Shown here in pieces: positions 1 to 64,000 of a DNA stretch of 64,000 bases; within the stretch, counting starts at the first letter, position 1; the number at the start of each line of letters is the position of its first letter. The stretch spans positions 10,059 through 74,058 of the forward strand of contig VFJZ01000007.1 in NCBI GenBank assembly GCA_009885805.1, given 5' to 3'. Source of the DNA: Actinomycetota bacterium. Lineage in GTDB: Bacteria > Actinomycetota > Thermoleophilia > Gaiellales > F1-60-MAGs149. The translations under genes were made by a program, and so were the position numbers. Under the pieces are notes generated by a model that ran no database searches, was not told the DNA's origin, and saw only the letters and a list, made by a program, of their open reading frames with translations.

Positions 1-1149
1 GCAGGCTGCGACGGCTGGTCGACCGCCGAGCTGGAGCCGTTCCTCCGTGCGTCGAACCGGCGCCTGCGCGTCACGACGCCGTCGCGCGACGTCCTGACGC
101 CGTTCCAGGCCGCCGCGCACGCCGCGATCGAGGCGATGGGCATTCCCGCGACCGACGACCTGAACGACCTCGACGAGCCGCAGGGCGTCTCGCCGACACC
201 GGTCAACATCGACGGCGGCGTGCGGTTCAACACGGCGTTCGCCTACCTCGACCCGGTGCGCGGAGCGCCGGAACTGACGATCGCTGGCGACGCGCTGGCC
301 GATCGGCTAGTCGTCTCGGCCGGCCGGGTGGTCGGCGCCGAGGTGATCGTCGACGGACGACGGGTCCGGATCGACGCCGGGCGGACGATCGTCTGCGGCG
401 GCGCGTACGGTTCGCCGGCGATCCTCGAACGTTCCGGTATCGGCGACCCCGTCGTGCTCGCCGCGGCTGGCATCGCCGTCACCCACGCGCTGCCCGGCGT
501 CGGTGCGAACCTGCACGACCACCCGGCGGTGAACTTCTTCTTCACCGGCACCGACGAGCTTGTCGCGCAGATGCGCGCGCGGGCCACCGAAGGGTTCTGC
601 CCGGAGGAGCAGGTGATCGCGAAGGTGCGCTCGCCGCTCGCGACGGAGGCGTTCGACCTGCACGTCTACCCGGTTGGCGGGCCGTACCGCGACGGCCGCG
701 ACGGCTACTTCTTCGAGCTGCCGGTCGCATGCATGAACCCCGTCTCGCGCGGCACGTGCCACGTCGTCTCGGCCGATCCCGAGGCGCTGCCGGTCCTCGA
801 CCACGGCTTCCTCACCGACCCGGACGGTCACGACGCGGCAGTGCTGCGAGCCGGGCTCGACTTCGTGCGCGACATGGCGACGCGCGAGCCTTTCGCGTCA
901 CTGATCGGCCGCGAGGCGTCGGCGCCGCCGGACGACCTACGCGAGGCGTGGATCCATTACTACCACCCAGTCGGCAGCTGCAAGATGGGTCCGGCGCACG
1001 ACTCGGCGGCCGTCGTCGACCCGCGGGGCCGCATCCACGGGCTCGATGGCGGCTACGTGGCGGACTGCGCGATCATTCCGCAGGTCCCGCGCGCCAACAC
1101 CAACGTCCCCGCGGTTATGATCGCCGAGCGCATCGTCACCTGGCTCTAG
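1..1149 (+). CDS. GMC-family FAD oxidoreductase, C-terminal part (5' end lies outside the window)
   Basis: Frame 1 is open from base 1, with no stop before the first ATG at 136. C-terminal GMC region HYYHPVGSCKMGP ... PRANTNVPAVMIAERI. Stop at 1147-1149. Confidence 0.85.
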   Translation, partial: AGCDGWSTAELEPFLRASNRRLRVTTPSRDVLTPFQAAAHAAIEAMGIPATDDLNDLDEPQGVSPTPVNIDGGVRFNTAFAYLDPVRGAPELTIAGDALADRLVVSAGRVVGAEVIVDGRRVRIDAGRTIVCGGAYGSPAILERSGIGDPVVLAAAGIAVTHALPGVGANLHDHPAVNFFFTGTDELVAQMRARATEGFCPEEQVIAKVRSPLATEAFDLHVYPVGGPYRDGRDGYFFELPVACMNPVSRGTCHVVSADPEALPVLDHGFLTDPDGHDAAVLRAGLDFVRDMATREPFASLIGREASAPPDDLREAWIHYYHPVGSCKMGPAHDSAAVVDPRGRIHGLDGGYVADCAIIPQVPRANTNVPAVMIAERIVTWL

Positions 1150-1159
1150 GAGGACAGCA

Positions 1160-2686
1160 ATGGCGGACGACTTCGACTACGTGGTTGTGGGCGGCGGGAC
1201 GGCGGGAGCGATCGTCGCTGCCCGGCTCACCGAGGACCCGTCGACGACCGTCTGCCTGCTCGAATGGGGACAGTCCGACGTCGGCGACGATGACGTCCTC
1301 CTGATCCGCCGCTGGCTCGGCCTCCTCGAGGGCCCGATCGACCTCGCCTACCGCACGACGCTGCAGCCGCGCGGCAACGCGCACATCGTCCACTCCCGGG
1401 CGAAGGTGCTCGGCGGGTGTTCGTCGCACAACACGATGATCTGGTTCAAGCCGTTCCCGGATGACTGGAACGACTGGGTCTCGCTCGGCGCCGCTGGCTG
1501 GTCGAACGACGAGGTCGACCCGTACTACGACCGCATCCCCGGCCCGCACGGCATCGTCGAGGCGAAGGATCGCAACCCGATCCTGTTCGACTGGATCCGC
1601 GCGTGCGGCTCGGCGCTCGGGGTGACGGAGAACGTCGACTGGAACGCCGCGCCGTATCGCGACGGCGCGGGATTCCTCGACGTCGGCTACAACCCCGCGA
1701 ACGGCGTCCGCTCGTCCTCCTCCGTGATGTACCTGCACGGCATCATGGATCGCCCGAACCTGTCGATCCAGACGGGCTCCCGGGCAATGCGCGTCGAGAC
1801 GAAGGGCGGCCGCGCGGTCGCTGTCGACGTGCTGCGCGACTCGGGCGTGCGCGACCGCGTCTCGGCCCGGAAGGAGATCGTGCTCTGCGCGGGCTCGATC
1901 GACACGCCCCGGCTGCTCAACTACTCCGGGATCGGCCGCCGGGCAGATCTCGAACGCCTCGGGATCGACTGCGTCCACGACCTGCCCGGCGTCGGCGAGA
2001 ACCTGATCGACCATCCGGAGTCGATCATCATCTGGAAGCTCCGCAAGCCGATGGGGCCCGAGGGCTGCATGGACGCCGACTGCGCCCTGTTCGTGAACCG
2101 ACTCGGCGCGGACGATCGACCGGACCTGATGTACCACACCTACCAGATGCCGTTCACGTTCAACACCGAGCGGCTCGGCTACGAGGTGCCCGAGGACCGC
2201 TGGTGTATCTGCATGACGCCGAACATCCCGCGCTCACGGTCGAAGGGTCGGATGTACCTGCTCTCGAAAGACCCCGACATCAAGCCGGCGCTCGACTTCC
2301 GCTACTTCACCGACGAGGCCGGCTACGACGAGCAGACGATCGTCGATGGTCTCAAGCTCGCCCGCAAGGTCGCCGCCGAGGGGGCGCTCGCCGACTGGAT
2401 CGAGCGCGAAATCGCTCCGGGGCCGGGCGTGACGAGCGACAGCGCCCTGTCGGAGTACGGACGCGCCGTGCACCACACCGTCTACCACCCTTCGGGGACC
2501 TGTCGCATGGGCGACGGCGGCGACGACCTCGCGGTCGTCGACCCGACGCTCGCCGTACGGGGAATCGCGGGACTGTCGATCGCCGACGGCTCGATCTTCC
2601 CGGAGATGCCGACCGTCAACCCGGTGGTGGGGACGTTCATGATCGGCGAGCGCGCGGTCGACCTGATCCGCGCCCGGAACTCGTAG
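1160..2686 (+). CDS. GMC-family FAD oxidoreductase (choline dehydrogenase/oxidase-like)
   Basis: 508 aa. N-terminal Rossmann motif DYVVVGGGTAGAIVAARL. C-terminal HHTVYHPSGTCRMG and NPVVGTFMIGERA. aggagga RBS just upstream of the ATG. Confidence 0.9.
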   Translation: MADDFDYVVVGGGTAGAIVAARLTEDPSTTVCLLEWGQSDVGDDDVLLIRRWLGLLEGPIDLAYRTTLQPRGNAHIVHSRAKVLGGCSSHNTMIWFKPFPDDWNDWVSLGAAGWSNDEVDPYYDRIPGPHGIVEAKDRNPILFDWIRACGSALGVTENVDWNAAPYRDGAGFLDVGYNPANGVRSSSSVMYLHGIMDRPNLSIQTGSRAMRVETKGGRAVAVDVLRDSGVRDRVSARKEIVLCAGSIDTPRLLNYSGIGRRADLERLGIDCVHDLPGVGENLIDHPESIIIWKLRKPMGPEGCMDADCALFVNRLGADDRPDLMYHTYQMPFTFNTERLGYEVPEDRWCICMTPNIPRSRSKGRMYLLSKDPDIKPALDFRYFTDEAGYDEQTIVDGLKLARKVAAEGALADWIEREIAPGPGVTSDSALSEYGRAVHHTVYHPSGTCRMGDGGDDLAVVDPTLAVRGIAGLSIADGSIFPEMPTVNPVVGTFMIGERAVDLIRARNS

Positions 2687-2830
2687 CGCTCAACAAGGAC
2701 ACGAGCTTGGTGCGCCTGCGCGGTGTCGTCCAGTCGCACCATGGCCAGCGTGCGGCAACCGCCGTCGATGGTGGGCGCCGCTGGTGCGATAGACCGATGG
2801 CGTCGTACCGCACCACGGCAATCGCGTCGT

Positions 2831-3169
2831 TCAGCCCCAGCCGAGCTCCTCGAGCCGGTCGTCATCGATGCCGAAGTGGTGTGCGATCTCGTGCAGCACC
2901 GTGACGCGTACCTCCTCGGCGAGCTCGTCGGGGTCGTCGCCGAAGTCCTCGACCAGCGGCAGTCGGTACAGGTGGATCCGCGCCGGTTCGATCGGCTCGC
3001 CGCCCTCCCGGTCGGGCAGCGCGACGCCGTCGTAGACGCCGTACAGGTCGGGATCGTCCGGGTCGGCGTCCTCGAACAGCAGGATGACGTTCGCCAGGTG
3101 GTCGCGGGCGAAGGGCGGCAACTCCGCGAGCGCGGCGCGGGCGAGTCGCTCGAAGTCGGCGGCCGTCAC
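2831..3169 (-). CDS. small zincin-like metallopeptidase-fold protein (HExxH)
   Basis: 112 aa, acidic, with HEIAHHFG (HExxH) near the C-terminus. GTG start at 3169. Confidence 0.7.
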   Translation of the reverse strand: MTAADFERLARAALAELPPFARDHLANVILLFEDADPDDPDLYGVYDGVALPDREGGEPIEPARIHLYRLPLVEDFGDDPDELAEEVRVTVLHEIAHHFGIDDDRLEELGWG

Positions 3170-3221
3170 GGGCGGAAGGCTAGCGACCGTCCGCCGCGCA
3201 CCACCGTGATCGCCGACGAGG

Positions 3222-3272
3222 CACGGTCGACCGACGCCACGTCACGGTCGACCGGCGCCACGTCACGGTCGT
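3222..3272. repeat. 21-bp direct tandem repeat, about 2.4 copies
   Basis: cacggtcgaccgacgccacgt (3222-3242), cacggtcgaccggcgccacgt (3243-3263), then partial cacggtcgtca. Lies in the intergenic region between the divergent metallopeptidase gene and tRNA-Pro. Confidence 0.8.
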
Positions 3273-3370
3273 CAGGCCAGGGCACGTCGTGGCGCTCAAT
3301 CTCGTGTCCGGCGGCGTCTGAGCGAGCCGGCGGCGTCCGTCACCCGGCGAGGGCTATACTCGGTCTCGTA

Positions 3371-3446
<76 letters not shown>

Positions 3447-3459
3447 ACGGTTCACGCGG

Positions 3460-3765
3460 TCAGTCGAGCACGCGATACGCGCCCACGACCGTCGCGTCGA
3501 GTCCGAGCGGCCCCTCGTCGCACCGCGTCTCGATGTCGCGTGTGAAGTCGCGGAACTCCTCGAGCGCCGACAGCGGGTTGGAGCCGTCGTCCGTCTCGAT
3601 CGACGCGACGTGGACAAACGTCAGGCCGTCCGACAGGCGGAAACTCGCGTACCGCAGGCCGTCCGGCCGCGTCTCGTCGAGCTTTGCGAACACCCGCTCG
3701 ATCAGCCGCTGATTCTCATCGGCCTGATCAGGCTTGACGCGATATCGCACGACGACTCGTTTCAT
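3460..3765 (-). CDS. small ABM/Dabb-like (ferredoxin-fold) protein, function unknown
   Basis: Internal ATG (MKRVVVRYRVKPDQ...) is preceded by ggagcgaaccc. The upstream 77 codons of the 178-aa ORF are Arg-rich junk. About 100 aa with beta-alpha-beta composition. Confidence 0.55.
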   Translation of the reverse strand: MKRVVVRYRVKPDQADENQRLIERVFAKLDETRPDGLRYASFRLSDGLTFVHVASIETDDGSNPLSALEEFRDFTRDIETRCDEGPLGLDATVVGAYRVLD

Positions 3766-4103
3766 CGGGTTCGCTCCTCGCTGACGATCAGGCCCCCGCC
3801 CGCGAAGACGCGACCGGGCTCGACGTGGCTCAGCGTACCCCACACGTCCTCGACCGGAGCACCCAGCCCGGCGGCGGCGGCCTCGCACGCAGCCGACAGC
3901 ACGGCGCCGTCGACCGTGGCGTCGCGCGACAGCATCCACGGGTCGAGGTAGACGATCTGCGGCTCGGCGATATCGAGCGGCGCGAACGTGCACCACGTGC
4001 CGGCTGGATCCTCGCCGATGACCGCGGCGACGGCTGTCCGTACGCCGTTGATCGCGTCAGCGACTCCCGGGCGGGGCGTGGCGCGGAGGTGGATCACCGG
4101 CAC
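3762..4103 (-). CDS. tautomerase-superfamily-like protein (Met-Pro N-terminus)
   Basis: 113 aa starting MPVIHL. The second half resembles a 4-OT-like unit (LGAPVEDVWGTLSHVEPGRVFAGG). ATGA overlap with the downstream gene. Confidence 0.45.
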   Translation of the reverse strand: MPVIHLRATPRPGVADAINGVRTAVAAVIGEDPAGTWCTFAPLDIAEPQIVYLDPWMLSRDATVDGAVLSAACEAAAAGLGAPVEDVWGTLSHVEPGRVFAGGGLIVSEERTR

Positions 4104-4122
4104 GGCCGGATCGTACCGAGCC

Positions 4123-4959
4123 TCACGCCGCGGCGATCAGCGCCACGCCGACGAACGTTACGCCCGCTCCCGCCTTCTGCAGGATCGTCAGCCGCTCGTG
4201 GAGTACGAAGCGCGCCAGCAGGACCGTGATCGCCGGGTAGAGCGCAGTCAGCACCGCGACCAGGGAGAGGAAGCCCTCGCGGAGCGCGAGGACGGACAGG
4301 AACCAGCCGGCGCCGTTGGCGATGCCGATGCCACAGACGGCCGCGCCGAGCCGGCGTTGGGGCAGCGGGATGCGGCGCGCGAGCACGATCACGGCGAGCG
4401 GCGCCGCTGCGAACAGTTGGCCGAGCGCGACGAACCAGAGCGGCCCGTCCCCGGCCCCCTCCTTGGCGACGATGTAGTACGCGCCCAGCGTGCCGGCCGA
4501 GGCGACCGCGAGAATGATCGACAGGCGCGGGTTGGTCGCCGCCTGCACCGACGTGTCGGCGACGGCCCTGGCGATCACCACCACGCCGGCCACGACGAGC
4601 GCGACGCCGCCGAGTTGGCCGACGCTCGGCCGCTCCCCCTGCGCGAGGCCGACGATGACCGGGACGGCCGCGCCGGCGCAGGAGATCGGTGCGACGGTGC
4701 CGATCACGCCGATCGAGAGGGCGTGGAAGAACATCGTCACGCCGAGACCGGTCGTCGCGCCCGCGAGCAGCGCGAGGACGATGGTGCGCCCGCTCGGAGC
4801 CTCCTCGGTCAGTGCCGCGATGCCGAGCGAGATCAGGCCACCGAAGCCGAGCACGATCATCGTCACGAGCACCGTCGATGCCTGCCGCGACTTGATGCCG
4901 CCGGAGAAGTCCGCAAAGCCCCAGGCGAGGGCCGCACCGAGGGCGAGCGCGATCTCCAC
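4123..4959 (-). CDS. EamA/DMT-family membrane transporter
   Basis: 278 aa, about ten hydrophobic segments. Gly/Ala-rich two-fold repeat typical of EamA. Confidence 0.8.
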   Translation of the reverse strand: MEIALALGAALAWGFADFSGGIKSRQASTVLVTMIVLGFGGLISLGIAALTEEAPSGRTIVLALLAGATTGLGVTMFFHALSIGVIGTVAPISCAGAAVPVIVGLAQGERPSVGQLGGVALVVAGVVVIARAVADTSVQAATNPRLSIILAVASAGTLGAYYIVAKEGAGDGPLWFVALGQLFAAAPLAVIVLARRIPLPQRRLGAAVCGIGIANGAGWFLSVLALREGFLSLVAVLTALYPAITVLLARFVLHERLTILQKAGAGVTFVGVALIAAA

Positions 4960-4996
4960 GGCGCGGCATCGTAGGTGACATGCCTACGATGCTGCC

Positions 4997-6253
4997 GTGG
5001 ATGTGCCCCGCAGCGCCGAGGTCGTGGTCGTCGGAGCCGGTGCGATCGGCGCTTCGGCTGCGCTGCAGCTCGCCCTCGATCGGCGAGAGGTGCTGCTGCT
5101 CGACCGGGGCGCCGTCGGGCACGGAGCGTCGGCCGGCACCGCCTGCCTGATCACCCCCAGCCACGCCGAGAGGCTCGCCAACCGCGGCGCGCTGGTCGAG
5201 GGCATCCGCTTCCTCCCCGACCCGTCCGGGCCCTTGTCGATCCGGCCGTCTCTGCGGCTGGCGCCGTGGCTGGCGCGCTTCACGATCGCCTCGCTCCGTC
5301 AGCGAGCGGCCGAGGACGGGACGTCCGTGCTCCGCAGCGCCTGCCTCGAAAGCGTCGCGCTGCACCGGACCTGGGCCGAACGCTACGAGACCGGGCTCGT
5401 CTGCGACGGCGTCCTGAACGTCTGGACGACGGCCGCTGGACTGGAGCACCGCAACCGCTGGGCGGCCGAGCACCGGGCCGCGGGCATCGACGTGCAGCTA
5501 CTCGATGCCGCCGAGACACGCGAGGCGGAGCCGCTGCTGCGGGACGCGGCCGGCGGCTCGCTCTATCCAGGCGACGCGCACGTCGACTCGCTCGGCTACG
5601 TCGAGGCCGTCGCCGCCGCGGCGGCCGCCCACGGCGCCCGCGTCGTGACCGGCGTCGACGTCCTCCGGCTCGTAGCGTCGGCCACGGGCGTCCGCCTCGA
5701 CACGACCGCCGGCCCGATCGCCGCGCAGCAGGTCGTGATCGCCGCCGGGGCATGGTCGTCCAGCCTCGCCCGCGACGTTGGCGTGACGCTGCCGATCGCG
5801 TTCGCCAAGGGCTACCACGTCGAGTACTCCACCGTTCCGGCGCCGCGGCGGCCCGTCTTCCTCGGCGAGACCCGTGTGGTCGCGACACCGCTCGCGGGGC
5901 GCATCCGGCTCGCGGGGACGCTGGAGTTCGGCGGGCACCCCGACGCCGTCGACCACCGGCGCGTTGACGCCATCGAGCGGGCCGCGGCGACGCTGCTCGA
6001 CGGCTACGCCGGAGCGACCCCGAGTGCCGTCTGGCGCGGGCCCCGCCCGGTCACCGCGGACGGGATGCCGATGGTCGGCCGCGCCCCGGGCGCGGAGCGG
6101 GTGATCCTCGCCGCCGGACACGCGATGCTCGGTATCACGATGGCCCCGATCACCGCCACCTGGGTCTCGCGCCTCGCCGCCGGCGAGAGCCTCGCCCCGG
6201 AGCTCGCCGCGCTCGCGCCCGGGCGTTTCCACCGGATTCCTCTGTTCGGATGA
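4997..6253 (+). CDS. FAD-dependent oxidoreductase (DAO/DadA-type amino-acid dehydrogenase family)
   Basis: 418 aa. N-terminal VVVVGAGAIGASAALQLA dinucleotide-binding motif; C-terminal ILAAGHAMLGITMAP. Confidence 0.8.
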   Translation: MDVPRSAEVVVVGAGAIGASAALQLALDRREVLLLDRGAVGHGASAGTACLITPSHAERLANRGALVEGIRFLPDPSGPLSIRPSLRLAPWLARFTIASLRQRAAEDGTSVLRSACLESVALHRTWAERYETGLVCDGVLNVWTTAAGLEHRNRWAAEHRAAGIDVQLLDAAETREAEPLLRDAAGGSLYPGDAHVDSLGYVEAVAAAAAAHGARVVTGVDVLRLVASATGVRLDTTAGPIAAQQVVIAAGAWSSSLARDVGVTLPIAFAKGYHVEYSTVPAPRRPVFLGETRVVATPLAGRIRLAGTLEFGGHPDAVDHRRVDAIERAAATLLDGYAGATPSAVWRGPRPVTADGMPMVGRAPGAERVILAAGHAMLGITMAPITATWVSRLAAGESLAPELAALAPGRFHRIPLFG

Positions 6254-7341
6254 CCGCGTCTCCCGGCGTCACCGAGCTGCGCGCGTGGCTCGAGCCTCGG
6301 CTCGATCACTACCTCGAACTGCTGGGCCGGCTCGTCGCGGCCGACGATCTTCCGTCGTCCCGGGCCGCGCTGATCGAGCACCTCGGCGCGCCGACTTGGG
6401 AGCACGACGGCCACCTCGTCTACGGCGACGACGGGCCGCTGCTGGGCTGCCACTACGACACCGTCTGGGCACCGGGAACGGCGAGCGACCGGCCGTTCAC
6501 GATCGCCGAGGGACGCGCCTGCGGACCGGGCACGGCCGACATGAAGGCCGGCATCGTGGTCGCGGTCGCGGCGCGCGACGCGCTCGCGGCACTGCGCCCG
6601 GATGCGGCGTCAACGCTGTCCCTGACGCCGGACGAGGAGGACGGCAACCGGCACACGCGCCCCGACATCGAGCGGCTTGCGCTCCGGGCCGGCTCGATGC
6701 TCGTGCTCGAATGCGCCCTTGCCGACGGTGGGCTGAAGACGGCGCGGAAGGGGCTCGCGGAGGTCAGGGTCGTCGTCCACGGCCGCAGTGCCCACGCCGG
6801 AAACGACCACGTCGGCGCCGCGAACGCCGTCGTCGAGGCCGCTCACGTCGCCGTCCGGGCGGCGGCGCTGCACGATCCGGCGGCGGCGACGGTCAATGTC
6901 GGCGTCTTCCGCGGCGGCGAGCGCCGGAACGTCGTTCCCGACCGCGCCGAGGTCGTCCTCGACGTCCGTGCCTGGGACGTCGCTGCCATCCAGGCCGTGG
7001 TCGACGCCCTGCGCGGCGCCGCGGTGACCGTGCCCGACACGCGGGTCGAGGTCAGCGGCGAGATCCACCGCCCACCGATGCCGCGGACCGAGGCGATCGG
7101 TCGCCTGTTCGGACTCGCCGAGGCGATCGGACGCGATCTGGGACTCGAGCTGATCGAAGCAGCCGTCGGCGGCGGCTCCGAGGCGAACCTCGCCGCCGGC
7201 GTCGGCGTTCCCGTGCTCGATGGCCTCGGGCCGGTCGGCGGCGGCTCCCACGCGCTGTCCGAGCACGTCCTGGTCGACTCGATCGTGCCGCGGGCCGCCC
7301 TCCTCGCGGCACTCATCGACCAGGTAGGATCGCGACCATGA
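6250..7341 (+). CDS. M20-family metallopeptidase/amidohydrolase (carboxypeptidase G2/ArgE-like)
   Basis: 363 aa. HYDTVW and GPGTADMKAGIVV metal-site motifs. 4-nt overlap with the upstream gene. Confidence 0.75.
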   Translation: MTASPGVTELRAWLEPRLDHYLELLGRLVAADDLPSSRAALIEHLGAPTWEHDGHLVYGDDGPLLGCHYDTVWAPGTASDRPFTIAEGRACGPGTADMKAGIVVAVAARDALAALRPDAASTLSLTPDEEDGNRHTRPDIERLALRAGSMLVLECALADGGLKTARKGLAEVRVVVHGRSAHAGNDHVGAANAVVEAAHVAVRAAALHDPAAATVNVGVFRGGERRNVVPDRAEVVLDVRAWDVAAIQAVVDALRGAAVTVPDTRVEVSGEIHRPPMPRTEAIGRLFGLAEAIGRDLGLELIEAAVGGGSEANLAAGVGVPVLDGLGPVGGGSHALSEHVLVDSIVPRAALLAALIDQVGSRP

Positions 7342-8261
7342 AGGTGATCGTCTCCTGTGCCGTCACCGGCTCGATCCACACGCCGTCGATGACGCCGCAC
7401 CTGCCGCTGACGCCAGACGAGATCGCCGACGGCGCGATCGGCGCAGCCCGCGCCGGCGCCGCGATCGTCCATCTGCACGCCCGTGACCCGCACGACGGCC
7501 GGCCGACGCCCGATCCCGACGTCTTCGCACAGTTCCTTCCCCGCGTGGCCGCCGAGTGCGACGCCGTCATCAACATCACGACCGGCGGCGGGCACGGGAT
7601 GACCGTCGAGGAGCGTACGGCGGCCGCCACCCGGTTCCAGCCCGAACTCTGCTCGCTGAACATGGGCTCGATGAACTTCGGGCTCTACCCGGCGCTGCGC
7701 TCGATCAAGGACTTCCGATTCGACTGGGAGGAGCCTTACCTCGAGCGCTCGCGAGACTTCATCTTCCGCAACACGTTCGCCGACATCGAGCGCATCGTCA
7801 GCAACCTCGGCGCGAACGGGACACGGTTCGAGTTCGAGTGCTACGACCTCGGCCACCTCTACAACCTCGCGCACTTCCTCGACCGCGGCATCGTGCAGCC
7901 GCCGCTGTTCGTGCAGACGATCTTCGGCGTGCTCGGTGGCGCCGGCACCGACGCGGAAGACCTCCTCCACCAGAAGCGCACGGCCGACCGACTGTTCGGC
8001 GCCGACTACGTCTGGTCTGTGCTCGGCGCCGGCCGGCATCAGACGCGTCTCGTGACGATGGCGGCGCTGATGGGTGGCTCCGTCCGCGTCGGGCTCGAGG
8101 ACTCCATCTACCTCGCGAAGGGCGTCCTCGCCGAGTCGAACGCCGACCAGGTGGCGAAGATCGTGCGCATCCTCGGCGAACTCTCGCTCGAGGTCGCGAC
8201 GCCGGACGAGGCCCGCGCGCTGCTGGCCCTCAAGGGATCCGCGGCGACGGCCATCCGCTGA
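7338..8261 (+). CDS. beta-keto acid cleavage enzyme (BKACE / 3-keto-5-aminohexanoate cleavage, DUF849 family)
   Basis: In-frame ATG at 7338 overlaps the upstream stop (ATGA). MKVIVSCAVTGSIHTPSMTPHLPLTPDEIADGAIGAARAGAAIVHLHARDP is the family N-terminus. Confidence 0.8.
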   Translation: MKVIVSCAVTGSIHTPSMTPHLPLTPDEIADGAIGAARAGAAIVHLHARDPHDGRPTPDPDVFAQFLPRVAAECDAVINITTGGGHGMTVEERTAAATRFQPELCSLNMGSMNFGLYPALRSIKDFRFDWEEPYLERSRDFIFRNTFADIERIVSNLGANGTRFEFECYDLGHLYNLAHFLDRGIVQPPLFVQTIFGVLGGAGTDAEDLLHQKRTADRLFGADYVWSVLGAGRHQTRLVTMAALMGGSVRVGLEDSIYLAKGVLAESNADQVAKIVRILGELSLEVATPDEARALLALKGSAATAIR

Positions 8262-9367
8262 TGACCTATCCCGTCGTCACGGTCGCCGGTGACGCGCGGA
8301 CGCGTGGTCGCCAGTACGGCGAGCAGGCACGGGAGCGCGTCGGGCGGTCGGTCGAGGCCTACCGCGAGGTGTTCCGCGAGGTCGCCGGCCTCGACTGGGA
8401 GAGCGCTCGGGCGCAGGCGTGCGCCTACATCGACCCGATCCGCGCCTACGCCCCTTCCACCCTGGACGAGATCGCAGGCGTCGCCGAGGGGGCTGGGGTC
8501 GCGTTCGAGGACGTCCTCGCGATCAACACGCGCACCGAGGTCATGTACGCGGCCAAGGCGCGCCAGGCACGCGGCGAGTGCACGGCCTTTGCCGCGCTCG
8601 CGAACGCGACCGCTGACGGGCACCTGCTCGTCGGGCAGAACTGGGACTGGCTTCCCCACGCGGCCGAGACCGTCGTCGTCCTCCGTGTCGACCCGGACGA
8701 CGGGCCGTCGTTCGTCTCGGTCGTCGAGGCCGGGCTGCTGGCCAAGACCGGACTGAACGAGCACGGGATCGGGGTCGTGACGAACGCGCTCGTCTCCGAT
8801 CGCGATGTCGGCGCGCCCGGCGTCCCGTACCACGTCCTCCTGCGCGCGCTGATGACGGCGGAGACGCCGACGGCTGCGCTTGCGCTCCTGCAGGGGCCCT
8901 CCCGGTCCTCCTCGGCGAACTACCTGATCGCCCACCGCGACGGCCAGGCCGTCGATGTCGAGGCGATCCCGGGCGGGTTCGAGGGGCTGGCGCTGCTCTT
9001 CCCCGACGAGCACGGGCTCCTGCTCCACGCCAACCACTTCGTCACTGATCTGCCGGGCACGGCCGTGTCACGCTGGGCGATGCCGTCGAGCCCGTTCCGC
9101 GCCGATCGCCTGCGGCGGCTGATCGCGCCCGACCTCGGCCGCCTGACGCCGGCGCTCCTCGGCGCGGCGCTCGGTGACCACGCCGGCAGCCCGAGCGGGA
9201 TCTGCTGCCACCCCGATCCGGCGGAGCCGTGGTGGGATCAGGGCCTGACGGTCGTCTCCGTTGTCTTGGACGTCACCGCGGGCCGGATCTGGATCGCGCA
9301 CGGCAGCCCGTGCTCCGCACCCTTTGAGGAGATCGCGGGTCCCGGCGGCAACCGCGCCCGATTGTAA
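8261..9367 (+). CDS. C45-family peptidase / acyl-CoA:6-APA acyltransferase-like protein
   Basis: ATG at 8261 overlaps the previous stop. GECTAF (candidate N-terminal nucleophile Cys) and LVGQNWDW motifs. Confidence 0.7.
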   Translation: MTYPVVTVAGDARTRGRQYGEQARERVGRSVEAYREVFREVAGLDWESARAQACAYIDPIRAYAPSTLDEIAGVAEGAGVAFEDVLAINTRTEVMYAAKARQARGECTAFAALANATADGHLLVGQNWDWLPHAAETVVVLRVDPDDGPSFVSVVEAGLLAKTGLNEHGIGVVTNALVSDRDVGAPGVPYHVLLRALMTAETPTAALALLQGPSRSSSANYLIAHRDGQAVDVEAIPGGFEGLALLFPDEHGLLLHANHFVTDLPGTAVSRWAMPSSPFRADRLRRLIAPDLGRLTPALLGAALGDHAGSPSGICCHPDPAEPWWDQGLTVVSVVLDVTAGRIWIAHGSPCSAPFEEIAGPGGNRARL

Positions 9368-9445
9368 GGATTCCATGAGGGGCGCTTGTGCTGTTGCCCG
9401 TCCTCCGCTGTCCTATATCAAGAGGCATCGGACAAGGAGCATGGG

Positions 9446-10153
9446 ATGCGAACACGCTGGATCACCATCGGAGCCCTGACCCTCGCGGCGGTCGTACCGC
9501 TCGGGACGAGCGCGGCGGCGAGCGCCGCCACGAAGGCTCAGTACGGCGCGAAGTGCAACGACGCCTGGACGGGGAAGCGCGGCACCCCCGCCTTCCGTAC
9601 GTACAAGCGTGGATGCATCGCCGCGGCGACCGCGGCGACGGCGGCCGCACACGCCGCGGGCGACAACGACGTCGCCTCGGCGAATGCCGCCCGCGCACGG
9701 GCGGCCTGCGCCGAGGCGTTCCCCGCCCCACGGACGACGGCGGCGAAGCGCAAGGCCTACAGGCTCTGCGTCAAGGCCGCGACGACCGCCCAGAAGGTCT
9801 ACGGCGGCCGGCCGCTGACGGCAACGCTCGCCGGTGACGCGACGACCGACGCGGACGGTGCCGGCACTGCCCGCTTCACCCTCAATCAGGGCCGGAAGCA
9901 GATCTGCTACGACGTGTCGTGGACGAACCTCGACGTCGTGCAGGGGCTCCACATCCATCGCGTCGCCGACAACTCGATCGCGGTCGCGCTCGATGTGGAC
10001 ACCGATCTGACCGACGGCAACGCCAAGGGCTGCGTGAACGAACTCGACCCGGCGCTGATCAAGTCGATCCGCCAGCATCCCGAGCAGTACTACGTCAACG
10101 TCCACAGCGTCGTCTTCGTCGACGGCGCGATCAGGGGCACCCTGACGAAGTAG
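9446..10153 (+). CDS. secreted CHRD-domain protein
   Basis: ATG at 9446 with an aaggag RBS at 9434-9439. Signal peptide MRTRWITIGALTLAAVVPLGTSAAASA. C-terminal CHRD-like GLHIHRV ... QYYVNVHS ... GAIRGTL. Confidence 0.65.
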   Translation: MRTRWITIGALTLAAVVPLGTSAAASAATKAQYGAKCNDAWTGKRGTPAFRTYKRGCIAAATAATAAAHAAGDNDVASANAARARAACAEAFPAPRTTAAKRKAYRLCVKAATTAQKVYGGRPLTATLAGDATTDADGAGTARFTLNQGRKQICYDVSWTNLDVVQGLHIHRVADNSIAVALDVDTDLTDGNAKGCVNELDPALIKSIRQHPEQYYVNVHSVVFVDGAIRGTLTK

Positions 10154-10175
10154 TTCGTGGTGCCGCCGGCGGCGG

Positions 10176-11318
10176 TCAGGCCATCGCTTCGAGCAACGTC
10201 GCGATGCCCTGACCGCCGCCGATGCACTGGGTCGAGACGGCGTAGCGCCCGCCTTCGCGGTGCAGCAGTTGCGCCGCCTTGCCCGTGATGCGGGCGCCGG
10301 TCGCGCCGAGCGGATGGCCGATCGCGATCGCGCCGCCGTCGACGTTCACGCGCGTCTCGTCGATCCCCAGCGCCTCGATGACGGCGACCGACTGCGAGGC
10401 GAAGGCCTCGTTCAGCTCCATCACGTCGATGTCGGCGATCGTCAGGCCCGCGCGCTGCAGGACCTTGCGCACCGCCTCGATCGGCCCGATCCCCATGATC
10501 TCCGGCGCGCAACCGGACACCGCGAACGCCCGGATCGAAGCGAGCGGTTCCAGCCCGGAGCGCCGCGCGAACGACTCGGTCGTGATCAGACAGGCCGTCG
10601 CGCCGTCGGTCAGCGGTGATGACGTGCCCGCGGTCACCGTCCCGTCCGGGCGGAATGCCGGCTTCAGACCGGCGAGGCCTTCAACCGTCGTCGTTGGCCG
10701 CAGACAGCCATCGCTCGTGACTACCTCGTCGCTCGTCTGGACGGGGACGATCTCCGCTGCGAGCCGCCCATCGGCCTGCGCCGCCGCCGCCTTGCGCTGC
10801 GACTCGGTCGCGAAGACCTCCTGCCGCTCGCGCGTCACGCCGTAACGCTCGGCGACGTTCTCGGCCGTCTCGCCCATCGCCAGGTAGATCTGCGGGTAGT
10901 CGTCCATCAGCCCGGGGTGGGGGAGGTAGTTGAAGCCGACCATAGGCACGCGCGACATCGACTCGGTGCCGCCGGCGATGTACGCCTCGCCCATGCCCAT
11001 CGCGATCGAGCCGGCAGCGGTGTGGATCGCCTGCATCGCCGAGCCGCAGAAGCGGTTCACGGTCGCGCCGGCGACGGTTTGCGGCAGGCCTGCGAGCACG
11101 CCGGCGATCCGGCCCACGTTGAACCCCTGCTCCCCCTCCGGGAAGGCACAGCCGAGGGTGACATCCTCGATCGCCGCCGGATCGACGCCCGTGCGCTCGA
11201 CCAGTCCCCGCACCACCTGTCCGGCGAGCTCGTCGGGCCGCACCTCGCGCAGCGCCCCCTTGTGGGCGAAGTGGAACGGCGAGCGGACGTAGCCGGCGAT
11301 GACGACGCGGTCGGCCAT
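10176..11318 (-). CDS. acetyl-CoA C-acetyltransferase (thiolase)
   Basis: 380 aa. VNRFCGSAMQA (active-site Cys), NEAFASQ, and C-terminal CIGGGQGIATLLE. Confidence 0.9.
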   Translation of the reverse strand: MADRVVIAGYVRSPFHFAHKGALREVRPDELAGQVVRGLVERTGVDPAAIEDVTLGCAFPEGEQGFNVGRIAGVLAGLPQTVAGATVNRFCGSAMQAIHTAAGSIAMGMGEAYIAGGTESMSRVPMVGFNYLPHPGLMDDYPQIYLAMGETAENVAERYGVTRERQEVFATESQRKAAAAQADGRLAAEIVPVQTSDEVVTSDGCLRPTTTVEGLAGLKPAFRPDGTVTAGTSSPLTDGATACLITTESFARRSGLEPLASIRAFAVSGCAPEIMGIGPIEAVRKVLQRAGLTIADIDVMELNEAFASQSVAVIEALGIDETRVNVDGGAIAIGHPLGATGARITGKAAQLLHREGGRYAVSTQCIGGGQGIATLLEAMA

Positions 11319-12220
11319 CAGCGCGCCCCCGCCGGCTGCGTGTAGCGCACCGGGGTTGCCCAGACGTCGTCGGCGTGCGCGGCCCAGTAGTCGGCGAGCA
11401 GGCGCGGTCCGATCTCGCCACCCGGCAGGCGACGGCCGTCGACCGAGGCGATCGGCATCACGCCGCCGGCCGTGGAGGTCGCGACGGCCTCGTCCGCACC
11501 TCGCAGTTCGTCCGCGTGGACGTCACGGAGTTCGAGCCGGACACCGCGTCGTTCGAGCAGCTCGATCGCCGTCTGCCGCGTCACGCCCTCGAGGACGCCG
11601 GCGGCCGGCGTGGCCGCGACACCGTCCCTGATCACGAACAGGTTGAAGCCGGGGCCTTCGAGGACGTTGCCGCGGCTGTCGATCAGCACGGCCGTCTCGC
11701 CGCCGCGCTCGTAGGCCTCGAAGAGCCCGCGGACGAGGTCGAGCCAGTGGTAGTTCTTGACCGTCGGATCGACCGCCTGCGCGCGGATGCGCTCGATCGA
11801 GGAGATGATGACGTTCAGTCCGTCGTCGTCGTGCCGTTCGGGCCGCAGGATCCAGACGAACGGCACGGCGAAGACGGCGAATCGGTTCGTCGCCGTGCGC
11901 GGGTCGCGCCCCTGCGGGATGCCGCGCGTGACGAGCATCTCGACGAATGCGTCCTGCAGGTCCGCTCGCGCGACGCAGCCGTGCAGGATCTCCTCGATCG
12001 CGTCACGGTCGTAGGGAATCGAGTAGCGGAGGCGGGCGATGTTGCGCTCGAAGCGATCGAGGTGCTCGTCCAGGCGGAAGAAACGGCCCTGCCAGGTGTG
12101 GGCGACGTCGTAGGTGGCGTCGCTGCGAAGGAAGCCCCAGTCGAGCACGGGGATGCGGCACTCCGCGACCGGCATGTACGCGCCGTCCATGTAGGCGGCG
12201 CCCGCGGCGTAGTCGGTCAC
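11318..12220 (-). CDS. class IV (branched-chain/D-amino-acid) aminotransferase
   Basis: GTG at 12220 is preceded by ggaggttcgac and forms a GTGA overlap with the amidase stop. The family fold is recognisable (DRFERN ..., EGPGFNLFVI, TPAAGVLEGVTR). Confidence 0.8.
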   Translation of the reverse strand: MTDYAAGAAYMDGAYMPVAECRIPVLDWGFLRSDATYDVAHTWQGRFFRLDEHLDRFERNIARLRYSIPYDRDAIEEILHGCVARADLQDAFVEMLVTRGIPQGRDPRTATNRFAVFAVPFVWILRPERHDDDGLNVIISSIERIRAQAVDPTVKNYHWLDLVRGLFEAYERGGETAVLIDSRGNVLEGPGFNLFVIRDGVAATPAAGVLEGVTRQTAIELLERRGVRLELRDVHADELRGADEAVATSTAGGVMPIASVDGRRLPGGEIGPRLLADYWAAHADDVWATPVRYTQPAGAR

Positions 12221-13653
12221 GTCGAACCTCCGTCCAGGTCTGGTCGATTGTGGGCCCACGGCCGTTCGCGCTCGAAGGCGGCCGCCGCCCGAAAGACCGC
12301 GCGGTCATCGTACGAGCGGCCGACGATCTGCATCCCCGTCGGTACGCCCGACGCCGCCCGGCCGCTTGGAACGCTGAGGACCGGCGAACGGCTGCACATG
12401 TTGAAGGGCAGGGTCATGAGGGCGTCGCGGACGATAGCGGTCGGCTCGCCGTCGATGTCGGGGCCGCGGCCGATGTACGAATCGCCGGCGACGAGAGCGG
12501 GAATCGCAAACGTCGGGCAGATCAGAACGCGGTGCCGCTCCAGTACCCGGGCGAGGCCGGTCATCATCGCGCCCTCGACCTCGAGCGCCCGCAGGTACGG
12601 GATCGGCGGATCGCCGCGGAAGTCCTCGACGCGAGCGATCGCGTAGTCCGTCATCAGATCGCGGTGGCGCTCGACGCTCCGCTCGATGTCGGCCCCGAAG
12701 ATGGCGGCGAAATGGGAGCGTGCTGCCGCCAGGATCGTCGGCTTGTCCCAGCCCAGGTCGACCTCGTGGACCGTCGCGCCGGCGGCGCGGAAGGCGTCGG
12801 CCGCTCCCTGCAGGTTGTCGGCGACCTCCCGGGCGACGCGGTAGCCGCCGAGGTCGAGGCTCATCGCGATTCGCCAGCCGCGGATCGATCCGGGATCGGG
12901 CGGAATCGTCAGCTTCGGGCGGATCGCGACCGGGTCGGAGGCGTGCGGCCCGGCCATCACGTTCTGCAGCAGACGGCAGTCCTCGACCGTCCGCGCGAGC
13001 GGGCCCTCGTGGCAGTAGTGGTCGAGGTTGTACGGTGCGAACTCCGGGATCCGTCCGTACGGCGGCTTGAACCCGACGACGCCGCAGCACGACGCCGGCT
13101 GCCGGATCGAACCGCCGATGTCGGATCCGGTCGCAAGCGACGTCATCCCCGCTGCGAGAGCCGCGGCGCCGCCACCGGTGGAGCCGCCGGGCGAGTAGTC
13201 GAGGTTCCACGGGTTGCGCGTGACGCCCCACAGGCGCGAGTGGGTGAACGGCATGCACGAGAACTCGGGCACGGTCGAGCGCGCATGGACGATGCCGCCG
13301 GCACGCAGCACCCGGGCGATGCACTCGGCCGTCTCCGTCGCCACGGTGTCACGGTGGATGAGGGAGCCCTGCGTGAGCGGCTGACCGCGCACGGGCGTCT
13401 CCTCCTTCACCGCCACCGGCAGGCCTTCGAGCGGGCGTGGGCGCGGGCCGCGGCCGGCGTAGCGATCCTCGGCGCTCCGTGCGGCGGCGAGCGCCTCGTC
13501 GAAGAAGCGGACCGGCAGTGCGTTCACCTGGGGGTCGACGGCCTCGATCCGGGCGATCGTCGCCGCCATCACCTCGACCGGGGACAGCCGCCGCTCGCGG
13601 AAAGCAACGAGCGTCTCGGCGGCGGTCATCGTCGTCAGGTCTGCGCCGGCCAT
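12217..13653 (-). CDS. amidase-signature (AS) family amidase
   Basis: GGSTGGGAAALAAG ... GSDIGGSIRQPA signature. Start chosen at MAGADLTTMTAAETLVAFRERRLSP (13653; 13629 is an alternative). The 135 upstream codons of the ORF are Arg-rich junk. Confidence 0.85.
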   Translation of the reverse strand: MAGADLTTMTAAETLVAFRERRLSPVEVMAATIARIEAVDPQVNALPVRFFDEALAAARSAEDRYAGRGPRPRPLEGLPVAVKEETPVRGQPLTQGSLIHRDTVATETAECIARVLRAGGIVHARSTVPEFSCMPFTHSRLWGVTRNPWNLDYSPGGSTGGGAAALAAGMTSLATGSDIGGSIRQPASCCGVVGFKPPYGRIPEFAPYNLDHYCHEGPLARTVEDCRLLQNVMAGPHASDPVAIRPKLTIPPDPGSIRGWRIAMSLDLGGYRVAREVADNLQGAADAFRAAGATVHEVDLGWDKPTILAAARSHFAAIFGADIERSVERHRDLMTDYAIARVEDFRGDPPIPYLRALEVEGAMMTGLARVLERHRVLICPTFAIPALVAGDSYIGRGPDIDGEPTAIVRDALMTLPFNMCSRSPVLSVPSGRAASGVPTGMQIVGRSYDDRAVFRAAAAFERERPWAHNRPDLDGGST

Positions 13654-13674
13654 TCCCGGAAGTATGCTGGCAAC

Positions 13675-14097
13675 ATGCGAACCGTTCTCGTCAGCCTGCT
13701 CGCGACGCTCGTCGTCCCCGGTTCGGCCGGGGCCGCATTCGGCTTCTCGGCCTTCCACTCGCCGTCCCGCAACATCGTCTGCGTCGGTGCGGGGGACCGG
13801 GCGACCGGCAAGCGGATGGAACTGCGCTGCGACATCTCGAGCCACACCTGGACGGCGCCGCCGCAGACGAAGCCGTGCGACGCCGGCGACTACGGCTCGA
13901 GTCTCGGGATGACGCGGCGGGGACGTGCGCGGTTCATCTGCGTGTCCGACGCACCGCCGCCCTCGAAGATACTCGCCTACGGCGAACTCTGGCGGTTCGG
14001 GCCGTTCAAGTGCCGCATGAACACGACCGGTGTGCGCTGCGTCAACGCGGCCGCGCACGGCTGGGCGCTGTCACGGGGCAGCGTCAAGCGCTTCTAG
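13675..14097 (+). CDS. small secreted Cys-containing protein, function unknown
   Basis: In-frame ATG at 13675. Signal peptide MRTVLVSLLATLVVPGSAGAA. 140 aa with 7 Cys. Only 21 nt from the divergent amidase start. Confidence 0.55.
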   Translation: MRTVLVSLLATLVVPGSAGAAFGFSAFHSPSRNIVCVGAGDRATGKRMELRCDISSHTWTAPPQTKPCDAGDYGSSLGMTRRGRARFICVSDAPPPSKILAYGELWRFGPFKCRMNTTGVRCVNAAAHGWALSRGSVKRF

Positions 14098-15474
14098 GCG
14101 CGGCGGCAGGACCTTGTCCGGGTTGAGAATCCCGTTCGGGTCGAGCGCATCCTTGACCGTCCGCATCAGGTCGACGGCCGCCGCGCCGTACTGCCGCACC
14201 AGGTAGCCGCGCTTGTTCAGGCCGATGCCGTGCTCGCCCGAGACCGTCCCATCCATCTCGATCGTGCGCAGGGCGAGGCGCGACGTGAAGCCGTCGGCCG
14301 CGGCCCGGTCGTCGGCGCTGTCTGGATCGACCAGGACGCCGGTATGGAAGTTGCCGTCCGCGACGTGGCCGAAGAGGACGATCTCGAGGCCGGTGGTCGC
14401 TGCATCGGCGGCGGTCAGCTCGACGCACTCGGCGAGGCGCGAGACCGGGACGCAGGCGTCCGTCGAGACGACGCGGAACCCGGGCTGCAGCGCGAGGAGC
14501 GCGAAGTACGCGTTGTGGCGGGCCGCCCAGAGCCGGAGACGATCCTCCTCGCGGGTCGCGAACCGGAAGCCGGCGCCGCCGTGCTCGCCGGCGATCAGGC
14601 CGGCGCGATCGAGCTGGTCGGCGACCGCCTGCTCGGTGCCGTGGAACTCGCAGAAGAGGGTCGGCTGCTCGGCCTCCGCGAGGTCCGCGTGCCGGTTGAC
14701 GGCCGCGATCGCCGGACCATCGACGAACTCGCAGCGCGCGATCGGGATCCCCGTCTGGACGATCTCGGTCGCCGCGGCGACGGCCGCCGCCATCGACGGG
14801 AAGGCGACCGTCGCCGCTGCGATCCGCTCCGGGATGCCGTGGCAACGGACGACGAGTTCCGTGATGACGCCGAGCGTTCCCTCGGAGCCGCACAGCAGGT
14901 GGACGAGGTCGTACCCGGCAGACGTCTTGCGCGCCCGCGTCCCGCACTCGACGACGGTGCCGTCGGCCAGCACGGCCTGCAGTGCGAGCACGTTCTCGCG
15001 GATCGTGCCGTACCGGGCCGTCATCGTCCCCGAGGCGCCGGTCGCCGCCATACCGCCGATCGTCGCGTCGGCGCCCGGGTCGACGGCGAAGAACAGGCCT
15101 TCTTCGCGCAATCTCGCGTTGAGTTGATCCTTGAGGACGCCGGCCTGGACGCGGACGTCGAGGTCCGCCGGCGAGAGGGCCAGGATCCGGTTCATGCGCG
15201 ACAGGTCGAGCGTGACGCCGCCGCGCGTCGGCAGCACGTGGCCTTCGAGCGACGTGCCGACGCCGAAGGCGATGACAGGTGTGCCGGTGGCGTTGCAGGC
15301 GGCCAGAATCCTCGACACCTCCGCGGTCGTCTCCGGGAAGCAGACGGCGTCGGGCGGGCGGGCGGGCAGCGCGGACTCGTCCCGGCCGTGCAGGGCCAGG
15401 ACGGACTCCGACGTGGAAAAGCGTTCGGCGAGCAGGCGGGCGAGCGTGCTGGCGAGCGCGGCGTCAAGAGCCAT
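14071..15474 (-). CDS. FAD-linked oxidase (GlcD / D-lactate dehydrogenase family)
   Basis: 467 aa. FAD-binding PCMH-type N-terminal half (GVGTSLEGH ...) and C-terminal GTVSGEHGIGLNKRGYL ... DPNGILNPDKV. Confidence 0.85.
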   Translation of the reverse strand: MALDAALASTLARLLAERFSTSESVLALHGRDESALPARPPDAVCFPETTAEVSRILAACNATGTPVIAFGVGTSLEGHVLPTRGGVTLDLSRMNRILALSPADLDVRVQAGVLKDQLNARLREEGLFFAVDPGADATIGGMAATGASGTMTARYGTIRENVLALQAVLADGTVVECGTRARKTSAGYDLVHLLCGSEGTLGVITELVVRCHGIPERIAAATVAFPSMAAAVAAATEIVQTGIPIARCEFVDGPAIAAVNRHADLAEAEQPTLFCEFHGTEQAVADQLDRAGLIAGEHGGAGFRFATREEDRLRLWAARHNAYFALLALQPGFRVVSTDACVPVSRLAECVELTAADAATTGLEIVLFGHVADGNFHTGVLVDPDSADDRAAADGFTSRLALRTIEMDGTVSGEHGIGLNKRGYLVRQYGAAAVDLMRTVKDALDPNGILNPDKVLPPRLEALDAAP

Positions 15475-15494
15475 AGCCGGTAGGATGGCAGGCG

Positions 15495-16322
15495 TTGAGA
15501 CGGGTCGCGGTGATCACGGGCGGCGCGCGCGGGATCGGTCTCGCGCTCGGCAAGGCGTGCGCCGCGGACGGGATGGCGGTGGTCCTCAGCGACCTCGCCG
15601 AGGATGAACTCGCCGTCGCGGTCGGTCAGCTCGGCGACGCGGGCGCCGACGTTCTCGGCGTCGCTGCCGACGTCCGCGACGTCTCGGCCATGGTCGGTCT
15701 CCGGGATGCGACCCTTGCCCGCTTCGGGCGTGCCGACCTCGTCTCGCTGAACGCCGGCGTGGCGATCCGCCGCGATATCGCGGACATGACGGAGTCGGAC
15801 TGGGACTGGATCCTCGGCATCAACCTGCGCGGCGTGATCCGGGGCGTCACGGCCTTCCTGCCGGCTCTCGAGGAGCAGGGGGCTGGCCACATCCAGGCGA
15901 CCGCGTCGTTTCACGGGCACGTCGGCGACCCCGAGTTCGCGGGGTACTGCGTGACGAAGTGGGGCGTCGTGGCGTTGATGGAAACGCTCCACCGCGAGCT
16001 GCGCCTGAAGGGATCGCCCGTGTCGGCGTCCGTGCTCTGCCCGGGCTCGACGGTCACCGACCTGATGGTCAACGCCCTCGACCGGTACGGCGATGACGGT
16101 GGCGAGGCGGACGGCGCGGACCTCGACCGCAGCCAGCGCGTCCACGACGACCTGCAGCGCGGCCGCAGCCCGGACGAGGTCGCGGCGATCGCGCTCGCCG
16201 GGATCCGCGACGGGCGCTTCTGCATCTTCACGCACCCGGAGCAGGTCGCCGGGCCGCTGCGGCAGCGCTTCGAGGCACTGGCGCGGGACGGCAGCCTGCC
16301 GCCGCTGCCGTGGTCGGCCTGA
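15495..16322 (+). CDS. short-chain dehydrogenase/reductase (SDR)
   Basis: TTG start. VAVITGGARGIGLALG cofactor motif; Y-x3-K (YCVTK). Confidence 0.85.
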   Translation: MRRVAVITGGARGIGLALGKACAADGMAVVLSDLAEDELAVAVGQLGDAGADVLGVAADVRDVSAMVGLRDATLARFGRADLVSLNAGVAIRRDIADMTESDWDWILGINLRGVIRGVTAFLPALEEQGAGHIQATASFHGHVGDPEFAGYCVTKWGVVALMETLHRELRLKGSPVSASVLCPGSTVTDLMVNALDRYGDDGGEADGADLDRSQRVHDDLQRGRSPDEVAAIALAGIRDGRFCIFTHPEQVAGPLRQRFEALARDGSLPPLPWSA

Positions 16323-16330
16323 GCGCCGCC

Positions 16331-16441
16331 GTGGTGCGACCCCGGAATGGGCTTCTGGAGCGTGAAAGAAAAGGATCAGATCCCGCTCTTTCACGCTCCA
16401 GAAGGCCACGGCGAGCGTCACGCCGTCCGGCGTCGAACCGC
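16331..16441. repeat. 111-bp inverted-repeat-bounded intergenic element (same family as 41518-41674)
   Basis: The left end gtggtgcgaccccggaatgg pairs imperfectly (14 of 20) with the reverse complement of the right end (gcggttcgacgccggacggc). The termini resemble those of the element after cheY. Fills the gap between two convergent stop codons. Confidence 0.5.
16352..16404. terminator. perfect 18-bp stem / 17-nt loop hairpin between convergent genes (candidate bidirectional terminator)
   Basis: cttctggagcgtgaaaga (16352-16369) pairs with tctttcacgctccagaag (16387-16404). No U-tract. Confidence 0.55.
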
Positions 16442-17589
16442 TAGCCGCGCGCCGCGGCGCCCAGCAGGTGGCGCGCGATCACGAGCCGCTGGATCTGGCT
16501 CGTGCCCTCGTACAACTCGGTGATCTTGGCGTCGCGGTAGAGGCGTTCGGCGCCGAACTCGGCCGAGTAGCCGTAGCCGCCGAGCGTCTGCACCGCCACG
16601 TCGGCGGCGTCGACCGCGACGCGGCTCGCGATCAGCTTGGCCTGGGCTCCCGCGAGGCCGTGGGGCTTCCCGGCGGAGCGGAGCGCGGCGGCCCGCAGCA
16701 TCAGCAGCCGTGCACCCTCGAGGCGGGCGGAGATGTCCGCGATCGGGAACTGGACGCCCTGGAACCGTGCGATCGGTCCACCGAAGGCGTGCCGATCGGC
16801 GGCGTAGCGGCAGGCCAGATCGAGTGCCGCTCGGGCGATGCCGCAGGCCTGCGCTGCGATCGTGATGCGCCCGCCGTCGAGCGTGGCCAGCGCAATCTTC
16901 AAACCGTCGTCGCGGACGCCGAGCAGATCGTCCGCGGCGACCCGGAAGCCGTCAAGCACCACCTCCGCGGTCGACGACGTGTGGAGACCGAGTTTCGGGA
17001 TCTCGTGGGAGGAACCGAGGCCCTCGGCCCGCGTCGAGACGAACGCCGAGACGCCCTTCGCACCGCCACCGCCGGTGCGCGCGAACAGGACGAAGAAGTC
17101 GGCGAAGCCGCCGTTCGTGATCCATGTCTTCGTCCCGTCCAGTCGCCACTGACCATCGTCGAGGACAGCCTGCGCGCGGATCGCCGCCGTGTCGGAGCCC
17201 GCGTCGGGTTCGGTCAGGGCGTACGCGCCGAGCAGCTCACCGCTCGCCAGCCGCGGCAGGTAGCGGGCCTGTTGTTCGGGACTGCCGAAGCGGAGCAGTG
17301 GCGCGGCGCAGAGACCACCGTGGACGGCCACGGCCACCGACAGCCCCGCGTCATGGCGGGCGAGCTCCTCCACGACCAGGCACAGCGCGGTGTAGTCGAG
17401 TCCGGCGCCGCCGTGCTCCTCGGGGATGATGACGCCGAGCACGCCGAGGTCTCCGAGCTGGCGCAGCACCGGCACCGGCACGTGGTGCGTGCGGTCCCAG
17501 TCCGCCGTGTGCGGGGCGATCTCGCGTTCGCAGAAGTCGCGGACGAGGGCCGAGAGGTCCTCGTGGACGTCGCTCAGCGCCGGGATCAT
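16441..17589 (-). CDS. acyl-CoA dehydrogenase
   Basis: 382 aa. TEPDAGSD, WITNG, and C-terminal YEGTSQIQRLVIARHLL. Confidence 0.9.
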   Translation of the reverse strand: MIPALSDVHEDLSALVRDFCEREIAPHTADWDRTHHVPVPVLRQLGDLGVLGVIIPEEHGGAGLDYTALCLVVEELARHDAGLSVAVAVHGGLCAAPLLRFGSPEQQARYLPRLASGELLGAYALTEPDAGSDTAAIRAQAVLDDGQWRLDGTKTWITNGGFADFFVLFARTGGGGAKGVSAFVSTRAEGLGSSHEIPKLGLHTSSTAEVVLDGFRVAADDLLGVRDDGLKIALATLDGGRITIAAQACGIARAALDLACRYAADRHAFGGPIARFQGVQFPIADISARLEGARLLMLRAAALRSAGKPHGLAGAQAKLIASRVAVDAADVAVQTLGGYGYSAEFGAERLYRDAKITELYEGTSQIQRLVIARHLLGAAARG

Positions 17590-19181
17590 CAGAAGCGGCC
17601 GGGATCGCGGTAGACGCCGAAGACGTCACGGAAGACGTCGCACAGCTCGCCGAGCGTCGCCCCGCAGCGGGCGGCATCGATCAGCAGCGGCATCACGTTG
17701 GCGTCGCCCGCGCAGCCGTCGCGCACGGCGCGGAGAGCGGCGGCGTGGGCCTCCGCGTCGCGTGCACTGCGCAACGATCGGACGCGCTCGATCTGGCCGC
17801 GCTCGACGCGTGGATCGGCCTCGTGCAGGTCGATCGGTGGCGCCTCGTCGACCGCGAAGGCGTTCACGCCGACGATGACGCGTTCGCCGGACTCGACGGC
17901 CAGTTGAAAGCGGTAGGCCGCCTCGGCGATCTCCCCCTGCGGATAGCCCTGCTCGACGGCGGCGACCATGCCGCCGCGCCGGTCGATCTCGTCCAGATAG
18001 GCCTGCGCTTGCGCCTCGATCTCGTCGGTCAGGCGCTCGACGAACCAGGAGCCGCCCAGCGGGTCGGCGACGCTCGCGGCACCCGACTCGAACGCCAGTA
18101 CCTGCTGGGTGCGGAGCGCCAACGTCGCCGCCTCGAGGGTGGGGATCGCGTAGGTCTCGTCGTAGGAGTTCGTGTGCAGCGACTGGGCGCCGCCCAGGAC
18201 CCCGGCGAGTGCCTCGATCGCCGTCCGGGCGATGTTGAGCAGCGGCTGTTGGGCGGTCAGCGAGACGCCGGACGTCTGGCAGTGGGTGCGCAGCTGCCAG
18301 GAGCGTGGATCGCGGGCGCCGTAGGTCTCCCGGGCGATCCGTGCCCACAGGCGACGCGCAGCGCGGAGCTTCGCGATCTCCTCGAACAGGTCGGAGTGGC
18401 AGTTGAAGAAGAACGAGAACCGCGGCAGGAACCGGTCCGGATCGACACCCCGCGCGACCATCTCGGCGATGTAGGCGGCGCCGTCGGCGAGGGTGAAGGC
18501 GAGCTCCTGCGCGGCCGTGGCGCCGGCCTCACGGATGTGGTACCCGGAGACCGAGATCGGATGCCAGCGCGGCATCTCGTCCGCGCAGAAGGCGATCAGG
18601 TCGCCGACGAGGCGCATACCGGGCCGTTCCGGGACGATCCACTCGCGCTGGGCGATGTACTCCTTGAGGATGTCGGTCTGCAGCGTGCCCGACAGGCCCG
18701 TGCGACCGAAGCCGCGTTCCTCGGCGGCCGCGACGTACATCGCCAGTGCGATCGGCGCCGGCCCCGAGATCGTCATCGACACCGACACCCGGTCGAGGTC
18801 GACGCCTGCGTACAGGCGCCGGAAGTCGTCGACGGTCGCGACCGACACGCCCTCCCGGCCGACTTCGCCGGCCGACATCGCGTGGTCGGGGTCGTAGCCC
18901 ATCAGCGCCGGCATGTCGAACGCGGTCGACAGACCGGTCTGACCCTGCGCGAGCAGGTCGTGGAAGCGGCGATTTGTGTCCTCGGGCGAGCCGAAGCCGG
19001 CGAACATCCGCATCGTCCACAGACGGCTGCGGTACATCTCCTCGTGCAGGCCGCGCGTGTACGGGTAGGTCCCGGCGGCAGGGGCCGCGCCGGTCGCCTC
19101 GCCCGGCCCGTAGGACGCCGCCAGGGGATGGCCGGACATGGTGGTCGTCGGGACGGACGGCGCTGGTCGGAGGTCCGTCAT
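17589..19181 (-). CDS. methylmalonyl-CoA-mutase-family acyl-CoA mutase, large catalytic subunit (no B12-binding domain)
   Basis: Start at MTDLRPAP (19181; MRGP at 19193 is an alternative). YPYTRG ... [12 protein letters not shown] ... [12 protein letters not shown] family motifs. Ends right after the TIM-barrel domain. The upstream 198 codons of the 728-aa ORF are Arg-rich junk. Confidence 0.85.
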
Positions 19182-19273
19182 CGGTCCCCGCATTCTAGTG
19201 GCGCACTGCTGGCGGCCCGACAGCTGCGGCCAAGACAATAATCTATCAAAATCTGCAAAATACCCCACATGGG

Positions 19274-20797
19274 GTGGCATCTCGTCGTATGCTCGTGAGG
19301 ATGACCGCGCCGTCGAACCACCCGCACGACGATCCGGACCTCGGTCGGCTGACCGAGGCGATCGGTCTCGTTGTCGCCTCGGCCGCCATCGTCGGTGGCA
19401 CCGAGTACCCGGTGATCCGGGGCGCAGGCGTGGTGGCGCTGCTCGGAGGCGCACCGCCGGATGGTGACGACGGCGCCGCCGCGTGGCAGAGCCGTGTGCA
19501 TCCGGCGGACGCAGAAGCCTACCGGATCGCCGTCGAGCGGATGGGCGGCGGTCTGTCCGCCGATGTCGAGTATCGCCTCGTCGGCTACGACGGGATCGTC
19601 CGGACGGTCTGGGATCGGTCGCGCGCGCGCCTTCTCGCGGACGGAACGCTGGTCGTCGACCGGTTCGTCCTCGACCTGACCGGCCGGAGGGACGAGCACG
19701 ATCGGCGCGCGGTCGACCTCCGCGAGGACGTCGGCCGCCTCGAGCGGGCGCTGGCCGAGTCCGATCGGCGGTCACGGATCGACGCGCTCACAGGGGTGTA
19801 CAACCGCATGCACCTGGCCGAGGTGATCGAGTCCGAACTCGGTCGCGGCGCGCGACAGGCGACGACGCCAGGGCTCTTCCTCATCGATCTTGACCATTTC
19901 AAGCGTGTCAATGACACCTTCGGCCACCTCCCCGGCGACGCCGTGCTCGTCCAGGCTGCGGCGCGGATTCGCGACGCCGTTCGACCCTACGACTGCGTCG
20001 CCCGTTTCGGTGGCGAGGAGTTCGCCGTCGTCGTCGCCGCGATCACCGACGACGCGGTCCTGCGGACGATCGGCGAGAACCTCCGGCAGGCGATCGCGGC
20101 CGAGCCGTTCGAGGTCGACGACGCGCTGATCTCCCTGACCGGCTCCGTCGGCTGTGTCCGCGCCGATCGCGATACCTGGACGGCCGACGCGCTGATCGCC
20201 GCCTCGGACCGCGCGCTCTATCACGCCAAGGGCGCCGGTCGGAACCGCGTCCACACCGCGCACGACGTCGACGACACGGCTCCGCCAATGGCCGACGCTG
20301 GCATCGAATTGATCGCCGAGGCGCTCGCGGCCGCGGCCGCGGCTCGCGAACGGCGGCCGCTGGAGCCGGCGCGACTCGCCGCCGAACTGGCCGGCATCGC
20401 GAGTTCTGCGCTTGGCCTCGACCTGCGGGCAACGGCGCGTGCGAGCCTCGCGGCCCTGCTGGCCCACGCCGGACCGGTGCCGCTCGATCCGGCCGAGCGC
20501 CTCTCGCCCGTGCCGGACCGCGTCGCCCTCGCCGACCACGCGTTGACGACGGAGGACCTGGTACGGCGTGTCGCGGGCCTTCAGGAGGTGGCCGCGGTCC
20601 TGCGCCAGCAACACGAACGGTTCGACGGTACGGGCGTGCCCGACGGCCTCGCCGGCACCGACATCTCGATCGAGGCGCGGGTCGTCGCGGTCGCCGTCGC
20701 GGCCGCCGTCTTCGGTGACGACAGCCTCGTGGCGGTGCCCGAGGGGGTTCTCGACCCGGCGGTCGTCGCTGCCCTGCAGGGTGCGATCGCGCCGTAG
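19274..20797 (+). CDS. PAS - GGDEF diguanylate cyclase with a degenerate HD-GYP-like C-terminal domain
   Basis: GGEEF with an I-site ([14 protein letters not shown]). PAS-like segment ([18 protein letters not shown]). The C-terminus [15 protein letters not shown] resembles HHExxDGxGYP, but the upstream HD position reads LLAHAG. Start is uncertain (GTG 19274, or ATG 19289/19301). Confidence 0.8.
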
Positions 20798-20809
20798 TAG
20801 GATCTCGAC

Positions 20810-21376
20810 ATGGTGACGTCCGCTGCTTCCGGTCTGAAGCGGCACATCCCGAACGCGCTCACGGTCGCGCGGTTGGCCGCGATCCCGGTCTTCGTCGCCC
20901 TGCTGTGGGATACGGACGGCGGCCATTCGGTCGCCGCCGCCTGGGTGTTCGGCGCGGCCTCGGCGACCGACTACCTCGACGGCTGGCTCGCGCGCCGTTA
21001 CCGGCTCGAGTCGCGCTTCGGGCGGCTCGCCGATCCGCTCGCCGACCGGCTCCTGATCGGCGCCGCCGTCCTGCTGCTCTGGAGCGCGGATCGGATTCCA
21101 GCGCTCGTGCCGCTGCTGGTTGTCGGGCGCGACGTGATCCTCCTGTCCGGGCTCTCCTTCGCCGCCGAACGTGGCTACCAGTTGTCCGTGATCTACATCG
21201 GCAAGGCGGCGACGTTCGTCCTCATGACGGCGCTGGCGATGATCATGCTGACGACTCCGGACACCGTCTGGCCGGACGTCCTGCTGTGGGCCGGTATCGC
21301 GATGTCCGTCTACGCCGGCTCGATCTACGTGTACACGGTGGCGCGACGACTCGGTAAACCCTCAAGCTCGGCTTGA
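20810..21376 (+). CDS. pgsA: CDP-alcohol phosphatidyltransferase (PgsA-type)
   Basis: 188 aa. DYLDGWLARRYRLESRFGRLADPLADRL matches D-x2-DG-x2-AR...G-x3-D-x3-D. Multiple TM segments. Confidence 0.85.
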   Translation: MVTSAASGLKRHIPNALTVARLAAIPVFVALLWDTDGGHSVAAAWVFGAASATDYLDGWLARRYRLESRFGRLADPLADRLLIGAAVLLLWSADRIPALVPLLVVGRDVILLSGLSFAAERGYQLSVIYIGKAATFVLMTALAMIMLTTPDTVWPDVLLWAGIAMSVYAGSIYVYTVARRLGKPSSSA

Positions 21377-21401
21377 AGCTTTTCCGGAACGCACCTATAC
21401 T
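21373..21401 (+). promoter_or_regulatory. near-consensus housekeeping-sigma promoter TTGAAG-N17-TATACT
   Basis: -35 at 21373-21378 and -10 at 21396-21401, in an unusually AT-rich patch. The ATG at 21411 is only 9 nt after the -10, implying a leaderless or very short-leader mRNA. Confidence 0.5.
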
Positions 21402-21410
21402 ACGAGGGCA

Positions 21411-21911
21411 ATGGCAGAGCCGACGCTCACGGACGATGAACTCAAGGACCGGATCCGCGCCATCAAGGGCGACGAGGAGCACCTCTCCTACGAGCGCCGG
21501 ATGTTGCACGGGCGGATCGATGTCGTCCGCAGCGAGATCCTCGCTCGCCTGGATCGCCGCGCCGGCACGGCCGAGGCGTCCGAGGACCCCCTCGCCGATC
21601 TCGTCAAGCGTCTGTCCGAAGCCCTGACGCACGCGGGTCCGCCGCCGATCGCCGCCGAGCTGGAACGGTTCGGTGCGGGTGACGACGCGCCGGCGGCCGC
21701 CAGCGTGGACGCGGACGGAGGTCTGGACGATCTCCTGCCCGAGCTGCACCTGCTCGCCGACACCGAACTCGCTGCCCTCGTGCGGTCGCTGACGGCGCAG
21801 GAGCAGCGCACCTCCGCGCGGCGGCAGGAGCTGCATCGCGAGCTCGATCGCTTCCGTGCCCAGCACGTCGCGCGCCTGCAGGAGCGGTTCGCGGCCACCG
21901 GCGGGGAGTAG
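21411..21911 (+). CDS. helical protein with two E-x3-S-x2-R-x3-H-x3-D motifs (RsiG-like anti-sigma candidate)
   Basis: 166 aa. Motif 1 is E22-D37 (EEHLSYERRMLHGRID); motif 2 is E131-D146 (EQRTSARRQELHRELD). They are separated by a Pro/Ala/Asp-rich linker. The gene itself is well supported (promoter, GC3, tight coupling to the FHA gene); the function is inferred. Confidence 0.55.
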   Translation: MAEPTLTDDELKDRIRAIKGDEEHLSYERRMLHGRIDVVRSEILARLDRRAGTAEASEDPLADLVKRLSEALTHAGPPPIAAELERFGAGDDAPAAASVDADGGLDDLLPELHLLADTELAALVRSLTAQEQRTSARRQELHRELDRFRAQHVARLQERFAATGGE

Positions 21912-21913
21912 GC

Positions 21914-22351
21914 ATGTTCTGCTCCGAGTGCGGCTTCCAGAACGGCGAGGCCGTGAACTTCTGCGCCAAGTGCGGCACGATGATGCACGCCGAGGAACCA
22001 GGCGCCTCGACGACGATGAGCTTCTCGGTCGAGGAGATCGCCGCCGCCGAACCGACGGCCGGCCCCGTGCTCGTCATCCGCGCGGGCGGCGGGCGGGCCG
22101 GCGAGCATCTGCCCCTGCAGGCGCCGAAGGAGACGATCGGCCGGTCGCCGGAAGCGGATCTGTTCCTCGACGACGTGACGGTGTCTCGTGAGCACGCCGT
22201 GATCGAACGGACGGCGGACGGTTTCTACCTCCGCGATCTCGGCTCGCTGAACGGCACGTACGTGAATCGCTCGCGGGTCACGCGCCAGCGACTCGCCGAC
22301 GGCGACGAGGTGCAGGTGGGCAAGTTCAAGCTGACCTTTCTGGAGAGCTGA
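21914..22351 (+). CDS. zinc-ribbon + FHA-domain protein (GarA/OdhI-like)
   Basis: N-terminal CSECGF ... CAKCG ribbon and a Thr-rich ASTTMSF segment. FHA core GRSPEADLFLDDVTVSREHAVI ... DLGSLNGTYVN. Confidence 0.8.
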   Translation: MFCSECGFQNGEAVNFCAKCGTMMHAEEPGASTTMSFSVEEIAAAEPTAGPVLVIRAGGGRAGEHLPLQAPKETIGRSPEADLFLDDVTVSREHAVIERTADGFYLRDLGSLNGTYVNRSRVTRQRLADGDEVQVGKFKLTFLES

Positions 22352-23040
22352 TGGCAACGACCGACACCGCGCGGGAACCGAAGCCGCTGACGATCGGTGC
22401 GGTCTGCCGGCTCCTCAAGGAGGAGTTCGGCGACGTCTCGATCTCCAAGATCCGCTTCCTCGAAGATCAGAACCTCGTCACGCCGCGGCGGACCGCCGGC
22501 GGCTATCGCCTGTACGGGCCCGACGATCTCGAACGACTCCGCACGATCCTGCGCCTGCAGCGGGACGAGTTTCTGCCGCTGCGCGTGATCCGGCAGGAGC
22601 TCGTCGCGGGCGCAACCGATCGTTCCGACCGACCGGTGCGTCGCCGCAACGCGATGATCGAGGACCAGCGCAGCCTCGCGCGTGAGGATCTGATGCGCGA
22701 GAGCGGGGCGGACGCCGACTTCGTCCGCGAGCTGGAGGACTTCGGCCTGATCTCGCCGGCGGGCAGCGGTGGCGGTTACGGTGATCTCGAACTCGATGTC
22801 GTGCGCATCGCCCTCCAGCTCGCCGGCTACGGCCTCGGTCCGCGGCATCTGAAGCAGTTCCACACGGCCGTCGTCCGTGCGGCTGGCCTGCTCGACGGCG
22901 TCGTCGCGCCGTCGCTGCGATCGCGCAATGCCGACCGTCGCGAGGCCGGCCTCGAGGACCTCGCGAACCTCTCCCGCCTCGCGGCCGACCTGACCGAGCG
23001 CATCCTGCTGCGCGAGGTCCACGGAGCCTCCGGCGCCTGA
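22351..23040 (+). CDS. MerR-family transcriptional regulator
   Basis: N-terminal HTH (LTIGAVCRLLKEEFGDVSISKIRFLEDQNLVTPRRTAGGYRLY). 1-nt overlap with the FHA gene. Confidence 0.8.
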   Translation: MATTDTAREPKPLTIGAVCRLLKEEFGDVSISKIRFLEDQNLVTPRRTAGGYRLYGPDDLERLRTILRLQRDEFLPLRVIRQELVAGATDRSDRPVRRRNAMIEDQRSLAREDLMRESGADADFVRELEDFGLISPAGSGGGYGDLELDVVRIALQLAGYGLGPRHLKQFHTAVVRAAGLLDGVVAPSLRSRNADRREAGLEDLANLSRLAADLTERILLREVHGASGA

Positions 23041-23795
23041 TGGCGGCCAGGCACGTCGTCGTCACCGGCGCCGGCACCGGCATCGGCCGGGCGATCGCCA
23101 CTCGACTCGCTGCTGACGGCGCCTCGCTGACGCTACTCGGTCGTGATGGCACGCGCCTGGCCGCCGTCGCGTCCGCGCTCGAAGGGGCCGTCGCGATCTC
23201 CTGCGACATCCGTGACCGGGCGGCGGTCGATGCCGCGTTCGACCGGGCCGCGGCGACACATGGGCCGATCGACGCCCTCGTCGCGAACGCGGGTGTCGGT
23301 GGGTCGAACGAGCCGGGCGAGGCCGACCGCTTCGACGACATCGTCGCAACCAATGTCACCGGTACCTACTCGTGCTTACGGGCCGCGCAGCGTCATCTCG
23401 TGGAGGCGCCGTCACCCGGCCACCTCGTCGTCATCTCGTCCGTCCTGGCACGGATCGGCGTGCCCGGCTACACGGCGTACTGCGCGTCGAAGACGGCGCT
23501 CCTTGGCCTCGTCCGCGCTCTCGCCGCCGAGTTGGCGCCGGCGGCCGTCCAGGTGAACGCTATCTGCCCCGGCTGGGTCGACACCGAGATGGCGCGCGAG
23601 GGCATCGCCGCTATCGCAGCCGGCCGCGACATCTCCTACGCCGCGGCGCTTCACGACGCGATGTCGGCCGTCCCGCTCGGGCGGATGTCCGACCCGGCGG
23701 ATGTGGCGGGCGTCGTCGCCTGGCTGCTGTCGCCGGACGCGCGCGGCGTCACCGGCCAGGCGATCGACATCAACGGTGGCGCCTACATGGGCTGA
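23040..23795 (+). CDS. SDR-family oxidoreductase (FabG-like)
   Basis: VVVTGAGTGIGRAIA and YCASK motifs. Overlaps the previous stop. Confidence 0.85.
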   Translation: MAARHVVVTGAGTGIGRAIATRLAADGASLTLLGRDGTRLAAVASALEGAVAISCDIRDRAAVDAAFDRAAATHGPIDALVANAGVGGSNEPGEADRFDDIVATNVTGTYSCLRAAQRHLVEAPSPGHLVVISSVLARIGVPGYTAYCASKTALLGLVRALAAELAPAAVQVNAICPGWVDTEMAREGIAAIAAGRDISYAAALHDAMSAVPLGRMSDPADVAGVVAWLLSPDARGVTGQAIDINGGAYMG

Positions 23796-23829
23796 CCGAC
23801 GACCGGCGCCGGCGCTATCCTTGCCGACC

Positions 23830-24354
23830 GTGGCCGACCTTCGTGCGCTCATCCGCGACGTTCCCGGGTTCCCCAAGCCGGGCATCGTGTTCAAGGACAT
23901 CATGCCGCTCCTCGCCGACGCGGCCGCCCTTCGCCAGACGGTGTCGGAACTGGCGGCGTTCGCGCGGCCGCTCGAGCCGGCGATCATCCTCGGCGCAGAG
24001 GCTCGTGGCTTCATCTTCGGCTCGGCGCTCGCCTACGAGTTGGGAATCGGGTTCGCTGCAGCGCGCAAACCCGGCAAGCTCCCTCACCGGACGATCCGGG
24101 CCACCTACGCTCTCGAGTACGGCACCGACGCGCTGGAGTTGCACGAGGACGCGATCCAGCCCGGGATGCGGGTCCTGATTCACGACGATCTGCTCGCGAC
24201 CGGCGGGACGGCGAAGGCGAAGGTGGATCTCGTCGAGCAACTCGGCGGCGTCGTCGTCGGCGCGGCCTTCGTGATCGAACTCGCGTTCCTCAACGGCCGC
24301 GCGACGATCGCCGACGTGCCCGTGCACAGTCTGATCGCGTACGACGCCGAGTGA
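23830..24354 (+). CDS. apt: adenine phosphoribosyltransferase
   Basis: IRDVPGFPKPGIVFKDIMPLL and the PRPP motif VLIHDDLLATGGTA. Start is GTG 23830 or TTG 23821. Confidence 0.85.
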   Translation: MADLRALIRDVPGFPKPGIVFKDIMPLLADAAALRQTVSELAAFARPLEPAIILGAEARGFIFGSALAYELGIGFAAARKPGKLPHRTIRATYALEYGTDALELHEDAIQPGMRVLIHDDLLATGGTAKAKVDLVEQLGGVVVGAAFVIELAFLNGRATIADVPVHSLIAYDAE

Positions 24355-24794
24355 TCCGGCCGGGCCGGCCGGCGGACGCGGGCGGCATCGGGGCCCTGTT
24401 CGACGCCTACCGAACGGAGCTAGCGGCGGCGGGGCGGCCCGAGCCTCGCGATACCGCGACGTGGCGGCGCTGGCTCGACCGCCGGATCTCCGCCGGCGAC
24501 GTGCGCGTCGTCGTCGAGGAGGAGGATGTCGTCGGTTACATCGCGTGGGCGCTGCGTGCCGCTGTCGACCGCCGCGTGCTGTCAGTGACCGATCTCTACG
24601 TCCTGCCGAGCGAGCGCGGCGTCCGCCACGGCGCCGGGCTCCTCGCGCGCGCTCTCGACCGCGCGCGTGCGGACGGCGTCGCCGAGATCGAGGTCACGGC
24701 GGGCCTGGACGATGACGCCGCCCATGGGCTCGTGCGGTCGTTCGGCTTCGTTGCGGTCGACGGCCGTCTCGTGCTCGCCCTCGACGCAGTCTGA
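24351..24794 (+). CDS. GNAT-family N-acetyltransferase
   Basis: 147 aa. VLPSERGVRHGAGLLARAL acetyl-CoA-binding-type segment. GTGA overlap with apt. Confidence 0.75.
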   Translation: MIRPGRPADAGGIGALFDAYRTELAAAGRPEPRDTATWRRWLDRRISAGDVRVVVEEEDVVGYIAWALRAAVDRRVLSVTDLYVLPSERGVRHGAGLLARALDRARADGVAEIEVTAGLDDDAAHGLVRSFGFVAVDGRLVLALDAV

Positions 24795-24874
24795 GATGTC
24801 GACGGCGCTTGTGCGAAACAGCACCACCGTGCTACGCTGCCATCACATCGATCCGACGGAAGGAGGTGTCGCCG

Positions 24875-25114
24875 ATGGATGTCACCGCACAGATCGCCGA
24901 GGGGCGGTCGCTGCTCGCGAGCGGTGATGTGCGCGCGGCGGCGTGGGTTCTCACCGAGGCCGCCGTGCATGTGCGTGATCCGGAGCTGGCGAGGCAGGTC
25001 CTGGTCCTCGCCGAAGAGGGCCTGTCGCGCGCTGGCCGGTTCTCGAAAGGACAGTGGAAAGAGGTGATGCGGCTTGCGGAGCTGCACGGAGCCGTCCACG
25101 CTCACAGCGCGTAG
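24875..25114 (+). CDS. small helical protein, function unknown
   Basis: ATG at 24875 is preceded by ggaaggagg. 79 aa. 13-nt tail-to-tail overlap with the next gene. Confidence 0.5.
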   Translation: MDVTAQIAEGRSLLASGDVRAAAWVLTEAAVHVRDPELARQVLVLAEEGLSRAGRFSKGQWKEVMRLAELHGAVHAHSA

Positions 25115-25713
25115 CGGTTCCGCTCCTCATCGAAGGCGCCCGACCACAGCTCGTGCGTGAAACGTTCCAGCGACGTCGCCCCGCTTGCCAGCGGTCGGTC
25201 GACGTAGCGCAGCGTCCGGTCGTGGTAGAACGGCTCGTCGAGGTGACGCTGCGAGACCAGGTTGATCGACATGCCACTGCAGCACGCGCACCGCACCGCC
25301 ACCCCGACGAGCCGTTCGTCCGCCGGCTCGAGGCGGGCGAGATGCGATGGGTAGCCGGGGCGGATCTCGTGTTCGCAGGCGCAGTAGAAGGTCCACGGCC
25401 AGTTGCCGCGGCGCAGATGTGACTCGGCGACGTCGGTGAACTCGTCGGCGACCCGTTCGCTGCGGCCGGTGAGGACGTTGACGAACGTGATGTCGCCGTG
25501 CGGCGTGACCGGGCCGCAGTCGAGGTCGTGCTCCGACATCAGCGTCGGGTGCTGGTCGCCGCAGATCGCGCAGACGTAGGCCACGTGGTAGACGGCCGGG
25601 TGCGTGGTGCCCGCGACTCGCTCGACGCTGCGAAACGCCGACAGCGGCCGGTCTTGCTCGGTCCCGGCCTCGGGACAGGTCAAGCGGTAGCGGTTACGCA
25701 GCGGATCGAACAT
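25102..25713 (-). CDS. Cys-rich protein with an internal duplication (putative double zinc-binding module), function unknown
   Basis: ATG at 25713 is preceded by ggaggtgccgcc. 203 aa. Repeated segments VAYVCAICGDQHPTLMSEHDLD and VAVRCACCSGMSINLVSQRHLD. N- and C-terminal RNRY(R/A)L. Confidence 0.6.
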   Translation of the reverse strand: MFDPLRNRYRLTCPEAGTEQDRPLSAFRSVERVAGTTHPAVYHVAYVCAICGDQHPTLMSEHDLDCGPVTPHGDITFVNVLTGRSERVADEFTDVAESHLRRGNWPWTFYCACEHEIRPGYPSHLARLEPADERLVGVAVRCACCSGMSINLVSQRHLDEPFYHDRTLRYVDRPLASGATSLERFTHELWSGAFDEERNRYAL

Positions 25714-25757
25714 GGCGGCACCTCCACTCGTTGTATCGGCGTTCGCGGACGACCAGA

Positions 25758-26600
25758 TTACCCCGCTCGGCGTTCGAGCCACTGGCGGCCGGGCCGTTCC
25801 ACCGACAACGCGACCTGATCGCGACCGTCCCGCTTCGCCCGGTACAGCGCGGCGTCGGCCACCGCGAACAGTTCGTCACTGCTCCGGGCATCCGCCGGAA
25901 ACTCCGCCACGCCGGCCGAGACCGTGGTACCGACGGGGCGGCGGCCACGGCTCGGTACGACCCGTGTCCCCGCCACCGCCTCGCGGATCCGGTCGGCCAG
26001 CCGCCCCGCACTGTCGGCGTCACCCGGCACGAGCACGACCAGTTCCTCGCCGCCGTACCTGGCAGCGATGTCGCTGTCCCGCGTCGCACGCCGCACGACG
26101 ACACCGAACCGCGCCAGCAGATCGTTGCCCGCGGCATGGCCGTAGCGGTCGTTGAACTCCTTGAACCGGTCGAGGTCGAGAATGATCAGCGAGCAGGTGC
26201 CGCCGTAGCGTCGTGTTCTCGCGACCTCGCGCTGGAGCGCGTCGACGAAGAAGGCGTACGTGCGCAGACCGGTGAGGCGGTCCGTGAACGCCTCCCGCTC
26301 GACGCGGTCGGACTCGGTGTCGCGGCGCGACGCGCGGTCGAAGATCGCGACTGCGCCGACGGCGAACGCGACCCGCAGCGGGGTGTCGAGCGGCGCCAGA
26401 CCTGCACCGAAGACGCCGACGAGCAGCCCCGCGACGCCGCCGCCGGAGGCGGCGAACCCGACGCCTGCGGCAACGAGTGCCGCCTGCGCCCTCGGCTCGA
26501 TGGCAGCGGTGAGGTGCGCGGCGACGAGGAGTGCGACCGCCACCCCGATCGTCGCCACGCGGAAGCGCCGTCGTCGCACGGCCAGGCTTGCCACGCCCAA
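25758..26600 (-). CDS. membrane-anchored GGDEF diguanylate cyclase
   Basis: 280 aa with an N-terminal hydrophobic region of about 100 aa. GGEEL active-site variant with an I-site (RDSD-IAARY-GGEEL). DLDRFKEFNDRYGH. Confidence 0.8.
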   Translation of the reverse strand: MGVASLAVRRRRFRVATIGVAVALLVAAHLTAAIEPRAQAALVAAGVGFAASGGGVAGLLVGVFGAGLAPLDTPLRVAFAVGAVAIFDRASRRDTESDRVEREAFTDRLTGLRTYAFFVDALQREVARTRRYGGTCSLIILDLDRFKEFNDRYGHAAGNDLLARFGVVVRRATRDSDIAARYGGEELVVLVPGDADSAGRLADRIREAVAGTRVVPSRGRRPVGTTVSAGVAEFPADARSSDELFAVADAALYRAKRDGRDQVALSVERPGRQWLERRAG

Positions 26601-26636
26601 AGTTGTACCAACGCCGTCGGCTGCCGCTCAGCCGAA

Positions 26637-26867
26637 TCAGAGCAGGCGGAGCGCGATCCGGCCCTCGCTGATCGCGTCGACGACGAGCGTGACCGTTGCG
26701 CCCACCGCGAGGGGTGCGTCGGTCGCGGCGGTGACCTCGACGCCGGCCACGGCGAGCACGGCCCGGCCGCCGTCGACGGCGACGACGCGTGCGCGCAGGC
26801 GCCGGCCCGGGAGCAGGCGCAGCTCACCGCCGCCGCCGTTCACGAGGATTCCCGCCAAGTCGCTCAA
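26637..26867 (-). CDS. 76-aa beta-rich protein, function unknown (upstream of the GGDEF gene, divergent from the flagellar operon)
   Basis: High GC3. TTG start is uncertain. 36 nt upstream of the GGDEF gene on the same strand. No family recognised with confidence. Confidence 0.45.
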   Translation of the reverse strand: MSDLAGILVNGGGGELRLLPGRRLRARVVAVDGGRAVLAVAGVEVTAATDAPLAVGATVTLVVDAISEGRIALRLL

Positions 26868-26890
26868 CTATCTGAAATCCATGCCGATAT
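26864..26890 (+). promoter_or_regulatory. sigma-28 (FliA/SigD/WhiG)-type promoter candidate TCAA-N15-GCCGATAT
   Basis: -10 GCCGATAT at 26883-26890 matches the class consensus GCCGATAA/T. -35 TCAA (3 of 4 versus TAAA) at 26864-26867 with a 15-nt spacer. 31 nt upstream of the first flagellar gene. Confidence 0.5.
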
Positions 26891-26921
26891 CACTTTCAAC
26901 CAGTATGGATCGGAGGACCTC

Positions 26922-27653
26922 GTGGAACGAGGGCTCTTCATTGCCGCCTCAGGGATGCTCGCGGCCCAGATCCGACAGGATGTCATCGCAAATCGCTTGG
27001 CGAACGCTACGACGCCGGGCTTCAAAGGTGAGACTCTGGCGCAGGTCGCCTTCGGCGACATGCTGCTCTCGAACACGTTGACGGGTGCCGGCATCGGTCC
27101 ACTCAACGTCGGCACGCTCATCACGGAGATCAAGCCGAACCTCACGAACGCCGGCTTCCGGTGGACGCAGAACACGCTCGACCTCGCGATCGGCGGTGAT
27201 GGCTGGTTCGCCGTGCAGACCCCACAGGGCGTTCGCTACACGAGAAACGGCGCGTTCACGACCGATGCCGAGGGGTTCATCACGACGGCGCAGGGCGACC
27301 GCGTACTCGGTACCGACGGGCAGGGAATCAACGTCGCCGGCGGCGGTCGCGTGACCATCGCCCGCACCGGCGAGGTCCGTGTCGGCGATCGTGTCGCCGG
27401 CAGGGTCGCCGTGATCGCGCTCGATCCCGAGTCCGTCCGCAAAGAGGGCCAGAACTACGTCAGTGGCACCGTGAATGCCGGCGCCCGCGTCGGCTCAGTC
27501 GCGCAGGGTGCTCTCGAATCGTCCAACGTCAACACGGTCTCCGAGATGGTCGCGCTGATCGAGAACATGCGCACCTTCGAGGCCGACCAGAAGGTGATCC
27601 GCGCGCTCGACGACTCGCTCGACCGCGCAGCCAACCAGATCGGGAGAGTCTGA
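26922..27653 (+). CDS. flagellar basal-body rod protein (FlgF/FlgG family)
   Basis: GTG at 26922 with a ggagga RBS. N-terminal GLFIAASGMLAAQIRQDVIANRLANATTPGFK; C-terminal GALESSNVNTVSEMVALIENMRTFEA. Confidence 0.85.
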   Translation: MERGLFIAASGMLAAQIRQDVIANRLANATTPGFKGETLAQVAFGDMLLSNTLTGAGIGPLNVGTLITEIKPNLTNAGFRWTQNTLDLAIGGDGWFAVQTPQGVRYTRNGAFTTDAEGFITTAQGDRVLGTDGQGINVAGGGRVTIARTGEVRVGDRVAGRVAVIALDPESVRKEGQNYVSGTVNAGARVGSVAQGALESSNVNTVSEMVALIENMRTFEADQKVIRALDDSLDRAANQIGRV

Positions 27654-28426
27654 TGCTCGACGCGCTCTACACGGCAGCCAGCGGCATGCTGGCCCAGCAG
27701 ATCGGGCTCGACGTTATCGCCAACAACCTGTCGAACATCAACACCGTCGGCTACAAGGCGCAGCGGGCGGCGTTCGAGGACCTGCTCTACAACACCATCT
27801 CGACCAACCAGGGCGCGACGCAGGGCCAGCAGATGGGCCTCGGCGTCGCGGTCGCCGGCATCCAGGCCCAGTTCGACGAGGGGTCGATGCAGACGACCGG
27901 CGTCCAGACGGACTTCATGATCACCGGCGGCCAGGGCTTCTTCGCCGTCCGCAAGCCCGACGGGACGACGGCGTACACACGGGCCGGCAACTTCGGCGTC
28001 GACGCGGCCGGGCAACTGGTGACCCAGCAGGGCGACCTCGTGCTCGACGCAGCCGGCCGCCCGATCGCCTTCCCGAACGATACGAAGCAGATCGAGATCG
28101 ATCCGGCGGGGAACATGGTCGCGGTCACGCAGACCGGCCGTCAGGCCGTCGGGCGGCTCGGCGTGATCGCCTTCACGAACCCGGCCGGCCTCGAGTTGGC
28201 CGGGCAGAGCCAGTTCCGTGAGACCGCGAACTCGGGCGCGCCCCGCTCCGTGACGTCCGGTGAAAGCGCCGGCAAGGTCGTCCAGGGGGTCCTCGAGATG
28301 TCGAACGTGAAGGCCGTCGACGAGATGGTCAACATGATCGCGACCCAGCGCGCCTTCGAGTCCGTCTCCAAGGTCGTCCAGGCGTCCGACGAGATGCTCG
28401 GCACCGCGAACAGCCTGAGGCGCTGA
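27653..28426 (+). CDS. flgG: flagellar basal-body rod protein FlgG
   Basis: 257 aa. MLDALYTAASGMLAQQIGLDVIANNLSNINTVGYK; C-terminal GVLEMSNVKAVDEMVNMIATQRAFES. TGATG overlap with the upstream gene. Confidence 0.9.
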   Translation: MLDALYTAASGMLAQQIGLDVIANNLSNINTVGYKAQRAAFEDLLYNTISTNQGATQGQQMGLGVAVAGIQAQFDEGSMQTTGVQTDFMITGGQGFFAVRKPDGTTAYTRAGNFGVDAAGQLVTQQGDLVLDAAGRPIAFPNDTKQIEIDPAGNMVAVTQTGRQAVGRLGVIAFTNPAGLELAGQSQFRETANSGAPRSVTSGESAGKVVQGVLEMSNVKAVDEMVNMIATQRAFESVSKVVQASDEMLGTANSLRR

Positions 28427-28794
28427 TGTCGGTCGCCGCGATCTCCTCGACGATGTCGACCTCGCCGATCGGCCCGCTGCCGGCCGGCGTCGCCGCGCCG
28501 AAGACCGAGCCCGAGAAGGCGCTCTACGAGGCGTGCAAGCAATTCGAAGCCGTGTTCGTCCGGCAGCTCGTCAGCGGTTGGATGAAGAGCGCCCGCGGCG
28601 AGAGCGCGGCCGACGGCGTTCAGGCCGTCTACCAGGACATGGCCGACTCGACGATGACGCAGAATCTCGTCGAGGGTGGCATCTTCGGTCTCGCCGGCAC
28701 GGTGTACGGCCAGCTTCGGGCCGTCGCCGGTCCGGTCACGCCGACCGCAGATCCACCTCCAGGCGTCACGCCGACACTGCCGGTGGTCGCATGA
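28426..28794 (+). CDS. flagellar rod-binding protein (FlgJ N-terminal-like, no muramidase domain)
   Basis: 122 aa. CKQFEAVFVRQLVSGWMKSAR ... IFGLAGTVYGQL matches the Rod_binding pattern. Confidence 0.7.
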   Translation: MSVAAISSTMSTSPIGPLPAGVAAPKTEPEKALYEACKQFEAVFVRQLVSGWMKSARGESAADGVQAVYQDMADSTMTQNLVEGGIFGLAGTVYGQLRAVAGPVTPTADPPPGVTPTLPVVA

Positions 28795-29279
28795 ACGAGA
28801 CACTCCGGCAGCTGATCGCCGTCCTGCGCGCCCAGGCCGACTCGCTCGAGCAGGCGCTGGCGTTGACCGAGCGACAGACCGACTGCATCGTCCGCCGTGA
28901 TCTCGAGCAGATCAACGGGCTCTCGTCGAGCCTCGAGCGCGAGGTGCTCGCAGGGCGCCGCCTCGAGGAGCGCCGGCTTGGCTTCGCGGCCGAGCTCGCC
29001 GCCGCGCTCGGCATCGATCCGGAGGCGACGACGCTCGGGACGATCGCGGCCGCGCTGCCGCGCAACGAGTCGCGGGCACTCCTCGCCGCCGGCGACACGG
29101 TCATCCGCACGGTCGAGCGGCTCGCGCGCCGATCTGCTGCCAACCGGCAGCTGCTCGAGCACGAGCTCCAGGTGATCGACCAGGTGATGCGGATCGCCCA
29201 CCGCGGTGAGCGGACGACCTACGCCGGCGGCGGTACGTACGCCGAGACCACCATCTCGCTCCTGGACGCGCGCGCCTGA
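28791..29279 (+). CDS. FlgN-like flagellar export chaperone
   Basis: In-frame ATG at 28791 (ATGA overlap). 162-aa all-helical protein directly upstream of flgK-flgL (MNETLRQLIAVLRAQADSLEQALALTERQ...). Confidence 0.65.
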   Translation: MNETLRQLIAVLRAQADSLEQALALTERQTDCIVRRDLEQINGLSSSLEREVLAGRRLEERRLGFAAELAAALGIDPEATTLGTIAAALPRNESRALLAAGDTVIRTVERLARRSAANRQLLEHELQVIDQVMRIAHRGERTTYAGGGTYAETTISLLDARA

Positions 29280-30736
29280 TGGGCGTCTCGACCTTCAACG
29301 GCATCAACATCGCGCTGCGCGGCCTGCTCGCTCAGCAACGCGCGCTCGACGTCACGACGCACAACATCGCAAACGCCTCGACCGAGGGGTACACGCGGCA
29401 GGAGGCACTCCTCCAGGCAGCAGACCCGATCTCGAACGTGTCGCTCTGGGGCATGGTCTTCCCGGGGCAACTCGGGCAGGGCGTCACGGTCGACTCGTAC
29501 CGTCGGATCCGCGACGTCTTCAACGACGTGCAGCTGCGGGGCGCGGCGTCCGAGCAGGCGTCGCTTGACGTCCGCTACCGCGAGCTCCACGCGATCTCGC
29601 TGGCGATGCCGGAGCCGTCGGACTACGGACTGCGTTCGCAGCTCCAGCGCTTCTTCGAGTCGTGGCACGAGGTCGCGAACGCCCCCGAGTCGCTGGCGGC
29701 GCGGCACGCCCTCGCACAGTCCGGCCAGTCACTCGCGACGACCTTCAACCACACCGCCCGCGTCCTCGCCGACATGCGGGTCAACGACGACGCGGAGATC
29801 ACGGCCGGCATCGGCGAAATGAACGCGATCCTGGCCGGGGTCGCCGAGCTCAACACGCAGATCGGCCAGCTCGTCCTCGCCGGCGCCGAGCTGGACCCGG
29901 CGACGCTGCAGATCGTCCGTCCCGGTCAGGCCCCGAACGACCTCCTCGACCGTCGCGACCTCTTGCTCGACAAACTCGCGGAGATCGCTGACATCACGAG
30001 CGTCACCTACGACGACCAAAACCGCGCAACCGTCGTCGTCGCGGGACTGACGGTCGTGACGCCGGCGGCCGGCGCAACCCCCGTGACGCGAGCGCAGCTG
30101 GACGCGCAGTTCGCCAGCGCGACCCTGACGGGCGGTCAGCTCCACGGGCTGCTGGAGGCGCATGGCAACATGCTGAACGAGGCCAACCCGGCGTCGTACA
30201 TCTCCCAGCTCAACCTCCTCGCGCAATCGCTTCACGATGCCGTCAACGCCCAGCACGCCCTCGGCATCGATCTGAGCGGCACGGCCGGTGGGGTGTTCTT
30301 CGACATGTCGGCGCCCGCGGGCCCGCCGGGTGCGGCGACGCGACTGCGGATGTCGGCCGCGCTGCTGGCGACGCCGAACCTGATCGCCGCTGGCGGCGCC
30401 GGTCAGGGCCCCGGCTCAGCCACGAACGCGAATGCGATGATCGCGCTCCAGGACGCGCTCACGACGGGCGGCGCCACGTTCCGCAACTACTACAACGGCC
30501 TGCAGTCGGGACTCGGTGCGACGACGCAGAGCACGCAGCGGTCGCTCGAGGCGCAGGGCATCATCGTCGGTGGGCTGGCCGATCGCCGTTCCTCGACGTC
30601 GGACGTCTCGCTCGACGAGGAGATGACCAGCATGATCCGCTTCCAGCATGCGTACGCCGCGGCGTCGCGCATCCTCAGCGCGATGGACGAGAACCTCGAT
30701 CGCCTGATCAATGGCACCGGGCGGGTCGGTCTCTGA
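29279..30736 (+). CDS. flgK: flagellar hook-associated protein 1 FlgK
   Basis: 485 aa. N-terminal STFNGINIALRGLLAQQRALDVTTHNIANAST.GYTRQ; C-terminal VSLDEEMTSMIRFQHAYAAASRIL. Confidence 0.9.
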   Translation: MGVSTFNGINIALRGLLAQQRALDVTTHNIANASTEGYTRQEALLQAADPISNVSLWGMVFPGQLGQGVTVDSYRRIRDVFNDVQLRGAASEQASLDVRYRELHAISLAMPEPSDYGLRSQLQRFFESWHEVANAPESLAARHALAQSGQSLATTFNHTARVLADMRVNDDAEITAGIGEMNAILAGVAELNTQIGQLVLAGAELDPATLQIVRPGQAPNDLLDRRDLLLDKLAEIADITSVTYDDQNRATVVVAGLTVVTPAAGATPVTRAQLDAQFASATLTGGQLHGLLEAHGNMLNEANPASYISQLNLLAQSLHDAVNAQHALGIDLSGTAGGVFFDMSAPAGPPGAATRLRMSAALLATPNLIAAGGAGQGPGSATNANAMIALQDALTTGGATFRNYYNGLQSGLGATTQSTQRSLEAQGIIVGGLADRRSSTSDVSLDEEMTSMIRFQHAYAAASRILSAMDENLDRLINGTGRVGL

Positions 30737-31632
30737 TGCGGACGACGAACAACGTCATCTCCAGCCACGTATTGCACGACCTCCAGACGGTCGCCGAGCG
30801 GCTCGCGCGGACGCAACGCAAGCTCTCGACCGGCAGGGAGATCGGACAGGTCGAGGACGACCCGGTCGGCGCCGGACGCGCGATGTTCCTCCGCGGTCAG
30901 TTGGAGGACCTGCGCCAGTTCGATCGCAACATCGACGAGGCGCAGGGGTGGATGGCGGCGTCGGAGCTGTCGATGTCCGCGGTGCAGGACATGATGAAGC
31001 GCGCCAAGGAACTGGTCGTCCAGGCCGCGAACGGCACCATCGACCAGAGCGGCCTCAACAACATCGCAGCCGAGATCACACAGCTGATCGGAGCCGCTCG
31101 CCAGGCGATGAACGGGACGTTCGCGGGGCGCTACGTCTTCTCAGGGACGGCGACCCTCGCGCAGCCCTACCCACCGCCGGGGCTGGCGTACGCGGGTGAC
31201 GCGAACACCATGCTGCGCGTCGTCGGTCAGGGCGAGCTGATCGACGTGAACATTCGTGGATACGAGGCCTTCTCGGTGCCACCGACGGCGGCCGGTCAGA
31301 CCGTCCTCGAGCTCCTCGAGCAGATCCGTGCCGACCTCGTCGCTGGCAACCGCGCCGCGATCGGAGGTGCCGATCTCCAGGGCATCGACGCGATGGTGGA
31401 CGGCCTCTCCTCGGCACGGGCGCTCGTCGGTGCGCGCATCAACCGGCTCGACACGCAGCAGTCGACGCTAAAGGACCTGGCCCTGAACGTCGAAGATCTG
31501 CTGTCGAAGACCGAGGACGCCGACATGGCCAAGACCATGATCGACTACTCGATGCAGCAGTCCATCTACGAGTCCGCATTGCAGTCCGGCGCGCGCGTCA
31601 TGCAGCCGTCCCTGCTCGACTTCCTGCGGTAA
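30736..31632 (+). CDS. flgL: flagellar hook-associated protein 3 FlgL
   Basis: 298 aa. Flagellin-like N-terminus (LARTQRKLSTGREI ... DDPVGA) and C-terminus (DADMAKTMIDYSMQQSIYESALQ). Confidence 0.85.
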   Translation: MRTTNNVISSHVLHDLQTVAERLARTQRKLSTGREIGQVEDDPVGAGRAMFLRGQLEDLRQFDRNIDEAQGWMAASELSMSAVQDMMKRAKELVVQAANGTIDQSGLNNIAAEITQLIGAARQAMNGTFAGRYVFSGTATLAQPYPPPGLAYAGDANTMLRVVGQGELIDVNIRGYEAFSVPPTAAGQTVLELLEQIRADLVAGNRAAIGGADLQGIDAMVDGLSSARALVGARINRLDTQQSTLKDLALNVEDLLSKTEDADMAKTMIDYSMQQSIYESALQSGARVMQPSLLDFLR

Positions 31633-31640
31633 GGAGCGCG

Positions 31641-32150
31641 ATGCCGCCCGTTACGATCGAGTCCACCCGCTTCGGCACCGTCGAGATCGAAGACGACATC
31701 GTGCTGACGCTCGAACAGGGGATGATCGGCTTCCCCGATCAGCGGCGGTACGCGATTCTCAAGCAGCGCGAAGACTCGGTGTTCATGTGGCTCCACGGCG
31801 TTGACGACGGGTCGCTCGCGTTCCCGATCGTCCTGCCGTGGGTCTTCTACTGGGACTACGAGGTCGATCTGGCCGACGCCGACATGGCCGCGATCGGTGT
31901 CGAGCGGGCAGATCAGATCTCGATCTACTGCGTGGTCAACGTCGGCGCCGACGTACGGAACGCGACGATCAACCTGTTCTCGCCGATCGTCGTCAACAAT
32001 GGCGATCGTCGCGCACGGCAGGTCATCAACACGATCGATGCGTACACGACCCGCGACCAACTGTTCCGCGATACCGACAGCCCGACGCCGGTGGCGATGC
32101 ACGAATCGGACGCGCCGAACGTCACGGTGCTGTCCCCCGGGTTCCAGTAG
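31641..32150 (+). CDS. fliW: flagellar assembly factor FliW
   Basis: 169 aa. [35 protein letters not shown] ... FMWLHGVDD ... FPIVLP. Confidence 0.85.
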
Positions 32151-32179
32151 GATCCGGTGGCAACGCCAGGGAGGGCACC

Positions 32180-32404
32180 GTGCTCGTACTGACCAGGAAG
32201 ATCGGCGAGACGTTCGTCGTCGGCGACGACATCACCGTGACGGTGATCGACATCGTCGGCGGCAACAAGGTGCGGATCGGTATCAACGCGCCCTCGAGCG
32301 TCCCCGTGTACCGCGAAGAGATCTGGCTCCAGATCCAGGAGGAGAACCGGCAGGCTGCCGCCGCCGGCCCGGATCTGCTCGACCAGCTCGAGTCATCCAC
32401 GTAA
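32180..32404 (+). CDS. csrA: carbon storage regulator CsrA (FliW-partner type)
   Basis: GTG at 32180 after gggaggg. (M)[48 protein letters not shown], plus a C-terminal extension. Confidence 0.9.
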
Positions 32405-32428
32405 GGCGCGCCGCTAACGTCGTCGGCC

Positions 32429-32887
32429 GTGGCGGCCGACAAGGAAGTGATGACGGCGCGCACGCGCAACTGCAGGGAGTGCGGAGACGCCTTCCCGCTG
32501 ACCAGGATCGATCAGGTTCTCTGCGTCGCGTGCGTCGACGATGATCGCGACGTCCGCCTGATCGTCCAGACCCTCGTGAGCGCACGGCGTCCGACGCTCT
32601 CGGCCGTGGCGCTCGCGACGGGGATCTCGCTCGCTCGCATCCATGAACTCACCGCGGCCGGTCGCCTCTCGGGTGTGTCCGTCGGCACGGACTCCCCGGC
32701 GGGCGATGACCTCGTCATCGCCACGTCTTGCGTCTGTCAGCCCGGCACGGTCGGGCGGTGCATCCACTGCCAGATGCGGCTCGCGAAGACGTTCGCCGAC
32801 GCCACGTCCGGGGCGACGCCGCACGTTGCGACCGCACGAAGAGGCATGCACAACCGGCCGTCCGACGGCGGTCGACGGCGCTCCTAA
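32429..32887 (+). CDS. YvyF-like flagellar-operon zinc-ribbon protein
   Basis: N-terminal CRECG ... CVAC, a central HTH-like segment (PTLSAVALATGISLARIHELTAAGRL), and C-terminal CVCQ ... CIHCQ. This is the architecture I recall for Bacillus YvyF (TIGR03826). Start is 32429 or 32450. Confidence 0.5.
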   Translation: MAADKEVMTARTRNCRECGDAFPLTRIDQVLCVACVDDDRDVRLIVQTLVSARRPTLSAVALATGISLARIHELTAAGRLSGVSVGTDSPAGDDLVIATSCVCQPGTVGRCIHCQMRLAKTFADATSGATPHVATARRGMHNRPSDGGRRRS

Positions 32888-32912
32888 AGGAAACGTCTGC
32901 GTCGGCCGATTG
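32885..32912 (+). promoter_or_regulatory. sigma-28-type promoter candidate TAAA-N16-GCCGATTG
   Basis: -35 TAAA at 32885-32888 (overlaps the upstream stop codon). -10 GCCGATTG at 32905-32912. 41 nt upstream of the cheW GTG, which has an aaggag RBS at 32942-32947. Confidence 0.5.
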
Positions 32913-32953
32913 TATCGCGTACAGCGCGCCCGTTCGACCCCAAGGAGCCTCTC

Positions 32954-33385
32954 GTGCACCAGCTCGTCGTCTTCTCCCTCGGATCCGAGGAGTACGGACT
33001 CCCGATCACCGCGGTCCAGGAGATCATCCGTTACTCGCGGCCACGGACGATCCCTTCGGCCCCATCGAGCGTCCGCGGCGTGATCAACCTGCGCGGCCGT
33101 ATCATCCCCGTCGTCGATCTGAAGAGCCGCCTCTGTCTCCATGGCGGCGACGCGGACGAGTCGAAGATCGTCATCATCGAGGCGGGAGACGTCACGGCCG
33201 GCCTGATCGTCGACGACGTCGACGAGGTCATCACGGTTGACGAGGACACGCTCGAGCAGGCTCCGAGCGGCGACGTCGGCTACATCTCGGCGGTCGCCAA
33301 GGTCGGCGATCGGCTGCTCGTCCTCCTCGACCTCGAGGCGATGTTCGCCGGCGAGGCGTTCGACGCCGATCTCGCAGCGGCCTGA
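32954..33385 (+). CDS. cheW: chemotaxis coupling protein CheW
   Basis: 143 aa. LVVFSLGSEEYGLPITAVQEIIR ... VRGVINLRGRIIPVVDL. Confidence 0.9.
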   Translation: MHQLVVFSLGSEEYGLPITAVQEIIRYSRPRTIPSAPSSVRGVINLRGRIIPVVDLKSRLCLHGGDADESKIVIIEAGDVTAGLIVDDVDEVITVDEDTLEQAPSGDVGYISAVAKVGDRLLVLLDLEAMFAGEAFDADLAAA

Positions 33386-33392
33386 CGCCCCC

Positions 33393-34499
33393 GTGACACT
33401 CGGCTCTGCAACCGCTGCCCGTCCGCGCGTTCGCGCACTCGTGGTTGACGACTCGCCGTTCATGCGCAAGCTGCTCAACGACACCCTTCGCACCTGCGGG
33501 GTCGAAGTCGTCGGCGAGGCCGGCAACGGCGCGGATGCGCTCGCCGCCTGCGCCCGTCTCAACCCGGACGTGATGACGCTCGACCTGCAGATGCCCGGTT
33601 TGTCCGGTATGGACGTGCTGCGGAAGCTACCCCCCGGCGGCCCGGGCGTTCTCGTCGTGTCGGCGCACACCGACGAGGGCTCCACGCTCGCCGTCGAGGC
33701 GCTGTCGATCGGCGCTGCCGAGGTGATCCGAAAGCCGGCGATCGACGGCTCGATGAGCGAGTTCGCGGCTGATCTGAAGGCCGGGGTCGAGGCCGCTGCC
33801 GCCGCTCGCCGCCGACCGGCGCGGCCGTGCCTGGCGCGGCCGCACGCGGCGCCGTCCCCGCCGGCTGCGAGCCCCCGCGCTGGTCGTGTCAGGCGACCGG
33901 TCGCGGCGCCGCCCGGCCCGCGCGACTCGATCCGCGCCCTCAACCGGCCGATCGTCGTGATCGCCTCTTCGACCGGCGGCCCGCAGGCGCTCGCCGAGGT
34001 CGTGCCGAGGCTGACGAACCCCTGCGGCGCGGGCGTCCTGATCGTGCAGCACATGCCGTCCGGATTCACCCGCTTGCTCGCGGAGCGCCTGAACACCATG
34101 AGCGAGCTCGAGGTCCGCGAGGCCGTCAGCGGCGATCGTGTCCGGCCCGGTCTCGCGCTACTCGCTCCGGGCGGACTCCACCTGCGCCTCGCCGGCGGCA
34201 TCGTGACGTTGACCGAGGAACCGCCGATCGGCGGGTTGCGTCCTCGCGCCGACCTGACAATCGAGGATGTCGCACGCGAGTGGCGCGACCGCTGCGTGCT
34301 GATCGTCCTGACCGGCATGGGCGACGACGGGACGCGGGGCGCACAGGCGCTCAAGGGTGCCGGCGGCGTGATCCTGACCGAGGCCGAGGAGACCTGCGTC
34401 GTCTTCGGGATGCCGCGCTCGATCAACGAGGCCGGGCTCACAGACATCATCCGGCCGCTCGGCGCCCTGCCGGCGGCGCTGAAGCAGGTGATGCGCTGA
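33393..34499 (+). CDS. cheB: chemotaxis response regulator protein-glutamate methylesterase CheB
   Basis: Receiver domain (VRALVVDDSPFMRKLL ... DVMTLDLQMPGLSG) plus methylesterase (VVIASSTGGPQAL ... VQHMP ... GMGDDG). GTG 33393 chosen as the start (uncertain). Confidence 0.9.
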   Translation: MTLGSATAARPRVRALVVDDSPFMRKLLNDTLRTCGVEVVGEAGNGADALAACARLNPDVMTLDLQMPGLSGMDVLRKLPPGGPGVLVVSAHTDEGSTLAVEALSIGAAEVIRKPAIDGSMSEFAADLKAGVEAAAAARRRPARPCLARPHAAPSPPAASPRAGRVRRPVAAPPGPRDSIRALNRPIVVIASSTGGPQALAEVVPRLTNPCGAGVLIVQHMPSGFTRLLAERLNTMSELEVREAVSGDRVRPGLALLAPGGLHLRLAGGIVTLTEEPPIGGLRPRADLTIEDVAREWRDRCVLIVLTGMGDDGTRGAQALKGAGGVILTEAEETCVVFGMPRSINEAGLTDIIRPLGALPAALKQVMR

Positions 34500-35275
34500 T
34501 GGCCGACGAGTACATCGACTTCAGCACGGGCCTGAAACGTCTCACCGGGATCGATCTCGGGTCGTACAAGCGCCAGCAGATGGAGCGACGGATCCGCTCC
34601 TACGTCGATCGCATGCCCGTCAGCGGTCTCGCCGAATTCCTCCGGCTGATCGAGAAGTCGCAGGAGGAGCTGGACACGTTCCTCGACCGGATCACCATCA
34701 ACGTCTCGGAGCTGTACCGCAACCCGGAGCAGTACGAGACGCTCCGCACCAAGGTCGTCCCGGAACTCCGGGCAGCGAACCCGATACGCGTCTGGAGTGC
34801 AGGCTGCTCCTACGGCGCGGAGGCCTTCACCGTCGCGTGCATGCTCTCGGAAGAGCTCGGCGGGACGGCTCACTTCGAGATCGTCGGGTCGGACATCGAT
34901 CGCCGCGTCGTGCACCGGGCGGAGCGCGGGTTCTTCTCCGACGCCGACATGCGGAGCGTGCCCGCGAAGGTCCGCGAACGCTGGTTCGAGCGGCAGGACA
35001 GCGGCTTCCAGGCGCGCGAGCAGTTGAAGCACCACCTCCGGTTCCGGCGTGAGGATCTCCTCCACGACCGCTTCCAGAATGGCTGGGATCTCGTCCTGTG
35101 CCGGAACGTCGTCATCTACTTCACCGACAAGGCTCGCGACCAGGTCCACCAGGGCCTCGCGAAGGTCCTGCGCCCCGGCGGCTACCTGATGGTCGGCTCG
35201 ACCGAGCGGGTTGCCGATCCGCACGCGATCGGACTCGAGCCCGCATACCCGTTCATTTACCGGAAGGTCGCCTGA
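34499..35275 (+). CDS. cheR: chemotaxis protein methyltransferase CheR
   Basis: ATG at 34499 overlaps the cheB stop. ITINVSELYRNPEQYE ... IRVWSAGCSYGAEAFTVA. Confidence 0.9.
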   Translation: MADEYIDFSTGLKRLTGIDLGSYKRQQMERRIRSYVDRMPVSGLAEFLRLIEKSQEELDTFLDRITINVSELYRNPEQYETLRTKVVPELRAANPIRVWSAGCSYGAEAFTVACMLSEELGGTAHFEIVGSDIDRRVVHRAERGFFSDADMRSVPAKVRERWFERQDSGFQAREQLKHHLRFRREDLLHDRFQNGWDLVLCRNVVIYFTDKARDQVHQGLAKVLRPGGYLMVGSTERVADPHAIGLEPAYPFIYRKVA

Positions 35276-37323
35276 TGGAGCTCTCTGACTACCTACCCAT
35301 GTTCCTGGCCGAAGGGCGCGAGCATCTTCAGACGCTCAACCTCTCACTGGTCAAGATCGAGCAGGAACCGCGCGACGTCGAGACGATCAACGACATCTTC
35401 CGCGTTGCCCACACCCTCAAGGGGATGAGCGCGACGATGGGTTTCGCTCGCATGGCGTCGCTCACGCACGAGATGGAAAACGTGATGGAAGGCATGAAGA
35501 GCCGCGCCGATGGCCTCGGCCAGGACGCGCTCGACGCCCTCTTCGGCTGCCTCGACAGCCTCGAGAAGATGGTCGACGAGATCGAGGAGCACGGGGCGGA
35601 GCAGAGCGACCCGGCCGACCTCGTCGGTCAGCTCAAGCGGCTGCTCGACGCCGGCGCCACCGCTCCCGGCGACGAGACCGCGCCGGGCGACGACCCTGCC
35701 CCGTCGGGAGCGCTCGTGCTCGATGCGGAGGTCGTCGCCAGCGTCGAGGACTCTGGGCTCTACGTCGCGCATGTCCACATCGTCCTGGCTGACGATGTCG
35801 ATATGCCGGGCGTGCGCGGCTTTCTCGCCGTCCGGAAGGCCGAGGAGCACGGTGAGCTCCTGCTGTGCGTTCCGGAGATCGCCGTGATCGAGGCTGGGGA
35901 CGGCGAGGGCGCCGACATCCACTTGTACGTAGCGACGTCCGACGACGCCGACCGAATCGCCGCCGGGGTGCTCGCGCTCGAGGGGCTCGGCAGCTGCGTC
36001 GCGGCGCGCTACGACGTGGCGGCGGCGGCTACGGCTCCAGCCGAGGCGGCGGTCGCCGAGGAGCCGCCGGCAGCGGACGCGTCCGTCGCGGTCGCGGCGG
36101 CTGCCGTTCCGGCCCCCGCGGGCACGCCGGCGCCGAAGGCTGCCGCACCGGCGAAGGTCAAGGCGCACACGGTCCGTGTCGAAGCCGAGCGCCTCGATCA
36201 GCTGATGCACATGATGGGCGAGATGGTCGTCCAGCGCACGCGCCTCGAGTCGATCGCCCAGAACTCGCTGCACAGCGACCTGCACGGCGCTGTCAACGAC
36301 CTCTCACGGGTGTCGCAGTCCCTGCAGCAGCTCGTCATGCAGGTGCGGATGGTCCCGGTCGAGACCGTGTTCATGCGGTTCCCGCGCATGGTTCGCGACA
36401 TCGCCGCCAAGCTCGGCAAGCAGGTCGACCTGAAGATCAAGGGCGAGGACACTGAGCTCGACCGCACCGTCGTCGAAGCGCTGGGCGATCCGCTCGTCCA
36501 CCTCGTCCGTAACGCGATGGACCACGGGCTGGAGACGCCGGAGGAGCGAGCCGAGTCCGGCAAGCCGCTGATCGGCACGCTCGAGATCTCGGCCGAGCAC
36601 GCCGGCGGCGAGGTGCTGATCCGCGTCATCGAGGACGGACGCGGCGTCAACGCCGCGAAGGTCGGCAAGATCGCCGTCTCGCGCGGGCTGCTCACGGCCG
36701 AGCAGGCAGAGGGTCTGACGATCGAGGAGGCGATCGAGCTGCTGTTCTCGCCGGGCTTCTCGACGGCGGAGGTCACGACGGACATCTCCGGACGCGGCGT
36801 CGGTATGGATGCGGTGCGGACGATGGTGCGGAACCTCGGCGGAGACTGCTTCGTCAGGTCAGTGCTCGGACAGGGTTCGACGGCGACGATCCGCCTGCCC
36901 CTGAGCCTGGCGATCATGCCCACACTCCTGGTCGAGGCCGATGGCGCGCCGTACGCGTTGCAGCTCGACCGCGTCGAGCAGACGATCCGGATCGCGGACT
37001 ACACGCTACGCTCGATCAAGGGCGCGAACGCGATCGTGCTGCGTGGTCGGATCCTGCCGCTGTTCGACCTCGGCAGCATGCTCGGCGGTTCGTCGGTCGA
37101 CCCGCTGAACGCGAGCGCGGTGGTCTGCCGGACGGGTGCCACGCGCATCGGCCTGATGGTGGAGTCGCTCGTCGGCCAGCAGGAGCTCGTCACCCGGCCA
37201 TTGCCCGCGGTCACCGACGCGCAGCGGGCACTCGTGTCCGGTGGCGCGGTGCTCGGCAACGGTCAGATCGCGCTCATCATCGACCTCGATGCGATCGGCA
37301 AGCAGGCGAGGATGGTGGCCTGA
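35275..37323 (+). CDS. cheA: chemotaxis histidine kinase CheA
   Basis: HPt motif FRVAHTLKGMSATMGF. Dimerisation and HATPase regions (HLVRNAMDHGLE ... DDGRG ... SGRGVGMD). C-terminal CheW-like domain. Confidence 0.9.
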   Translation: MELSDYLPMFLAEGREHLQTLNLSLVKIEQEPRDVETINDIFRVAHTLKGMSATMGFARMASLTHEMENVMEGMKSRADGLGQDALDALFGCLDSLEKMVDEIEEHGAEQSDPADLVGQLKRLLDAGATAPGDETAPGDDPAPSGALVLDAEVVASVEDSGLYVAHVHIVLADDVDMPGVRGFLAVRKAEEHGELLLCVPEIAVIEAGDGEGADIHLYVATSDDADRIAAGVLALEGLGSCVAARYDVAAAATAPAEAAVAEEPPAADASVAVAAAAVPAPAGTPAPKAAAPAKVKAHTVRVEAERLDQLMHMMGEMVVQRTRLESIAQNSLHSDLHGAVNDLSRVSQSLQQLVMQVRMVPVETVFMRFPRMVRDIAAKLGKQVDLKIKGEDTELDRTVVEALGDPLVHLVRNAMDHGLETPEERAESGKPLIGTLEISAEHAGGEVLIRVIEDGRGVNAAKVGKIAVSRGLLTAEQAEGLTIEEAIELLFSPGFSTAEVTTDISGRGVGMDAVRTMVRNLGGDCFVRSVLGQGSTATIRLPLSLAIMPTLLVEADGAPYALQLDRVEQTIRIADYTLRSIKGANAIVLRGRILPLFDLGSMLGGSSVDPLNASAVVCRTGATRIGLMVESLVGQQELVTRPLPAVTDAQRALVSGGAVLGNGQIALIIDLDAIGKQARMVA

Positions 37324-37919
37324 TGAGCGCCGTCCCGCGCTACAACGCGCTCGAGCTGTCAGCCGTGCAGGAGATCGCCAACATCGGCGCCGGCAGCGCT
37401 GCCACCGCGCTCTCGCTGCTCGTGGGACGGCCCGTCGACATCGGCGTGCCGGCCGTCGAGCTCGTCTCGCTGGCCGTCGCCTCCGAGCGCATCGGGCCGG
37501 CCGAGGCCCGCGTCGCCGCGGTGCTGACGCCCGTCAAGGGGGACGTCCCGGCGAGCCTGCTGCTGGCGTTCCCCGACGACGCGGCGGCCGTGCTCTGCGG
37601 GCTGCTCGGGACGACCGCGGACAGCGACATGGGCCGTTCGTGTCTCCAGGAGATCGGCAACATCCTGACGGGGTCGTACACGACCGCGATCGCCGGGATG
37701 ACCGGACTCGCGATCGAGCCCGAGCCGCCCCTGCTCGCGGTCGACATGCTGGGCTCCGTCATGGACGCGGTGTTGTCGCTCGCCGTCGAGGCGGCGGACA
37801 GCGTGCTGTTCCTCCAGACGGCGATCCGGATCGAGGGCGTCGAGTGCTCGTTCGGCTTCCTGTTCGTCCCGTCCGAAAATGCGATCCCCGCCCTCCTCGC
37901 CGCGCTGGGGCTGGCATGA
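37323..37919 (+). CDS. cheC: CheY-P phosphatase CheC
   Basis: 198 aa with two intact S-x3-E-x2-N-x22-P sites (SAVQEIAN...P and SCLQEIGN...P). Confidence 0.8.
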   Translation: MSAVPRYNALELSAVQEIANIGAGSAATALSLLVGRPVDIGVPAVELVSLAVASERIGPAEARVAAVLTPVKGDVPASLLLAFPDDAAAVLCGLLGTTADSDMGRSCLQEIGNILTGSYTTAIAGMTGLAIEPEPPLLAVDMLGSVMDAVLSLAVEAADSVLFLQTAIRIEGVECSFGFLFVPSENAIPALLAALGLA

Positions 37920-38407
37920 GCGGTGCCCGGCACATGGTGCGGATGGCCGAGCAGGTGGTGTCGAGCGACCCCACCGACATGCTCGTCTCGCTCGGCCTCG
38001 GGTCGTGCATCGGTCTGGCCATCGTCGACGAGGGAGCGCGCGTGGCCGGTCTCGTCCACATCGTGCTGCCGAAGGCGCCGGCGGGAGTCAACGGCGCCCT
38101 CGCCCCGAAGTTCGCCGACTTGGCCGTACCGAAGCTGCTCGAGGACGTGATGGCGGCCGGCGGACGGAGCGGCAACCTGCGCGCCGTCCTGTGCGGCGGC
38201 GCCCACATGTTCGGGAATGCCGGCACCAATCCGATCATGCAGATCGGCAGCCGGAATGCCGCTGCGACGATGGAGATGCTGCAGAAGCTCCGCATCCGCG
38301 TCCGCGCGCACGACACCGGGGGCAGCTCGGGCCGGTCGATCGAGGTTCGCGTCGCCACCGGCGAGGTCTACGTCCGCGGTGTCGGGCAGCAGCCGAGGCA
38401 GCTGTAG
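37916..38407 (+). CDS. cheD: chemoreceptor glutamine deamidase CheD
   Basis: ATG at 37916 (ATGA overlap). LGLGSCIGLAIVDEGARVAGLVHIVLP. Confidence 0.85.
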   Translation: MSGARHMVRMAEQVVSSDPTDMLVSLGLGSCIGLAIVDEGARVAGLVHIVLPKAPAGVNGALAPKFADLAVPKLLEDVMAAGGRSGNLRAVLCGGAHMFGNAGTNPIMQIGSRNAAATMEMLQKLRIRVRAHDTGGSSGRSIEVRVATGEVYVRGVGQQPRQL

Positions 38408-38410
38408 GGC

Positions 38411-38599
38411 ATGGGCGACGAGATCCTCTCCCAGAGCGCGATCGACGCGCTGCTCGCGTCGCTGGCGGCCGCAGACGAGCCGGCCGCCGCGGCCCAAACG
38501 CCCGTGGACCCGGAGTCCGACGAGCCGTCGCCGCCCGGCGGCAGGCGGAGGGCCCTGGCTGTGACCGGCGATGACCAGCAGGCGGAGGACGCCGCCTAG
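38411..38599 (+). CDS. 62-aa mini-ORF carrying a FliM-type N-terminal LSQSxIDALL peptide
   Basis: MGDEILSQSAIDALLASL followed by an acidic/Pro-rich tail. Same reading frame as fliM, separated from it by TAG (38597-38599) plus 9 nt. Translation is unproven. Confidence 0.4.
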   Translation: MGDEILSQSAIDALLASLAAADEPAAAAQTPVDPESDEPSPPGGRRRALAVTGDDQQAEDAA

Positions 38600-38608
38600 G
38601 CGGTTCGC

Positions 38609-39631
38609 GTGGCACACGGCAACGACACCCTCTCGCAGTCCGAGATCGACGCGCTGCTCGCGGTGGTCGCCAGCGAACCGTCCCTAGCTGGATCCGGCGA
38701 GTCGCACACGAGCGTGCGCGTCCAGGCGATGGACTTCCGGCGTCCGTCGAAGTTCAACAAGGACCAGCTGCGGACGCTCGAGATGCTGCACGACACGTTC
38801 GCGCGGCTCGCCGCGACGTACCTGTCGGGCGCGCTGCGCTCCGTTGCCGACATCTCGGTGCTCGGAGCCGAGCAGGTCACCTACGGCGAGTTCATCTCGT
38901 CCCTGCCGGTACCCGCCTTCACGAACATCCTCCAGCTCGACCCGCTCGGCACCAACGCGATCCTGGCGCTTGATTTGCCGCTCATCTTCTCGATGATCGA
39001 CCGCCTCCTCGGCGGGCCGGGACAGGGCGCGACGCGGCTCCGCGAGCTGACCGACATCGAGATGTCGCTGTCGCGGACGGTCATGAACCGGATGCTGGCG
39101 GAGCTGTCGACGTCGTGGTCGGAGCTGGTCGGCGTCGATTTCAGTCTCCGCCACACCGAGATGAACCCCCAGTTCGCGCAGATCGCGCCGCCGACCGAGC
39201 TGTCGGTGCTCCTGTCCTTCCAGATCCGGCTCGGCGACTCCACCGGTGTGATGACGCTGTGCCTACCGTGGCGGTCGATCGAGTCGGTCGCGCCGAGCCT
39301 GACCGCAAGCTCCTACTTCTCCGGCCAGCGCACCGGCGCCGAGATCCTCGATCTCCGGCCGCCGCTCGACGACGTCACGATCGGTGTGCGCGCCGAGGTC
39401 GGCGCGGTCGAGCTGACGATCGACGAGGTGCTGTCGCTGCGCGAGGGTGACGTCGTGCGTCTCGGTGTGCCCGTCGATCGACCCCTCGTCCTCTACGCCG
39501 GCAACACGCCGACGTACCACGTCGTTCCCGGCACGCACCGGCGTCAGCTCGCCGTGCAGGTCCACGACCGCGTGCCCCGGCCGCACCATGACGCGGTCGA
39601 GGCGGAGCCGGTCGCGGAGGAGGCACCGTGA
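38609..39631 (+). CDS. fliM: flagellar motor switch protein FliM
   Basis: GTG start. 340 aa. N-terminal TLSQSEIDALL (CheY-P-binding peptide), then MDFRRPSKFNKDQLRTLEMLHDTFAR, then the C-terminal SpoA-like domain. Confidence 0.9.
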   Translation: MAHGNDTLSQSEIDALLAVVASEPSLAGSGESHTSVRVQAMDFRRPSKFNKDQLRTLEMLHDTFARLAATYLSGALRSVADISVLGAEQVTYGEFISSLPVPAFTNILQLDPLGTNAILALDLPLIFSMIDRLLGGPGQGATRLRELTDIEMSLSRTVMNRMLAELSTSWSELVGVDFSLRHTEMNPQFAQIAPPTELSVLLSFQIRLGDSTGVMTLCLPWRSIESVAPSLTASSYFSGQRTGAEILDLRPPLDDVTIGVRAEVGAVELTIDEVLSLREGDVVRLGVPVDRPLVLYAGNTPTYHVVPGTHRRQLAVQVHDRVPRPHHDAVEAEPVAEEAP

Positions 39632-41136
39632 ACGCGGCCGATGCCGTCGCGCGCGCGGTGACCCTGAACGCGGCCGCCTGCGCCCGCGTGATCGGGACCC
39701 TGTACGGCCAGCCCGGCTCGTTCGGCGAGGTCGTCGTCGAGGAGACGCCCGACAACACGTGGGAGGCGTTCACATTCCCGCTCGTCTGCGTCCGGATCCA
39801 CTGGATCGAGGGCATTACTGGCGAGAACATGTTCGTCCTCACACCGGAGCAGGCGCGGCACCTCGCGACGGCGATGATGGGCATGGCCGACTCCGACGCC
39901 GAGGGCGAGCTGAACGACATCGAGATGTCCGCGGTGTCCGAGGCGATGAACCAGATGATGGGCTCAGTCGCGACGGCCATGGCCGAGGCGCTGGGCCTGA
40001 CGACCGACATCGCGACCCCGACCACGATCATCCTCAAGAGCCGCGAAGAGGCGGAGGCCCTGAGCGAGGCGCGTTATGCCGCCAAATTCACCGTTACCGC
40101 GGGCAGCCTGGACGCGACGATTGTGCAAGTCATTCCACTGGAGTTCGCGGCGATGCTGGAGACGGCGTTCACGACGGCTGAAGTCGCGGACGAGGTTCTC
40201 GGCGGGATGCACTCGGAGAAGATCGGCCGCCTCAACGACGACACCTACTCGGCCGTCGAACGAACGGCGCGGATCGCCGCGGAGTCGTCCGCCGACGTGC
40301 TGACGACCCTGCTCGGCGTGAAGGTGACGGCGACGCTGCCGGAGATCGAGACGGCGCCGAAGGATCCGCTCGCGGAGCTGGCATACCCGCTGGTGACGGT
40401 CGAGGTCTCGTACGTGTCCGGCGTGAACGGCGCCAACCTGTTCGCCCTCACGCCCGCACAGGCCGCCACCTTAGCGGCCGTGATGATGGGCTCGGATGAG
40501 CCTCTCGGCGACGGGCTGTCGGACCTCGAGCTGTCGGCAGTCTCCGAGGCCATGAACCAGATGATGGGCGCGGCGACGAACATCCTCGCCGACACCCTGT
40601 CGCTCGAGATCGAAGTCGCGCCGCCGATCTGCGTCGTCATCCAGAACGTCGAGGAGGCGCGCGCGACGTTCGAGCACCCGGCCTACTGCTCGCGGTTCCG
40701 GATCGTCTCGGACAAGCTCACCGCCGACGTCGTGCAGCTCGTACCGGCCGATTTTGCACTGCATCTCCAGGCAGCGTTCGCGGCTGCCGAGGCGGCCCGG
40801 TCGATCGGTGCCGAGGCCGCTGCGCCCTCGCAGACGGACTCGTCCGCAACCGCCAATGCCGCGGCCGCGCAGACCCCGACGGGCGCCGTCAGTGTCGCCG
40901 CGCTGCGAACGGTCGGCGTGCGCTTCTCCGCGGAACTCGGGCGCGCCAGGATCGACATCGCCAGCGCCATGAACCTTCCCCCGGGCGCGATCGTCGAACT
41001 CGATCGAATGCCCGACGACCCGATTGACGTGCTCGTCAACGGGCGCGCCTTTGAGCGCGCCAGGCTCGTGCTCGTGGATGGCGAGTATGCCGTCCAGATC
41101 GTCTCGCTCGATCCCCCGAAGCTGCTGGCAGGCTGA
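39628..41136 (+). CDS. fliY: flagellar motor switch phosphatase FliY (two CheC-like units + FliN/SpoA domain)
   Basis: 502 aa. SAVSEAMNQMMG-x-P (S-x3-E-x2-N-x22-P) occurs twice, about 200 aa apart. C-terminal FliN domain (VRFSAELGRARIDIASAMNLPPGAIVELDR ... VLVNGRAFERARLV). GTGA overlap with fliM. Confidence 0.85.
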   Translation: MNAADAVARAVTLNAAACARVIGTLYGQPGSFGEVVVEETPDNTWEAFTFPLVCVRIHWIEGITGENMFVLTPEQARHLATAMMGMADSDAEGELNDIEMSAVSEAMNQMMGSVATAMAEALGLTTDIATPTTIILKSREEAEALSEARYAAKFTVTAGSLDATIVQVIPLEFAAMLETAFTTAEVADEVLGGMHSEKIGRLNDDTYSAVERTARIAAESSADVLTTLLGVKVTATLPEIETAPKDPLAELAYPLVTVEVSYVSGVNGANLFALTPAQAATLAAVMMGSDEPLGDGLSDLELSAVSEAMNQMMGAATNILADTLSLEIEVAPPICVVIQNVEEARATFEHPAYCSRFRIVSDKLTADVVQLVPADFALHLQAAFAAAEAARSIGAEAAAPSQTDSSATANAAAAQTPTGAVSVAALRTVGVRFSAELGRARIDIASAMNLPPGAIVELDRMPDDPIDVLVNGRAFERARLVLVDGEYAVQIVSLDPPKLLAG

Positions 41137-41158
41137 AACACCCCTAGGAGGTGCCAGA

Positions 41159-41518
41159 ATGGCTCGTATTCTCGTAGTAGACGACGCGGCGTTCATGCGG
41201 ATGATGGTGAGCAACATCCTCACGCAGAACGGGCATGAGGTCGTTGGCGAGGCCGAGAACGGCGCGCAGGCAGTCACGAAGTACGCCGAACTGAAGCCCG
41301 ACGTGACGACGATGGACATCACGATGCCCGAGCAGGACGGCATCGCAGCGCTGAAGGCGATCCTCGCGAACGATCCGGCGGCGAAGATCGTGATGTGCTC
41401 GGCACTCGGCCAGGAGGCCAAGGTGATCGAGTCGATCCGCTCCGGCGCGAAGGACTTCGTCGTCAAGCCGTTCCAGCAGGATCGCGTGCTGTCGGCGGTC
41501 GCGAAGGCGCTCGGCTAG
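41159..41518 (+). CDS. cheY: chemotaxis response regulator CheY
   Basis: aggagg RBS. MARILVVDDAAFMRMM ... DVTTMDITMPEQDG ... KDFVVKPF. Confidence 0.9.
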   Translation: MARILVVDDAAFMRMMVSNILTQNGHEVVGEAENGAQAVTKYAELKPDVTTMDITMPEQDGIAALKAILANDPAAKIVMCSALGQEAKVIESIRSGAKDFVVKPFQQDRVLSAVAKALG

Positions 41519-41674
41519 TGGTGCGACACGGAAATGGCGCGGTGTCCGGAGGCCCCTGGATCGCGGATCACTCGCCCGCCGCTTGGACTTGCTCCGGCAA
41601 GCCCTGCGCGACGGGCGGAGCGTCCCGCTCGCGGAAGGCTCCTCGACCACAACACCATTTCCGTGTCGAACCAC
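41518..41674. repeat. 157-bp element bounded by 22-bp inverted repeats (full copy)
   Basis: The left end gtggtgcgacacggaaatggcg matches the reverse complement of the right end (gtggttcgacacggaaatggtg) at 20 of 22 positions. The interior carries nested palindromes (cgcccg...cgggcg; cttgc-tccg-gcaag). Begins at the last base of the cheY stop codon. Confidence 0.65.
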
Positions 41675-41815
41675 TAGGGACGTCCGCGCGAAGCCGTTCG
41701 ACCGCTCGACCGTCCGTTCTGCACTCCTGACCGTCAGCCGGCCTGCGGTCGAAGCGCTGACCGCATCGCCGTCACGCTGCGGCGACCGTCTGCTGCGCCG
41801 CCGCGGGCTTCGCGG

Positions 41816-41922
41816 GTGACCCGCCCGCCGCTTGCACTTGCTCCGGCAAGCCCTGCGCGACGGGCGAGCCTCCCGCTCGCTCCAGGAATCTCGACCACAA
41901 CGCCATTGCCGTGTCGAACCAC
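41816..41922. repeat. second, left-truncated copy of the same element (about 107 bp, roughly 90% identical by eye to 41567-41674)
   Basis: cgcccgccgcttgCacttgctccggcaagccctgcgcgacgggcg ... tcgaccacaacGccattGccgtgtcgaaccac aligns base for base with the first copy. No left inverted repeat is present. Confidence 0.65.
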
Positions 41923-41933
41923 CAGCACCGCGA

Positions 41934-41968
41934 GGTGGAACGAAGGAGCCTGGCCCCTTCGTTCCACC
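41934..41968 (+). terminator. 13-bp perfect stem / 9-nt loop hairpin
   Basis: ggtggaacgaagg (41934-41946) pairs with ccttcgttccacc (41956-41968). No U-tract. Confidence 0.45.
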
Positions 41969-42032
41969 GCCGCGAGGCGCGCCGCTACCACCACTCAAGC
42001 GCATGTCGATATGCGCCGAAGAGAGTACGGAT

Positions 42033-43112
42033 ATGACCCTGGCAGCACACATGCCGGTTCGGCTCGCTCTCGTCGGCGCGGGCTACTGGGGCGTGAAACT
42101 GGCGCGCAACATCGCCGACTCGCCGCACACCGAGCTGACGGCGATCTGCGACGCGGACGCCGTCCGGCTGGCGGCGGCCGTCCGGCGACACCCCGGCGCC
42201 GTCGCGGCCGGCCTGTTCGCCGACCTGCTGACCGAGGTCGACGTGGATGGCGTTGTCCTCGCGACGCCACCGTGCGATCACGCCTGGCAGGCCGAGGCGG
42301 CACTGCGGGCGGGGCTGCACGTGCTCGTCGAGAAGCCGCTCGCACTGTCGACAAAGGACGCCGATCGACTCTGCGCGCTCGCCGACAGCCAGCGGCGGAC
42401 GCTGATGACTGGACACACCTTCCTCTTCTCGGAACCGGTGCGGGTCCTGCGCGGCCTGATCGAGCGTGGCGAGCTCGGTCGCATCCTCTACCTGTCGGGG
42501 CAGCGCCTGCACCTGGGCGCGTTCCGACTCGACCACTCGGCGCTCTGGGACCTCGGTCCGCACGACGTCTCGATCATCTCGTACCTGCTCGGCGCGGCGC
42601 CGTTTGCCGTCGCATGCCGCCAGTTCTCGCTGATCGGCGCGCCCGTCGAGGACGTCGCCTTCGTGACGCTGGAGTACCCAGGCGGCGTCGTCGCCCAGTT
42701 CCAGAACTCGCGCCTCGATCCGCGGAAGGTTCGTCAGCTCACCGTCGTCGGCGACCGCAAGATGGCCGTCTACGACGACACCGACCCGGAGTGGCCGATC
42801 CGCGTGTACGACAAGGGCGTCGAGCGAGCCGAGCTGCCGATGAGCGTCGACGACGTCGAGGATGGCTTCGGCCAGTTCAAGTTCGAGGTCCGCAGCGGTG
42901 ACGTGTGGGCCCCGAAGGTCCGTGCGCGCGAACCGCTCCGCGAGGAGATCGACCACTTCGCGGCATGCGTGCTGAACGGCACGCGTCCGATCGCGGACGG
43001 CCCGGCCGGCCGCGACGTCGTGGCGGTGCTCGAGGCCGCCGAGCGATCGGCTGCCGACGGCGGGCGCCGTGTCGACGTGGAGGGCCGCCTTGTCGCGCAT
43101 ACGGCTGCTTGA
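42033..43112 (+). CDS. Gfo/Idh/MocA-family NAD-dependent sugar dehydrogenase
   Basis: VRLALVGAGYWG Rossmann motif and the EKPLALS motif. Start is ATG 42033 (42003 and 42051 are alternatives). Confidence 0.8.
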   Translation: MTLAAHMPVRLALVGAGYWGVKLARNIADSPHTELTAICDADAVRLAAAVRRHPGAVAAGLFADLLTEVDVDGVVLATPPCDHAWQAEAALRAGLHVLVEKPLALSTKDADRLCALADSQRRTLMTGHTFLFSEPVRVLRGLIERGELGRILYLSGQRLHLGAFRLDHSALWDLGPHDVSIISYLLGAAPFAVACRQFSLIGAPVEDVAFVTLEYPGGVVAQFQNSRLDPRKVRQLTVVGDRKMAVYDDTDPEWPIRVYDKGVERAELPMSVDDVEDGFGQFKFEVRSGDVWAPKVRAREPLREEIDHFAACVLNGTRPIADGPAGRDVVAVLEAAERSAADGGRRVDVEGRLVAHTAA

Positions 43113-44217
43113 TCTCGATCGTCAGCACCGCGACCTCGCCGCCGACCTCGACTCCGCGATCGCCGCCGTGATCGCGAGCGGGCGGTTCGTCGACGGACCG
43201 GCGATCGAGGCGTTCGAGCACGAGTTCGCGCTGTTCTGCATGGCGCGCCACTGTGTCGGCACCTCCAGCGGGACGTCGGCGCTGGCGCTCGCCCTGCGCG
43301 CCGCCGGCATCGGCGCCGGCGCCGAGGTGATCACGTCAGCGATGACGTTCATCGCGACGGCGGGCGCGATCGTCGAGGCTGGTGCGACGCCCGTCCTCGT
43401 CGACCCCGACCTCGACACCGGCCTGATCTCACCGGCGGCTGCGTCTGCCGCGATCTCCTCCAGGACGCGCGCGATCGTGCCGGTGCACCTCTGGGGGCAG
43501 CCGGTCGACCTGGCAGGCTTCAGGGCGGTCTGCGACCGGCATCGGCTGTTCCTGCTGGAAGACGCCTGCCAGGCGCACGGTGCCTGGGCGGGCGGCCTGC
43601 GAGCCGGGAGCGTCGGCGACGCCGCCGCCTTCTCGTTCTATCCGGGCAAGAACCTGGGCGCGATCGGCGACGCGGGCGGCGTGGTCACCTCCGACGGCGC
43701 CCTCGCAACGCGCCTGAGGGCGCTGCGCGATCATGGTCGAACCGGCCACACGGAGCACGCCATCGCCGGCACCAACGCCCGCATGGCGGCGATCCAGGCT
43801 GCAGTGCTGTCGGTCAAGTTGCCCCACGTCGAGCGCTGGAACGGCCGCCGACGGCAGACGGCGGCGCTGTACGACGCGGCGCTCGCCGACGTCGCCGGCG
43901 TGACGCCGATCGGTCGCCGCCCGGATGCCGTGTCGGCGAACCATCACTACGTCGTGCGGTGCGACGACCGGGCCGCGGTCGCCGATCACCTCGCGGCCCG
44001 ATCGATCGCGAGCGGTGTCCACTATCCGGTCCCGCTGCACCAGCACCCGGCGCTGGCGGGCGTCGTGGTTCCGGCGGGCCCGTTGCCGGTCGCCGAGCGT
44101 CTCGCCCGGGAGGTCCTGTCGGTGCCGGTCCACCAGGACCTCGCGCCCGCAGACGCCGAGCAGGTGATCGACGCGCTGGTCACGGCCGCGGCCGCCGCCG
44201 TGAAGCGGGCGGCGTGA
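43069..44217 (+). CDS. DegT/DnrJ/EryC1-family PLP-dependent sugar aminotransferase
   Basis: LDLDRQHRDL ..., FVDGPAIEAFEHEF, and FSFYPGKNLGAIGDAGG (PLP lysine context). The start may be TTG 43090. Confidence 0.85.
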   Translation: MSTWRAALSRIRLLDLDRQHRDLAADLDSAIAAVIASGRFVDGPAIEAFEHEFALFCMARHCVGTSSGTSALALALRAAGIGAGAEVITSAMTFIATAGAIVEAGATPVLVDPDLDTGLISPAAASAAISSRTRAIVPVHLWGQPVDLAGFRAVCDRHRLFLLEDACQAHGAWAGGLRAGSVGDAAAFSFYPGKNLGAIGDAGGVVTSDGALATRLRALRDHGRTGHTEHAIAGTNARMAAIQAAVLSVKLPHVERWNGRRRQTAALYDAALADVAGVTPIGRRPDAVSANHHYVVRCDDRAAVADHLAARSIASGVHYPVPLHQHPALAGVVVPAGPLPVAERLAREVLSVPVHQDLAPADAEQVIDALVTAAAAAVKRAA

Positions 44218-45122
44218 TGGACGAGCGGCTGGCGGGCGCTCCGGACGAGGCGGTGGTGCGTCGGCGATACCGGCAACTGCGGGCGATTCGACGCTTCGAG
44301 GAGCGTGTGCTGGCGGCGTTCGACGACGGCGTCCTGACCGGGACGACGCATGCCTGCGTCGGGCAGGAAGCCAACGCCGTCGCGATCGCCGAGGCGCTCG
44401 GTGACGACGATCACGTGTTCTCGAATCACCGCTGCCACGGCCACTACCTCGCGCGAACCTGGGACGTCGCCGGGCTCTGGGGCGAGCTGACCGGGCGACC
44501 CGACGGCGTCTGCGGCGGCGTCGGCGGCAGCCAGCACCTGTCTGCACCGGGCTTCCGCTCGAACGGCGTCCAGGGCGGTATCGTGCCGGCGGCGGCGGGC
44601 ATCGCGCTGTCGCGGGCCCTGAGCGGGCGCGACGGCCTGTCGGTCGTCTTCTGCGGCGACGGTACCTTCGGCGAGGGCGTGGTCTACGAGACGCTCAACA
44701 TCGCCGCCCTCTGGCGTCTACCGCTCCTGGTCGTGGTGGAGGACAACGGCTGGGCACAGTCGACGCCGGCCGCGCTGAACCGGGCGGGAGATCTGCCGGC
44801 GCGGATCGCGGCGTTCGGGATCCCGGTCGATGACGTCGACTCGACGGACGTCGAGATTCTCGCGACCGCGTCGGCCCGCGCCGTCGCGACGACGCGAGCA
44901 GGCGGTCCGGCAGCGCTGGTGATCCGGACCTACCGCCTCTGCCACCACTCGAAGAACGACGACGCCCGTCCCGCCGACGAGGTGTCGGCGCGCTGGGCGT
45001 TCGATCCGGTCGCGATCCAGGCCGGACGGCTCGACGGCGCGGCGCGCCTCCAGATCGACGGTGAGGTCGAGGCGGCGCTCGCCGAGACGATGGGCTCCGT
45101 ACCGGCAGCGGTGGCCGCATGA
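44217..45122 (+). CDS. thiamine-diphosphate-dependent 2-oxoacid dehydrogenase E1 alpha subunit
   Basis: ATG at 44217 overlaps the upstream stop. RAIRRFEERV ... HACVGQEA ... and the TPP motif CGDGTFGEGVVYETLNIAALWRLPLLVVVEDNGWA. Confidence 0.85.
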   Translation: MDERLAGAPDEAVVRRRYRQLRAIRRFEERVLAAFDDGVLTGTTHACVGQEANAVAIAEALGDDDHVFSNHRCHGHYLARTWDVAGLWGELTGRPDGVCGGVGGSQHLSAPGFRSNGVQGGIVPAAAGIALSRALSGRDGLSVVFCGDGTFGEGVVYETLNIAALWRLPLLVVVEDNGWAQSTPAALNRAGDLPARIAAFGIPVDDVDSTDVEILATASARAVATTRAGGPAALVIRTYRLCHHSKNDDARPADEVSARWAFDPVAIQAGRLDGAARLQIDGEVEAALAETMGSVPAAVAA

Positions 45123-46129
45123 TCTACGCGCGCGCCCTGGGAGCGGCCCTGCATGACTGCCTTGCCCGCGACCCGCGGGTCGTCCTGCTCGGCGAGGACA
45201 TCGCCGACCCGTACGGTGGCGCGTTCAAGGTGACGCGTGGGCTGTCGACCGCGTTCGGCGAGCGGGTGCGGACGACGCCGATCTCCGAGGCGGCAGTCGC
45301 CGGCATCGCCGCCGGGCTGGCACTGGACGGCATGCGACCGATCGCCGAGGTGATGTTCGGCGACTTCATCACGCTCTGCGCGGACCAGCTCGTCAACCAC
45401 ATCGCGAAGTACCGCGGGATGTACGGCGTCGACACGAGCTGCCCCGTCATCGTCCGCACGCCGATGGGTGGTGGCCGTGGCTACGGCCCGACCCACTCGC
45501 AGTCGCTGGAGAAGCATCTCCTCGGAGTACCCGGTCTGCAGGTCGTCGCTGCCTCGCCCTTCGAACACCCCGCGGCGATCTACGATCGCCTGCTCGCGCA
45601 GGACGATCCGGCCGTGGTGATCGAGCACAAGCTGCTGTACGGCCACGAGGCGATCGAGCCGGGAGCTAGCCGCGTCGGGCCGCTGCGGCTGCGCTACGAG
45701 GGCGGAGTCGACGGCTGGCCCGTTGCCGTCCTCGCCCCGGTGCCGCGTGAGCAGTGCCGGGTGACCGTGGTCGCGTACGGCTGGCAGGCAGAGGGGGCGC
45801 GCGCGGTCGTCGAGCGGCTCGCCGTCGACGACGAGCTGTTCTGCGAGCTCCTCTGCCCGCTGCGACTGTCGCCCCTCGATCTGACGGCCGTGATCGCGTC
45901 GGTTGCAGCGACGGGGGCGTTGGTCACGGTGGAGGAGGGGACGCGGGGCTTCGGCTTCGGCTCCGAGGTCGCCGCCGGTGTGGCACACGCGCTCCACGGA
46001 CGCCTGCGGCGACCGACAGTCCGCGTCTCTTCCGACGACGGCGTCGTCCCGGGAGCGCGTGCACTCGAGCGCGCGATGCTTGTCGCGGCGGCCGACGTCG
46101 TCGCTGCGGTCCGGGCGGTGGCGGCATGA
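45119..46129 (+). CDS. 2-oxoacid dehydrogenase E1 beta subunit (transketolase-like)
   Basis: 336 aa. LLGEDIADPYGGAFKVTRGL ... RTPISEAAVAGIAAG ... RTPMGGGRGYGPTHSQS. Confidence 0.85.
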   Translation: MIYARALGAALHDCLARDPRVVLLGEDIADPYGGAFKVTRGLSTAFGERVRTTPISEAAVAGIAAGLALDGMRPIAEVMFGDFITLCADQLVNHIAKYRGMYGVDTSCPVIVRTPMGGGRGYGPTHSQSLEKHLLGVPGLQVVAASPFEHPAAIYDRLLAQDDPAVVIEHKLLYGHEAIEPGASRVGPLRLRYEGGVDGWPVAVLAPVPREQCRVTVVAYGWQAEGARAVVERLAVDDELFCELLCPLRLSPLDLTAVIASVAATGALVTVEEGTRGFGFGSEVAAGVAHALHGRLRRPTVRVSSDDGVVPGARALERAMLVAAADVVAAVRAVAA

Positions 46130-47223
46130 TCGAGGTGCGCATCCCGGTCAGCGACGTCAACTCGCGAAGCGCCGTGATCGTGGCCTGGCACGCGGCCGAC
46201 CTGGCGGCGGTCGCGGCCGGCGACCTGATCTGCGAGGCGGAGACCACGAAGGCGGTGGTCGAGGTGCGCGCCCCCGTCGCGGGGATCCTGCGACGGCTGA
46301 CGACCACCGATGCACGCGTCGACCTCGCCGATCCGGTGGCGGTCGTGGCCCCAGATCTTGCCGCTGCCAGGGCCTTCAGCCCGGCGGCGGCCGACGCGAC
46401 GAGCGGGATCGGCGCGACCGCGACGCGCGCGGCGATCGCGCTCGCCGGGCAGCTCGGCGTCGATCTGGCCGGCATCGCCGCCGACGGGCTCGTCACGGCG
46501 GCGATGGTCGCCGAGGCCGCACGATCGGGGTCGCGCCCCGACCTCCTCGACCCGCTCGTCGCGCCGCCGGGAGCCCGGCGCGTCGTGATCGTCGGCGCCG
46601 GTCTCGGTGCAACGCAGGTGGCCGACATCCTCGACCACCACGACGATCTGGCGCCCATCGCCGTCCTCGATGACGATCCCGGCCGTTGGGGCGCCGAGGT
46701 CGCCGGCCTCCCCGTCGTCGGTGGTGTGCAGCGCGTCGCCGAGCTGAGCGGCGCCTTCGACGCGGCGATCATTGCCATCTCCAGCTCGGTCGGCGCACGC
46801 GCCGCGCTGCGCGCGCGCCTGCAGTCGGTCGGCCTGCCGCTCGTGAGCGCGATCGACCCGACCGTCCGCGTCGCCCGCGGAGCGACGGTCGGCGACGGTT
46901 GCGTGATCTGCGCGTTCTCGCATCTCGGCGTCGAGTCCCGCGTCGGTGCGAACACGTTTCTGTCGGCGTACACGTCGATCGACCACCACTCCGTCGTCGG
47001 CGCCGACTGCTCGGGCGGTCCCGGCTGTATGACGTCGGGCTGCGTCACGATCGGTGATCGCGTTCGGCTCGGCACTGGCATCTTCGTCCAGCCGCTCGTC
47101 ACGATCGGCGACGACGCGATGATCGCGTCGGGCGCGATCGTGACGGAGCACGTCCCGGCCGGGTATGCCGTCAAGACGCGGATCGCCGCCACCGTCATCG
47201 TCGCGCCGCGGAGGGCGGCGTGA
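46126..47223 (+). CDS. chimeric E2-like protein: lipoyl domain + PSBD-like segment + PglD/NeuD-type hexapeptide sugar N-acyltransferase
   Basis: Residues 1-76 form a lipoyl-type domain (GDLICEAETTKAVVEVRAPVAGIL; Lys42 codon at 46249-46251). Then ATRAAIALAGQLGVDLAGIAADGLVTAAMV, which resembles an E3/E1-binding domain. Then VVIVGAGLGATQVADIL ... VLDDDP ... SIDHHSVVG plus left-handed beta-helix repeats, in place of an E2 catalytic core. Confidence 0.8.
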   Translation: MIEVRIPVSDVNSRSAVIVAWHAADLAAVAAGDLICEAETTKAVVEVRAPVAGILRRLTTTDARVDLADPVAVVAPDLAAARAFSPAAADATSGIGATATRAAIALAGQLGVDLAGIAADGLVTAAMVAEAARSGSRPDLLDPLVAPPGARRVVIVGAGLGATQVADILDHHDDLAPIAVLDDDPGRWGAEVAGLPVVGGVQRVAELSGAFDAAIIAISSSVGARAALRARLQSVGLPLVSAIDPTVRVARGATVGDGCVICAFSHLGVESRVGANTFLSAYTSIDHHSVVGADCSGGPGCMTSGCVTIGDRVRLGTGIFVQPLVTIGDDAMIASGAIVTEHVPAGYAVKTRIAATVIVAPRRAA

Positions 47224-47936
47224 GCGAGTCGTCGCGCCTCGAGGACGTTGCGACCCGGTACTCGGGGCACGACGGGTTCGACGCAGTCCTCGTCCGCTAC
47301 TCCGTCGGCCGTCTCCTCCGGCAGATGCCGCGCGGTGCCTGCCTCGAACTGGGCCCGGCCGATGGCGCCTCGACTGCGATCCTGGCCCGCGAGTACGGCA
47401 CGATCGCCTGCGTCGAGGGATCGCCGACGCTCGCGGCCGCCCTCCGCGCCCGGCTCGGGGAGCGGGTCTCGGTCACCTGCTCGCTGTTCGAGGACTTTGC
47501 TTCCGCCGACCGTTTCGACGCGATCTACGCGATCCAGGTACTCGAGCACCTCGCCGATCCGGTTGGCGTCCTGCGCCGCGCCGGCGACTGGTTGGCTGCT
47601 GACGGACGGATCGCGATCTCCGTCCCCAATGCCGCCTCGCTGCATCGCCTGCTCGGGGTCGAGATGGGTCTGCTGGCGTCGGCCGACGGCCTGACGGCGC
47701 GCGACCACGACCTCGGCCACCGGCGCGTCTACACCAGGGCGCTCCTCGACGAGCACCTGTGCGAGGCCGGCCTCGATGTCCTCTGGCGCGGCTCGTCATT
47801 CCTCAAGCCGCTCTCCAACAGCCAACTCGAGGAACTGGCGGACGACCAGCTGTACGACGCCCTCGACCGTCTGGTGGACGGCTTTCCCGACCACGGCGCC
47901 GACCTCCTCGTCGTCGCACAACGAAGGAAGACATGA
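47220..47936 (+). CDS. class I SAM-dependent methyltransferase
   Basis: GTG start overlapping the previous stop. CLELGPADG motif I; FDAIYAIQVLEHL. Confidence 0.8.
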   Translation: MSESSRLEDVATRYSGHDGFDAVLVRYSVGRLLRQMPRGACLELGPADGASTAILAREYGTIACVEGSPTLAAALRARLGERVSVTCSLFEDFASADRFDAIYAIQVLEHLADPVGVLRRAGDWLAADGRIAISVPNAASLHRLLGVEMGLLASADGLTARDHDLGHRRVYTRALLDEHLCEAGLDVLWRGSSFLKPLSNSQLEELADDQLYDALDRLVDGFPDHGADLLVVAQRRKT

Positions 47937-49084
47937 CCGCAACGCGCATTCCCGTCGCCCGCCCGCCGATCGATCCGGCCGATCTCGAGGCTCTCCGTCC
48001 CGCCTTCGAGTCGGGCTGGATCACGATGGGTCCTGCGGTTCAGGAGTTCGAGGCCGCCGTCGCGAAGGTCGCGGGAGCGGACGCCGTCGCGACGACATCG
48101 GCGACCTCGGCCATGCATCTCGCGCTCCTCGCCTGGGGCATCGGGCCGGGCGACGAGGTGATCGTGCCGGCCTACACGTTCGTGGCATCGGCGCACGCCG
48201 TCGCCCAGACGGGCGCGACGCCGGTCTTCTGCGACGTCGATCCCGGCACCCTCAACATCGACGCCGCGTCTGCAGCGGCAGCCGTGACCGAGCGGACGCG
48301 GGCGATCATGGCCGTGCACCTGTTCGGGACGCCGGCGCCGATGGCTGCCCTCCGCGCTATCTGCCGCGAGCACGAGCTGTGGCTACTCGAGGATGCCGCC
48401 TGCGCGCTCGGTTCGACGCTCGACGGGACGCCCTGCGGCGCCCTCGGCGACGCCGCCGCGTTCTCGTTCCATCCCCGGAAGGTGATCACGACCGGTGAAG
48501 GTGGGATGCTGACCAGCGGCGACGCCGACCTGCTCACCCGCGCCCGCGCCCAGCGCAACCACGGTGCGGAGATGAGCGCGTTCGACCGGCATCAGCTCGG
48601 CATCGGCGTCTATCCGACCTTCGATCTGCTCGGCTTCAACTACCGCCTGACGGACATCCAGGCGCGACTGGGACTCGCGCAGATGGCGCGGCTCGACTCG
48701 ATCCTCGCCGAGCGTCGACGCCAGGCGGAGCACTACTTCGACGCGCTCGCTGGGGTCGACGGCCTCGGCTTGCCGGCGCTGCCGGCCGGCGCCACCAGCT
48801 GCTGGCAGAGCTTCGCCGTCCAGGTGCGCGGCCGGTCGCGCGCCGCCGTCCAGGCGCACCTCGCCGCCGGCGGTGTGTCGGCTGTCGAGTCGTGTCAGCT
48901 GGTCCCGGCGCTCGGCTACTACGCGACCCGCTCCGGTTACGTCGCCGGAGCGTTCCCGGCCGCCGAGGCGCTTGCCCGAAATGCACTGTCGATCCCGCTC
49001 TACGTCGGGCTCGCCGAGGCGGACCAGGAGCGAGTCGTCGCTCTCCTCACCGAGGCGATGGCGTCCGTGGCGGTGGCGGCATGA
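47933..49084 (+). CDS. DegT/DnrJ/EryC1-family sugar aminotransferase (second copy)
   Basis: ATG at 47933 (gaaggaag RBS, ATGA overlap). IPVARPPIDPADLEALRPAFESGWITMGP ... FSFHPRKVITTGEGGM. Confidence 0.85.
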   Translation: MTATRIPVARPPIDPADLEALRPAFESGWITMGPAVQEFEAAVAKVAGADAVATTSATSAMHLALLAWGIGPGDEVIVPAYTFVASAHAVAQTGATPVFCDVDPGTLNIDAASAAAAVTERTRAIMAVHLFGTPAPMAALRAICREHELWLLEDAACALGSTLDGTPCGALGDAAAFSFHPRKVITTGEGGMLTSGDADLLTRARAQRNHGAEMSAFDRHQLGIGVYPTFDLLGFNYRLTDIQARLGLAQMARLDSILAERRRQAEHYFDALAGVDGLGLPALPAGATSCWQSFAVQVRGRSRAAVQAHLAAGGVSAVESCQLVPALGYYATRSGYVAGAFPAAEALARNALSIPLYVGLAEADQERVVALLTEAMASVAVAA

Positions 49085-50019
49085 AGGTCGCGATCTGCGG
49101 AGCGCTCGGGTTCGTCGGCACGCGCGTCGCGCGCGACCTGGCCGCGGCCGGGCACGAGCCGCTCCTGCTCGACGTGGCCCCGCGCTCGCCGCACCCGCTC
49201 GCCGAGACGCTCCTGCGGCGGCACGAGTTCCGTCGCTGCGACCTCACCGACCCGATGTCGACGCGAATCGCCCTGGCCGGTGCCGACGCCGTCTTCCACG
49301 CCGCCGCGCTCGGCGCCAAGGTCGAGCGTGACCGCCCGTGGGAGACGGCGCATCTCAACCTGATGGGCGCCGTCAACGTCCTCGAGTCGGCTCGCCGCGA
49401 GCAGGTCTCCCGTTTCGTGTTCGCGTCGTCGGCGGTCGTCTACGGTGACCGTTTCGGAACGACGGCCGTCGCCGAGAGCGACCCGCGCCCGCCCGCGACG
49501 ACGATTTACGCCGCGACCAAGGCGGCAGGCGAGGACCTCGTTGCCGCCTACGGCGCCCAGTTCGGTCTCAGCGGCCTCTGCCTTCGCTTCATGAACGTCT
49601 ACGGGTTCCAGCCGGCGACGATGGTGCAGCGTGAGTTGACCGCGCGGGTGCTCGAGCGCGTCGAGGCCGGCGAGCCGCCCCTGATCTTCGGCGACGGCTC
49701 AGCAGCATTCGACTTCGTCCACGTCGACGACGTAGCGCGGGCGGTCTGCTCCGCGCTGACCGCCGACGCGACGGGGACCCTCAACGTGGGCACGGGGTCG
49801 GCGACGACCGTGCGCGACCTGGTCGAACTCGTGCTCCGCGAGACGGGCTCGGGGCTCGCTCCGGAGTACCGGCCGGGAGGCGCGTCGCCGACGACGCTGC
49901 GCGCCGACACCGCTGCCGCCGACGCTGCCCTCGGCTTCAGGGCGGCGATCACGTTGCCGGAGGGCATCCGGCAGACGATCGCCGAGTTCCGCAACGCGGC
50001 GGAGCCGTGCGCCGCCTGA
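49081..50019 (+). CDS. NAD-dependent nucleotide-sugar epimerase/dehydratase (extended SDR)
   Basis: MKVAICGALGFVGTRVARDL and YAATK catalytic motif. ATGA overlap. Confidence 0.85.
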   Translation: MKVAICGALGFVGTRVARDLAAAGHEPLLLDVAPRSPHPLAETLLRRHEFRRCDLTDPMSTRIALAGADAVFHAAALGAKVERDRPWETAHLNLMGAVNVLESARREQVSRFVFASSAVVYGDRFGTTAVAESDPRPPATTIYAATKAAGEDLVAAYGAQFGLSGLCLRFMNVYGFQPATMVQRELTARVLERVEAGEPPLIFGDGSAAFDFVHVDDVARAVCSALTADATGTLNVGTGSATTVRDLVELVLRETGSGLAPEYRPGGASPTTLRADTAAADAALGFRAAITLPEGIRQTIAEFRNAAEPCAA

Positions 50020-50020
50020 C

Positions 50021-50941
50021 ATGTCGCGGATCCTCCTGATCGGCGGCCAGGCCCGCGGCCTTGCACTGTTCGACCTCCTGGTCGAGCGCGGCCGTCCGCC
50101 GCTGCTGGTGCACGCGCTCGCGGAGGATCCCCATGAGCCCCCTGGCCCCGGCGCGGCCCTCCTCACACGCTGCCGGGAGCGGGACATCGCCTGCGTCTCC
50201 GGACGCCGGATCGATGACGATGGGGCCGAGGCGATCGCGGCGATCGCACCGGACCTCGTCTGCGTCTGCGGTTGGCGGACGATGATTCCGATGCGTGCCT
50301 TCGCGAGCGCCGGAGCGGCTGTCGGTGCCCACGACTCCCTGCTGCCGCGTTACCGAGGGTTCGCGCCGAGTGCCTGGGCGCTGATCAACGGTGAGACGCA
50401 GAGTGGGGTGACGCTATTTCACCTCTCGACCGGGATGGACGAGGGTGACATCGTCGGGCAGCGGCAGATTCCGATCGCGCCACGCACCAACGCCGCGGAA
50501 CTCGCTGATGCGGTCGCGACGGCAACGGTCTCGCTCTTCGACGAGTACCTCGACGGTCTGCTCGACGGCACGGCCCCACGGCGCTCGCAGGATCACGCCG
50601 CCGCCACGTATGGCTGTGCTCGCACACCTGACGATGGCGCGATCGACTGGTCACGGCCGACGGTGGAGATCGACCGCCTCGTCCGCGCCCTCTCCGAGCC
50701 GCTGCCCGGCGCGTTCACCTCGCACGACGGCGAGCGTCTGGTGGTCTGGGAGGCCGAGCCGGTCGTGCCGGCGCCGGTGTACGCCGGGCGCGTGGACGGC
50801 CGTGTGGTCGCAGTCCGGCCCGACGGTGCCGTGGACGTGCTGACCGGCGACGGCGTGCTGCGCCTGCTCCGGGTCGGCGCTCCGTCCGGCCGGGCCGCGG
50901 AGCGGATCCGCTCCGTCCGGACGAGGCTCGGCGATGGCTGA
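50021..50941 (+). CDS. formyltransferase (Fmt/ArnA-type; candidate sugar N-formyltransferase)
   Basis: 306 aa. AHDSLLPRYRGFAPSAWALINGETQSGVTLFHLSTGMDEGDIV matches the H-x-SLLP-x-x-RG and D catalytic motifs. Confidence 0.8.
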   Translation: MSRILLIGGQARGLALFDLLVERGRPPLLVHALAEDPHEPPGPGAALLTRCRERDIACVSGRRIDDDGAEAIAAIAPDLVCVCGWRTMIPMRAFASAGAAVGAHDSLLPRYRGFAPSAWALINGETQSGVTLFHLSTGMDEGDIVGQRQIPIAPRTNAAELADAVATATVSLFDEYLDGLLDGTAPRRSQDHAAATYGCARTPDDGAIDWSRPTVEIDRLVRALSEPLPGAFTSHDGERLVVWEAEPVVPAPVYAGRVDGRVVAVRPDGAVDVLTGDGVLRLLRVGAPSGRAAERIRSVRTRLGDG

Positions 50942-52763
50942 TCTCCGCGTCCTGCTGCCCCAGCGTCTCGACATCCAGAGCCGGATGATGGACACGAACG
51001 TCCTCGGCCACTGGCTCGGGCTCGCCGAGGCCTGCGACGTCGTGCTGCACGGGCCCGGCCTCGAGGGCTACGACGACCGCCCGCTCGGCACTGTCGCCCG
51101 TGACGCTGACTGCGACCTGATCCTCCTGCCCGATCTCCATCACGCCATCCCCGGCATCTGGGACGACCTCTGGAGTGGGACGCAGACGACGGGCGTCCCG
51201 GTCTGCTGGTACCTGACGGACTTCGGATCCGAGCTCGCCGCGCGCCGCACCGTGTTCGAGCGTGTGCGGCCGGAACTGGTGCTGATCTCCGGTGATCCGA
51301 GTGCGTACCGGGCGTACGACGATCTGTTCGCGGCAATCGGAGCGCGCCTCGTCGTCGTGCCGCTCGGCTACGACCCGGCCCTCTTTCACCTGCCGCCAGC
51401 GGGCAGCGGCCGCGACATCGACATCCTCGTCGCCGGCGCCGACCGTCCGAGCGACGTGTACCCGACGCGCGGGCCGATGAAGGCGGCCGCGCGCCTGCTG
51501 GCCGGATCCTTCAACGTCGTCGAACTCGACCATCCCGGCTACTGGGAGTGCGACCCGGGGCGCCCGCAGGCCCGTGGGCAGTGCGAGCTCGCGGGTCTGA
51601 TGCGGCGCGCGCGTCTCGTCATCTGCGGCTCGGCGTTCGGCTGCTACGTGCGCAAGTACTACGAGACGGCCGCGTCAGGGGCCGTGCCGGTCGGAGACCT
51701 TCCAGAGCACCCCGACGTCGATCGTTTCCGCGGTGTCAGCGTCGAGATCGCCGCCGGTGCCACGCCTGAGGCGATCGCGGAGACCATCGCGGCGGTGCTC
51801 CGGGACCGGCCAGCCTGCGCGGCGCTCGGTGCCGCCGCTGCGTCGCGCCTCGAGGGAGCCGACCACGCCGCCCGCGGCGAGCAGACGGCGGCCGCGCTCG
51901 CAGCGGCTCTTGACCTGCAGCCACGTCGTCGACGCCCGCGTACGACGCCGCCGCCACCGCCGGCGTTGCTCGTGATCGCGAGCGCAGACCCCGGAGCCGT
52001 GCCCGCCCCTCGCACCGACTGGGTCGACATCTGGCGCGACGAGACATCCATGTCCCGCACGCGCCTGGTCGAGCGGGCGCTCGCCGCGGGCGACGCCGAC
52101 ATCGCGGTGCTCGCCCTCGACCCGGACGCCGCTCTGCCGGCAGATGCCCTGTGGCTCGCGGAGACCGCACGGCGCGCTGGCGGGTGCGTCGTGATCCGCC
52201 CGATGCGGCCGGGGTCGGGGGATCTTGTCGGCGACGGCATCGCGCTCGTCGCCGCACCACGGCGGGCGCTGCTCGCAGCGGTTGCGGGCGAGCGCGGTCG
52301 CGTCGGCCTCGAACGCGCGCTGCTGACGCTCTGCGCCACGTCGGTGCCGGTCGTCCTCGCGGAGCCGGGCGCTGCCGGCGCGGCCGCGGATCTCGCGCTC
52401 GTCGAGGCCGCGATCGGACCGGTGGCGGCGCAGGCAGCCACCGGTGTCGATGGCCCGGTCGGCCCGCCGCAGGACCCCGAGCTGACCGTCTCGCCCGTCG
52501 CGGGCGCGGTGCTCGTCGAGCTCGACCCGACGACGCTCGGTGATCTCGCGCGCCAGGCCGCAACGGGTGTCGCGACGGAGATCGCCGTCCCGGTCGCACT
52601 CGGCCTCTCGCCGGACGAGGCCGCCGACGTCGTCGTCGCGGCGCTCGATCGGGCCGGTGTCGATCTCGATGCGGCCGACCTCGTCCTCCTCGAACGCCCC
52701 CTCCACGCCGCCGAGATCGCCTGGCTGCGGCGCCGCGGTCGCCGTCAGGAGCGGGCGGCGTGA
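50934..52763 (+). CDS. CgeB-like glycosyltransferase domain + roughly 270-aa unrecognised Ala-rich C-terminal region
   Basis: 609 aa. RARLVICGSAFGCYVRKYYETAASGAVPVGD resembles the Glyco_trans_1_2/CgeB family. The C-terminal part has no motif I recognise. Confidence 0.55.
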   Translation: MADLRVLLPQRLDIQSRMMDTNVLGHWLGLAEACDVVLHGPGLEGYDDRPLGTVARDADCDLILLPDLHHAIPGIWDDLWSGTQTTGVPVCWYLTDFGSELAARRTVFERVRPELVLISGDPSAYRAYDDLFAAIGARLVVVPLGYDPALFHLPPAGSGRDIDILVAGADRPSDVYPTRGPMKAAARLLAGSFNVVELDHPGYWECDPGRPQARGQCELAGLMRRARLVICGSAFGCYVRKYYETAASGAVPVGDLPEHPDVDRFRGVSVEIAAGATPEAIAETIAAVLRDRPACAALGAAAASRLEGADHAARGEQTAAALAAALDLQPRRRRPRTTPPPPPALLVIASADPGAVPAPRTDWVDIWRDETSMSRTRLVERALAAGDADIAVLALDPDAALPADALWLAETARRAGGCVVIRPMRPGSGDLVGDGIALVAAPRRALLAAVAGERGRVGLERALLTLCATSVPVVLAEPGAAGAAADLALVEAAIGPVAAQAATGVDGPVGPPQDPELTVSPVAGAVLVELDPTTLGDLARQAATGVATEIAVPVALGLSPDEAADVVVAALDRAGVDLDAADLVLLERPLHAAEIAWLRRRGRRQERAA

Positions 52764-54919
52764 GAACGGTCAGCGTCATCATCTGTACCCGGAACCGCGT
52801 CGCCCAACTCGAGCGCGCAGTCGTCGCGGTCCTCGACCAGTTGCCAGCGAGTGGCGAGCTGCTGGTGGTCGACTCTGCCTCGACTGAGGCGGCGGCGATC
52901 GACGCGGCCCGTCGTCTCGCGAGCGATCCGCGCGTCCGGCTCGTCGAGCTCGAGGTCGCCGGCCTGTCCGCCGCACGCAACGCGGGTGCCGCTGCAGCCA
53001 GCGGGGCGCTGCTCGTCTACCTGGACGACGACGCGGTGCCGTCACCCGGGTGGCTGGAGGCTCTCGTCGCGGCGTTCGACGATCCCGCAGTCGCGATCGC
53101 GGGTGGCCCGATCCTTCCCGCATGGGAGGGGCCGGCGCCGGACGAGGAGCGCCTGCCGTCGGCCTACCGCGGGTACCTCGGCATCCTCGACCGTGGCGGC
53201 GACGATCACGACCTCGCGCCCGACGATGGCCCCTGGGGCGGCAATTACGCGATTCGCGCCACGGTGCTGACGGCCGTCGGCGGGTTCGACGAATCGCTCG
53301 GCGTGTCGCCCGACGCGGCGATCGGCGGCGAAGAGGTAGCGGTGTCGGAGCACGTGGCCGCGAACGGACTCGGCCGCGCCGCCTACATCGCCGCGGCGGC
53401 CGTGCAGCACGACACGCCGGTTGAGCGGTTGGAGCGGGGCTACCTGCTCGGCCGCGCGTTCAAGAGCGGTGCGGAGCAGGTGGCGCGGGCGTCGCGGCGT
53501 GGGGCTGTCGACGGCGAGCGGTGGCTGTCTGCGGCTGCCGCGGTCGTTGCGGACATCGTCCCGCCGGGAGCGTCTGACGTGGATTGCCTGCTCGGCCGCA
53601 TCGACCGCGGCCCGCTCGCTCTCGTCGAGGCGATCGGCGCCGCGTTCGCCGCGGGCGAGGTTGCGGCACTGGTCATAGCCGGCGGTGGCGACAGCGTCAC
53701 CTTCCCCGGCCCTCGCCTGGTGCGGATCGCGGCGCACCACGCGCGCGGCGTGGTCGCGCCGGTGCCGTATCGACGCCCTGGCGTCGTCCGTGCCGACGCC
53801 GAACGCACGGTGCTCGTCTTCGAGACGGTGCCGGAGCCGACGACCTGCGGCGCCTACCTGCGCGCGACGGAGATGCTCGCTGCGCTCGCCCGGCTCGGGC
53901 AGGAGCCCGTGTTGCTCGCCCTCGGCGACGGCGCGGACGCGACGATCGACGCGCTGGCGGCAGTTGGCTGCGAGGTGATCGTCGCCGGTCGCGCGCGGAA
54001 TGCTCCGGCGCTCGTCTCCGAGACGCTCGCCCGCGGCTTCGGCGTCGCGATTCTCTCGTTCTTCCACGTCGCGGAGCCGCTGCTGCCGATCCTCCGCAGC
54101 GAGGCGCCGCAGACGGCGCTCGTCATCGACTCCGTCGACATCGTTCACCTTCGGCTCGAGCGCCAGGCCGCCGTGTCGCGGGCTCCGGCCGACGTTCGGC
54201 TGGCTGCGGAGACCCGTACACGGGAGCTCGCTGCCTACCGCCGCGCCGACGTCGTGCTCGCCATCAGCGAGGCCGAGCAGGATCTGCTCGCCGCGGCGCT
54301 GCCCGGGATCCCGGTCGGCGTCGTGCCCAACGTCCACCGCCCGTCTGCGGCCCCGACCGGTCCGGCCGGGCGCCGCGGCGCACTGTTCGTCGGCACGTAC
54401 TGGCACCCGCCGAACGTCGACGCGGTGCACGTTCTCGGCGGGGAGATCCTGCCGCGGCTGCGGGCGCGCGGCTACACCGAGCCGGTCGCGATCGCCGGAG
54501 CGCGCCTGGACGACGCCCTGGCGGCCGCGGCGCGGGACTACGGACTGGACGTGCTGGGCTTCCTGCCGTCCGTGGAGGCTGAACTCCGCCGCTGGCGCCT
54601 CTCGATCGCGCCGCTGCGGTTCGGCGCGGGCCTGAAGGGCAAGGTGGGGGAGGCACTCGGCTACGGCGTCCCCGTGATCGGCACTGCGATCGCCGCCGAG
54701 GGCTACGGCGCCGAGCCGCCCGGTCTCGTCGTGGTCGAGGACTGGGATAGCTTCGCGGACGCGATCATCACCCTGAGCGCGGACGACGGCCGCTGGCAGT
54801 CCCTGTCCGACGCCGGACGCGCTGCGATCGCGGCGTCCCTGGGGCCGGCACGCTGCGAGGCCGAGCTCGCGGACCTGATCGAACACCTCGGCGGGCGAGT
54901 CGAGCGGGTTGCGGCATGA
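52760..54919 (+). CDS. bifunctional glycosyltransferase (N-terminal GT2 + C-terminal GT1/GT4-like)
   Basis: VSVIICTRNR ... LLVVDSAS ... YLDDDAVP (GT2 DxD), and C-terminal FVGTYWHPPN ... GAGLKGKVGEALGYGVPVIGT. Confidence 0.8.
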   Translation: MRTVSVIICTRNRVAQLERAVVAVLDQLPASGELLVVDSASTEAAAIDAARRLASDPRVRLVELEVAGLSAARNAGAAAASGALLVYLDDDAVPSPGWLEALVAAFDDPAVAIAGGPILPAWEGPAPDEERLPSAYRGYLGILDRGGDDHDLAPDDGPWGGNYAIRATVLTAVGGFDESLGVSPDAAIGGEEVAVSEHVAANGLGRAAYIAAAAVQHDTPVERLERGYLLGRAFKSGAEQVARASRRGAVDGERWLSAAAAVVADIVPPGASDVDCLLGRIDRGPLALVEAIGAAFAAGEVAALVIAGGGDSVTFPGPRLVRIAAHHARGVVAPVPYRRPGVVRADAERTVLVFETVPEPTTCGAYLRATEMLAALARLGQEPVLLALGDGADATIDALAAVGCEVIVAGRARNAPALVSETLARGFGVAILSFFHVAEPLLPILRSEAPQTALVIDSVDIVHLRLERQAAVSRAPADVRLAAETRTRELAAYRRADVVLAISEAEQDLLAAALPGIPVGVVPNVHRPSAAPTGPAGRRGALFVGTYWHPPNVDAVHVLGGEILPRLRARGYTEPVAIAGARLDDALAAAARDYGLDVLGFLPSVEAELRRWRLSIAPLRFGAGLKGKVGEALGYGVPVIGTAIAAEGYGAEPPGLVVVEDWDSFADAIITLSADDGRWQSLSDAGRAAIAASLGPARCEAELADLIEHLGGRVERVAA

Positions 54920-56436
54920 ACGCCTCCGTCCTGCTCGTCGCGCGGGAGGATGCCACCGCCTTCGCCGCCCTCGTCGAGTCGCTCGCTGCGTCGAATCTCG
55001 GGTCCGACGTCGAGGTGGTGATCGCGGACGACTGCGCCGTCGGCCCCGTCCGCCGTGTCCTCGACCAGTTGGCCGGTGACGTCGAGATCGTTCGGGTTGG
55101 CGAGGTCGTCTCGGGGCGGCGAGTCGCCCTCGCGGCGGCTGCTACGGCCGCCCGCGCGGACGTCTGCATCGCCCTCTCGACGCGGGCGCGGGTGCGACCG
55201 GGGTTCGACCTCGCGCTCGCTGCGGCCGTGCGCGGCGGCGCGGACATCGCCGGGCCGGAGCAGGTGCTGACCCTCGACTGCGTGGCGGCGCGCCGCGAGT
55301 GGTTCGCCTCGGGCCTCGCGCCGATGCGACCACTCGACGGCTCCTACGAGGCCATGCTGACCCGCGGACTGGCGCACGCGCACGTCCCGGACGTCGTCGG
55401 CCGGACGAGCGTCGGCCCACCGGCGAGCGTCATCATCTGCACGCGCGACCGTGCCGCCGATCTGACGCCGTGCGTCGAGGCAGTCGTCGCCCAGGGGGCG
55501 GATGACGTCGTCCTCGTCGACAGCTGCTCGTCCGACGCCACGCCGACCGTCTGCGCAGCCCTCGTCGAGCGCTTCGGTGGCGTCGTCACGGTAGTCCGCG
55601 AAGCCCAACCCGGCCTGTCGCGCGCCCGCAACAGCGGCGCCCGCCACGCGCGGCACGACGTGCTCCTCTATCTCGACGACGACGCTCGTCCCGTTGCCGG
55701 GTGGCTGGACGCGATGCGCGATGCGTTCGCGGATCCGGCGAACGCTATTGCCGGTGGTCCGATCCATGCGCTCGCCGACGGCCCCGTCGACACGGGGGAG
55801 CTGCCCGACGCCTGGGCCTTCCTCGTGTCGGCCCTGTCGCTGGGCGACGCCGACGCGGCAATCCCGGCTTCGCGCGGCCCGTGGGGCGCCAACTGGGGCT
55901 GTCGCCGCGACGTGCTCGACGCCGTCGGTGGGTTCGACGAGCGCTTCGGCCCCGGGCCGACATCGGCGATCGGCGGGGAGGAGTCGCAGGTCGGGCGCCT
56001 GGTCGAGCGGACTGGCCGCGGCGACATCGCCTACCGCGTCGGCGCTGTCGTCGGGCATCGTGTACCTCGCTCTCGCGTCGCCCGTGGTTACCTGGCGATG
56101 AGGGCGTTTCGGGTCGGCGTCGGCGAGGTGCTCGTCCGGGCGGACGATGACGCGCGAGCGCACCTGTCCGTCGCCGCCGAGCACGTGGGAGCGGCGATCG
56201 GTCGCGAGGCGCGGGGGACGGCCGATGCCGTGCTGGCGGCGATCACGGCCGCCGATCTGCCCGCGACGGAGCGTCTCTATGCCGCTGCGCGCCTGGGCAA
56301 CATCGCTGCCTGTGCGCTCCGGCTCGGACTGGACTCGGTTCGCGTCCCGGGCGGCGGGCGTATCGCGATCCACCCTCGCCACGGCAGGGGGTTCGTCGAG
56401 CAGCCCGGGTCGGGCCCGATGGCCGCTGGCTGGTAG
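54916..56436 (+). CDS. glycosyltransferase family 2 protein (degenerate GT2-like N-half + intact GT2)
   Basis: ASVIICTRDR ... VVLVDSCSSD ... LYLDDDARP. The N-terminal half has a weaker GT2-like pattern (VVIADDCAVG). Confidence 0.7.
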   Translation: MNASVLLVAREDATAFAALVESLAASNLGSDVEVVIADDCAVGPVRRVLDQLAGDVEIVRVGEVVSGRRVALAAAATAARADVCIALSTRARVRPGFDLALAAAVRGGADIAGPEQVLTLDCVAARREWFASGLAPMRPLDGSYEAMLTRGLAHAHVPDVVGRTSVGPPASVIICTRDRAADLTPCVEAVVAQGADDVVLVDSCSSDATPTVCAALVERFGGVVTVVREAQPGLSRARNSGARHARHDVLLYLDDDARPVAGWLDAMRDAFADPANAIAGGPIHALADGPVDTGELPDAWAFLVSALSLGDADAAIPASRGPWGANWGCRRDVLDAVGGFDERFGPGPTSAIGGEESQVGRLVERTGRGDIAYRVGAVVGHRVPRSRVARGYLAMRAFRVGVGEVLVRADDDARAHLSVAAEHVGAAIGREARGTADAVLAAITAADLPATERLYAAARLGNIAACALRLGLDSVRVPGGGRIAIHPRHGRGFVEQPGSGPMAAGW

Positions 56437-56437
56437 C

Positions 56438-57157
56438 TCAGGCGGCCTGCGGCAGTGCGCGGGCCTGGCTCGCAGCGTCCGCGAAGAGCAGTGCGAGAAT
56501 CGTCTGCAGCTCGTTGTCACGGTCGTTCGATCGCGTCAACGTGAGGTCGCCGTGCTCGAATCCGGCCGTGCCGAGGAACGTCGCCATCTCCGCGATCGTC
56601 CACTCGCGCACGTGGCAGGGATTCGGTGGCGGGCCGCTGTGATCGGCACCCCAGGTGAGCGTGCGTTCGGGTGTCGAGAGGACGACCGCCGCGCAGTGCC
56701 CGAGCGCAGCGGCGAGCTTCGCCAGCAGCAACTCGGGGCGGCGGAGGTGCTCGATGACGTCGGAGCAGACGACGACGGCGCCGGCGAGCTGCTCGTGCGT
56801 CAGTGGCAGCGGCTCGTCCCGATCGAGGTCGTGCTCGAGCCACGTCCCGAACGGGTAGCGCGAGCGGACGACATCGAGGTTCGCGCCGAAGTCGATGCCG
56901 ACGATCGCGAAACCCGGGTGCAGCGCCACGAGCTTGACGCCGTCACCCGAGCCGATGTCGACGATGCGCGTCGCGCCGAGTCGCGTCGCGATTCGCGCGG
57001 CGTCGTGGTACACGTCGGGTTGCCAGGTGATGTCCTGCCGAGCGGCCGAGTCGTCGTGGTAGTAGTCGGGCTCGTCGCGGTGGACGTAGCCGTCGCGGAT
57101 GCCGTAGGCGTCGGGCACGGCCCATCCATCGGCAGGCTCGGCCGTTGCCTTGACCAC
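56438..57157 (-). CDS. class I SAM-dependent methyltransferase
   Basis: RIVDIGSGDGVKL motif I; VVCSDVIEHL. Start chosen at GTG 57157 (uncertain). The rest of the 498-aa ORF is Arg-rich junk antisense to the next gene. Confidence 0.7.
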   Translation of the reverse strand: MVKATAEPADGWAVPDAYGIRDGYVHRDEPDYYHDDSAARQDITWQPDVYHDAARIATRLGATRIVDIGSGDGVKLVALHPGFAIVGIDFGANLDVVRSRYPFGTWLEHDLDRDEPLPLTHEQLAGAVVVCSDVIEHLRRPELLLAKLAAALGHCAAVVLSTPERTLTWGADHSGPPPNPCHVREWTIAEMATFLGTAGFEHGDLTLTRSNDRDNELQTILALLFADAASQARALPQAA

Positions 57158-57177
57158 GTGCTGCGCCGCGGTCGCCG

Positions 57178-58488
57178 CTACAGCGACGGGCAGGCGGTGA
57201 GCTGCGGGAGCAGCGGGAGACCGGCGACGCGGACCGCGCGGCGGACGACGCCGACGGGCAGGCGCTCGCCGACGGCGAGTTCGATCGCGACGGCCCGCTC
57301 GGTCAGCCGATGACCATCGAGGGCAGCGACGACCCGATCGGCGAGATCGACCGCGAAACCCCGCGGGAGCGCGACGACGATCGAGGCGGCGGCATCTGCC
57401 GACATCGCCGCGGCGAGTTTGCGGACGAGGTCGTGGTCGGTCGTGAGCGCGTCCGCGCGGACGACGTACGGGCGCGGCCCGCCCTCGTCGCCCGGGTCGT
57501 CCGGCCGTCGGGCGAGAGCCTCCAGTGCCGCGAGCGACTCGCCGTCGCGGGGATCGCAGGCGATGGCCGCCGCGAGCGCGGCCGCTGTCGCGGCGTCGGC
57601 GCCCTCCGCGATCGCCGCTGCCGCGAGCGCGCGGTGGCCGCTTGCGGCGATGCGTTCGTCGCCCGTGACTGCCGCCTCCTCGCCCAACTGGAGCCGAACC
57701 TCCTCCAGGTCGCGCAGGAGAACGGCCGTGCCGGCGGCGATCTCGGCCGGCTCGAGGCTCGTCAGATCGAGCGCCTGCAGGAACCAGCGGCGGAACGCGG
57801 CGTTGCGAGCCGTCAGGCGCGACCGGCCGACGGCGCCCAGATTCATGTTCGCGGCATGCCGCCGGTAGCGATGCAGCGGCTCGCGGACCACGGCGACCTC
57901 CGTCACGCCGGCGACTGCGAGCGCGATGAACCAATCCTGCGCCGGTGCTGCCGCTTGCACCGGCTCGAAGCGTCCCCGCAGGGCGGCCCGCACCATCAGC
58001 GTCGCCGGGATGAAGTTGTGCTGGATGAGCGAGCCGAGGACGCGGCCCTCCAGCGGGGTGATGCCCATCGCCGCGAAGAACGACGGCGCCGTACGGTGAC
58101 CGTCCGCGTCCATCAGTTCGAGATCGCTGTAGACGAGCCCCGTGCCCGGTCGATCGGCGAGGACCTCTGCCTGGCGGCGCACCTTGTCTGGCCGCAGGAC
58201 GTCGTCGGCGTCGAGAAAGGTGATCAGATCGCCCGTCGCCAGCTCCAGTCCGGTTCCCACCGCTGCGCAGAGGCCGCCGTTCAGACGCTGCACGGTCACG
58301 ACGCGGTCACGGTAGGTGTCGATCACGGCCGCCGTCCCGTCGGTGGAGCCGTCGTCGACAACGACGATCTCGAGGTCGCCGGCCGGCCACTCCTGCGCCA
58401 GCGCACTGTCCAGCGCCGCCGCCAGGAAGGGCGCCGCGTTGAAGGCCGGGACGATGATCGAGACGCGTGGCGCCACCGGCCAGTGCAT
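57178..58488 (-). CDS. glycosyltransferase family 2 protein with a C-terminal extension
   Basis: ATG at 58488 (MHWPVAPRVSIIVPAFN ... VVVDDGSTDGT ... FLDADD). Confidence 0.75.
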   Translation of the reverse strand: MHWPVAPRVSIIVPAFNAAPFLAAALDSALAQEWPAGDLEIVVVDDGSTDGTAAVIDTYRDRVVTVQRLNGGLCAAVGTGLELATGDLITFLDADDVLRPDKVRRQAEVLADRPGTGLVYSDLELMDADGHRTAPSFFAAMGITPLEGRVLGSLIQHNFIPATLMVRAALRGRFEPVQAAAPAQDWFIALAVAGVTEVAVVREPLHRYRRHAANMNLGAVGRSRLTARNAAFRRWFLQALDLTSLEPAEIAAGTAVLLRDLEEVRLQLGEEAAVTGDERIAASGHRALAAAAIAEGADAATAAALAAAIACDPRDGESLAALEALARRPDDPGDEGGPRPYVVRADALTTDHDLVRKLAAAMSADAAASIVVALPRGFAVDLADRVVAALDGHRLTERAVAIELAVGERLPVGVVRRAVRVAGLPLLPQLTACPSL

Positions 58489-58544
58489 CGGTTCCGACGG
58501 GAGGTCGCTTGAGGCCGGCACCGACGGCGCCGATACCGGGACGG

Positions 58545-61500
58545 ATGCAGCCGCCCGCGCCACGTGTCACCCTGGCGATCGCGACCTTCAACGGCGAGCG
58601 GTTCCTGCACGAGGCGCTGGCGAGCGCCCTCGCGCAGAGCTACACCGACTACGAGGTCCTGGTCGTCGACGACGGATCCACGGACGGGACGGCCGCGGTC
58701 CTCGATACGTTCGGTGACGACCGCCTCCGGCGGCTGCGAAACGACGTCAACCTCGGCATCCCGGCGACCTACAACCGGATCGTCGCGGAGGCGCGCGGCG
58801 AACTGATTGCGCGCCTCGGCCACGACGACGTCGCCCGTCCCGACTGGTTGGAGCGTGCGGTGGCGGTGTTCGACCGCTTCCCGAACACCGCGGTCGCGTA
58901 CGGCGATGCCATCGTCGTCGACGCCAACGGCCGTCAGACCGACCGGTGGCCGACGGGCGGCCTCGCACGAACGCGACCGCTGGACGTCCTCGTCCGTCGC
59001 ACCGGCGCGCTGATCGACCCCGCGACGGTCGTGCATCGCCGCGTCTACGCCGCGATCGGGGGCTACGCGGCCGACCTCCCGTCGACGTGCGACTTCGATC
59101 TCTGGCTGCGGGCGGCCCGCCACTTCGCCTTCCGGCACGTTCCCGGCGGGCCCGTGATCGCGTTTCGGCGTCACGGCGGCAACTTCTCCGACGAGCGTCA
59201 TCACGCCCGCGAGATCGCCGAGCTCGAGATCTGCCTGGGCCGCCTCGTCGACGAGACGCCGCTGGCCGAGCTCGTTCCCGAGATCGACTGGGCCGTCCTC
59301 GATACCGCGACGGCCGAGCGGGCGGCCCTGCACGTGCTGGCTGCCGCGCTCGATCGGCGCGGCGTCCCGATCCTCGCGGAGCGCGTCCGGCTGCGGTCGG
59401 TCGCAGCGGCACCCGCACCGTTGCCCGCACGGCGAGGCAGCGTGCTGTTCACGATGTTCGGCTTCGACGATCCCGGCGGCGGCACGTTGCTGCCCCGGTT
59501 GGCTGCGAAGTCCCTCGCCGCCCGGGGCTTCGACGTCACGGTCTTCCACGCCGCCGTCGGGGCGCTGGAGGGCGCGCCCGCGTACGCGATCGGCGAGTGG
59601 GAGTCCGACGGGGTTCGCCTGATCGGCGTCCATAACAGGCCGAGCGCCCTGCTCGACCCCGGCAACCCGGGCCGTGAGGTGGACGATCCCGCGATCGCCG
59701 ACGCCTTCGGGGCGGTGCTCGACCGCCTGCGCCCGGACGTCGTGCACTTCCACAACCTCCACAACCTCGGTCTGTCGCTCGTCGACGAGACGGCCTCCCG
59801 CGGCATCCGCTCCTACTTCACGCCGCACAACTTCTGGCTCGCCTGCGCCCGCAACCACTTCGTCCGTGAGGGCGGCGTCCTCTGCGAGGGCGGCGCCGAC
59901 GGCGGGCGCGTGTGCGCACCATGTACCGGCACGCGCGACGGCGAGGGCTATGCCCGGCGCCAGCTCGAGATGCGGGAGCGGATCAGCTGGCGCGTCGAGG
60001 CGATCCTCCCGGTCACCGAGACCGTTGCGACGGTGCTCGCCGGGGCCGGCTTCGACCGCTCGTCGCTCCACGTGCAGCGCCTCGCCGCGCCGGAGGCGGC
60101 GCGCCTGTGGGCGGAGACCGGCTCGAAGCGGCCGCGCGGCCGGGTCGGCGAGGTGCTGACGGTCGGCTTCATCGGGTCGCTCGCCGGCCACAAGGGCGCC
60201 GACCTGCTCGTCGCGGCGGCGCAGGAGGTCGCGGCGCCGCTGCGCGTCGAGTTGCATGGCGACATCCCTGCTCTCCGCGACCGCGACCGCCTGCTCTGCG
60301 CCGACAGCCGTGGCGTCGTCGACATCCACGGCCCGTACGCGCCGGCCAGCCTCCCCCGGATCCTGGCGGGCATCGACGTCGCCGTGCTGCCCTCGCTCGT
60401 CTGGGAGACGGCCGGGCTGACGGTGCTCGAGTGCCTGGCAGCGGGCGTCCCGGTCGTCGTCGCGAGGATGGGCGGGCTGATCGAGGGCGTCCGTGACGGC
60501 GTCGACGGGCTCGTCGTCGACGGGCGCTCGCCAGCGGCCGTGGCCGCTGCGCTGCAGCGGCTCGCGACCGAGCCTGATCTGCTCGAAGCCCTGCAGACGG
60601 CGATCGAACCGCCCCGACTGTTCGCGGACTACGTGGACGAGCTCGACCGGCTGTACACCACGGGCGCGCTGCCGGTGGTCGTTCCGTGCCCGCTTGAAAT
60701 CGCCGTCCGCTGGACCGGCGACCAGGCGGCCGTCTCCAGCCTGGCGACCATCAACCGCGAGGTGACCGGGCGACTGGGGCCGGGATTCGTCGTCGAGCGC
60801 AACGGCCTCGATGGTCCGTCGGGCGACCCGCCGCTGCCGCGGCCGGCCGACATCGAGGTGCGACATCAGTGGCCGCCGGACTTCACCTCGCGCGGCGTCG
60901 GGCGGCTCGCGCTGATTCAGCCCTGGGAGTTCGGATCCCTGCCGCGCGACTGGCAGGCGCCACTGACGGGCGCCGTCGACGAGGTCTGGGTGCCGAGTGA
61001 CTACGTCGCGCAGATGTACCGCGACGCAGGCGTCGCCGGGGACCGCGTTCACGTCGTCCCGAACGCCGTCGACCTCGACCGCTTCCGGCCCGAGGGAGCG
61101 CGACTCGAGTTGCCGCCAGCGGGGCTGCGTCTGCTGTTCGTCGGCGGCACGATCTACCGGAAGGGCATCGACCTGCTGATCGAGGCCTTCGGCGAGGCGT
61201 TCGGCCCGGGCGACGACGTGCAGCTGGTCGTGAAGGACATCGGCGGCGCCAGCTTCTACCAGGGCATCAACCTCGGCGAGCGGATCCGCTCGCTGGAGGC
61301 GTCCGGGCGCGTCGTCTACATCGATCGCGACCTCGACGACGACGAGATCGCGGCCCTGTACCGGGCGTGCGATGTGCTCGTCCATCCGTATCGCGGCGAG
61401 GGGTTCGCGATGCCGGTCCTCGAGGCGATGGCGTGCGGGCTCCCGGTGGTCGTGACCGCCGGCGGGCCGACCGACGAGTTCGTCCCCGACAGCGCCTGCT

Positions 61501-62171
61501 GGCGTGTGGCGTCGGTGCGGCGACCGTTCACGCGTGTCGGCATGGAGTGCGTCGATCCCCCCTGGATGCTGGAGCCCGACCCGACGTCGCTGGTCGGGGC
61601 GCTGCGGCTGGCGACGGCGGCTGCCGCCGAACGTGAGGCCCGTGGCGCGGCTGGCCAGCGGGCGGCGCAGGCGTACGGCTGGGATGCGATCGCGGCCATG
61701 TACGGTGAGCGGCTGCGGTCGCTCGCCCTGCGGGCGCCGCGATTCGCGGCCGCGCCGATCGAGCCGCTGGTGCTGCCGGGGCGGCGCGGCCTGAACGTCC
61801 TCGCGACACCGGCATGGCGTGGCACCGATCGGCTCGACGCGCTGCTCCGGGGCTGGGCCGACGCGTTCGGCGGGGGCGAGGACGCCATTCTCTATCTGCT
61901 TGCCGATCCGGCGGTGGACGGGACGCCGGAGCGCTGGGAAGAGCACGTCCTCGCCGCAGCCGGGCGCGCCGGCGTCGACCTCGGCGAGATGGCGGACATC
62001 TCGGTGCTCGACCACGAGGTGCACGGCGACGACCTACGGCGCATTCACGCCGCGATGGACGCGTACGTGCCGCTGCACGATGCCTGCGGCGGGCACCGCC
62101 GCCTCGCGCGGTGCGTCGCCGGCACCGACGCCGCCGCCCTGCGGTCGCTGTCCACACGCCGAGCCGCCTGA
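58545..62171 (+). CDS. giant three-module glycosyltransferase (GT2 + GT4 + GT4)
   Basis: ATG at 58545. RVTLAIATFNGERF ... LVVDDGSTDGT (GT2). Then FIGSLAGHKG ... WETAGLTVLECLAAGVPVV (GT4). Then LLFVGGTIYRKG ... GEGFAMPVLEAMACGLPVV (GT4). Confidence 0.8.
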   Translation: MQPPAPRVTLAIATFNGERFLHEALASALAQSYTDYEVLVVDDGSTDGTAAVLDTFGDDRLRRLRNDVNLGIPATYNRIVAEARGELIARLGHDDVARPDWLERAVAVFDRFPNTAVAYGDAIVVDANGRQTDRWPTGGLARTRPLDVLVRRTGALIDPATVVHRRVYAAIGGYAADLPSTCDFDLWLRAARHFAFRHVPGGPVIAFRRHGGNFSDERHHAREIAELEICLGRLVDETPLAELVPEIDWAVLDTATAERAALHVLAAALDRRGVPILAERVRLRSVAAAPAPLPARRGSVLFTMFGFDDPGGGTLLPRLAAKSLAARGFDVTVFHAAVGALEGAPAYAIGEWESDGVRLIGVHNRPSALLDPGNPGREVDDPAIADAFGAVLDRLRPDVVHFHNLHNLGLSLVDETASRGIRSYFTPHNFWLACARNHFVREGGVLCEGGADGGRVCAPCTGTRDGEGYARRQLEMRERISWRVEAILPVTETVATVLAGAGFDRSSLHVQRLAAPEAARLWAETGSKRPRGRVGEVLTVGFIGSLAGHKGADLLVAAAQEVAAPLRVELHGDIPALRDRDRLLCADSRGVVDIHGPYAPASLPRILAGIDVAVLPSLVWETAGLTVLECLAAGVPVVVARMGGLIEGVRDGVDGLVVDGRSPAAVAAALQRLATEPDLLEALQTAIEPPRLFADYVDELDRLYTTGALPVVVPCPLEIAVRWTGDQAAVSSLATINREVTGRLGPGFVVERNGLDGPSGDPPLPRPADIEVRHQWPPDFTSRGVGRLALIQPWEFGSLPRDWQAPLTGAVDEVWVPSDYVAQMYRDAGVAGDRVHVVPNAVDLDRFRPEGARLELPPAGLRLLFVGGTIYRKGIDLLIEAFGEAFGPGDDVQLVVKDIGGASFYQGINLGERIRSLEASGRVVYIDRDLDDDEIAALYRACDVLVHPYRGEGFAMPVLEAMACGLPVVVTAGGPTDEFVPDSACWRVASVRRPFTRVGMECVDPPWMLEPDPTSLVGALRLATAAAAEREARGAAGQRAAQAYGWDAIAAMYGERLRSLALRAPRFAAAPIEPLVLPGRRGLNVLATPAWRGTDRLDALLRGWADAFGGGEDAILYLLADPAVDGTPERWEEHVLAAAGRAGVDLGEMADISVLDHEVHGDDLRRIHAAMDAYVPLHDACGGHRRLARCVAGTDAAALRSLSTRRAA

Positions 62172-62226
62172 GCGGACCGCCGTATCCGCTCAAGTCGGTA
62201 CGCACCTGCGCCGACAGTGGTACGAC

Positions 62227-64000
62227 ATGGCCCTGAAGATCGTCCGAGCGACCGATGACGACCGGCTCGCCAATCCCCTGCGCCTCTGGTACAGCGGTCG
62301 TCGTGCCGAGGCACTGGCCGTGCTCGCCGCGCCCGACGCCGCCCAGTTCGCCGACGAGGCGCCGAAACTGCTGGCGCTCGCGCTCGCCGACGACCCGTCG
62401 CACGCACCCGCCATCGGCACCGCGCTCGTCGCCTGGGAGGACGAGATCGCCGCCTACCGCGTGCTGAAGGGCCTGATCGAGTCGCTGATCGACGAGATCG
62501 GCCCGCACGGCGTCGCGCGCTGGTCCGCGCGTGGCGTGGCGCTGCTCGCCCTCGTCCGGCCGTGGTTCGAGCGCCATCCGGCCGAGCCGGTGCTCCTGAA
62601 CTACGCCGGTGTTGCCCTGTACGGACTCAACGAGGCCTCGCTCGCGCTGCGCCTGTTCGGCGCCGCCGGCGCGATCGACGCGGCCCTCGAGAACCTCGCC
62701 GGCAACACGGCGGCGGCGAAGGAGCGCGTGCGGCGGCCGATCAAGTTGACGCTCGGCCCGCGCGAGCGGTCGACGCTGACGGCGCTCCGCCCCTTCTTCA
62801 AGGCGCTCCCGGCGCGCGCGGCGGCGGCGCGCGACGAGGTCAGGATCTCGCTCTGCATGATCGTCAAGGACGAGGAGGAGATGCTGCCCGACTGCCTCGC
62901 CTCCTGTGCCGCGGGCGTCGACGAGATGGTCATTGTCGACACCGGCTCGAGCGACCGCACCGTCGAGATCGCGGAGTCGTTCGGGGCGCGCGTGCTCCAC
63001 TTCCCCTGGAACGGCTCGTTCTCGGATGCCCGCAATCACGGGCTCGACGAGGCGACCGGGACGCACATCCTCTGGCTGGACGCCGACGAGCGGCTCGAGG
63101 ACGGCGACGCCGAGGCGCTGCGCGACCTGGCCGCGCAGCCGTATCGCGAGGCGCACTGGCTGGTCGAGACGAATTTCACCGGCCAGGAGGAGGTCGGCAC
63201 GGCCGCGAACCACCTGGCGCTGCGCCTGTGGCGCAGCCGGGCTCCGTTCCGGTTCAGCGGCGCAATTCACGAGCAGATCCGCATCTCGATGCCGATCGAC
63301 CTGCCGGAGCGGTTCGCGATCTCCAGGCTCCGGATCCGGCACTACGGGTATCTGAAGAGCCGCATCGAGGAGCGCGACAAGCACGCCCGCAACCTGGAAC
63401 TGCTCCTGCAGGAGCTGCAGCGGCAGCCGCGGAACGCGTTCACGCACTTCAATCTCGGCACCGAGTACGTGTCGATGGACGACATGCCGAAGGCGCTCGA
63501 GCACCTGTCGCTGTCGTACGAACTGATCCAGGCGGAGCAGGGCTGGCACGAGATCGCCTACACCTCGCTGCTCGCGACGCGCCTGATCGGCGTTCGCCGC
63601 CGCAGCGGCGATGTCGCCGGAGCCGACCTGCTCGCAGAGGAACTGCTCCAGCTCTTCCCGACCTTCACCGACCTCGTCTTCGAGCGCGGACTGGCCGCTC
63701 GCGAGCGCGGCGACAACGACGGCGCCGTGGCCCTGTTCGAGCGTTGCCTGCAGATGGGCGACGCGCCGGCCCGGTTCGCTGGCATGGTCGGCCGCGGCTC
63801 GTTCCTCGCACTGGCGGCCCTGGCGAGTCTCGAACTGGCGCGCGGCGACCAGGCGTCGGCGCTCGGTCGGCTCCAGGAGAGCCTCGACCGGTATCCCGCC
63901 TACCTGCCAGCCGGCCTCGACCTCGCCGATGCGCTGCTCGCCGTACCCGACGCCGATCCCGAGCAGGTGCTCGAACGGCTCGACCGCGGCGGCAACGACA
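62227..64000 (+). CDS. GT2 glycosyltransferase flanked by helical/TPR-like regions (3' end outside the window)
   Basis: Not in the supplied ORF track because it has no stop in the window. My own translation from ATG 62227 stays open to base 64000. ISLCMIVKDEEEMLPDCL ... VIVDTGSSDRT ... WLDADE (GT2), followed by TPR-like helical repeats (AFTHFNLGTEYVSMDDMPKALEHL ...). Confidence 0.75.
   Translation, partial: MALKIVRATDDDRLANPLRLWYSGRRAEALAVLAAPDAAQFADEAPKLLALALADDPSHAPAIGTALVAWEDEIAAYRVLKGLIESLIDEIGPHGVARWSARGVALLALVRPWFERHPAEPVLLNYAGVALYGLNEASLALRLFGAAGAIDAALENLAGNTAAAKERVRRPIKLTLGPRERSTLTALRPFFKALPARAAAARDEVRISLCMIVKDEEEMLPDCLASCAAGVDEMVIVDTGSSDRTVEIAESFGARVLHFPWNGSFSDARNHGLDEATGTHILWLDADERLEDGDAEALRDLAAQPYREAHWLVETNFTGQEEVGTAANHLALRLWRSRAPFRFSGAIHEQIRISMPIDLPERFAISRLRIRHYGYLKSRIEERDKHARNLELLLQELQRQPRNAFTHFNLGTEYVSMDDMPKALEHLSLSYELIQAEQGWHEIAYTSLLATRLIGVRRRSGDVAGADLLAEELLQLFPTFTDLVFERGLAARERGDNDGAVALFERCLQMGDAPARFAGMVGRGSFLALAALASLELARGDQASALGRLQESLDRYPAYLPAGLDLADALLAVPDADPEQVLERLDRGGND

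Follow-up and report, generated by a model that had tools for sequence, protein, structure and literature searches.

We assign a hypothetical protein of an uncultured soil actinobacterial lineage to its correct family. The protein has 166 residues and is encoded within the window analysed here, by which we mean the whole 64,000-nucleotide stretch of contig VFJZ01000007.1. [quoted passage not shown] The find is real and mostly ordinary: the protein clearly belongs to RsiG, a family that has been described before. Its wider interest is modest and lies in a conserved locus that joins cyclase genes, rsiG, and flagellar and chemotaxis operons driven by sigma-28-type promoters, a locus in which the published idea that c-di-GMP may control actinobacterial motility via RsiG and WhiG could be tested. 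A preliminary description of the same DNA had reached a similar interpretation; its family assignment holds, but its claims of novelty do not.

Sequence motifs and family membership

The open reading frame of rsiG (Table 1) translates into exactly the helical protein of the preliminary description, and the translation confirms the two exact E-x3-S-x2-R-x3-H-x3-D motifs named there as well as the Pro/Ala/Asp-rich linker between them (approximately residues 75-115). When the complete 64-kb window is translated in six frames and searched for the pattern E-x3-S-x2-R-x3-[QH]-x3-D, just these two matches in rsiG are found, and in 300,000 shuffles of the protein at least one match arises in 178 cases and at least two in one. 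Both motifs are kept in 23 aligned homologues with 47-79% identity to the window protein: residues E22, S26, R29, H33, D37, E131, S135, R138 and H142 are invariant, and the position of D146 is occupied by D or E. The loop columns H74, G76, P77, P78 and P79 are invariant in the same alignment. This HxGPPP segment appears to take the place of the c-di-GMP-contacting loop of Streptomyces venezuelae RsiG (residues from PMC7005675), judging from the RLSEAL and RLSEIL segments, which were matched by eye.

Profile comparison and structure prediction, both proposed as checks in the preliminary description, agree on the family. The protein matches the Pfam RsiG model PF22802 in two stretches with 62.4 bits (E 3.2e-17), the gathering cut-off of the model being 27 bits, and PF22802 is present in all 62 sequence homologues except P0058, a 99-aa fragment with no recorded domain. 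Residues 9-158 align collinearly with residues 28-166 of the S. venezuelae RsiG chain in the PDB (6pfj_T, E 7.5e-8), and the Rubrobacter RsiG entries 7lq2, 7lq3 and 7lq4 are matched as well (E ~6e-5). The FlgM family is absent from the Pfam and NCBIfam matches of the protein at E up to 10. An AF2 model (pLDDT 84, pTM 0.73) contains two long predicted helices, residues 8-50 and 117-163, with one motif inside each, and is consistent with the antiparallel alpha1/alpha5 coiled-coil fold. The best three PDB matches to this model found by Foldseek, namely 6pfv_T, 6pfv_B and 6pfj_T, are RsiG chains of RsiG-WhiG-c-di-GMP complexes (probability 0.97-1.00, 30-32% identity, TM 0.48-0.55); their E-values are weak (0.026-0.14), as is expected with coiled coils. 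Contact residues of S. venezuelae RsiG are kept, Tyr69 as Y27 and Arg58 as the invariant R16. All 10 of 10 related genome loci come from MAGs labelled Gaiellales, Thermoleophilia or 'Actinomycetes', which fits the restriction of RsiG to Actinomycetota, Gaiellales being members of that phylum in the class Thermoleophilia. The RsiG-like identity is thus borne out by the Pfam model, the end-to-end alignment with 6PFJ and the best structural match.

Table 1. Features of the rsiG locus in window coordinates
Feature	Position	Strand	Description	Basis or sequence
PAS-GGDEF-HD_5 protein	19274..20797	+	first gene of same-strand string; I-site RPYD-x5-GGEEF	
pgsA-like CDP-alcohol phosphatidyltransferase	20810..21376	+		
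Candidate sigma-70-type promoter	21373..21401	+	ends 9 nt before rsiG ATG	TTGAAG-17-TATACT
rsiG	21411..21911	+	166-aa twin-motif RsiG-family protein	PF22802, 6pfj_T alignment, AF2, Foldseek
Putative c-di-GMP motif 1	21474..21521	+	E22-x3-S26-x2-R29-x3-H33-x3-D37; helix alpha1	EEHLSYERRMLHGRID
Invariant H74-x-G76-P-P-P	21630..21647	+	inter-helix loop; clade signature	23-homologue alignment
Putative c-di-GMP motif 2	21801..21848	+	E131-x3-S135-x2-R138-x3-H142-x3-D146; helix alpha5	EQRTSARRQELHRELD
Zinc-ribbon + FHA protein (OdhI/GarA-like)	21914..22351	+	start 3 nt past rsiG stop codon	
FtsR (MerR family)	22351..23040	+		NCBIfam NF050798, 206 bits vs cut-off 150
Cys/His-rich conserved protein, no known family	25102..25782	-	always adjoins second GGDEF gene	
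GGDEF protein	25758..26600	-	hydrophobic N-terminal region; I-site RDSD-x5-GGEEL; divergent from flgF	translation
Sigma-28-type promoter	26863..26890	+	31 nt upstream of flgF start	CTCA-N16-GCCGATAT
Late flagellar operon	26922..32404	+	flgF, flgG, flgJ-N-like, flgN, flgK, flgL, fliW, csrA	
Sigma-28-type promoter	32885..32912	+	41 nt upstream of cheW start	TAAA-N16-GCCGATTG
Chemotaxis/switch operon	32954..41518	+	cheW, cheB, cheR, cheA, cheC, cheD, 62-aa ORF (38411-38599), fliM, fliY, cheY	

Comparison with characterised proteins

The closest well-described counterpart is RsiG of S. venezuelae (PDB 6PFJ/6PFV; Gallagher et al. 2020, PMC7005675), which is likewise twin-motif and monomeric and belongs to the same Pfam family. 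The two proteins share the order N-tail, alpha1 with motif 1, loop, and alpha5 with motif 2, and they are collinear over ~150 residues at 30-32% identity in the structural alignment; the E, S, R and D of the motif are identical in both repeats, and so is the Tyr that follows the Ser of motif 1. They differ in length (the crystal models reach residue 199, the window protein ends at 166), in the loop, where the c-di-GMP-contacting segment DVPSRH stands against the invariant HxGPPP, and in the fourth motif residue, which is Gln in both motifs of S. venezuelae RsiG and His in both motifs here. The settings differ too: S. venezuelae is a sporulating filament, whereas the window comes from an uncultured, Gaiellales-like lineage that has flagellar genes and, unlike in S. 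venezuelae, its rsiG lies between pgsA and the FHA/ftsR pair, near those genes.

The histidine had been put forward as a new variant, but the RsiG literature already gives the motif as E(X)3S(X)2R(X)3[Q/H](X)3D (PMC7005675, PMC8325347). The occurrence of RsiG in a unicellular relative, also presented as new, has likewise been published for unicellular actinobacteria (PMC8325347). Single-motif, homodimeric RsiGs are described from Rubrobacter radiotolerans and Conexibacter woesei (7LQ2-7LQ4; Schumacher et al. 2021, PMC8325347), hosts of the same deep actinobacterial branch of Rubrobacteria and Thermoleophilia as the window lineage. Alpha1 and motif 1 of their RsiG proteins align well with the window protein; they carry one motif and must dimerise, whereas the window protein has two motifs per chain. 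In Conexibacter RsiG, too, the Q position is occupied by His, and this protein binds c-di-GMP with a Kd of 25 uM (PMC8325347), and H-type motifs are therefore competent. In a census of twin-motif proteins H/H is the commonest state, and at the stacking position of environmental RsiGs His is commoner than Gln.

Organisation and conservation of the locus

Two I-site GGDEF proteins are encoded on either side of rsiG, as described previously (Table 1). In the first, the HD-GYP-like domain seems degenerate, with AHAG and GVP replacing HD and GYP. The Cys/His-rich protein adjoining the second has no Pfam or NCBIfam match and is conserved in L001-L010 (we number the related loci L001 to L011). Downstream of rsiG, the FHA gene and ftsR share one base. 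The candidate promoter of rsiG is the sole sigma-70-like match within positions 19000-33200, where 0.8 matches are expected by chance; both hexamers are kept in L002, L003, L004 and L011, and L001 keeps TATACT with TTGATG as the first hexamer. Transcription from this site would give a near-leaderless mRNA. With the pattern used, no sigma-28 promoter was found before rsiG or either GGDEF gene, and a search of the locus with Rfam for a c-di-GMP riboswitch or other RNA elements gave tRNA-Pro only.

The sigma-28-type promoters previously noted before the flg and che operons are well placed at flgF and cheW. At flgF, phylogenetic footprinting in L001, L002, L004, L005 and L006 reveals conserved hexamers separated by a variable spacer. 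The same hexamers precede fliW in L008-L010, and L005 has a comparable site after csrA. The late flagellar operon had also been described as having no FlgM. None was found among the tested ORFs of the flagellar block, which represents part of the flagellar gene set, and the ORFs upstream of flgK encode a FlgJ-N-like rod-binding protein and FlgN.

The gene order PAS-GGDEF/pgsA/rsiG/FHA/ftsR, followed by GGDEF/sigma-28 promoter/flgF-fliW, recurs in L001-L007 and L011, and L008-L010 have a shortened form of it, so that the order cyclase, rsiG, late flagellar genes extends over 11 related loci from Gaiellales-like MAGs. The string that holds rsiG (pgsA, the OdhI-like FHA gene, ftsR) has the look of housekeeping genes, the distance from rsiG to flgF is ~5 kb with five unrelated genes in between, and synteny across the lineage does not by itself prove a functional link.

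Proposed mechanism and alternative explanations

By homology to the S. venezuelae complex, alpha1 (residues ~8-50) and alpha5 (~117-163) would form an antiparallel coiled coil in which the two motifs, one from each helix, together clamp a c-di-GMP dimer. RsiG loaded in this way would bind and sequester a WhiG2-type sigma factor of the FliA/WhiG (sigma-28) family and release it when c-di-GMP drops. For the output, our best guess is the sigma-28-dependent chemotaxis/switch operon as a minimum, and perhaps also the adjacent late flagellar operon. In that case motility genes would be kept off at high c-di-GMP, made by the I-site GGDEF enzymes encoded nearby. We infer the c-di-GMP binding, the sigma binding and the output promoters by analogy with characterised systems. 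We moderately favour this explanation as a whole; for the output on flagellar genes considered separately, we put the chances at slightly below even. The proposed job is that of FlgM, the canonical anti-sigma-28 factor of Proteobacteria and Bacillota, which holds a FliA-family sigma inactive. FlgM has no sequence or fold relationship to the window protein, and it is released by secretion via the flagellar export apparatus, whereas the window RsiG would respond to a nucleotide signal.

Searches for the sigma partner were negative in the sequences covered. A tblastn search with E. coli FliA as the query, a sequence identical to PDB 6pmi_F, found no sigma-70-family gene either in the window (E up to 10) or in the 11 related loci (E up to 1), and Pfam and NCBIfam annotation of ~60 window ORFs returned neither a sigma factor nor FlgM. 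A protein search with S. venezuelae WhiG gave only Streptomyces-type matches among the 120 listed. The conserved sigma-28-type promoters imply that a sigma-28-family factor is present in these genomes.

The identity of this factor matters in view of Geodermatophilus obscurus (Denis et al. 2026 preprint, PMC12871210), a flagellated actinobacterium that likewise has a twin-motif RsiG and whose flagellar clusters, as in the window, have sigma-28-type promoters and no FlgM; flagellar clusters without FlgM are reported there for Actinomycetota. In Geodermatophilus the partner of RsiG is known: two-hybrid and AF3 results show binding to WhiG2 and not to WhiG1. Of the two clades, it is WhiG1 whose distribution follows that of flagellar clusters, co-occurring with 81% of them as opposed to 46% for WhiG2 (PMC12871210). 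Control of motility is therefore plausible only, because the published RsiG binds the WhiG2 type rather than the WhiG1 linked to flagellar clusters. Accordingly, a genuine RsiG in the window lineage could hold a WhiG2 partner that controls, for instance, DGC/PDE genes, pili or regulators but no flagellar structural genes, while the flg promoters are read by an RsiG-insensitive WhiG1 and rsiG stands next to flagellar genes simply because the gene order was inherited. Apart from the Geodermatophilus data, this reading draws on the promoters. The preprint reports a CTCA -35 element for WhiG1 and the canonical TAAA-N16-GCCGAT for WhiG2 (PMC12871210); the flgF promoter carries the WhiG1-type CTCA-N16 -35, kept in all relatives, and rsiG apparently has its own sigma-70-like promoter within the pgsA/FHA/ftsR string. 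The cheW promoter, however, is of the canonical TAAA type reported for WhiG2, and with CTCA at flgF and TAAA at cheW two sigma factors may share the work. Moreover, the target motifs of WhiG1 and WhiG2 could not be separated inside flagellar clusters (PMC12871210), and the adjacency of rsiG, GGDEF and sigma-28-driven flagellar genes persists even in the diverged, permuted loci L008 and L010. According to the same preprint, the predicted targets of WhiG are most often genes for motility, chemotaxis and DGC/PDE enzymes, flagellar genes among them (PMC12871210); in this respect, too, the preliminary description had been anticipated. On balance, we consider a regulon without flagellar structural genes unlikely, yet a serious competitor of the motility output proposed above.

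A different partner would change the meaning of the locus altogether. The close spacing of rsiG, the FHA gene and ftsR (Table 1), and the retention of this trio in every related locus, could indicate that a c-di-GMP-binding coiled coil was recruited to the OdhI/GarA-like FHA protein or to FtsR, which would make central metabolism or cell division, and not a sigma factor, the target of c-di-GMP. We regard this as very unlikely because all characterised RsiGs (Streptomyces, Rubrobacter, Conexibacter, Geodermatophilus) bind WhiG and the WhiG-contacting residues of the S. venezuelae structure are retained. FHA and FtsR, moreover, form a housekeeping pair, the regulator's Pfam family being named after mycobacterial Rv1828, and the two are widespread across Actinomycetota, also in species that have no RsiG. 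Finally, long Glu/Arg-rich helices can fit short patterns at random, but the idea that both motifs arose by coincidence, in a generic, charged coiled coil that plays no part in nucleotide binding, is effectively refuted, and its probability negligible, given the shuffle test and the lack of other matches in six frames, the match to a curated family model, and motif residues that are invariant among orthologues while their surroundings vary.

Implications for the evolution of RsiG

Two aspects of the twin-motif RsiG described here are mildly new. The first is its occurrence in a Thermoleophilia-affiliated lineage, as only single-motif forms are reported for this class and Gaiellales RsiG is not listed (PMC8325347). 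The second is that sister lineages encode a circularly permuted RsiG at this very locus: in L008 and L010 the protein is permuted, and the RsiG match, which covers most of its length, has an identity of 35-37%. The extended range of the twin-motif form, together with permuted and recently duplicated forms, bears on the published model in which RsiG evolved by a single duplication.

One could combine these observations into a broader picture in which the Gaiellales-like genome has lost FlgM and has perhaps a single sigma-28 factor of the WhiG2 type, the twin-motif RsiG gates the late flagellar and chemotaxis genes by c-di-GMP, and RsiG evolved by repeated duplications and by circular permutation (B-A for A-B). 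In its entirety this combination is speculative, and we rate it as quite improbable. If true, it would reveal an ancestral, motility-controlling RsiG switch and answer the question of what replaces FlgM in Actinomycetota, and RsiG would not derive from one duplication of a single-motif ancestor. The question of whether the duplication was shared with S. venezuelae RsiG or independent was approached by a BLOSUM comparison of individual motif units: the alpha1 unit of the window protein is closest to the alpha1 unit of S. venezuelae RsiG (0.50), whereas its alpha5 unit scores 0.25 against S. venezuelae alpha5, no better than against alpha1 of the same window protein (0.31).

Identity of the twin-motif protein

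Translation of the rsiG open reading frame yields a 166-aa product with two exact copies of the motif E-x3-S-x2-R-x3-H-x3-D, at E22-D37 and E131-D146, in agreement with the preliminary description of this DNA. Its codon usage is that of a genuine gene (GC3 0.87; the window is ~71% G+C). A chance pattern can be rejected: shuffling the protein 300,000 times gave two matches only once, and the six frames of the whole 64-kb window contain no further copy with Q or H allowed. Across an alignment of 23 homologues, 47–79% identical to the window protein, the motif residues are invariant except for D146, which is D or E, confirming that orthologues keep both motifs.

The protein matches the Pfam RsiG model PF22802 in two stretches, scoring 62.4 bits where the cut-off is 27; it has no counterpart among the NCBIfam models. 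The best match among PDB sequences (E 7.5e-8) is the Streptomyces venezuelae RsiG chain 6pfj_T of the RsiG-WhiG-c-di-GMP complex, deposited under the name "AmfC protein", with a collinear alignment (residues 9–158 versus chain residues 28–166), and the next are the single-motif Rubrobacter RsiG chains 7lq2/7lq3/7lq4. A search of 5.8 billion proteins gave 62 homologues, all containing PF22802 but for one 99-aa fragment. The AlphaFold2 model built on the 23-homologue alignment is confident (pLDDT 84, pTM 0.73) and has two long helices (residues 8–50 and 117–163), each bearing one motif, with a less confident intervening loop. Foldseek ranks three RsiG chains first among PDB structures (probability 0.97–1.00, TM 0.48–0.55, 30–32% identity), with generic coiled coils next. 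To the extent that sequence and predicted fold can settle the matter, the protein is therefore a member of the RsiG family; profile comparison and structure prediction had been proposed as checks. Residues by which S. venezuelae RsiG contacts WhiG are partly kept (Tyr69 as Y27, Arg58 as the invariant R16, Arg54 as K12).

The loop between the motif helices contains HxGPPP (H74-P79, positions 21630-21647), invariant in 23 of 23 aligned homologues. Matching RLSEAL to RLSEIL of S. venezuelae RsiG would put this segment at the position of the c-di-GMP-contacting loop of that protein (DVPSRH), and it may be this clade's own way of closing the loop over the ligand.

Relation to published work

The window rsiG is thus a real feature whose family was rightly named, while the novelties supposed for it are all published. 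His often replaces Gln, so that the motif is written with [Q/H], and is argued to be able to make the stacking contact of Gln (Gallagher et al. 2020, PMC7005675; Schumacher et al. 2021, PMC8325347); an H-type Conexibacter RsiG binds c-di-GMP with a Kd of 25 uM (PMC8325347). An alignment profile searched against 1.84 billion cluster representatives gave 1115 matches at E up to 0.001. In the 147 proteins that we examined (the listed matches P0071-P0216, plus P0024), H/H is the commonest state among the twin-motif proteins (28 H/H, 25 Q/H, 13 H/Q, 2 Q/Q) and H is found in 61 of the 66 single-motif proteins; H at the Gln position is thus a common state and no novelty. The occurrence of RsiG in unicellular actinobacteria, likewise put forward as new, was established by Schumacher et al. 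2021 (PMC8325347). The link with motility and the missing FlgM both appear in a January 2026 preprint (Denis et al., PMC12871210), which sorts the sigma-28 homologues of actinobacteria into two clades. RsiG binds WhiG2 but not WhiG1, the clade that co-distributes with flagellar clusters. Genes for motility, chemotaxis and DGC/PDE are predicted there as frequent WhiG targets, and the authors note that nearly all flagellar clusters of actinobacteria lack FlgM. Together the three papers cover most of what the preliminary description had proposed.

Gene neighbourhood

Features of the window around rsiG
Feature	Position	Strand	Remarks
PAS-GGDEF-HD_5 protein	19274-20797	+	I-site RPYD five residues before GGEEF
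pgsA	20810-21376	+	
Sigma-70-like candidate promoter of rsiG	21373-21401	+	TTGAAG-17-TATACT; ends 9 nt before ATG
rsiG	21411-21911	+	
Zinc-ribbon/FHA OdhI-like protein	21914-22351	+	Starts 3 nt past rsiG stop codon
FtsR	22351-23040	+	206 bits, cut-off 150
Short-chain dehydrogenase, phosphoribosyltransferase, GNAT acetyltransferase			After FtsR
Cys/His-rich protein	25102-25782	−	226 aa; conserved; overlaps end of second GGDEF gene
Second GGDEF protein	25758-26600	−	Hydrophobic N-terminal region; RDSD-x5-GGEEL
76-aa ORF	26637-26867	−	GC3 0.92
Sigma-28-type promoter, flgF	26863-26890	+	CTCA-N16-GCCGATAT; 31 nt before flgF GTG
Late flagellar operon			flgF, flgG, flgJ-N-like, flgN, flgK, flgL, fliW, csrA; divergent from second GGDEF gene
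Weak YvyF-like ORF	32429-32887	+	Zinc-ribbon; between csrA and cheW promoter
Sigma-28-type promoter, cheW	32885-32912	+	TAAA-N16-GCCGATTG; 41 nt before cheW GTG
Chemotaxis/switch genes			cheW, cheB, cheR, cheA, cheC, cheD, fliM, fliY, cheY; beyond YvyF-like ORF
62-aa ORF	38411-38599	+	GC3 0.94; starts MGDEILSQSAIDALL, ends TAG
Sugar-modification and glycosyltransferase island	41832-64000	+ (one gene on −)	Directly after cheY

The rsiG gene lies in a string of tightly spaced genes on one strand, and both I-site GGDEF proteins described earlier are present. The first has an intact GGEEF and I-site; its C-terminal HD_5 (HD-GYP-like) domain looks degenerate, with AHAG and GVP in place of HD and GYP, and the protein is therefore probably no phosphodiesterase.

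When one genome per GTDB species was scanned, a set that does not include the window's own genome, ten related loci emerged, all in MAGs labelled Gaiellales (an order of the class Thermoleophilia), Thermoleophilia or "uncultured Actinomycetes". RsiG identity is at most 69%, and neighbour proteins are 60–88% identical in the closer loci (L001-L004). L001-L007 and L011 share the order methylmalonyl-CoA mutase, PAS-GGDEF, pgsA, rsiG, FHA, ftsR, Cys-rich, second GGDEF, flgF to fliW, except that PAS-GGDEF is missing from L006 and that L003 and L007 stop short of a full set of flagellar genes; in L008-L010 the order is abridged. Such conserved adjacency would fit a functional link among c-di-GMP enzymes, RsiG and sigma-28-driven motility genes, and could equally be inherited gene order. 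The Cys/His-rich protein matches no Pfam or NCBIfam family; its gene adjoins the second GGDEF gene in 10 of 10 related loci, with flipped orientation in L008-L010.

Promoters and the possible output of RsiG

The sigma-28-type pattern matches about as often as in shuffled sequence (3.7 expected). Only two matches are intergenic, both well placed, which bears out the promoters claimed before the flg and che operons. The flgF promoter forms a phylogenetic footprint in five related genomes, its hexamers being kept while the spacer varies, and an equivalent element precedes fliW in three more distant genomes. This footprint implies a FliA/WhiG-family sigma at work in these genomes; tblastn with E. 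coli FliA found no gene for one in the window (E up to 10) or the related loci (E up to 1). The −35 elements of the two promoters differ, each being conserved in relatives, and two sigma-28 paralogues could divide the motility regulon. For rsiG itself, the candidate promoter is the sole sigma-70-like match in 14 kb. Its −35 element overlaps the pgsA stop codon, and both hexamers are kept in L002-L004 and L011, with one base of the first changed in L001. A near-leaderless transcript of their own is thereby suggested for rsiG and the FHA/ftsR genes that follow it.

By homology, the two motif-bearing helices would clamp a c-di-GMP dimer, the loaded RsiG would sequester a WhiG2-type sigma, and falling c-di-GMP would release it. 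[quoted passage not shown] That the flagellar and chemotaxis genes are the output of the sigma held by RsiG is a tentative reading, to which we give slightly less than an even chance. It is supported because FlgM was not found among the flagellar-block ORFs tested, because TAAA in the cheW promoter is the canonical type reported for WhiG2, and because the adjacency of rsiG to flagellar genes persists over deep divergence. Two points count against it: RsiG is published as specific for WhiG2 and not the flagellar-cluster WhiG1 (PMC12871210), and the flgF promoter has CTCA, which is reported for WhiG1. The main alternative, somewhat less probable in our estimate, is that a separate WhiG1 runs the flagellar genes and RsiG-WhiG2 controls something else. 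The conserved rsiG locus is of modest value as a place to test whether c-di-GMP controls motility in actinobacteria.

Twin, permuted and duplicated RsiGs

Schumacher et al. 2021 (PMC8325347) reported only single-motif RsiGs in Thermoleophilia, and the table of that study contains no Gaiellales RsiG. The Gaiellales-affiliated lineage of the window has a canonical twin-motif protein, which is mildly new. At the rsiG position of L008 (4340-4867) and L010 (10001-10522), between pgsA and the FHA gene (followed by ftsR), we found a circularly permuted RsiG, in which a unit like that of motif 2 (alpha5, B) precedes one like that of motif 1 (alpha1, A) ending LSEILAHRGPP...ELERLD (HxGPP tail). The L008 protein aligns with the doubled window protein at 100 bits across the junction, versus 67 bits for the collinear alignment. 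The homologues P0061, P0075 and P0078 are also permuted twin-motif RsiGs; the L009 gene at this position is apparently frameshifted. A census with clade-specific unit HMMs of 149 proteins (the 147 above, P0061 and P0062) gave 58 A-B, 63 single-unit, 17 B-A, 9 A-A, one B-B and one fragment; in distant sequences the A/B call is noisy. Among the A-A proteins, some look like recent tandem duplications, P0062 for example. Taken together, the permuted B-A and the A-A architectures suggest that duplication or rearrangement has happened more than once in the RsiG family. The literature searched makes no mention of permuted or Gaiellales RsiGs, and the window rsiG and its relatives are evidence, of modest value, for a more complex domain evolution.

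Other observations

The 76-aa ORF between the second GGDEF gene and the flgF promoter is probably unconserved, because the corresponding gap in L001 is only ~170 nt. The YvyF-like ORF matches TIGR03826 (YvyF, flagellar region protein) weakly, far below cut-off, and is apparently missing in L005, where the promoter directly follows csrA. The window has no flagellin gene despite its fliW-csrA pair. The island after cheY may serve flagellin or cell-surface glycosylation; it encodes two DegT aminotransferases, TPP-dependent E1 alpha and beta subunits, an ORF with a lipoyl domain and a PglD-like hexapeptide acyltransferase domain, a formyltransferase, a methyltransferase, an epimerase and several GT2/GT4 glycosyltransferases, one of 1234 aa. 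The start of the 62-aa ORF, MGDEILSQSAIDALL, is a stand-alone copy of the FliM N-terminal CheY-P-binding peptide; fliM begins 9 nt after this ORF in the same frame with its own TLSQSEIDALL, and FliY is without the peptide. Possible explanations of the 62-aa ORF are a CheY-P decoy mini-protein, a partial duplication and an assembly artefact.

Follow-up and report, generated by a model that had tools for sequence, protein, structure and literature searches.

A conserved small gene between cheD and fliM in a Gaiellales subclade encodes a stand-alone FliM_N-like protein

A short open reading frame located between cheD and fliM in an Actinomycetota bacterium is a genuine, conserved protein-coding gene that is under purifying selection at the protein level, and its product carries a stand-alone version of the CheY-docking peptide found at the N-terminus of FliM. 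We tentatively propose, at somewhat less than an even chance, that this gene was born by duplication, has been retained under selection, and supplies a free docking helix that would act as a diffusible competitor or buffer for phosphorylated CheY (CheY-P). The whole stretch of DNA analysed, here called the window, comprises 64,000 nt of assembly GCA_009885805.1 (contig VFJZ01000007.1, positions 10,059 to 74,058, forward strand). The host is an uncultured soil actinobacterium of the Gaiellales. The gene order at the locus is cheW-cheB-cheR-cheA-cheC-cheD-mini-fliM-fliY-cheY, where mini denotes the short reading frame (mini-ORF), and the features discussed below are the following, in window coordinates:

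37916 to 38407, forward strand: cheD, 163 aa, stop TAG at 38405-38407, immediately 5' of the mini-ORF (Pfam CheD, E 2e-26)
38395 to 38409, forward strand: cheD-mini junction with GAGG, the cheD stop TAG and GG, a weak Shine-Dalgarno-like stretch 3 nt before the ATG
38411 to 38599, forward strand: mini-ORF, ATG at 38411, TAG at 38597-38599, 62 codons plus stop, gene for a stand-alone FliM_N-like small protein
38414 to 38458, forward strand: direct repeat copy 1 (5' end of the mini-ORF), 45 nt, 84% identical to 38618-38662 in a repeat search
38426 to 38455, forward strand: docking motif LSQSAIDALL, residues 6-15, with Ala in place of the E of EIDAL
38432 to 38470, forward strand: predicted amphipathic helix, residues 8-20 (AlphaFold2 from a single sequence, pLDDT about 80-85)
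38471 to 38596, forward strand: acidic, Ala/Pro-rich tail ending in AEDAA, predicted to be disordered (unstructured in AlphaFold2)
38597 to 38608, forward strand: TAG stop and 9-nt spacer, read directly; probable site of termination-reinitiation coupling
38609 to 39631, forward strand: fliM, GTG start, 340 aa, full length, with its own LSQSEIDALL at 38630-38659
38618 to 38662, forward strand: direct repeat copy 2 (5' end of fliM), pairing with 38414-38458
39628 to 41136, forward strand: fliY, 502 aa, two CheC-like modules and FliMN_C, without an N-terminal docking peptide
41159 to 41518, forward strand: cheY, 119 aa (Pfam Response_reg, E 1e-28), the presumed ligand of the mini-protein once phosphorylated

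A preliminary description of this DNA had reported a 62-codon ORF between cheD and fliM that shares the frame of fliM, and both its coordinates and its sequence were found as described; the two starts lie 198 nt apart, and only the TAG and the codons GCG GTT CGC intervene. The 62-aa product begins MGDEILSQSAIDALL and its full sequence is MGDEILSQSAIDALLASLAAADEPAAAAQTPVDPESDEPSPPGGRRRALAVTGDDQQAEDAA; ALAVTGDDQQAEDAA is a peptide from this product. The gap from the cheD stop to the ATG is 3 nt and that from the TAG to the fliM start is 9 nt, and clearer Shine-Dalgarno sites are present at the equivalent place in relatives, for example TAGGAGGAGACATG in L035 and TGAGGAACCAATG in L005. The cheD gene is also called as a 163-aa gene on L026, and P0001 matches it at 100%. 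The FliM that starts at 38609 had been considered full length, which agrees with its 340 aa and with the presence of both the Pfam FliM domain (residues 42-229, E 3e-58) and FliMN_C (residues 253-321). FliY had been described as lacking the peptide; it contains CheC-like and FliMN_C domains, and since its reading frame cannot be extended upstream, it has no N-terminal peptide. The GC content by codon position is 0.81/0.56/0.94 in the mini-ORF and 0.70/0.45/0.92 in fliM, a coding-type pattern like that of its neighbours. No promoter-like or terminator-like site and no Rfam match was found at the cheD-mini-fliM junction, so that an RNA element is not indicated there.

The 16 codons of the motif core were compared in two independent pairs, the window with L035 and L005 with L036. 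The first pair shows five and the second pair six synonymous differences, with 0 non-synonymous differences in either, and the chance of all differences being synonymous is about 0.002 and 0.0003, respectively. At a dS of about 0.4-1.0, the dN/dS of the whole mini-ORF (0.08-0.41) is similar to the values that cheD and fliM give in the same pairs (0.06-0.36). Family members vary between 49 and 62 aa in length, but all eight complete ones keep the N-terminal motif in frame with the C-terminal Ala-Ala. The codons for this Ala-Ala vary at third positions while the residues are constant, and the start codon, a Shine-Dalgarno-like site, and the stop are conserved.

Nine distinct homologues were detected, and those found are confined to one Gaiellales subclade. 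The genomic context could be read for seven of them, and in all cases the gene lies directly 3' of cheD, 2-11 nt after its stop, and between cheC-cheD and fliM-fliY. The fliM start follows 2-9 nt past the mini TAG in the five contigs (of five) that extend that far; in the relatives this distance is 2-8 nt, and the nearest GAGG is about 17-26 nt upstream of the fliM start. One 57-aa member is identical on seven contigs from at least four samples, and its ten-gene synteny is the same as in the window. In L036 the fliM start lies off the contig, and the ORF persists even though the sequence beyond its stop is unrelated for at least 40 nt. The preliminary description had pointed to the cheD-fliM junction of relatives as informative, and there the mini-ORF and its TAG proved to be conserved in the homologues read as DNA and absent in sister lineages, in which cheD is directly followed by fliM, from overlapping codons to a gap of about 14 nt; relatives without the mini-ORF have a TAGGAG-type site at this junction. 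L041, a sister of the window clade, is uninformative, its contig ending 24 nt after cheD. A metagenome scan with a clade-specific fliM DNA pattern yielded eight loci, none with a mini-ORF. The patchy distribution and the existence of close relatives without the gene indicate that it is dispensable. Member P0122 is named 'FliM' by JGI, which is a mis-annotation, and others are called 'hypothetical'.

A search of the six reading frames of the whole 64-kb window for LSQ..ID.L[LI] gave exactly two matches, at 38426 and 38630 (0 of 200 shuffles), and the presence of this pattern at the mini-ORF and fliM exceeds chance; the mini-ORF repeats the N-terminal LSQxEIDALL of FliM, as had been claimed. The family motif is L-S-Q-x-x-I-D-x-L-[LI]-A-x-L, in which residues L6, S7, Q8, I11, D12, L14, A16, L18, and A20 are unvarying, and it begins at residue 6-8 in 9/9 members, within the first ~20 residues. 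All mini proteins have Ala or Ser at the fifth motif position, which corresponds to the E of EIDAL, whereas this position is acidic in all FliM N-termini and in two of the three FliY N-termini retrieved, the third FliY having Gln. The family profile finds its best PDB match in the FliM N-terminus MGDSILSQAEIDALL, aligned over residues 1-15 of both.

Outside residues 8-20, AlphaFold2 (single sequence) predicts no structure in the mini-protein, in agreement with the acidic, probably disordered, Pro-rich tail described earlier, and the model matches the helix-forming segment followed by a flexible linker that is expected of a FliM_N-type motif. The tail evolves fast, with indels in frame. Clade-A tails contain two or three GDDGP[VI][FL] repeats, and the L005 and L036 tails give a dN/dS of 0.08; tails of the window clade have DEP-type segments without GDDGP repeats, and conservation of the tail does not extend from one clade to the other. 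C-terminal Ala-Ala was present in all complete members (8/8).

With respect to its origin, a partial copy of the 5' end of fliM, duplicated at the cheD-fliM junction, probably gave rise to the gene, which sister lineages probably lost later, and the DNA similarity seen in the 45-nt repeat points to fliM, not fliY, as the donor. There is no more than a hint (z = 1.8, p = 0.07) of the fliM MDFRRPSK box in the mini tail, and it requires a 2-nt gap. Derivation of the 3' tail from the cheD 3' end by a junction-spanning tandem duplication was rejected (z = 0 against shuffles; the cheA 3' end used as control scored higher).

Database searches with the 62-aa product returned no match, neither in a single-sequence search of a 5.8-billion protein index nor in an exhaustive phmmer search of 1.84 billion cluster representatives, and exact look-up found the window mini-protein absent from the protein collection; the family was recovered only by a six-member profile search. 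A metagenome scan starting from a two-sequence alignment gave 600 pattern matches, of which 0 were confirmed, and sequence searches found no wider family. Five mini members had no match in Pfam and NCBIfam at E up to 10, and the FliM domains PF02154 (CheC-like middle) and PF01052 (SpoA/FliMN_C) were absent from them at this threshold. The CheC-like phosphatase domains PF04509 and PF13690, which both neighbours cheC and fliY carry, were not matched in the mini-protein, which accordingly lacks the CheC-like fold with D/S-x3-E-x2-N active-site motifs that marks the CheY-P phosphatases FliY, CheC, and CheX. The exact FliM protein of the window is not on record in the assembly index. A literature search turned up neither an earlier example of a free FliM_N peptide gene nor any work on motility in Gaiellales.

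A diffusible CheY-P decoy or sponge is the most likely mechanism, judging from the identity of the motif. The mini-ORF would be translated as part of a cheW-to-cheY operon, and the short gaps to cheD and fliM fit translational coupling. The first ~20 residues would form a FliM_N-type docking helix and the remainder a disordered acidic tail ending in Ala-Ala. Like FliM_N, this helix would bind phosphorylated CheY on its alpha4-beta5-alpha5 face, and because the mini-protein is not tethered to the C-ring, it would compete with FliM_N for CheY-P. Such a soluble buffer or competitor may shift motor sensitivity, CheY-P lifetime, or both, and the Ala or Ser at the conserved acidic position probably tunes affinity or partner choice. 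In E. coli, FliM Asp12 forms the key salt bridge with CheY Lys119 (PMC7012829), and when CheY-P binds in two steps, FliM_N serves as its high-affinity capture site (PMC9126983). The isolated E. coli FliM_N peptide binds weakly, with a Kd of about 27 uM as a figure cited in PMC9126983, and a simple CheY-P sponge would therefore need high abundance. Counted against a CheY-P competitor are also the missing acidic motif residue, considering that a change of the Glu (E9K) disturbs chemotaxis in Vibrio, the binding of FlhG by the same motif in other bacteria, the patchy distribution, a tail that is not conserved between clades, and the failure of sequence searches to find a wider family.

Several explanations deny the peptide a role of its own. 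According to the preliminary description, a sequencing error or TAG read-through might give a FliM with two tandem docking peptides, and the window ORF is indeed in frame with fliM, separated only by the TAG and three sense codons. However, the Logan assembly of SRR8670876, which may share its reads with the window, matches it at 100% over 942 nt, TAG included, all six homologues read as DNA (the window and five others) end in TAG, the ORF is out of frame with fliM in L035, L005, L045, and L047 and in frame only in the window copy, and TAG is an ordinary stop that ends 12 of 42 window genes, cheD among them, which refutes such an artefact or recoding as a conserved feature and leaves it hardly credible. 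The suggestion of a relic of a 5' fliM duplication had two parts: the origin is probably right, in view of the 45-nt repeat, but the status of a relic is contradicted by purifying selection. A non-functional remnant, open only through the rarity of stops in 70%-GC DNA, would be consistent with the 45-nt repeat that is 84% identical in fliM, with a patchy distribution and easy loss, and with the lack of a curated family matching the mini-protein; it is very improbable given protein-level purifying selection in two independent clades at a dS of 0.4-1.0, indels that are in frame in every case, the retention of start codon, Shine-Dalgarno-like site, and stop, and a coding-typical GC3 (0.94). Alternatively, ribosome passage and reinitiation at fliM could be what matters, the peptide itself being functionless. 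The start of fliM 2-9 nt after the mini TAG in five lineages, with the nearest GAGG about 17-26 nt upstream, and the TAGGAG-type site that mini-less relatives have instead would fit such a coupling ORF. We consider it improbable because the amino acids of the motif core are kept through synonymous change (0 non-synonymous versus 5-6 synonymous), the Ala-Ala C-terminus is invariant despite third-position variation, and L036 keeps the ORF in front of unrelated sequence.

Other explanations give the peptide a different partner or task. As an adaptor in trans, the helix might capture CheY-P while the tail binds CheC, CheD, or FliY, thereby supplying a phosphatase or the CheC-CheD adaptation module with CheY-P and taking over the function of the cis peptide of Bacillus-type FliY, which Gaiellales FliY has lost. 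FliY is peptide-less in the window and in every other Gaiellales locus, its counterparts in more distant Thermoleophilia (L016, L018, L019) start with LSQE[EQ]IDALL and an acidic Ala/Pro linker, the gene lies between cheC-cheD and fliM-fliY wherever its context was read, and the constrained clade-A tails (dN/dS 0.08) contain GDDGP[VI][FL] repeats that could be a second linear motif. Nevertheless, the tail differs between clades, being DEP-type and without these repeats in the window clade, and many relatives with a peptide-less FliY manage without the gene, so that we regard an adaptor role as rather unlikely. A helix that engages the MinD-type ATPase FlhG, modulating C-ring assembly or flagellar number and not chemotaxis, also has to be considered: the EIDAL motif of FliM or FliY is reported to be necessary and sufficient for FlhG binding in Shewanella, Vibrio, and Bacillus, where polar flagellates use FliM as the partner of FlhG but B. 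subtilis uses FliY (PMC12826062; bioRxiv 10.1101/2022.04.21.489128), and the consistent loss of the Glu could mean specialisation for a partner other than CheY-P. This is unlikely, as flhF and flhG were not seen within the 64-kb window, the gene is placed in the che block and not beside flhA/flhF/flhG, and E9K in Vibrio, a charge reversal at the motif Glu, disturbed chemotaxis but did not prevent FlhG localisation (bioRxiv 10.1101/2022.04.21.489128).

Extending the diffusible competitor that we favour, the mini-protein might represent a new class of chemotaxis regulator, a diffusible disordered mini-protein born by partial duplication that consists of a CheY-P docking helix detached from the motor; we regard this broader reading as doubtful, though possible. 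Translational coupling to cheD and fliM, together with turnover via the C-terminal Ala-Ala, a possible ClpX-type degron, would determine its level and hence how much CheY-P it buffers, or alternatively a repeat-bearing tail would hand CheY-P to CheC, CheD, or FliY.

In textbook accounts, FliM_N is the capture site through which CheY-P becomes concentrated at the flagellar switch. For its 'EIDAL' motif we take E. coli MGDSILSQAEIDALLN, in complex with CheY in PDB 1F4V, as the reference. Both peptides are located at the extreme N-terminus and share L-S-Q-x-x-I-D-A-L-L, in which the Asp is the residue that has Lys119 of CheY as its partner in E. coli, and both form a short helix followed by a flexible linker, in the case of the mini-protein according to the AlphaFold2 prediction. 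In contrast to FliM_N, the mini-protein has a gene to itself, with start and stop codons of its own, it carries Ala or Ser where EIDAL has its E, and because no FliM middle or SpoA domain is attached, it is unable to pass CheY-P on to the switch. In Bacillus/Thermotoga-type FliY, the N-terminal peptide captures CheY-P for the CheC-like phosphatase. The mini-protein has the same motif and an acidic, Ala/Pro/Gly-rich disordered linker, and the FliY proteins of L016, L018, and L019 closely resemble it over the first ~40 residues, but the FliY peptide acts in cis on a phosphatase/SpoA protein whereas the mini-protein is a separate free product. The CheZ C-terminal peptide and the CheA P2 domain are other ligands of the CheY alpha4-beta5-alpha5 face; it is generally known that a ligand bound to this contested surface shuts out the others, although these two are unrelated in sequence to the mini-protein and are parts of larger enzymes. 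Phosphate sinks in chemotaxis, for example the second CheY in Sinorhizobium, lower the CheY-P that is effective at the motor. The mini-protein would share with them the concept of a soluble component that cuts the CheY-P available to the motor, but a sink drains phosphoryl groups whereas the mini-protein would bind the phosphorylated regulator itself.

Annotation pipelines miss or mis-name small ORFs of this kind. If our interpretation is true, a selected free copy of FliM_N would constitute an unrecognised layer of control, acting by competition or buffering at the output step of chemotaxis, and would put the two-step 'tether then switch' model to a natural test. It would likewise show in compact form how a linear motif turns into an independent gene, and would be a dated, clear example of a signalling protein born de novo by partial gene duplication, in which a tethering motif became a soluble competitor.

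The window carries, between cheD and fliM, a short gene (the mini-ORF) that encodes a free-standing copy of the FliM N-terminal peptide LSQxEIDALL (FliM_N), the docking site for phosphorylated CheY (CheY-P). On re-reading of the region, in an analysis that was computational throughout, the coordinates, the ORF, its TAG and the frame shared with fliM (starts 198 nt apart) all agreed with the preliminary description, and fliM from 38609 was indeed full length, residues 42-229 matching the Pfam domain FliM and 253-321 FliMN_C. The gene order, assigned by Pfam and by eye for csrA, is flgK, flgL, fliW, csrA, a zinc-ribbon gene, cheW, cheB, cheR, cheA, cheC, cheD, mini-ORF, fliM, fliY, cheY.

Features of the window
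19274-20797, + strand: GGDEF-domain gene
25761-26600, - strand: GGDEF-domain gene
31641-32404, + strand: fliW (by Pfam), then a CsrA-like ORF (by eye)
32429..32887, + strand: zinc-ribbon-like gene, 152 aa, with CxxC...CxxC motifs, upstream of cheW
38405-38407, + strand: cheD stop codon TAG, read directly
38411..38599, + strand: mini-ORF, 62 codons, MGDEILSQSAIDALLASLAAADEPAAAAQTPVDPESDEPSPPGGRRRALAVTGDDQQAEDAA, ATG 3 bases past the cheD stop, stop TAG
38591-38599: C-terminal end of the mini-ORF, with homologous ends in L035, L005, L036, L045 and L047
38609 (GTG start), + strand: fliM, 340 aa, opening 9 bases past the mini-ORF TAG
39628-41136, + strand: fliY, 502 aa, two CheC-like modules, each with ...SAVSEAMNQMMG..., and a C-terminal SpoA domain

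Across the six reading frames of the 64-kb window, LSQ..ID.L[LI] matched only at 38426 and 38630, and it matched in none of 200 shuffles. These sites make up a direct repeat of 45 nt (84% identity). The peptide upstream of fliM is an extra copy, as had been proposed. The GC content of the mini-ORF by codon position (0.81/0.56/0.94) matches the coding signature of the neighbouring genes.

FliM-guided retrieval from GTDB species genomes assigns the window to the Gaiellales/Thermoleophilia, all of them MAGs. The cheD-fliM junctions were inspected in the genome loci, CheD homologues were traced to their contigs, and a profile search with six mini members brought this small family to nine distinct proteins, six of them with DNA.

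Members of the mini family (L, retrieved loci or contigs; P, protein records)
Window: 62 aa, MGDEILSQSAIDALLASLAA...
L035 / P0122: 49 aa, MGDEILSQSAIDALLASLAAEPPAPTPDEPKAASAKAPWASDDESEDAA
L005 / P0123: 54 aa, MADAKLSQGSIDDLIAQLLAGGGGSAAGDGPAFGDDGPVGFADTPADAPEADAA
L036 / P0121: 56 aa
L045 / P0124: 50 aa
L047-L050 / P0125: 57 aa, the same sequence on 7 contigs (at least 4 samples)
P0126: 54 aa, protein record, locus context unread
P0127: 57 aa, protein record, locus context unread
L040: partial, gene cut by the contig end

The mini gene starts 2-11 nt past the cheD stop in all seven members read in context, and on the five contigs that extend far enough (window, L035, L005, L045, L047), fliM starts 2-9 nt past the mini TAG; synteny from cheW to cheY in L047 is that of the window. 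TAG is the stop codon in 6/6 mini genes read as DNA. Residues M1, L6, S7, Q8, I11, D12, L14, A16, L18 and A20 are invariant, and the eight complete proteins all end in Ala-Ala (EDAA, ADAA, ANAA, EAAA, ESAA). In L036, at least 40 nt past the mini TAG (1319-1358, TGTCCCGATTCATTCATTCGTGGG...GCGAGGAG), up to the contig end, are unlike any fliM start, and the tight junction seems to have been remodelled in that lineage. Separately, two long-read MFD MAGs have an abnormal fliM frame, which stays open for 600 aa in L008 (3986-5815), in an apparent fusion with the next gene, and closes early in L020 (3908-4438); either indel errors or a genuine fusion and truncation may account for this.

Single-sequence searches with the mini protein against billions of proteins gave no match, and the protein collection searched contained no copy of the window's own protein. 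Mini proteins matched no curated family. Public records call them 'hypothetical protein', leave them unnamed, or wrongly name them 'FliM'; the JGI/IMG name of P0122 (L035 2034-2183, 49 aa), 'flagellar motor switch protein FliM', is a mis-annotation that arose because the N-terminal motif is common to both.

A sequencing error or read-through of the TAG, raised in the preliminary description, can be set aside as next to impossible. The ORF is in frame with fliM in the window copy only, being offset by 2 modulo 3 in L035, L005, L045 and L047, and to the six TAG stops is added the ordinary use of TAG in the window genome, where it ends 12 of 42 genes, cheD among them. The Logan assembly of SRR8670876, a run that may be the window's own source, contains a 942-nt contig 100% identical to window 37695..38636, TAG included, on which the 62-aa ORF is called as a gene.

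Substitutions were counted by the Nei-Gojobori method. Across the 16 codons of the motif core, the window and L035 differ by 5 synonymous and 0 non-synonymous changes (chance that all are synonymous ~0.002), and L005 and L036 by 6 and 0 (~0.0003); the remaining within-clade pairs give core dN/dS of 0.09-0.23. For the whole mini-ORF, dN/dS runs from 0.08 (L005 vs L036) up to 0.41, and for cheD and fliM in the same genome pairs it is 0.06-0.36 with dS of 0.4-1.0; the mini-ORF is therefore constrained about like its neighbours and had ample time for decay. The ORFs are 49 to 62 codons long, with the motif and the terminal Ala-Ala in one frame throughout, so all indels are multiples of three. Third positions of the terminal Ala codons vary (GCC/GCG) with the amino acids fixed, which looks like protein-level constraint; speculatively, this ending is reminiscent of ssrA/ClpX-type degrons. 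Together, the dN/dS values, synonymous-only core changes, in-frame indels and fixed Ala-Ala lead us to reject a dead relic, which we consider very improbable. The earlier proposal of a relic of a fliM 5' duplication probably holds for origin, since the 45-nt repeat points to birth by duplication of part of fliM at its 5' end, and fails for relic status under purifying selection. Comparison of the mini tail with cheD and with the fliM linker did not demonstrate derivation from either.

In simple neighbour-joining trees of CheD and FliM, mini-bearing lineages fall into two groups, the window clade (window, L035) and clade A (L005, L036, L040, L045), with mini-less lineages interleaved. In mini-less sister lineages (L027, L029, L030, L033, L038/L039, L042/L043, L046, L022, L007), fliM follows cheD directly, from overlapping codons to ~14 nt apart. 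A single origin followed by several losses is favoured, because the position, Ala/Ser for Glu, the Ala-Ala ending and an A-x-L-x-A continuation are common to both groups; such losses would be mechanistically easy by recombination of the fliM 5' repeats. In L001-L004, L017, L020, L028, L031 and L034, the che block is lost or moved and the zinc-ribbon gene abuts fliM. Since its homologues lie directly upstream of fliM there, this gene, whose 152-aa product has no Pfam match, is a conserved Gaiellales flagellar-cluster gene. FliW and CsrA are a flagellin control pair. On either side of the flagellar/chemotaxis cluster lies a GGDEF-domain gene, one of the two also having PAS and HD domains, an arrangement suggesting that c-di-GMP feeds into motility.

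Given the single sequence, AlphaFold2 predicts the mini protein to have one helix (residues 8-20, pLDDT ~80-85) and to be disordered elsewhere. Among 177,635 PDB sequences, the best match of the family profile is the extreme FliM N-terminus MGDSILSQAEIDALL, aligned 1-15 to 1-15 (E-value 0.49, weak alone, exact in position). The fifth motif position, the E of EIDAL, is E or D in every FliM and 2/3 FliY N-termini retrieved (one FliY has Gln), and A or S in all mini proteins. By general helix-capping rules, S-x-x-E forms a capping box, which Glu at this position would complete; its loss probably lowers or retunes affinity. In Vibrio FliM, charge reversal at this Glu perturbs chemotaxis. Clade-A tails, themselves constrained, have two or three GDDGP[VI][FL] units in tandem, for example GDGPAFGDDGPVFGDDGP (L005 3834-3998, L047 6001-6174, P0126, P0127), which may serve as another short linear motif; the units are absent from the window clade, whose DEP/Pro-rich tails diverge fast.

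FliM_N docks on the alpha4-beta5-alpha5 face of CheY-P, and in E. coli a salt bridge joins FliM Asp12 to CheY Lys119 (PMC7012829). FliM_N is also the high-affinity tether in two-step CheY-P binding, the isolated E. coli peptide having a Kd of ~27 uM (PMC9126983). An untethered copy would be unable to hand CheY-P on to the middle domain of FliM; hence the simplest reading, to which we tentatively lean, is that the mini protein acts as a soluble CheY-P competitor or buffer, made in a ratio that its translational coupling to cheD and fliM would set. In mini loci the GAGG nearest to the fliM start lies ~17-26 nt ahead of it, whereas mini-less relatives have TAGGAG ~10 nt upstream, a spacing that would support coupling of mini-ORF and fliM translation; that the ORF serves coupling alone is improbable. 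An adaptor, whose tail would deliver CheY-P to CheC, CheD or FliY, is conceivable though unlikely. It would fit the loss of the docking peptide from Gaiellales FliY: the window FliY lacks it, as first described, and FliY of more distant Thermoleophilia (L016, L018, L019) opens with LSQE[EQ]IDALL. Somewhat more doubtful is a ligand of FlhG, for which the EIDAL motif also serves as a site in other bacteria.

As a soluble competitor or buffer, the mini protein would resemble FliM_N and FliY_N in its way of working, but it is not a member of the FliM, FliY or CheC families, whose domains were not found in domain searches. No natural FliM_N peptide standing alone was described in the literature we searched. 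Our findings suggest that, for a well-known docking motif, what is new is its status as an independent, selected small gene, which our sampling finds only in a single subclade of uncultured soil actinobacteria.

Follow-up and report, generated by a model that had tools for sequence, protein, structure and literature searches.

A probable variable flagellin O-glycosylation island with a candidate amino-sugar acylation cassette in a Gaiellales actinobacterium

The region from position 42033 to 64000 of the window, i.e., the whole 64-kb stretch of DNA analysed here, is probably a variable flagellin O-glycosylation island located in the flagellar/chemotaxis locus of a soil actinobacterium of the order Gaiellales (Thermoleophilia). 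Judged from sequence, flagellin is the best and most likely candidate target, since the last gene, G16, encodes a homologue of GmaR, its orthologues lie in flagellar loci, and fliS and fliD are found downstream in relatives. The same evidence supports the preliminary description of this DNA, which had proposed a glycan island and pointed to flagellin.

Organization of the island

Of the 16 genes in the region, nine encode enzymes that modify sugars, six encode glycosyltransferase (GT) proteins and one encodes an extra methyltransferase. The GT proteins comprise 9–10 GT domains, in agreement with the roughly ten estimated previously.

41519–42032, gap of 514 nt between cheY and the island
42033–43112, +, G1, Gfo/Idh/MocA oxidoreductase (Pfam)
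43090–44217, +, G2, DegT aminotransferase, C3 type (Pfam, 367 bits)
44214–45122, +, G3, E1 alpha-like thiamine-diphosphate subunit (Pfam E1_dh, 8e-45)
45119–46129, +, G4, E1 beta-like subunit (Transket_pyr and Transketolase_C)
46126–47223, +, G5, lipoyl/PglD-like fusion (Biotin_lipoyl, PglD_N and Hexapep)
47220–47936, +, G6, SAM-dependent methyltransferase (Methyltransf_23/12/11)
47933–49084, +, G7, DegT aminotransferase, C4 type (solved relatives)
49081–50019, +, G8, extended SDR of the GalE-like 4-epimerase type (solved relatives, motif)
50021–50941, +, G9, candidate sugar N-formyltransferase (Formyl_trans_N and C)
50934–52763, +, G10, 609-aa near-orphan (remote homology)
52760–54919, +, G11, two-domain GT, GT2 and GT4 (Pfam)
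54916–56436, +, G12, GT2 with a weak second GT2-like N-terminal domain (Pfam)
56438–57118, −, G13, methyltransferase, convergent with G12 (GC3 phase, Methyltransf_23)
57178–58521, −, G14, GT2, divergent from G15 (GC3 phase, Glycos_transf_2, 2e-30)
58545–62171, +, G15, giant GT2-GT4-GT4 protein (alternative starts at 58467 and 58509)
62227–64000, +, running off the window, G16, GmaR-like GT2-TPR protein, candidate flagellin O-glycosyltransferase (Pfam GT2 and TPR)

G1–G12 form a run of twelve tightly packed genes on the + strand with overlaps of 4–8 nt at their junctions (nine 4-nt ATGA/GTGA overlaps, one 8-nt overlap and one 1-nt gap), while G1 and G2 overlap by 23–44 nt depending on the start chosen. 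Open reading frames and domain searches thus corroborate the gene content and packing reported earlier for this run. The order given for it did not hold, as the E1/E2-like module really lies between the first DegT gene and the methyltransferase. Similarly, the further methyltransferase and GT2 described downstream are real genes, G13 and G14, and both belong on the minus strand according to GC3 phase and Pfam. The + strand reading frames at 56438–57118 and 57178–58521 were rejected, since they lack Pfam matches, those on the minus strand have them, and the GC3 phase agrees.

The domain search also confirmed fliM-fliY-cheY directly upstream, as previously stated, with the 514-nt gap in between. 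This gap contains two copies of a repeat of ~117 nt (41561–41677 and 41810–41925), a 30-nt inverted repeat and a 17-bp hairpin (41934–41968); neither an Rfam family nor a promoter or terminator consensus was found in it, and a search ahead of G1 gave no sigma-28-like promoter. The arrangement suggests that the island is transcribed separately from fliM-fliY-cheY. The 64-kb window contains FlgL and no flagellin gene, and the right edge of the island would be marked by fliS/fliD, judging from relatives.

The GmaR-like protein G16 and the choice of target

The full-length G16 protein (P0121) consists of 840 aa, including ~440 aa of helical repeats located after the GT domain. When its GT2 domain was compared with all PDB sequences, the GT domain of GmaR was the best match (E=1.1e-35, 40% identity over 196 aa), and SunS, which glycosylates a peptide, came next, along with a related Glyco_trans_2-like entry. 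GmaR is the flagellin O-GlcNAc transferase of Listeria, built from a GT and TPRs, and a bifunctional protein that also serves as MogR anti-repressor (PMC9638930), while the TPR domain of FlmG binds flagellins (PMC7591256). This bifunctionality, together with the long helical repeats of G16, could indicate that G16 is mainly a regulator and that the GTs next to it have another target. However, the catalytic motifs VDTGSxD and LDADE (DxD-type) are invariant in 18 G16 orthologues, so that the enzyme activity is under selection, and an unsystematic look at the window noticed no MogR-like gene; a mainly regulatory G16 is, thus, highly improbable.

Flagellar genes are located at ≤10 kb from the G16 orthologue in 29 of 31 full-length cases from Thermoleophilia, the two exceptions being truncated contigs. 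The typical gene order in this class is flgE-flgG-flgK-flgL-fliW-csrA-flagellin ... GT2-TPR-fliD-fliS. In three closer relatives (68–75% identity), small ORFs, fliS and fliD follow the GT2-TPR gene within ~3 kb, in variable order, and distant homologues in Bacillota are mostly found in non-flagellar contexts. The sets of GTs upstream of the GT2-TPR gene are partly common to relatives, while the sugar-synthesis genes differ and the cassette G1–G9 is absent from the other flagellar loci examined; therefore, the region appears to be a variable glycosylation island. A literature search found no study of flagellin glycosylation for this actinobacterial class.

A cell-surface polymer had previously been rated as equal to flagellin, and the whole island could indeed build a cell-envelope or capsular polysaccharide next to motility genes that are there incidentally. 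The 9–10 GT domains would fit such a locus, as would the JGI label carried by homologues ('glycosyltransferase involved in cell wall biosynthesis'). However, none of the 16 island proteins shows a convincing transmembrane segment or carries a Wzx, Wzy, ABC or priming transferase domain, and the window contains no flippase, polymerase, chain-length regulator or exporter. The lack of these components, the priming phosphoglycosyltransferase and ABC exporter included, the homology of G16 to GmaR and the flagellar setting of its orthologues make a polysaccharide product improbable, and the equal rating cannot be upheld.

Sugar-building enzymes

G1 is a candidate NDP-sugar C3 dehydrogenase of the WbpB/GnnA-like type; its top NCBIfam match, UDP-GlcNAc 3-dehydrogenase, scores 134 bits and stays below the cut-off of 450. 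The closest solved relatives of G2 are 2oga (1.5e-96), which we take to be DesV, QdtB and WbpE, and by sequence it groups with these C3-aminotransferases, so that the WbpB/WbpE logic invoked in the preliminary description fits G1 and G2. G7 is closest to perosamine synthetase (7e-70) and ArnB-type enzymes, whereas G8 is closest to UDP-glucose 4-epimerases and MoeE5. The epimerase/dehydratase assignment originally made for G8 can be narrowed to epimerase: it presents the GalE-type signature S-S-A...YxxxK (FASSAVVYG...YAATK), shows no dehydratase or decarboxylase motif, and has 4-epimerases as its best solved relatives, for which reasons a dehydratase was rejected. Consequently, the 4-keto substrate of the C4-type aminotransferase G7 is unaccounted for. 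G9 was correctly recognized as Fmt-like, its nearest solved relative being the formyltransferase domain of ArnA (1.5e-31), followed by Fmt and GDP-perosamine formyltransferase. The methyltransferase G6 has no NCBIfam match. Two separate amino sugars fit this set of enzymes equally as well as one sugar carrying all modifications.

The acyl module G3–G5

G3 and G4 match the E1 alpha and E1 beta subunits of PDH in NCBIfam below cut-off, and G3 contains the motifs GDG...N and YR..HHS. G5 combines a lipoyl domain, whose lipoyl lysine is K42 within ETTKA, with PSBD-like helices, PglD_N and a left-handed beta-helix N-acyltransferase, a fusion that, on its sequence, appears to stand in for an E2. In an alignment of 31 homologues, E39, T40, K42, H287 and H288 are invariant, the two histidines being the catalytic HH pair, and so are the PSBD-like helices. 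The predicted domain folds were confirmed at the level of an AF2 model (pLDDT 77), for which Foldseek returned PerB, PglB-ATD, VioB, PglD and lipoyl domains.

E1alpha and E1beta genes directly precede the lipoyl-acyltransferase gene at all 27 loci with enough sequence, and this E1alpha/E1beta/lipoyl-PSBD-PglD-like fusion set is a widespread three-gene cassette without a name. G3–G5 may represent an uncharacterised enzyme set for amino-sugar acylation through a lipoyl arm rather than coenzyme A. Gene adjacency is the only basis on which we infer the pairing of G5 with a C3 amine; known PglD/PerB-class acyltransferases act on C4 amines.

Alternatively, the E1alpha/beta pair could draw on pyruvate to furnish a keto sugar, possibly the 3-keto product of the adjoining dehydrogenase G1, with a two-carbon C-branch instead of supplying an N-acyl group, following the models of Plm8/Plm9, AviB1/B2 and YerE. 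Homologues of the pair do add such side chains from pyruvate in deoxysugar pathways (PMC4802897). However, C-branching needs no lipoyl-lysine/N-acyltransferase fusion, which invariably follows the pair at those 27 loci, and no lipoyl component is mentioned in the Plm8/Plm9 paper (PMC4802897). This possibility is, thus, rather doubtful.

Among 80 metagenome loci, the cassette mostly adjoins Gfo/DegT genes and in no case (0/80) flagellar genes. In Micromonospora it adjoins an ABC-2 transporter in what looks like a cell-wall polymer context, and the surroundings in Micromonospora and Catellatospora are non-flagellar and cell-wall-like, with ABC-2 transporter, GT4 and deacetylase genes. These observations, the absence of G1–G9 from other flagellar loci and a GC content and AT skew of the island slightly different from those of the flagellar genes would be consistent with a composite locus, in which only G15–G16, and perhaps G11–G12, serve flagellin and G1–G10 are an inserted cassette for another acceptor (a cell-wall glycopolymer, S-layer or other surface protein), with export or ligation genes located elsewhere. 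However, G1–G12 constitute one translationally coupled unit that runs into GT genes common to the flagellar islands of relatives, and the 22 kb contain no membrane or export component. Moreover, the recruitment of generic sugar cassettes is the norm for flagellin islands. Hence, a composite locus is unlikely, and a single flagellin-directed island is preferred.

Glycosyltransferases G10–G15

Three GT proteins had been described as closing the + strand run, which stands for G11 and G12, while G10 can be recognized as a GT through remote, transitive homology only. G10 has no Pfam match at E≤0.001; its N-terminal ~320 aa remotely resemble Glyco_trans_1_2 (CgeB-type GT-B), with a 12.7-bit hint, and PF13524 is matched by 7 of 10 relatives. 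A search of 5.8 billion clusters gave a single homologue, another search gave 14 representatives at E≤1e-30, and the AF2 model of G10 is poor. GT2-GT4 proteins like G11 also occur in the islands of relatives, a G12 homologue is present in one relative locus (L004), and in Gaiellales relatives the GT2-TPR gene is immediately preceded by GT4-GT4 homologues of G15.

Proposed route of glycan synthesis

From the gene content, domain homologies, synteny and absence of membrane and export components, all of which were observed, we infer the catalytic steps, enzyme pairing, GT order and acceptor as follows. The soluble enzymes G1–G9 would produce one or two unusual nucleotide-activated amino sugars. 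A 3-amino group would be installed by the dehydrogenase G1 and the C3-type aminotransferase G2 and acylated by G5, with G3/G4 converting a 2-oxo acid into the acyl group and the lipoyl-lysine of G5, not CoA, acting as carrier. A 4-formamido group could arise from G7 and G9, with epimerisation by G8 and methylation by G6/G13. The TPR region of G16 would then bind flagellin, which, still in the cytoplasm, would receive its first sugar on Ser/Thr from G16, and the multidomain GTs G10–G12, G14 and G15 would lengthen the glycan before flagellar type III export.

Comparison with known systems

The pairing of G7, near perosamine synthetase/ArnB, with G9, near ArnA, recalls ArnB/ArnA (UDP-4-formamido-L-arabinose) and N-formyl perosamine synthesis (WbkC). 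However, G8 is GalE-like and not of the ArnA decarboxylase or 4,6-dehydratase type, and the window lacks ArnC, ArnD and ArnT equivalents. Likewise, the WbpB/WbpE/WbpD (WlbA/C/B) and GnnA/GnnB routes, which lead to 3-amino NDP-sugars, share with the island the combination of Gfo/Idh/MocA enzyme, C3-type DegT aminotransferase and left-handed beta-helix N-acyltransferase. The acyltransferase here differs from the WbpD class: it belongs to the PglD/PerB class, includes PglD_N, forms a fusion with a lipoyl domain and is served by an E1alpha/beta pair, while WbpA and WbpI equivalents are absent from the island.

The 2-oxo acid dehydrogenase complexes (PDH, BCKDH and acetoin DH) resemble G3–G5 in the heterodimeric ThDP-dependent E1alpha/beta, the lipoyl domain with its E-T-x-K-A lysine and the PSBD-like segment after it. 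In G5, however, a sugar N-acyltransferase replaces the CAT-like 2-oxoacid_dh core of E2, the island has no E3 gene, and the putative acceptor is an amino sugar instead of the CoA or carrier protein of known systems, including the E1/E2-like QncN/QncL, which loads a carrier protein.

The flagellin islands (FlmG, Maf and FgtA types) known from Pseudomonas, Campylobacter, Aeromonas, Clostridium and Caulobacter also consist of a strain-variable soluble sugar/GT block in a flagellar locus, with a protein-binding (TPR) GT initiator and without lipid-carrier or export machinery. The initiator here is of the GT-A/GT2 GmaR type, neither GT-B FlmG nor Maf, and nonulosonic-acid (Pse/Leg) genes are absent. 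GmaR of Listeria monocytogenes has a homologous GT2 domain followed by TPR and helical repeats, and both genes are found inside a flagellar/chemotaxis cluster. Nevertheless, G16 is longer (840 versus 637 aa), has an extra N-terminal region of ~200 aa and, unlike GmaR, has no known MogR partner. Moreover, whereas GmaR adds a single GlcNAc, G16 has 8–9 additional GT domains and a cassette for sugar synthesis alongside it.

Organization of the glycosylation island

The genes located at window positions 42033–64000 most likely constitute a flagellin glycosylation island. Its general kind is known, but the lineage has no studied example: literature searches on flagellin glycosylation in the class Thermoleophilia and in Actinobacteria gave no relevant study. 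Thermoleophilia are abundant and rarely cultured soil bacteria, and the locus provides a concrete candidate for this modification in the class. Since the window contains about 71% G+C, genes were called by third-position GC (GC3) phase and then checked against Pfam. The genes located 5' of the island are flgE-like, flgG, flgN, flgK, flgL, fliW and csrA, followed by cheW, cheB, cheR, cheA, cheC, cheD, fliM, fliY and cheY. The island itself comprises 16 genes, named G1 to G16 from left to right.

Genes of the island (window positions; G1–G12 within 42033–56436; G1–G9, G11 and G12 assigned by Pfam, G13 and G14 by GC3 phase and Pfam; GT, glycosyltransferase)
G1, plus strand, Gfo/Idh/MocA dehydrogenase
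G2, plus strand, DegT aminotransferase
G3, plus strand, E1_dh (E1alpha-like)
G4, plus strand, Transket_pyr and Transketolase_C (E1beta-like)
G5, plus strand, Biotin_lipoyl, PglD_N and Hexapep
G6, plus strand, methyltransferase
G7, plus strand, DegT aminotransferase
G8, plus strand, extended SDR
G9, plus strand, Formyl_trans_N and Formyl_trans_C
G10, plus strand, 609 aa, no Pfam match
G11, plus strand, GT2 and GT4
G12, plus strand, GT2
G13, 56438–57118, minus strand, methyltransferase
G14, 57178–58521, minus strand, GT2
G15, 58545–62171, plus strand, GT2-GT4-GT4
G16, 62227 to beyond 64000, plus strand, GT2-TPR

The tight run of twelve plus-strand genes across 42033–56436, which had been read from the sequence in the preliminary description, is borne out by GC3 phase, Pfam and the junctions, which include nine 4-nt ATGA/GTGA overlaps, one 8-nt overlap and one 1-nt gap, while G1 overlaps G2 by 23–44 nt. 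Likewise, the count of 9–10 GT-like domains agrees with the earlier figure of roughly ten. The content of the earlier gene list also holds, although gene order, strand and two enzyme labels needed correcting. In particular, the further methyltransferase and GT2 are present but coded on the minus strand (G13 and G14), as indicated by GC3 phase and Pfam, and the plus-strand ORFs opposite them show the wrong GC3 phase and zero Pfam matches.

The base composition of 42000–62000 (G+C slightly higher, 0.72–0.75 versus 0.67–0.71 in the flagellar and che genes, with a persistently negative AT skew of −0.04 to −0.17) is compatible with a history unlike that of the neighbouring genes.

Homologues of G10 are scarce, with one in 5.8 billion clusters and 14 representatives at E ≤ 1e-30 in 1.84 billion. 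The AF2 model available for a fold search, built from a two-sequence alignment, was unusable (pLDDT 49), and transitive Pfam matches were used instead. Glyco_trans_1_2 was matched in seven of ten G10 relatives, so that G10 is probably a divergent GT-B enzyme with a C-terminal half that has no Pfam match.

A candidate GmaR-type glycosyltransferase in the flagellar locus

When the full-length G16 protein (P0121, 840 aa) was searched against PDB sequences, the GT domain of GmaR topped the list (E = 1.1e-35, 40% identity over 196 aa), with the peptide glycosyltransferase SunS and a related Glyco_trans_2-like entry far behind. GmaR is the flagellin O-GlcNAc transferase of Listeria, in which the GT domain precedes the TPR repeats (PMC9638930), and in FlmG of Caulobacter it is the TPR domain that binds flagellin (PMC7591256). 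G16 possesses both the homologous GT2 domain and the same layout, with TPR_1/2/12 matches C-terminal to the GT2 domain and several TPR families precomputed for the full-length protein. Moreover, its catalytic VDTGSxD and LDADE (DxD-type) motifs are invariant in 18 orthologues, and its gene lies inside a flagellar cluster, with fliM-fliY-cheY upstream in the window. G16 is, thus, a candidate GmaR-type flagellin O-glycosyltransferase, predicted to act on Ser/Thr.

The named homologues of G16 belong to Gaiellaceae, Gaiellales and Thermoleophilia MAGs, which makes a Gaiellales actinobacterium the very probable source. Since distant GT2-TPR homologues in Bacillota are mostly non-flagellar, the GT2-TPR architecture alone is not diagnostic. 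A Bacteroidota MAG (locus L082, 15863–22202) has a distant GT2 homologue of G16 that is followed, after a few kb, by six tandem flagellin-like genes.

The preliminary description had proposed a synteny comparison. Full-length orthologues of G16 in Thermoleophilia numbered 31 in a scan limited to one genome per species; flagellar genes lie within 10 kb of 29 of them, and the other two are on truncated contigs. The usual order in the class is flgE-flgG-flgN-flgK-flgL-fliW-csrA-(~270-aa flagellin) ... GT2-TPR-fliD-fliS, and in relatives with G16 at 68–75% identity, small ORFs, fliS and fliD are found within ~3 kb downstream, in varying order. From these relatives, we infer the right border of the island, on the fliS/fliD side. 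The candidate GmaR-type initiating enzyme, thus, appears to be a core flagellar-locus gene of Thermoleophilia, and its apparent fixation across the class makes the idea testable in cultured relatives such as Conexibacter or Baekduia.

The GTs upstream of G16 are partly common to the closer relatives (GT2-GT4, GT2 and GT4-GT4), whose islands carry, instead of G1–G9, sugar-synthesis genes of other kinds, namely NTP_transferase, SDR plus GT10, or methyltransferase sets. The other flagellar loci examined all lack G1–G9. This combination of partly common GTs and differing sugar genes marks the locus as a variable glycosylation island whose flagellar position is fixed.

No flagellin gene was found within the 64-kb window. 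The slot after csrA, which in relatives holds the ~270-aa flagellin, is taken in this genome by a 152-aa Cys-rich, zinc-ribbon-like ORF without a Pfam family (32429–32887), located directly 3' of csrA and followed by the che operon.

Target of the glycan

A surface-polysaccharide locus of the Wzx/Wzy or ABC type differs from the island in its membrane priming and Wzm/Wzt-type export parts, which are absent from 42033–64000. No Pfam domain of a priming phosphoglycosyltransferase, flippase, polymerase or exporter was detected within these positions, and a hydropathy scan of the 16 proteins revealed no convincing transmembrane segment (highest 19-residue Kyte–Doolittle mean, 1.94). None of these four component types is present in the islands of the relatives either. 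In contrast, cytoplasmic, lipid-carrier-independent flagellin islands are characterized by all-soluble enzymes and variable content, both of which are encountered here. Flagellin and a surface polymer had been regarded as equally possible targets; flagellin stands, but the parity does not, since four independent lines now favour it, namely the homology to GmaR, the class-wide synteny, the presence of fliS/fliD in closer relatives and the absence of export machinery from 42033–64000. Flagellin is, on this evidence, the likely target of the glycan. Points that temper this reading are the missing flagellin gene in the window, the repeat-rich stretch between cheY and G1, the lack of a sigma-28-like promoter ahead of G1 and the mostly non-flagellar Bacillota homologues.

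Sugar-modifying enzymes

The closest solved relatives of G2 are 2oga, which we take to be DesV, QdtB and WbpE, all of them C3 aminotransferases, and G2 may, thus, be assigned to the C3-type DegT aminotransferases on family-level likeness. Among NCBIfam models, G1 scores best with UDP-GlcNAc 3-dehydrogenase, at 134 bits versus a cut-off of 450, and its PDB matches are generic. G7 is closest to perosamine synthetase and ArnB, i.e., C4 aminotransferases, and G9 to the formyltransferase domain of ArnA. Finally, G8 exhibits the GalE signature FASSAVVYG...YAATK and has 4-epimerases as closest relatives, which agrees with the epimerase half of its earlier label (epimerase/dehydratase) but not with the other half: G8 does not look like an obvious 4,6-dehydratase or decarboxylase, and this leaves the source of the 4-keto substrate of G7 unexplained.

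Two known pathways are partially matched by this set. In the WbpB/WbpE/WbpD pathway, the C3-specific DegT aminotransferase resembles G2, whereas its acetyl-CoA N-acetyltransferase of the WbpD/WlbB class has no match, G5 being a PglD/PerB-class protein with a PglD_N and lipoyl fusion. Pfam revealed no counterparts of WbpA or WbpI in the island, that is, no UDP-GlcNAc 6-dehydrogenase or 2-epimerase. In the ArnA/ArnB pathway to a 4-formamido pentose, the C4 aminotransferase and the formyltransferase resemble G7 and G9, but the decarboxylating SDR with its T-S-E motif does not resemble G8, which has S-S-A and GalE-type relatives. A triamino-sugar analogy with Pcryo_0637/0638 was dropped, since published work shows a diacetamido sugar as the product.

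No island enzyme reached an NCBIfam equivalog cut-off and, therefore, no exact sugar can be named. Gene adjacency suggests two modules, G1-G2-G3-G4-G5 leading to a 3-N-acyl group and G7-G8-G9 leading to a 4-N-formyl group, on one sugar or two.

A three-gene acyl cassette

Besides its glycosylation enzymes, the island exposes an unstudied and biochemically interesting cassette of three genes, E1alpha (G3), E1beta (G4) and a lipoyl-PSBD-PglD-like fusion (G5). G5 consists of a lipoyl domain (E-T-x-K, K42), a PSBD-like two-helix segment, PglD_N and a left-handed beta-helix (LbH). All four elements are kept in 31 homologues, in which E39, T40, K42 and H287-H288 of the beta-helix are invariant. In the AF2 model (pLDDT 77), the N-terminus matches lipoyl domains (3crk_C, TM 0.78) and the C-terminus matches PerB, PglB-ATD, VioB, PglD, WeeI and Pcryo_0637. 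The family includes more than 400 members at ~50% identity, whose annotations go no further than 'biotin/lipoyl-containing protein' or 'acetyltransferase-like'. G3 retains the ThDP motif GDG...N together with YR..HHS.

The three proteins, thus, match a 2-oxo acid dehydrogenase complex in E1alpha/beta with the ThDP motif and in the conserved lysine of the lipoyl domain, but G5 carries a PglD-like beta-helix in place of the 2-oxoacid_dh (CAT-like) core of E2, and Pfam detected no E3 gene in the island. The literature searched contained nothing relevant on a lipoyl/E1-dependent sugar N-acyltransferase. A tentative reading is that G3/G4/G5 form a miniature 2-oxo acid dehydrogenase whose E2 core has been swapped for a PglD-type sugar N-acyltransferase, which would acylate a nucleotide amino sugar directly, without a CoA thioester, and so decorate a multi-sugar glycan on flagellin. 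In the corresponding mechanism, which we consider conceivable though somewhat less than even in probability, E1 would decarboxylate a 2-oxo acid and then reductively acylate the lipoyl arm of G5, the sugar amine would receive the acyl group from the beta-helix domain, and the arm would be re-oxidized by a housekeeping E3. The transferred group could be one without a cellular CoA pool, e.g., glycolyl. Alternatively, the E1alpha/beta pair may perform two-carbon C-branching of keto sugars, as do homologues such as Plm8/Plm9 (PMC4802897); however, such branching requires no lipoyl partner.

The E1 pair is a constant companion of the lipoyl protein, as E1alpha and E1beta are located directly upstream of the G5 homologue in all 27 metagenome loci with enough sequence. 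The cassette is widespread in Actinobacteria. Among 80 metagenome loci surveyed for context, none has flagellar genes near the cassette. Where 4 kb or more of additional flanking sequence was available (22 loci), a Gfo or DegT homologue is found in 14. In Micromonospora globbae (CP109307.1, 8127–21125), the cassette is accompanied by Gfo, SDR, two DegT, a plain PglD-like enzyme, GT4 and an ABC-2 transporter, and in Catellatospora sichuanensis (2671–11125) by only Gfo, DegT, GT4 and (polysaccharide) deacetylases. Neither genus is known to be motile, and the context of these two loci suggests a cell-wall glycopolymer bearing the same unusual N-acyl amino sugar. The cassette contexts elsewhere, therefore, point to a general amino-sugar acylation module recruited by this island. 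If N-acylation by the lipoyl arm is true, the cassette would represent a CoA-independent N-acylation of nucleotide sugars, a new logic in bacterial glycan diversification, and a possible glyco-engineering tool.

In one comparison locus (L007), E1alpha/beta genes adjoin the GT2-TPR gene, but they form a conventional full-length pair that is encoded on the opposite strand and lacks a lipoyl-LbH partner, and their proximity is probably a coincidence. Similar matches occur near the GT2-TPR gene of a second locus (L021).

The cheY–G1 gap and nearby motility features

cheY and G1 are separated by a 514-nt gap full of repeats.

Repeats in the cheY–G1 gap (window positions)
41515–41544 and 41648–41677, 30-nt inverted repeat flanking the first direct copy
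41561–41677, first direct copy of a ~117-nt element
41810–41925, second direct copy, 83–93% identical
41934–41968, 17-bp hairpin 3' of the second copy

No further copies of the ~117-nt element occur elsewhere in the window, and an Rfam scan of the gap revealed no family, the sole match being a chance miRNA-like one. The element could be MITE/REP-like or a structured leader of no named family. Promoter and terminator consensus scans of the gap found nothing. The whole window was also scanned for a sigma-28-type promoter pattern (TAAA-N13-17-CCGAT), which is not found upstream of G1, and there was no enrichment of GCCGATAA-like words. The single sigma-28/sigma-D-like match (32885–32910, TAAA-N17-CCGAT), ~45 nt upstream of cheW, is weak, given that ~10% of shuffled sequences also give one match.

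Just upstream of the flagellar block, 19289–20797 encodes a PAS-GGDEF-HD protein, and 21411–21911 and 21914–22351 encode an RsiG-like and an FHA/zinc-ribbon protein, respectively. RsiG binds c-di-GMP and acts as an anti-sigma factor for WhiG; together, the genes in 19289–22351 could form a c-di-GMP control module for motility. The FlgE-like ORF (25731–27653) was called as 640 aa, its rod/hook domains beginning only at residue ~404, and GC3 favours the overlapping minus-strand ORF 25758–26600. The hook gene proper probably starts near 26900, and the 5' part of 25731–27653 may contain a separate minus-strand gene.
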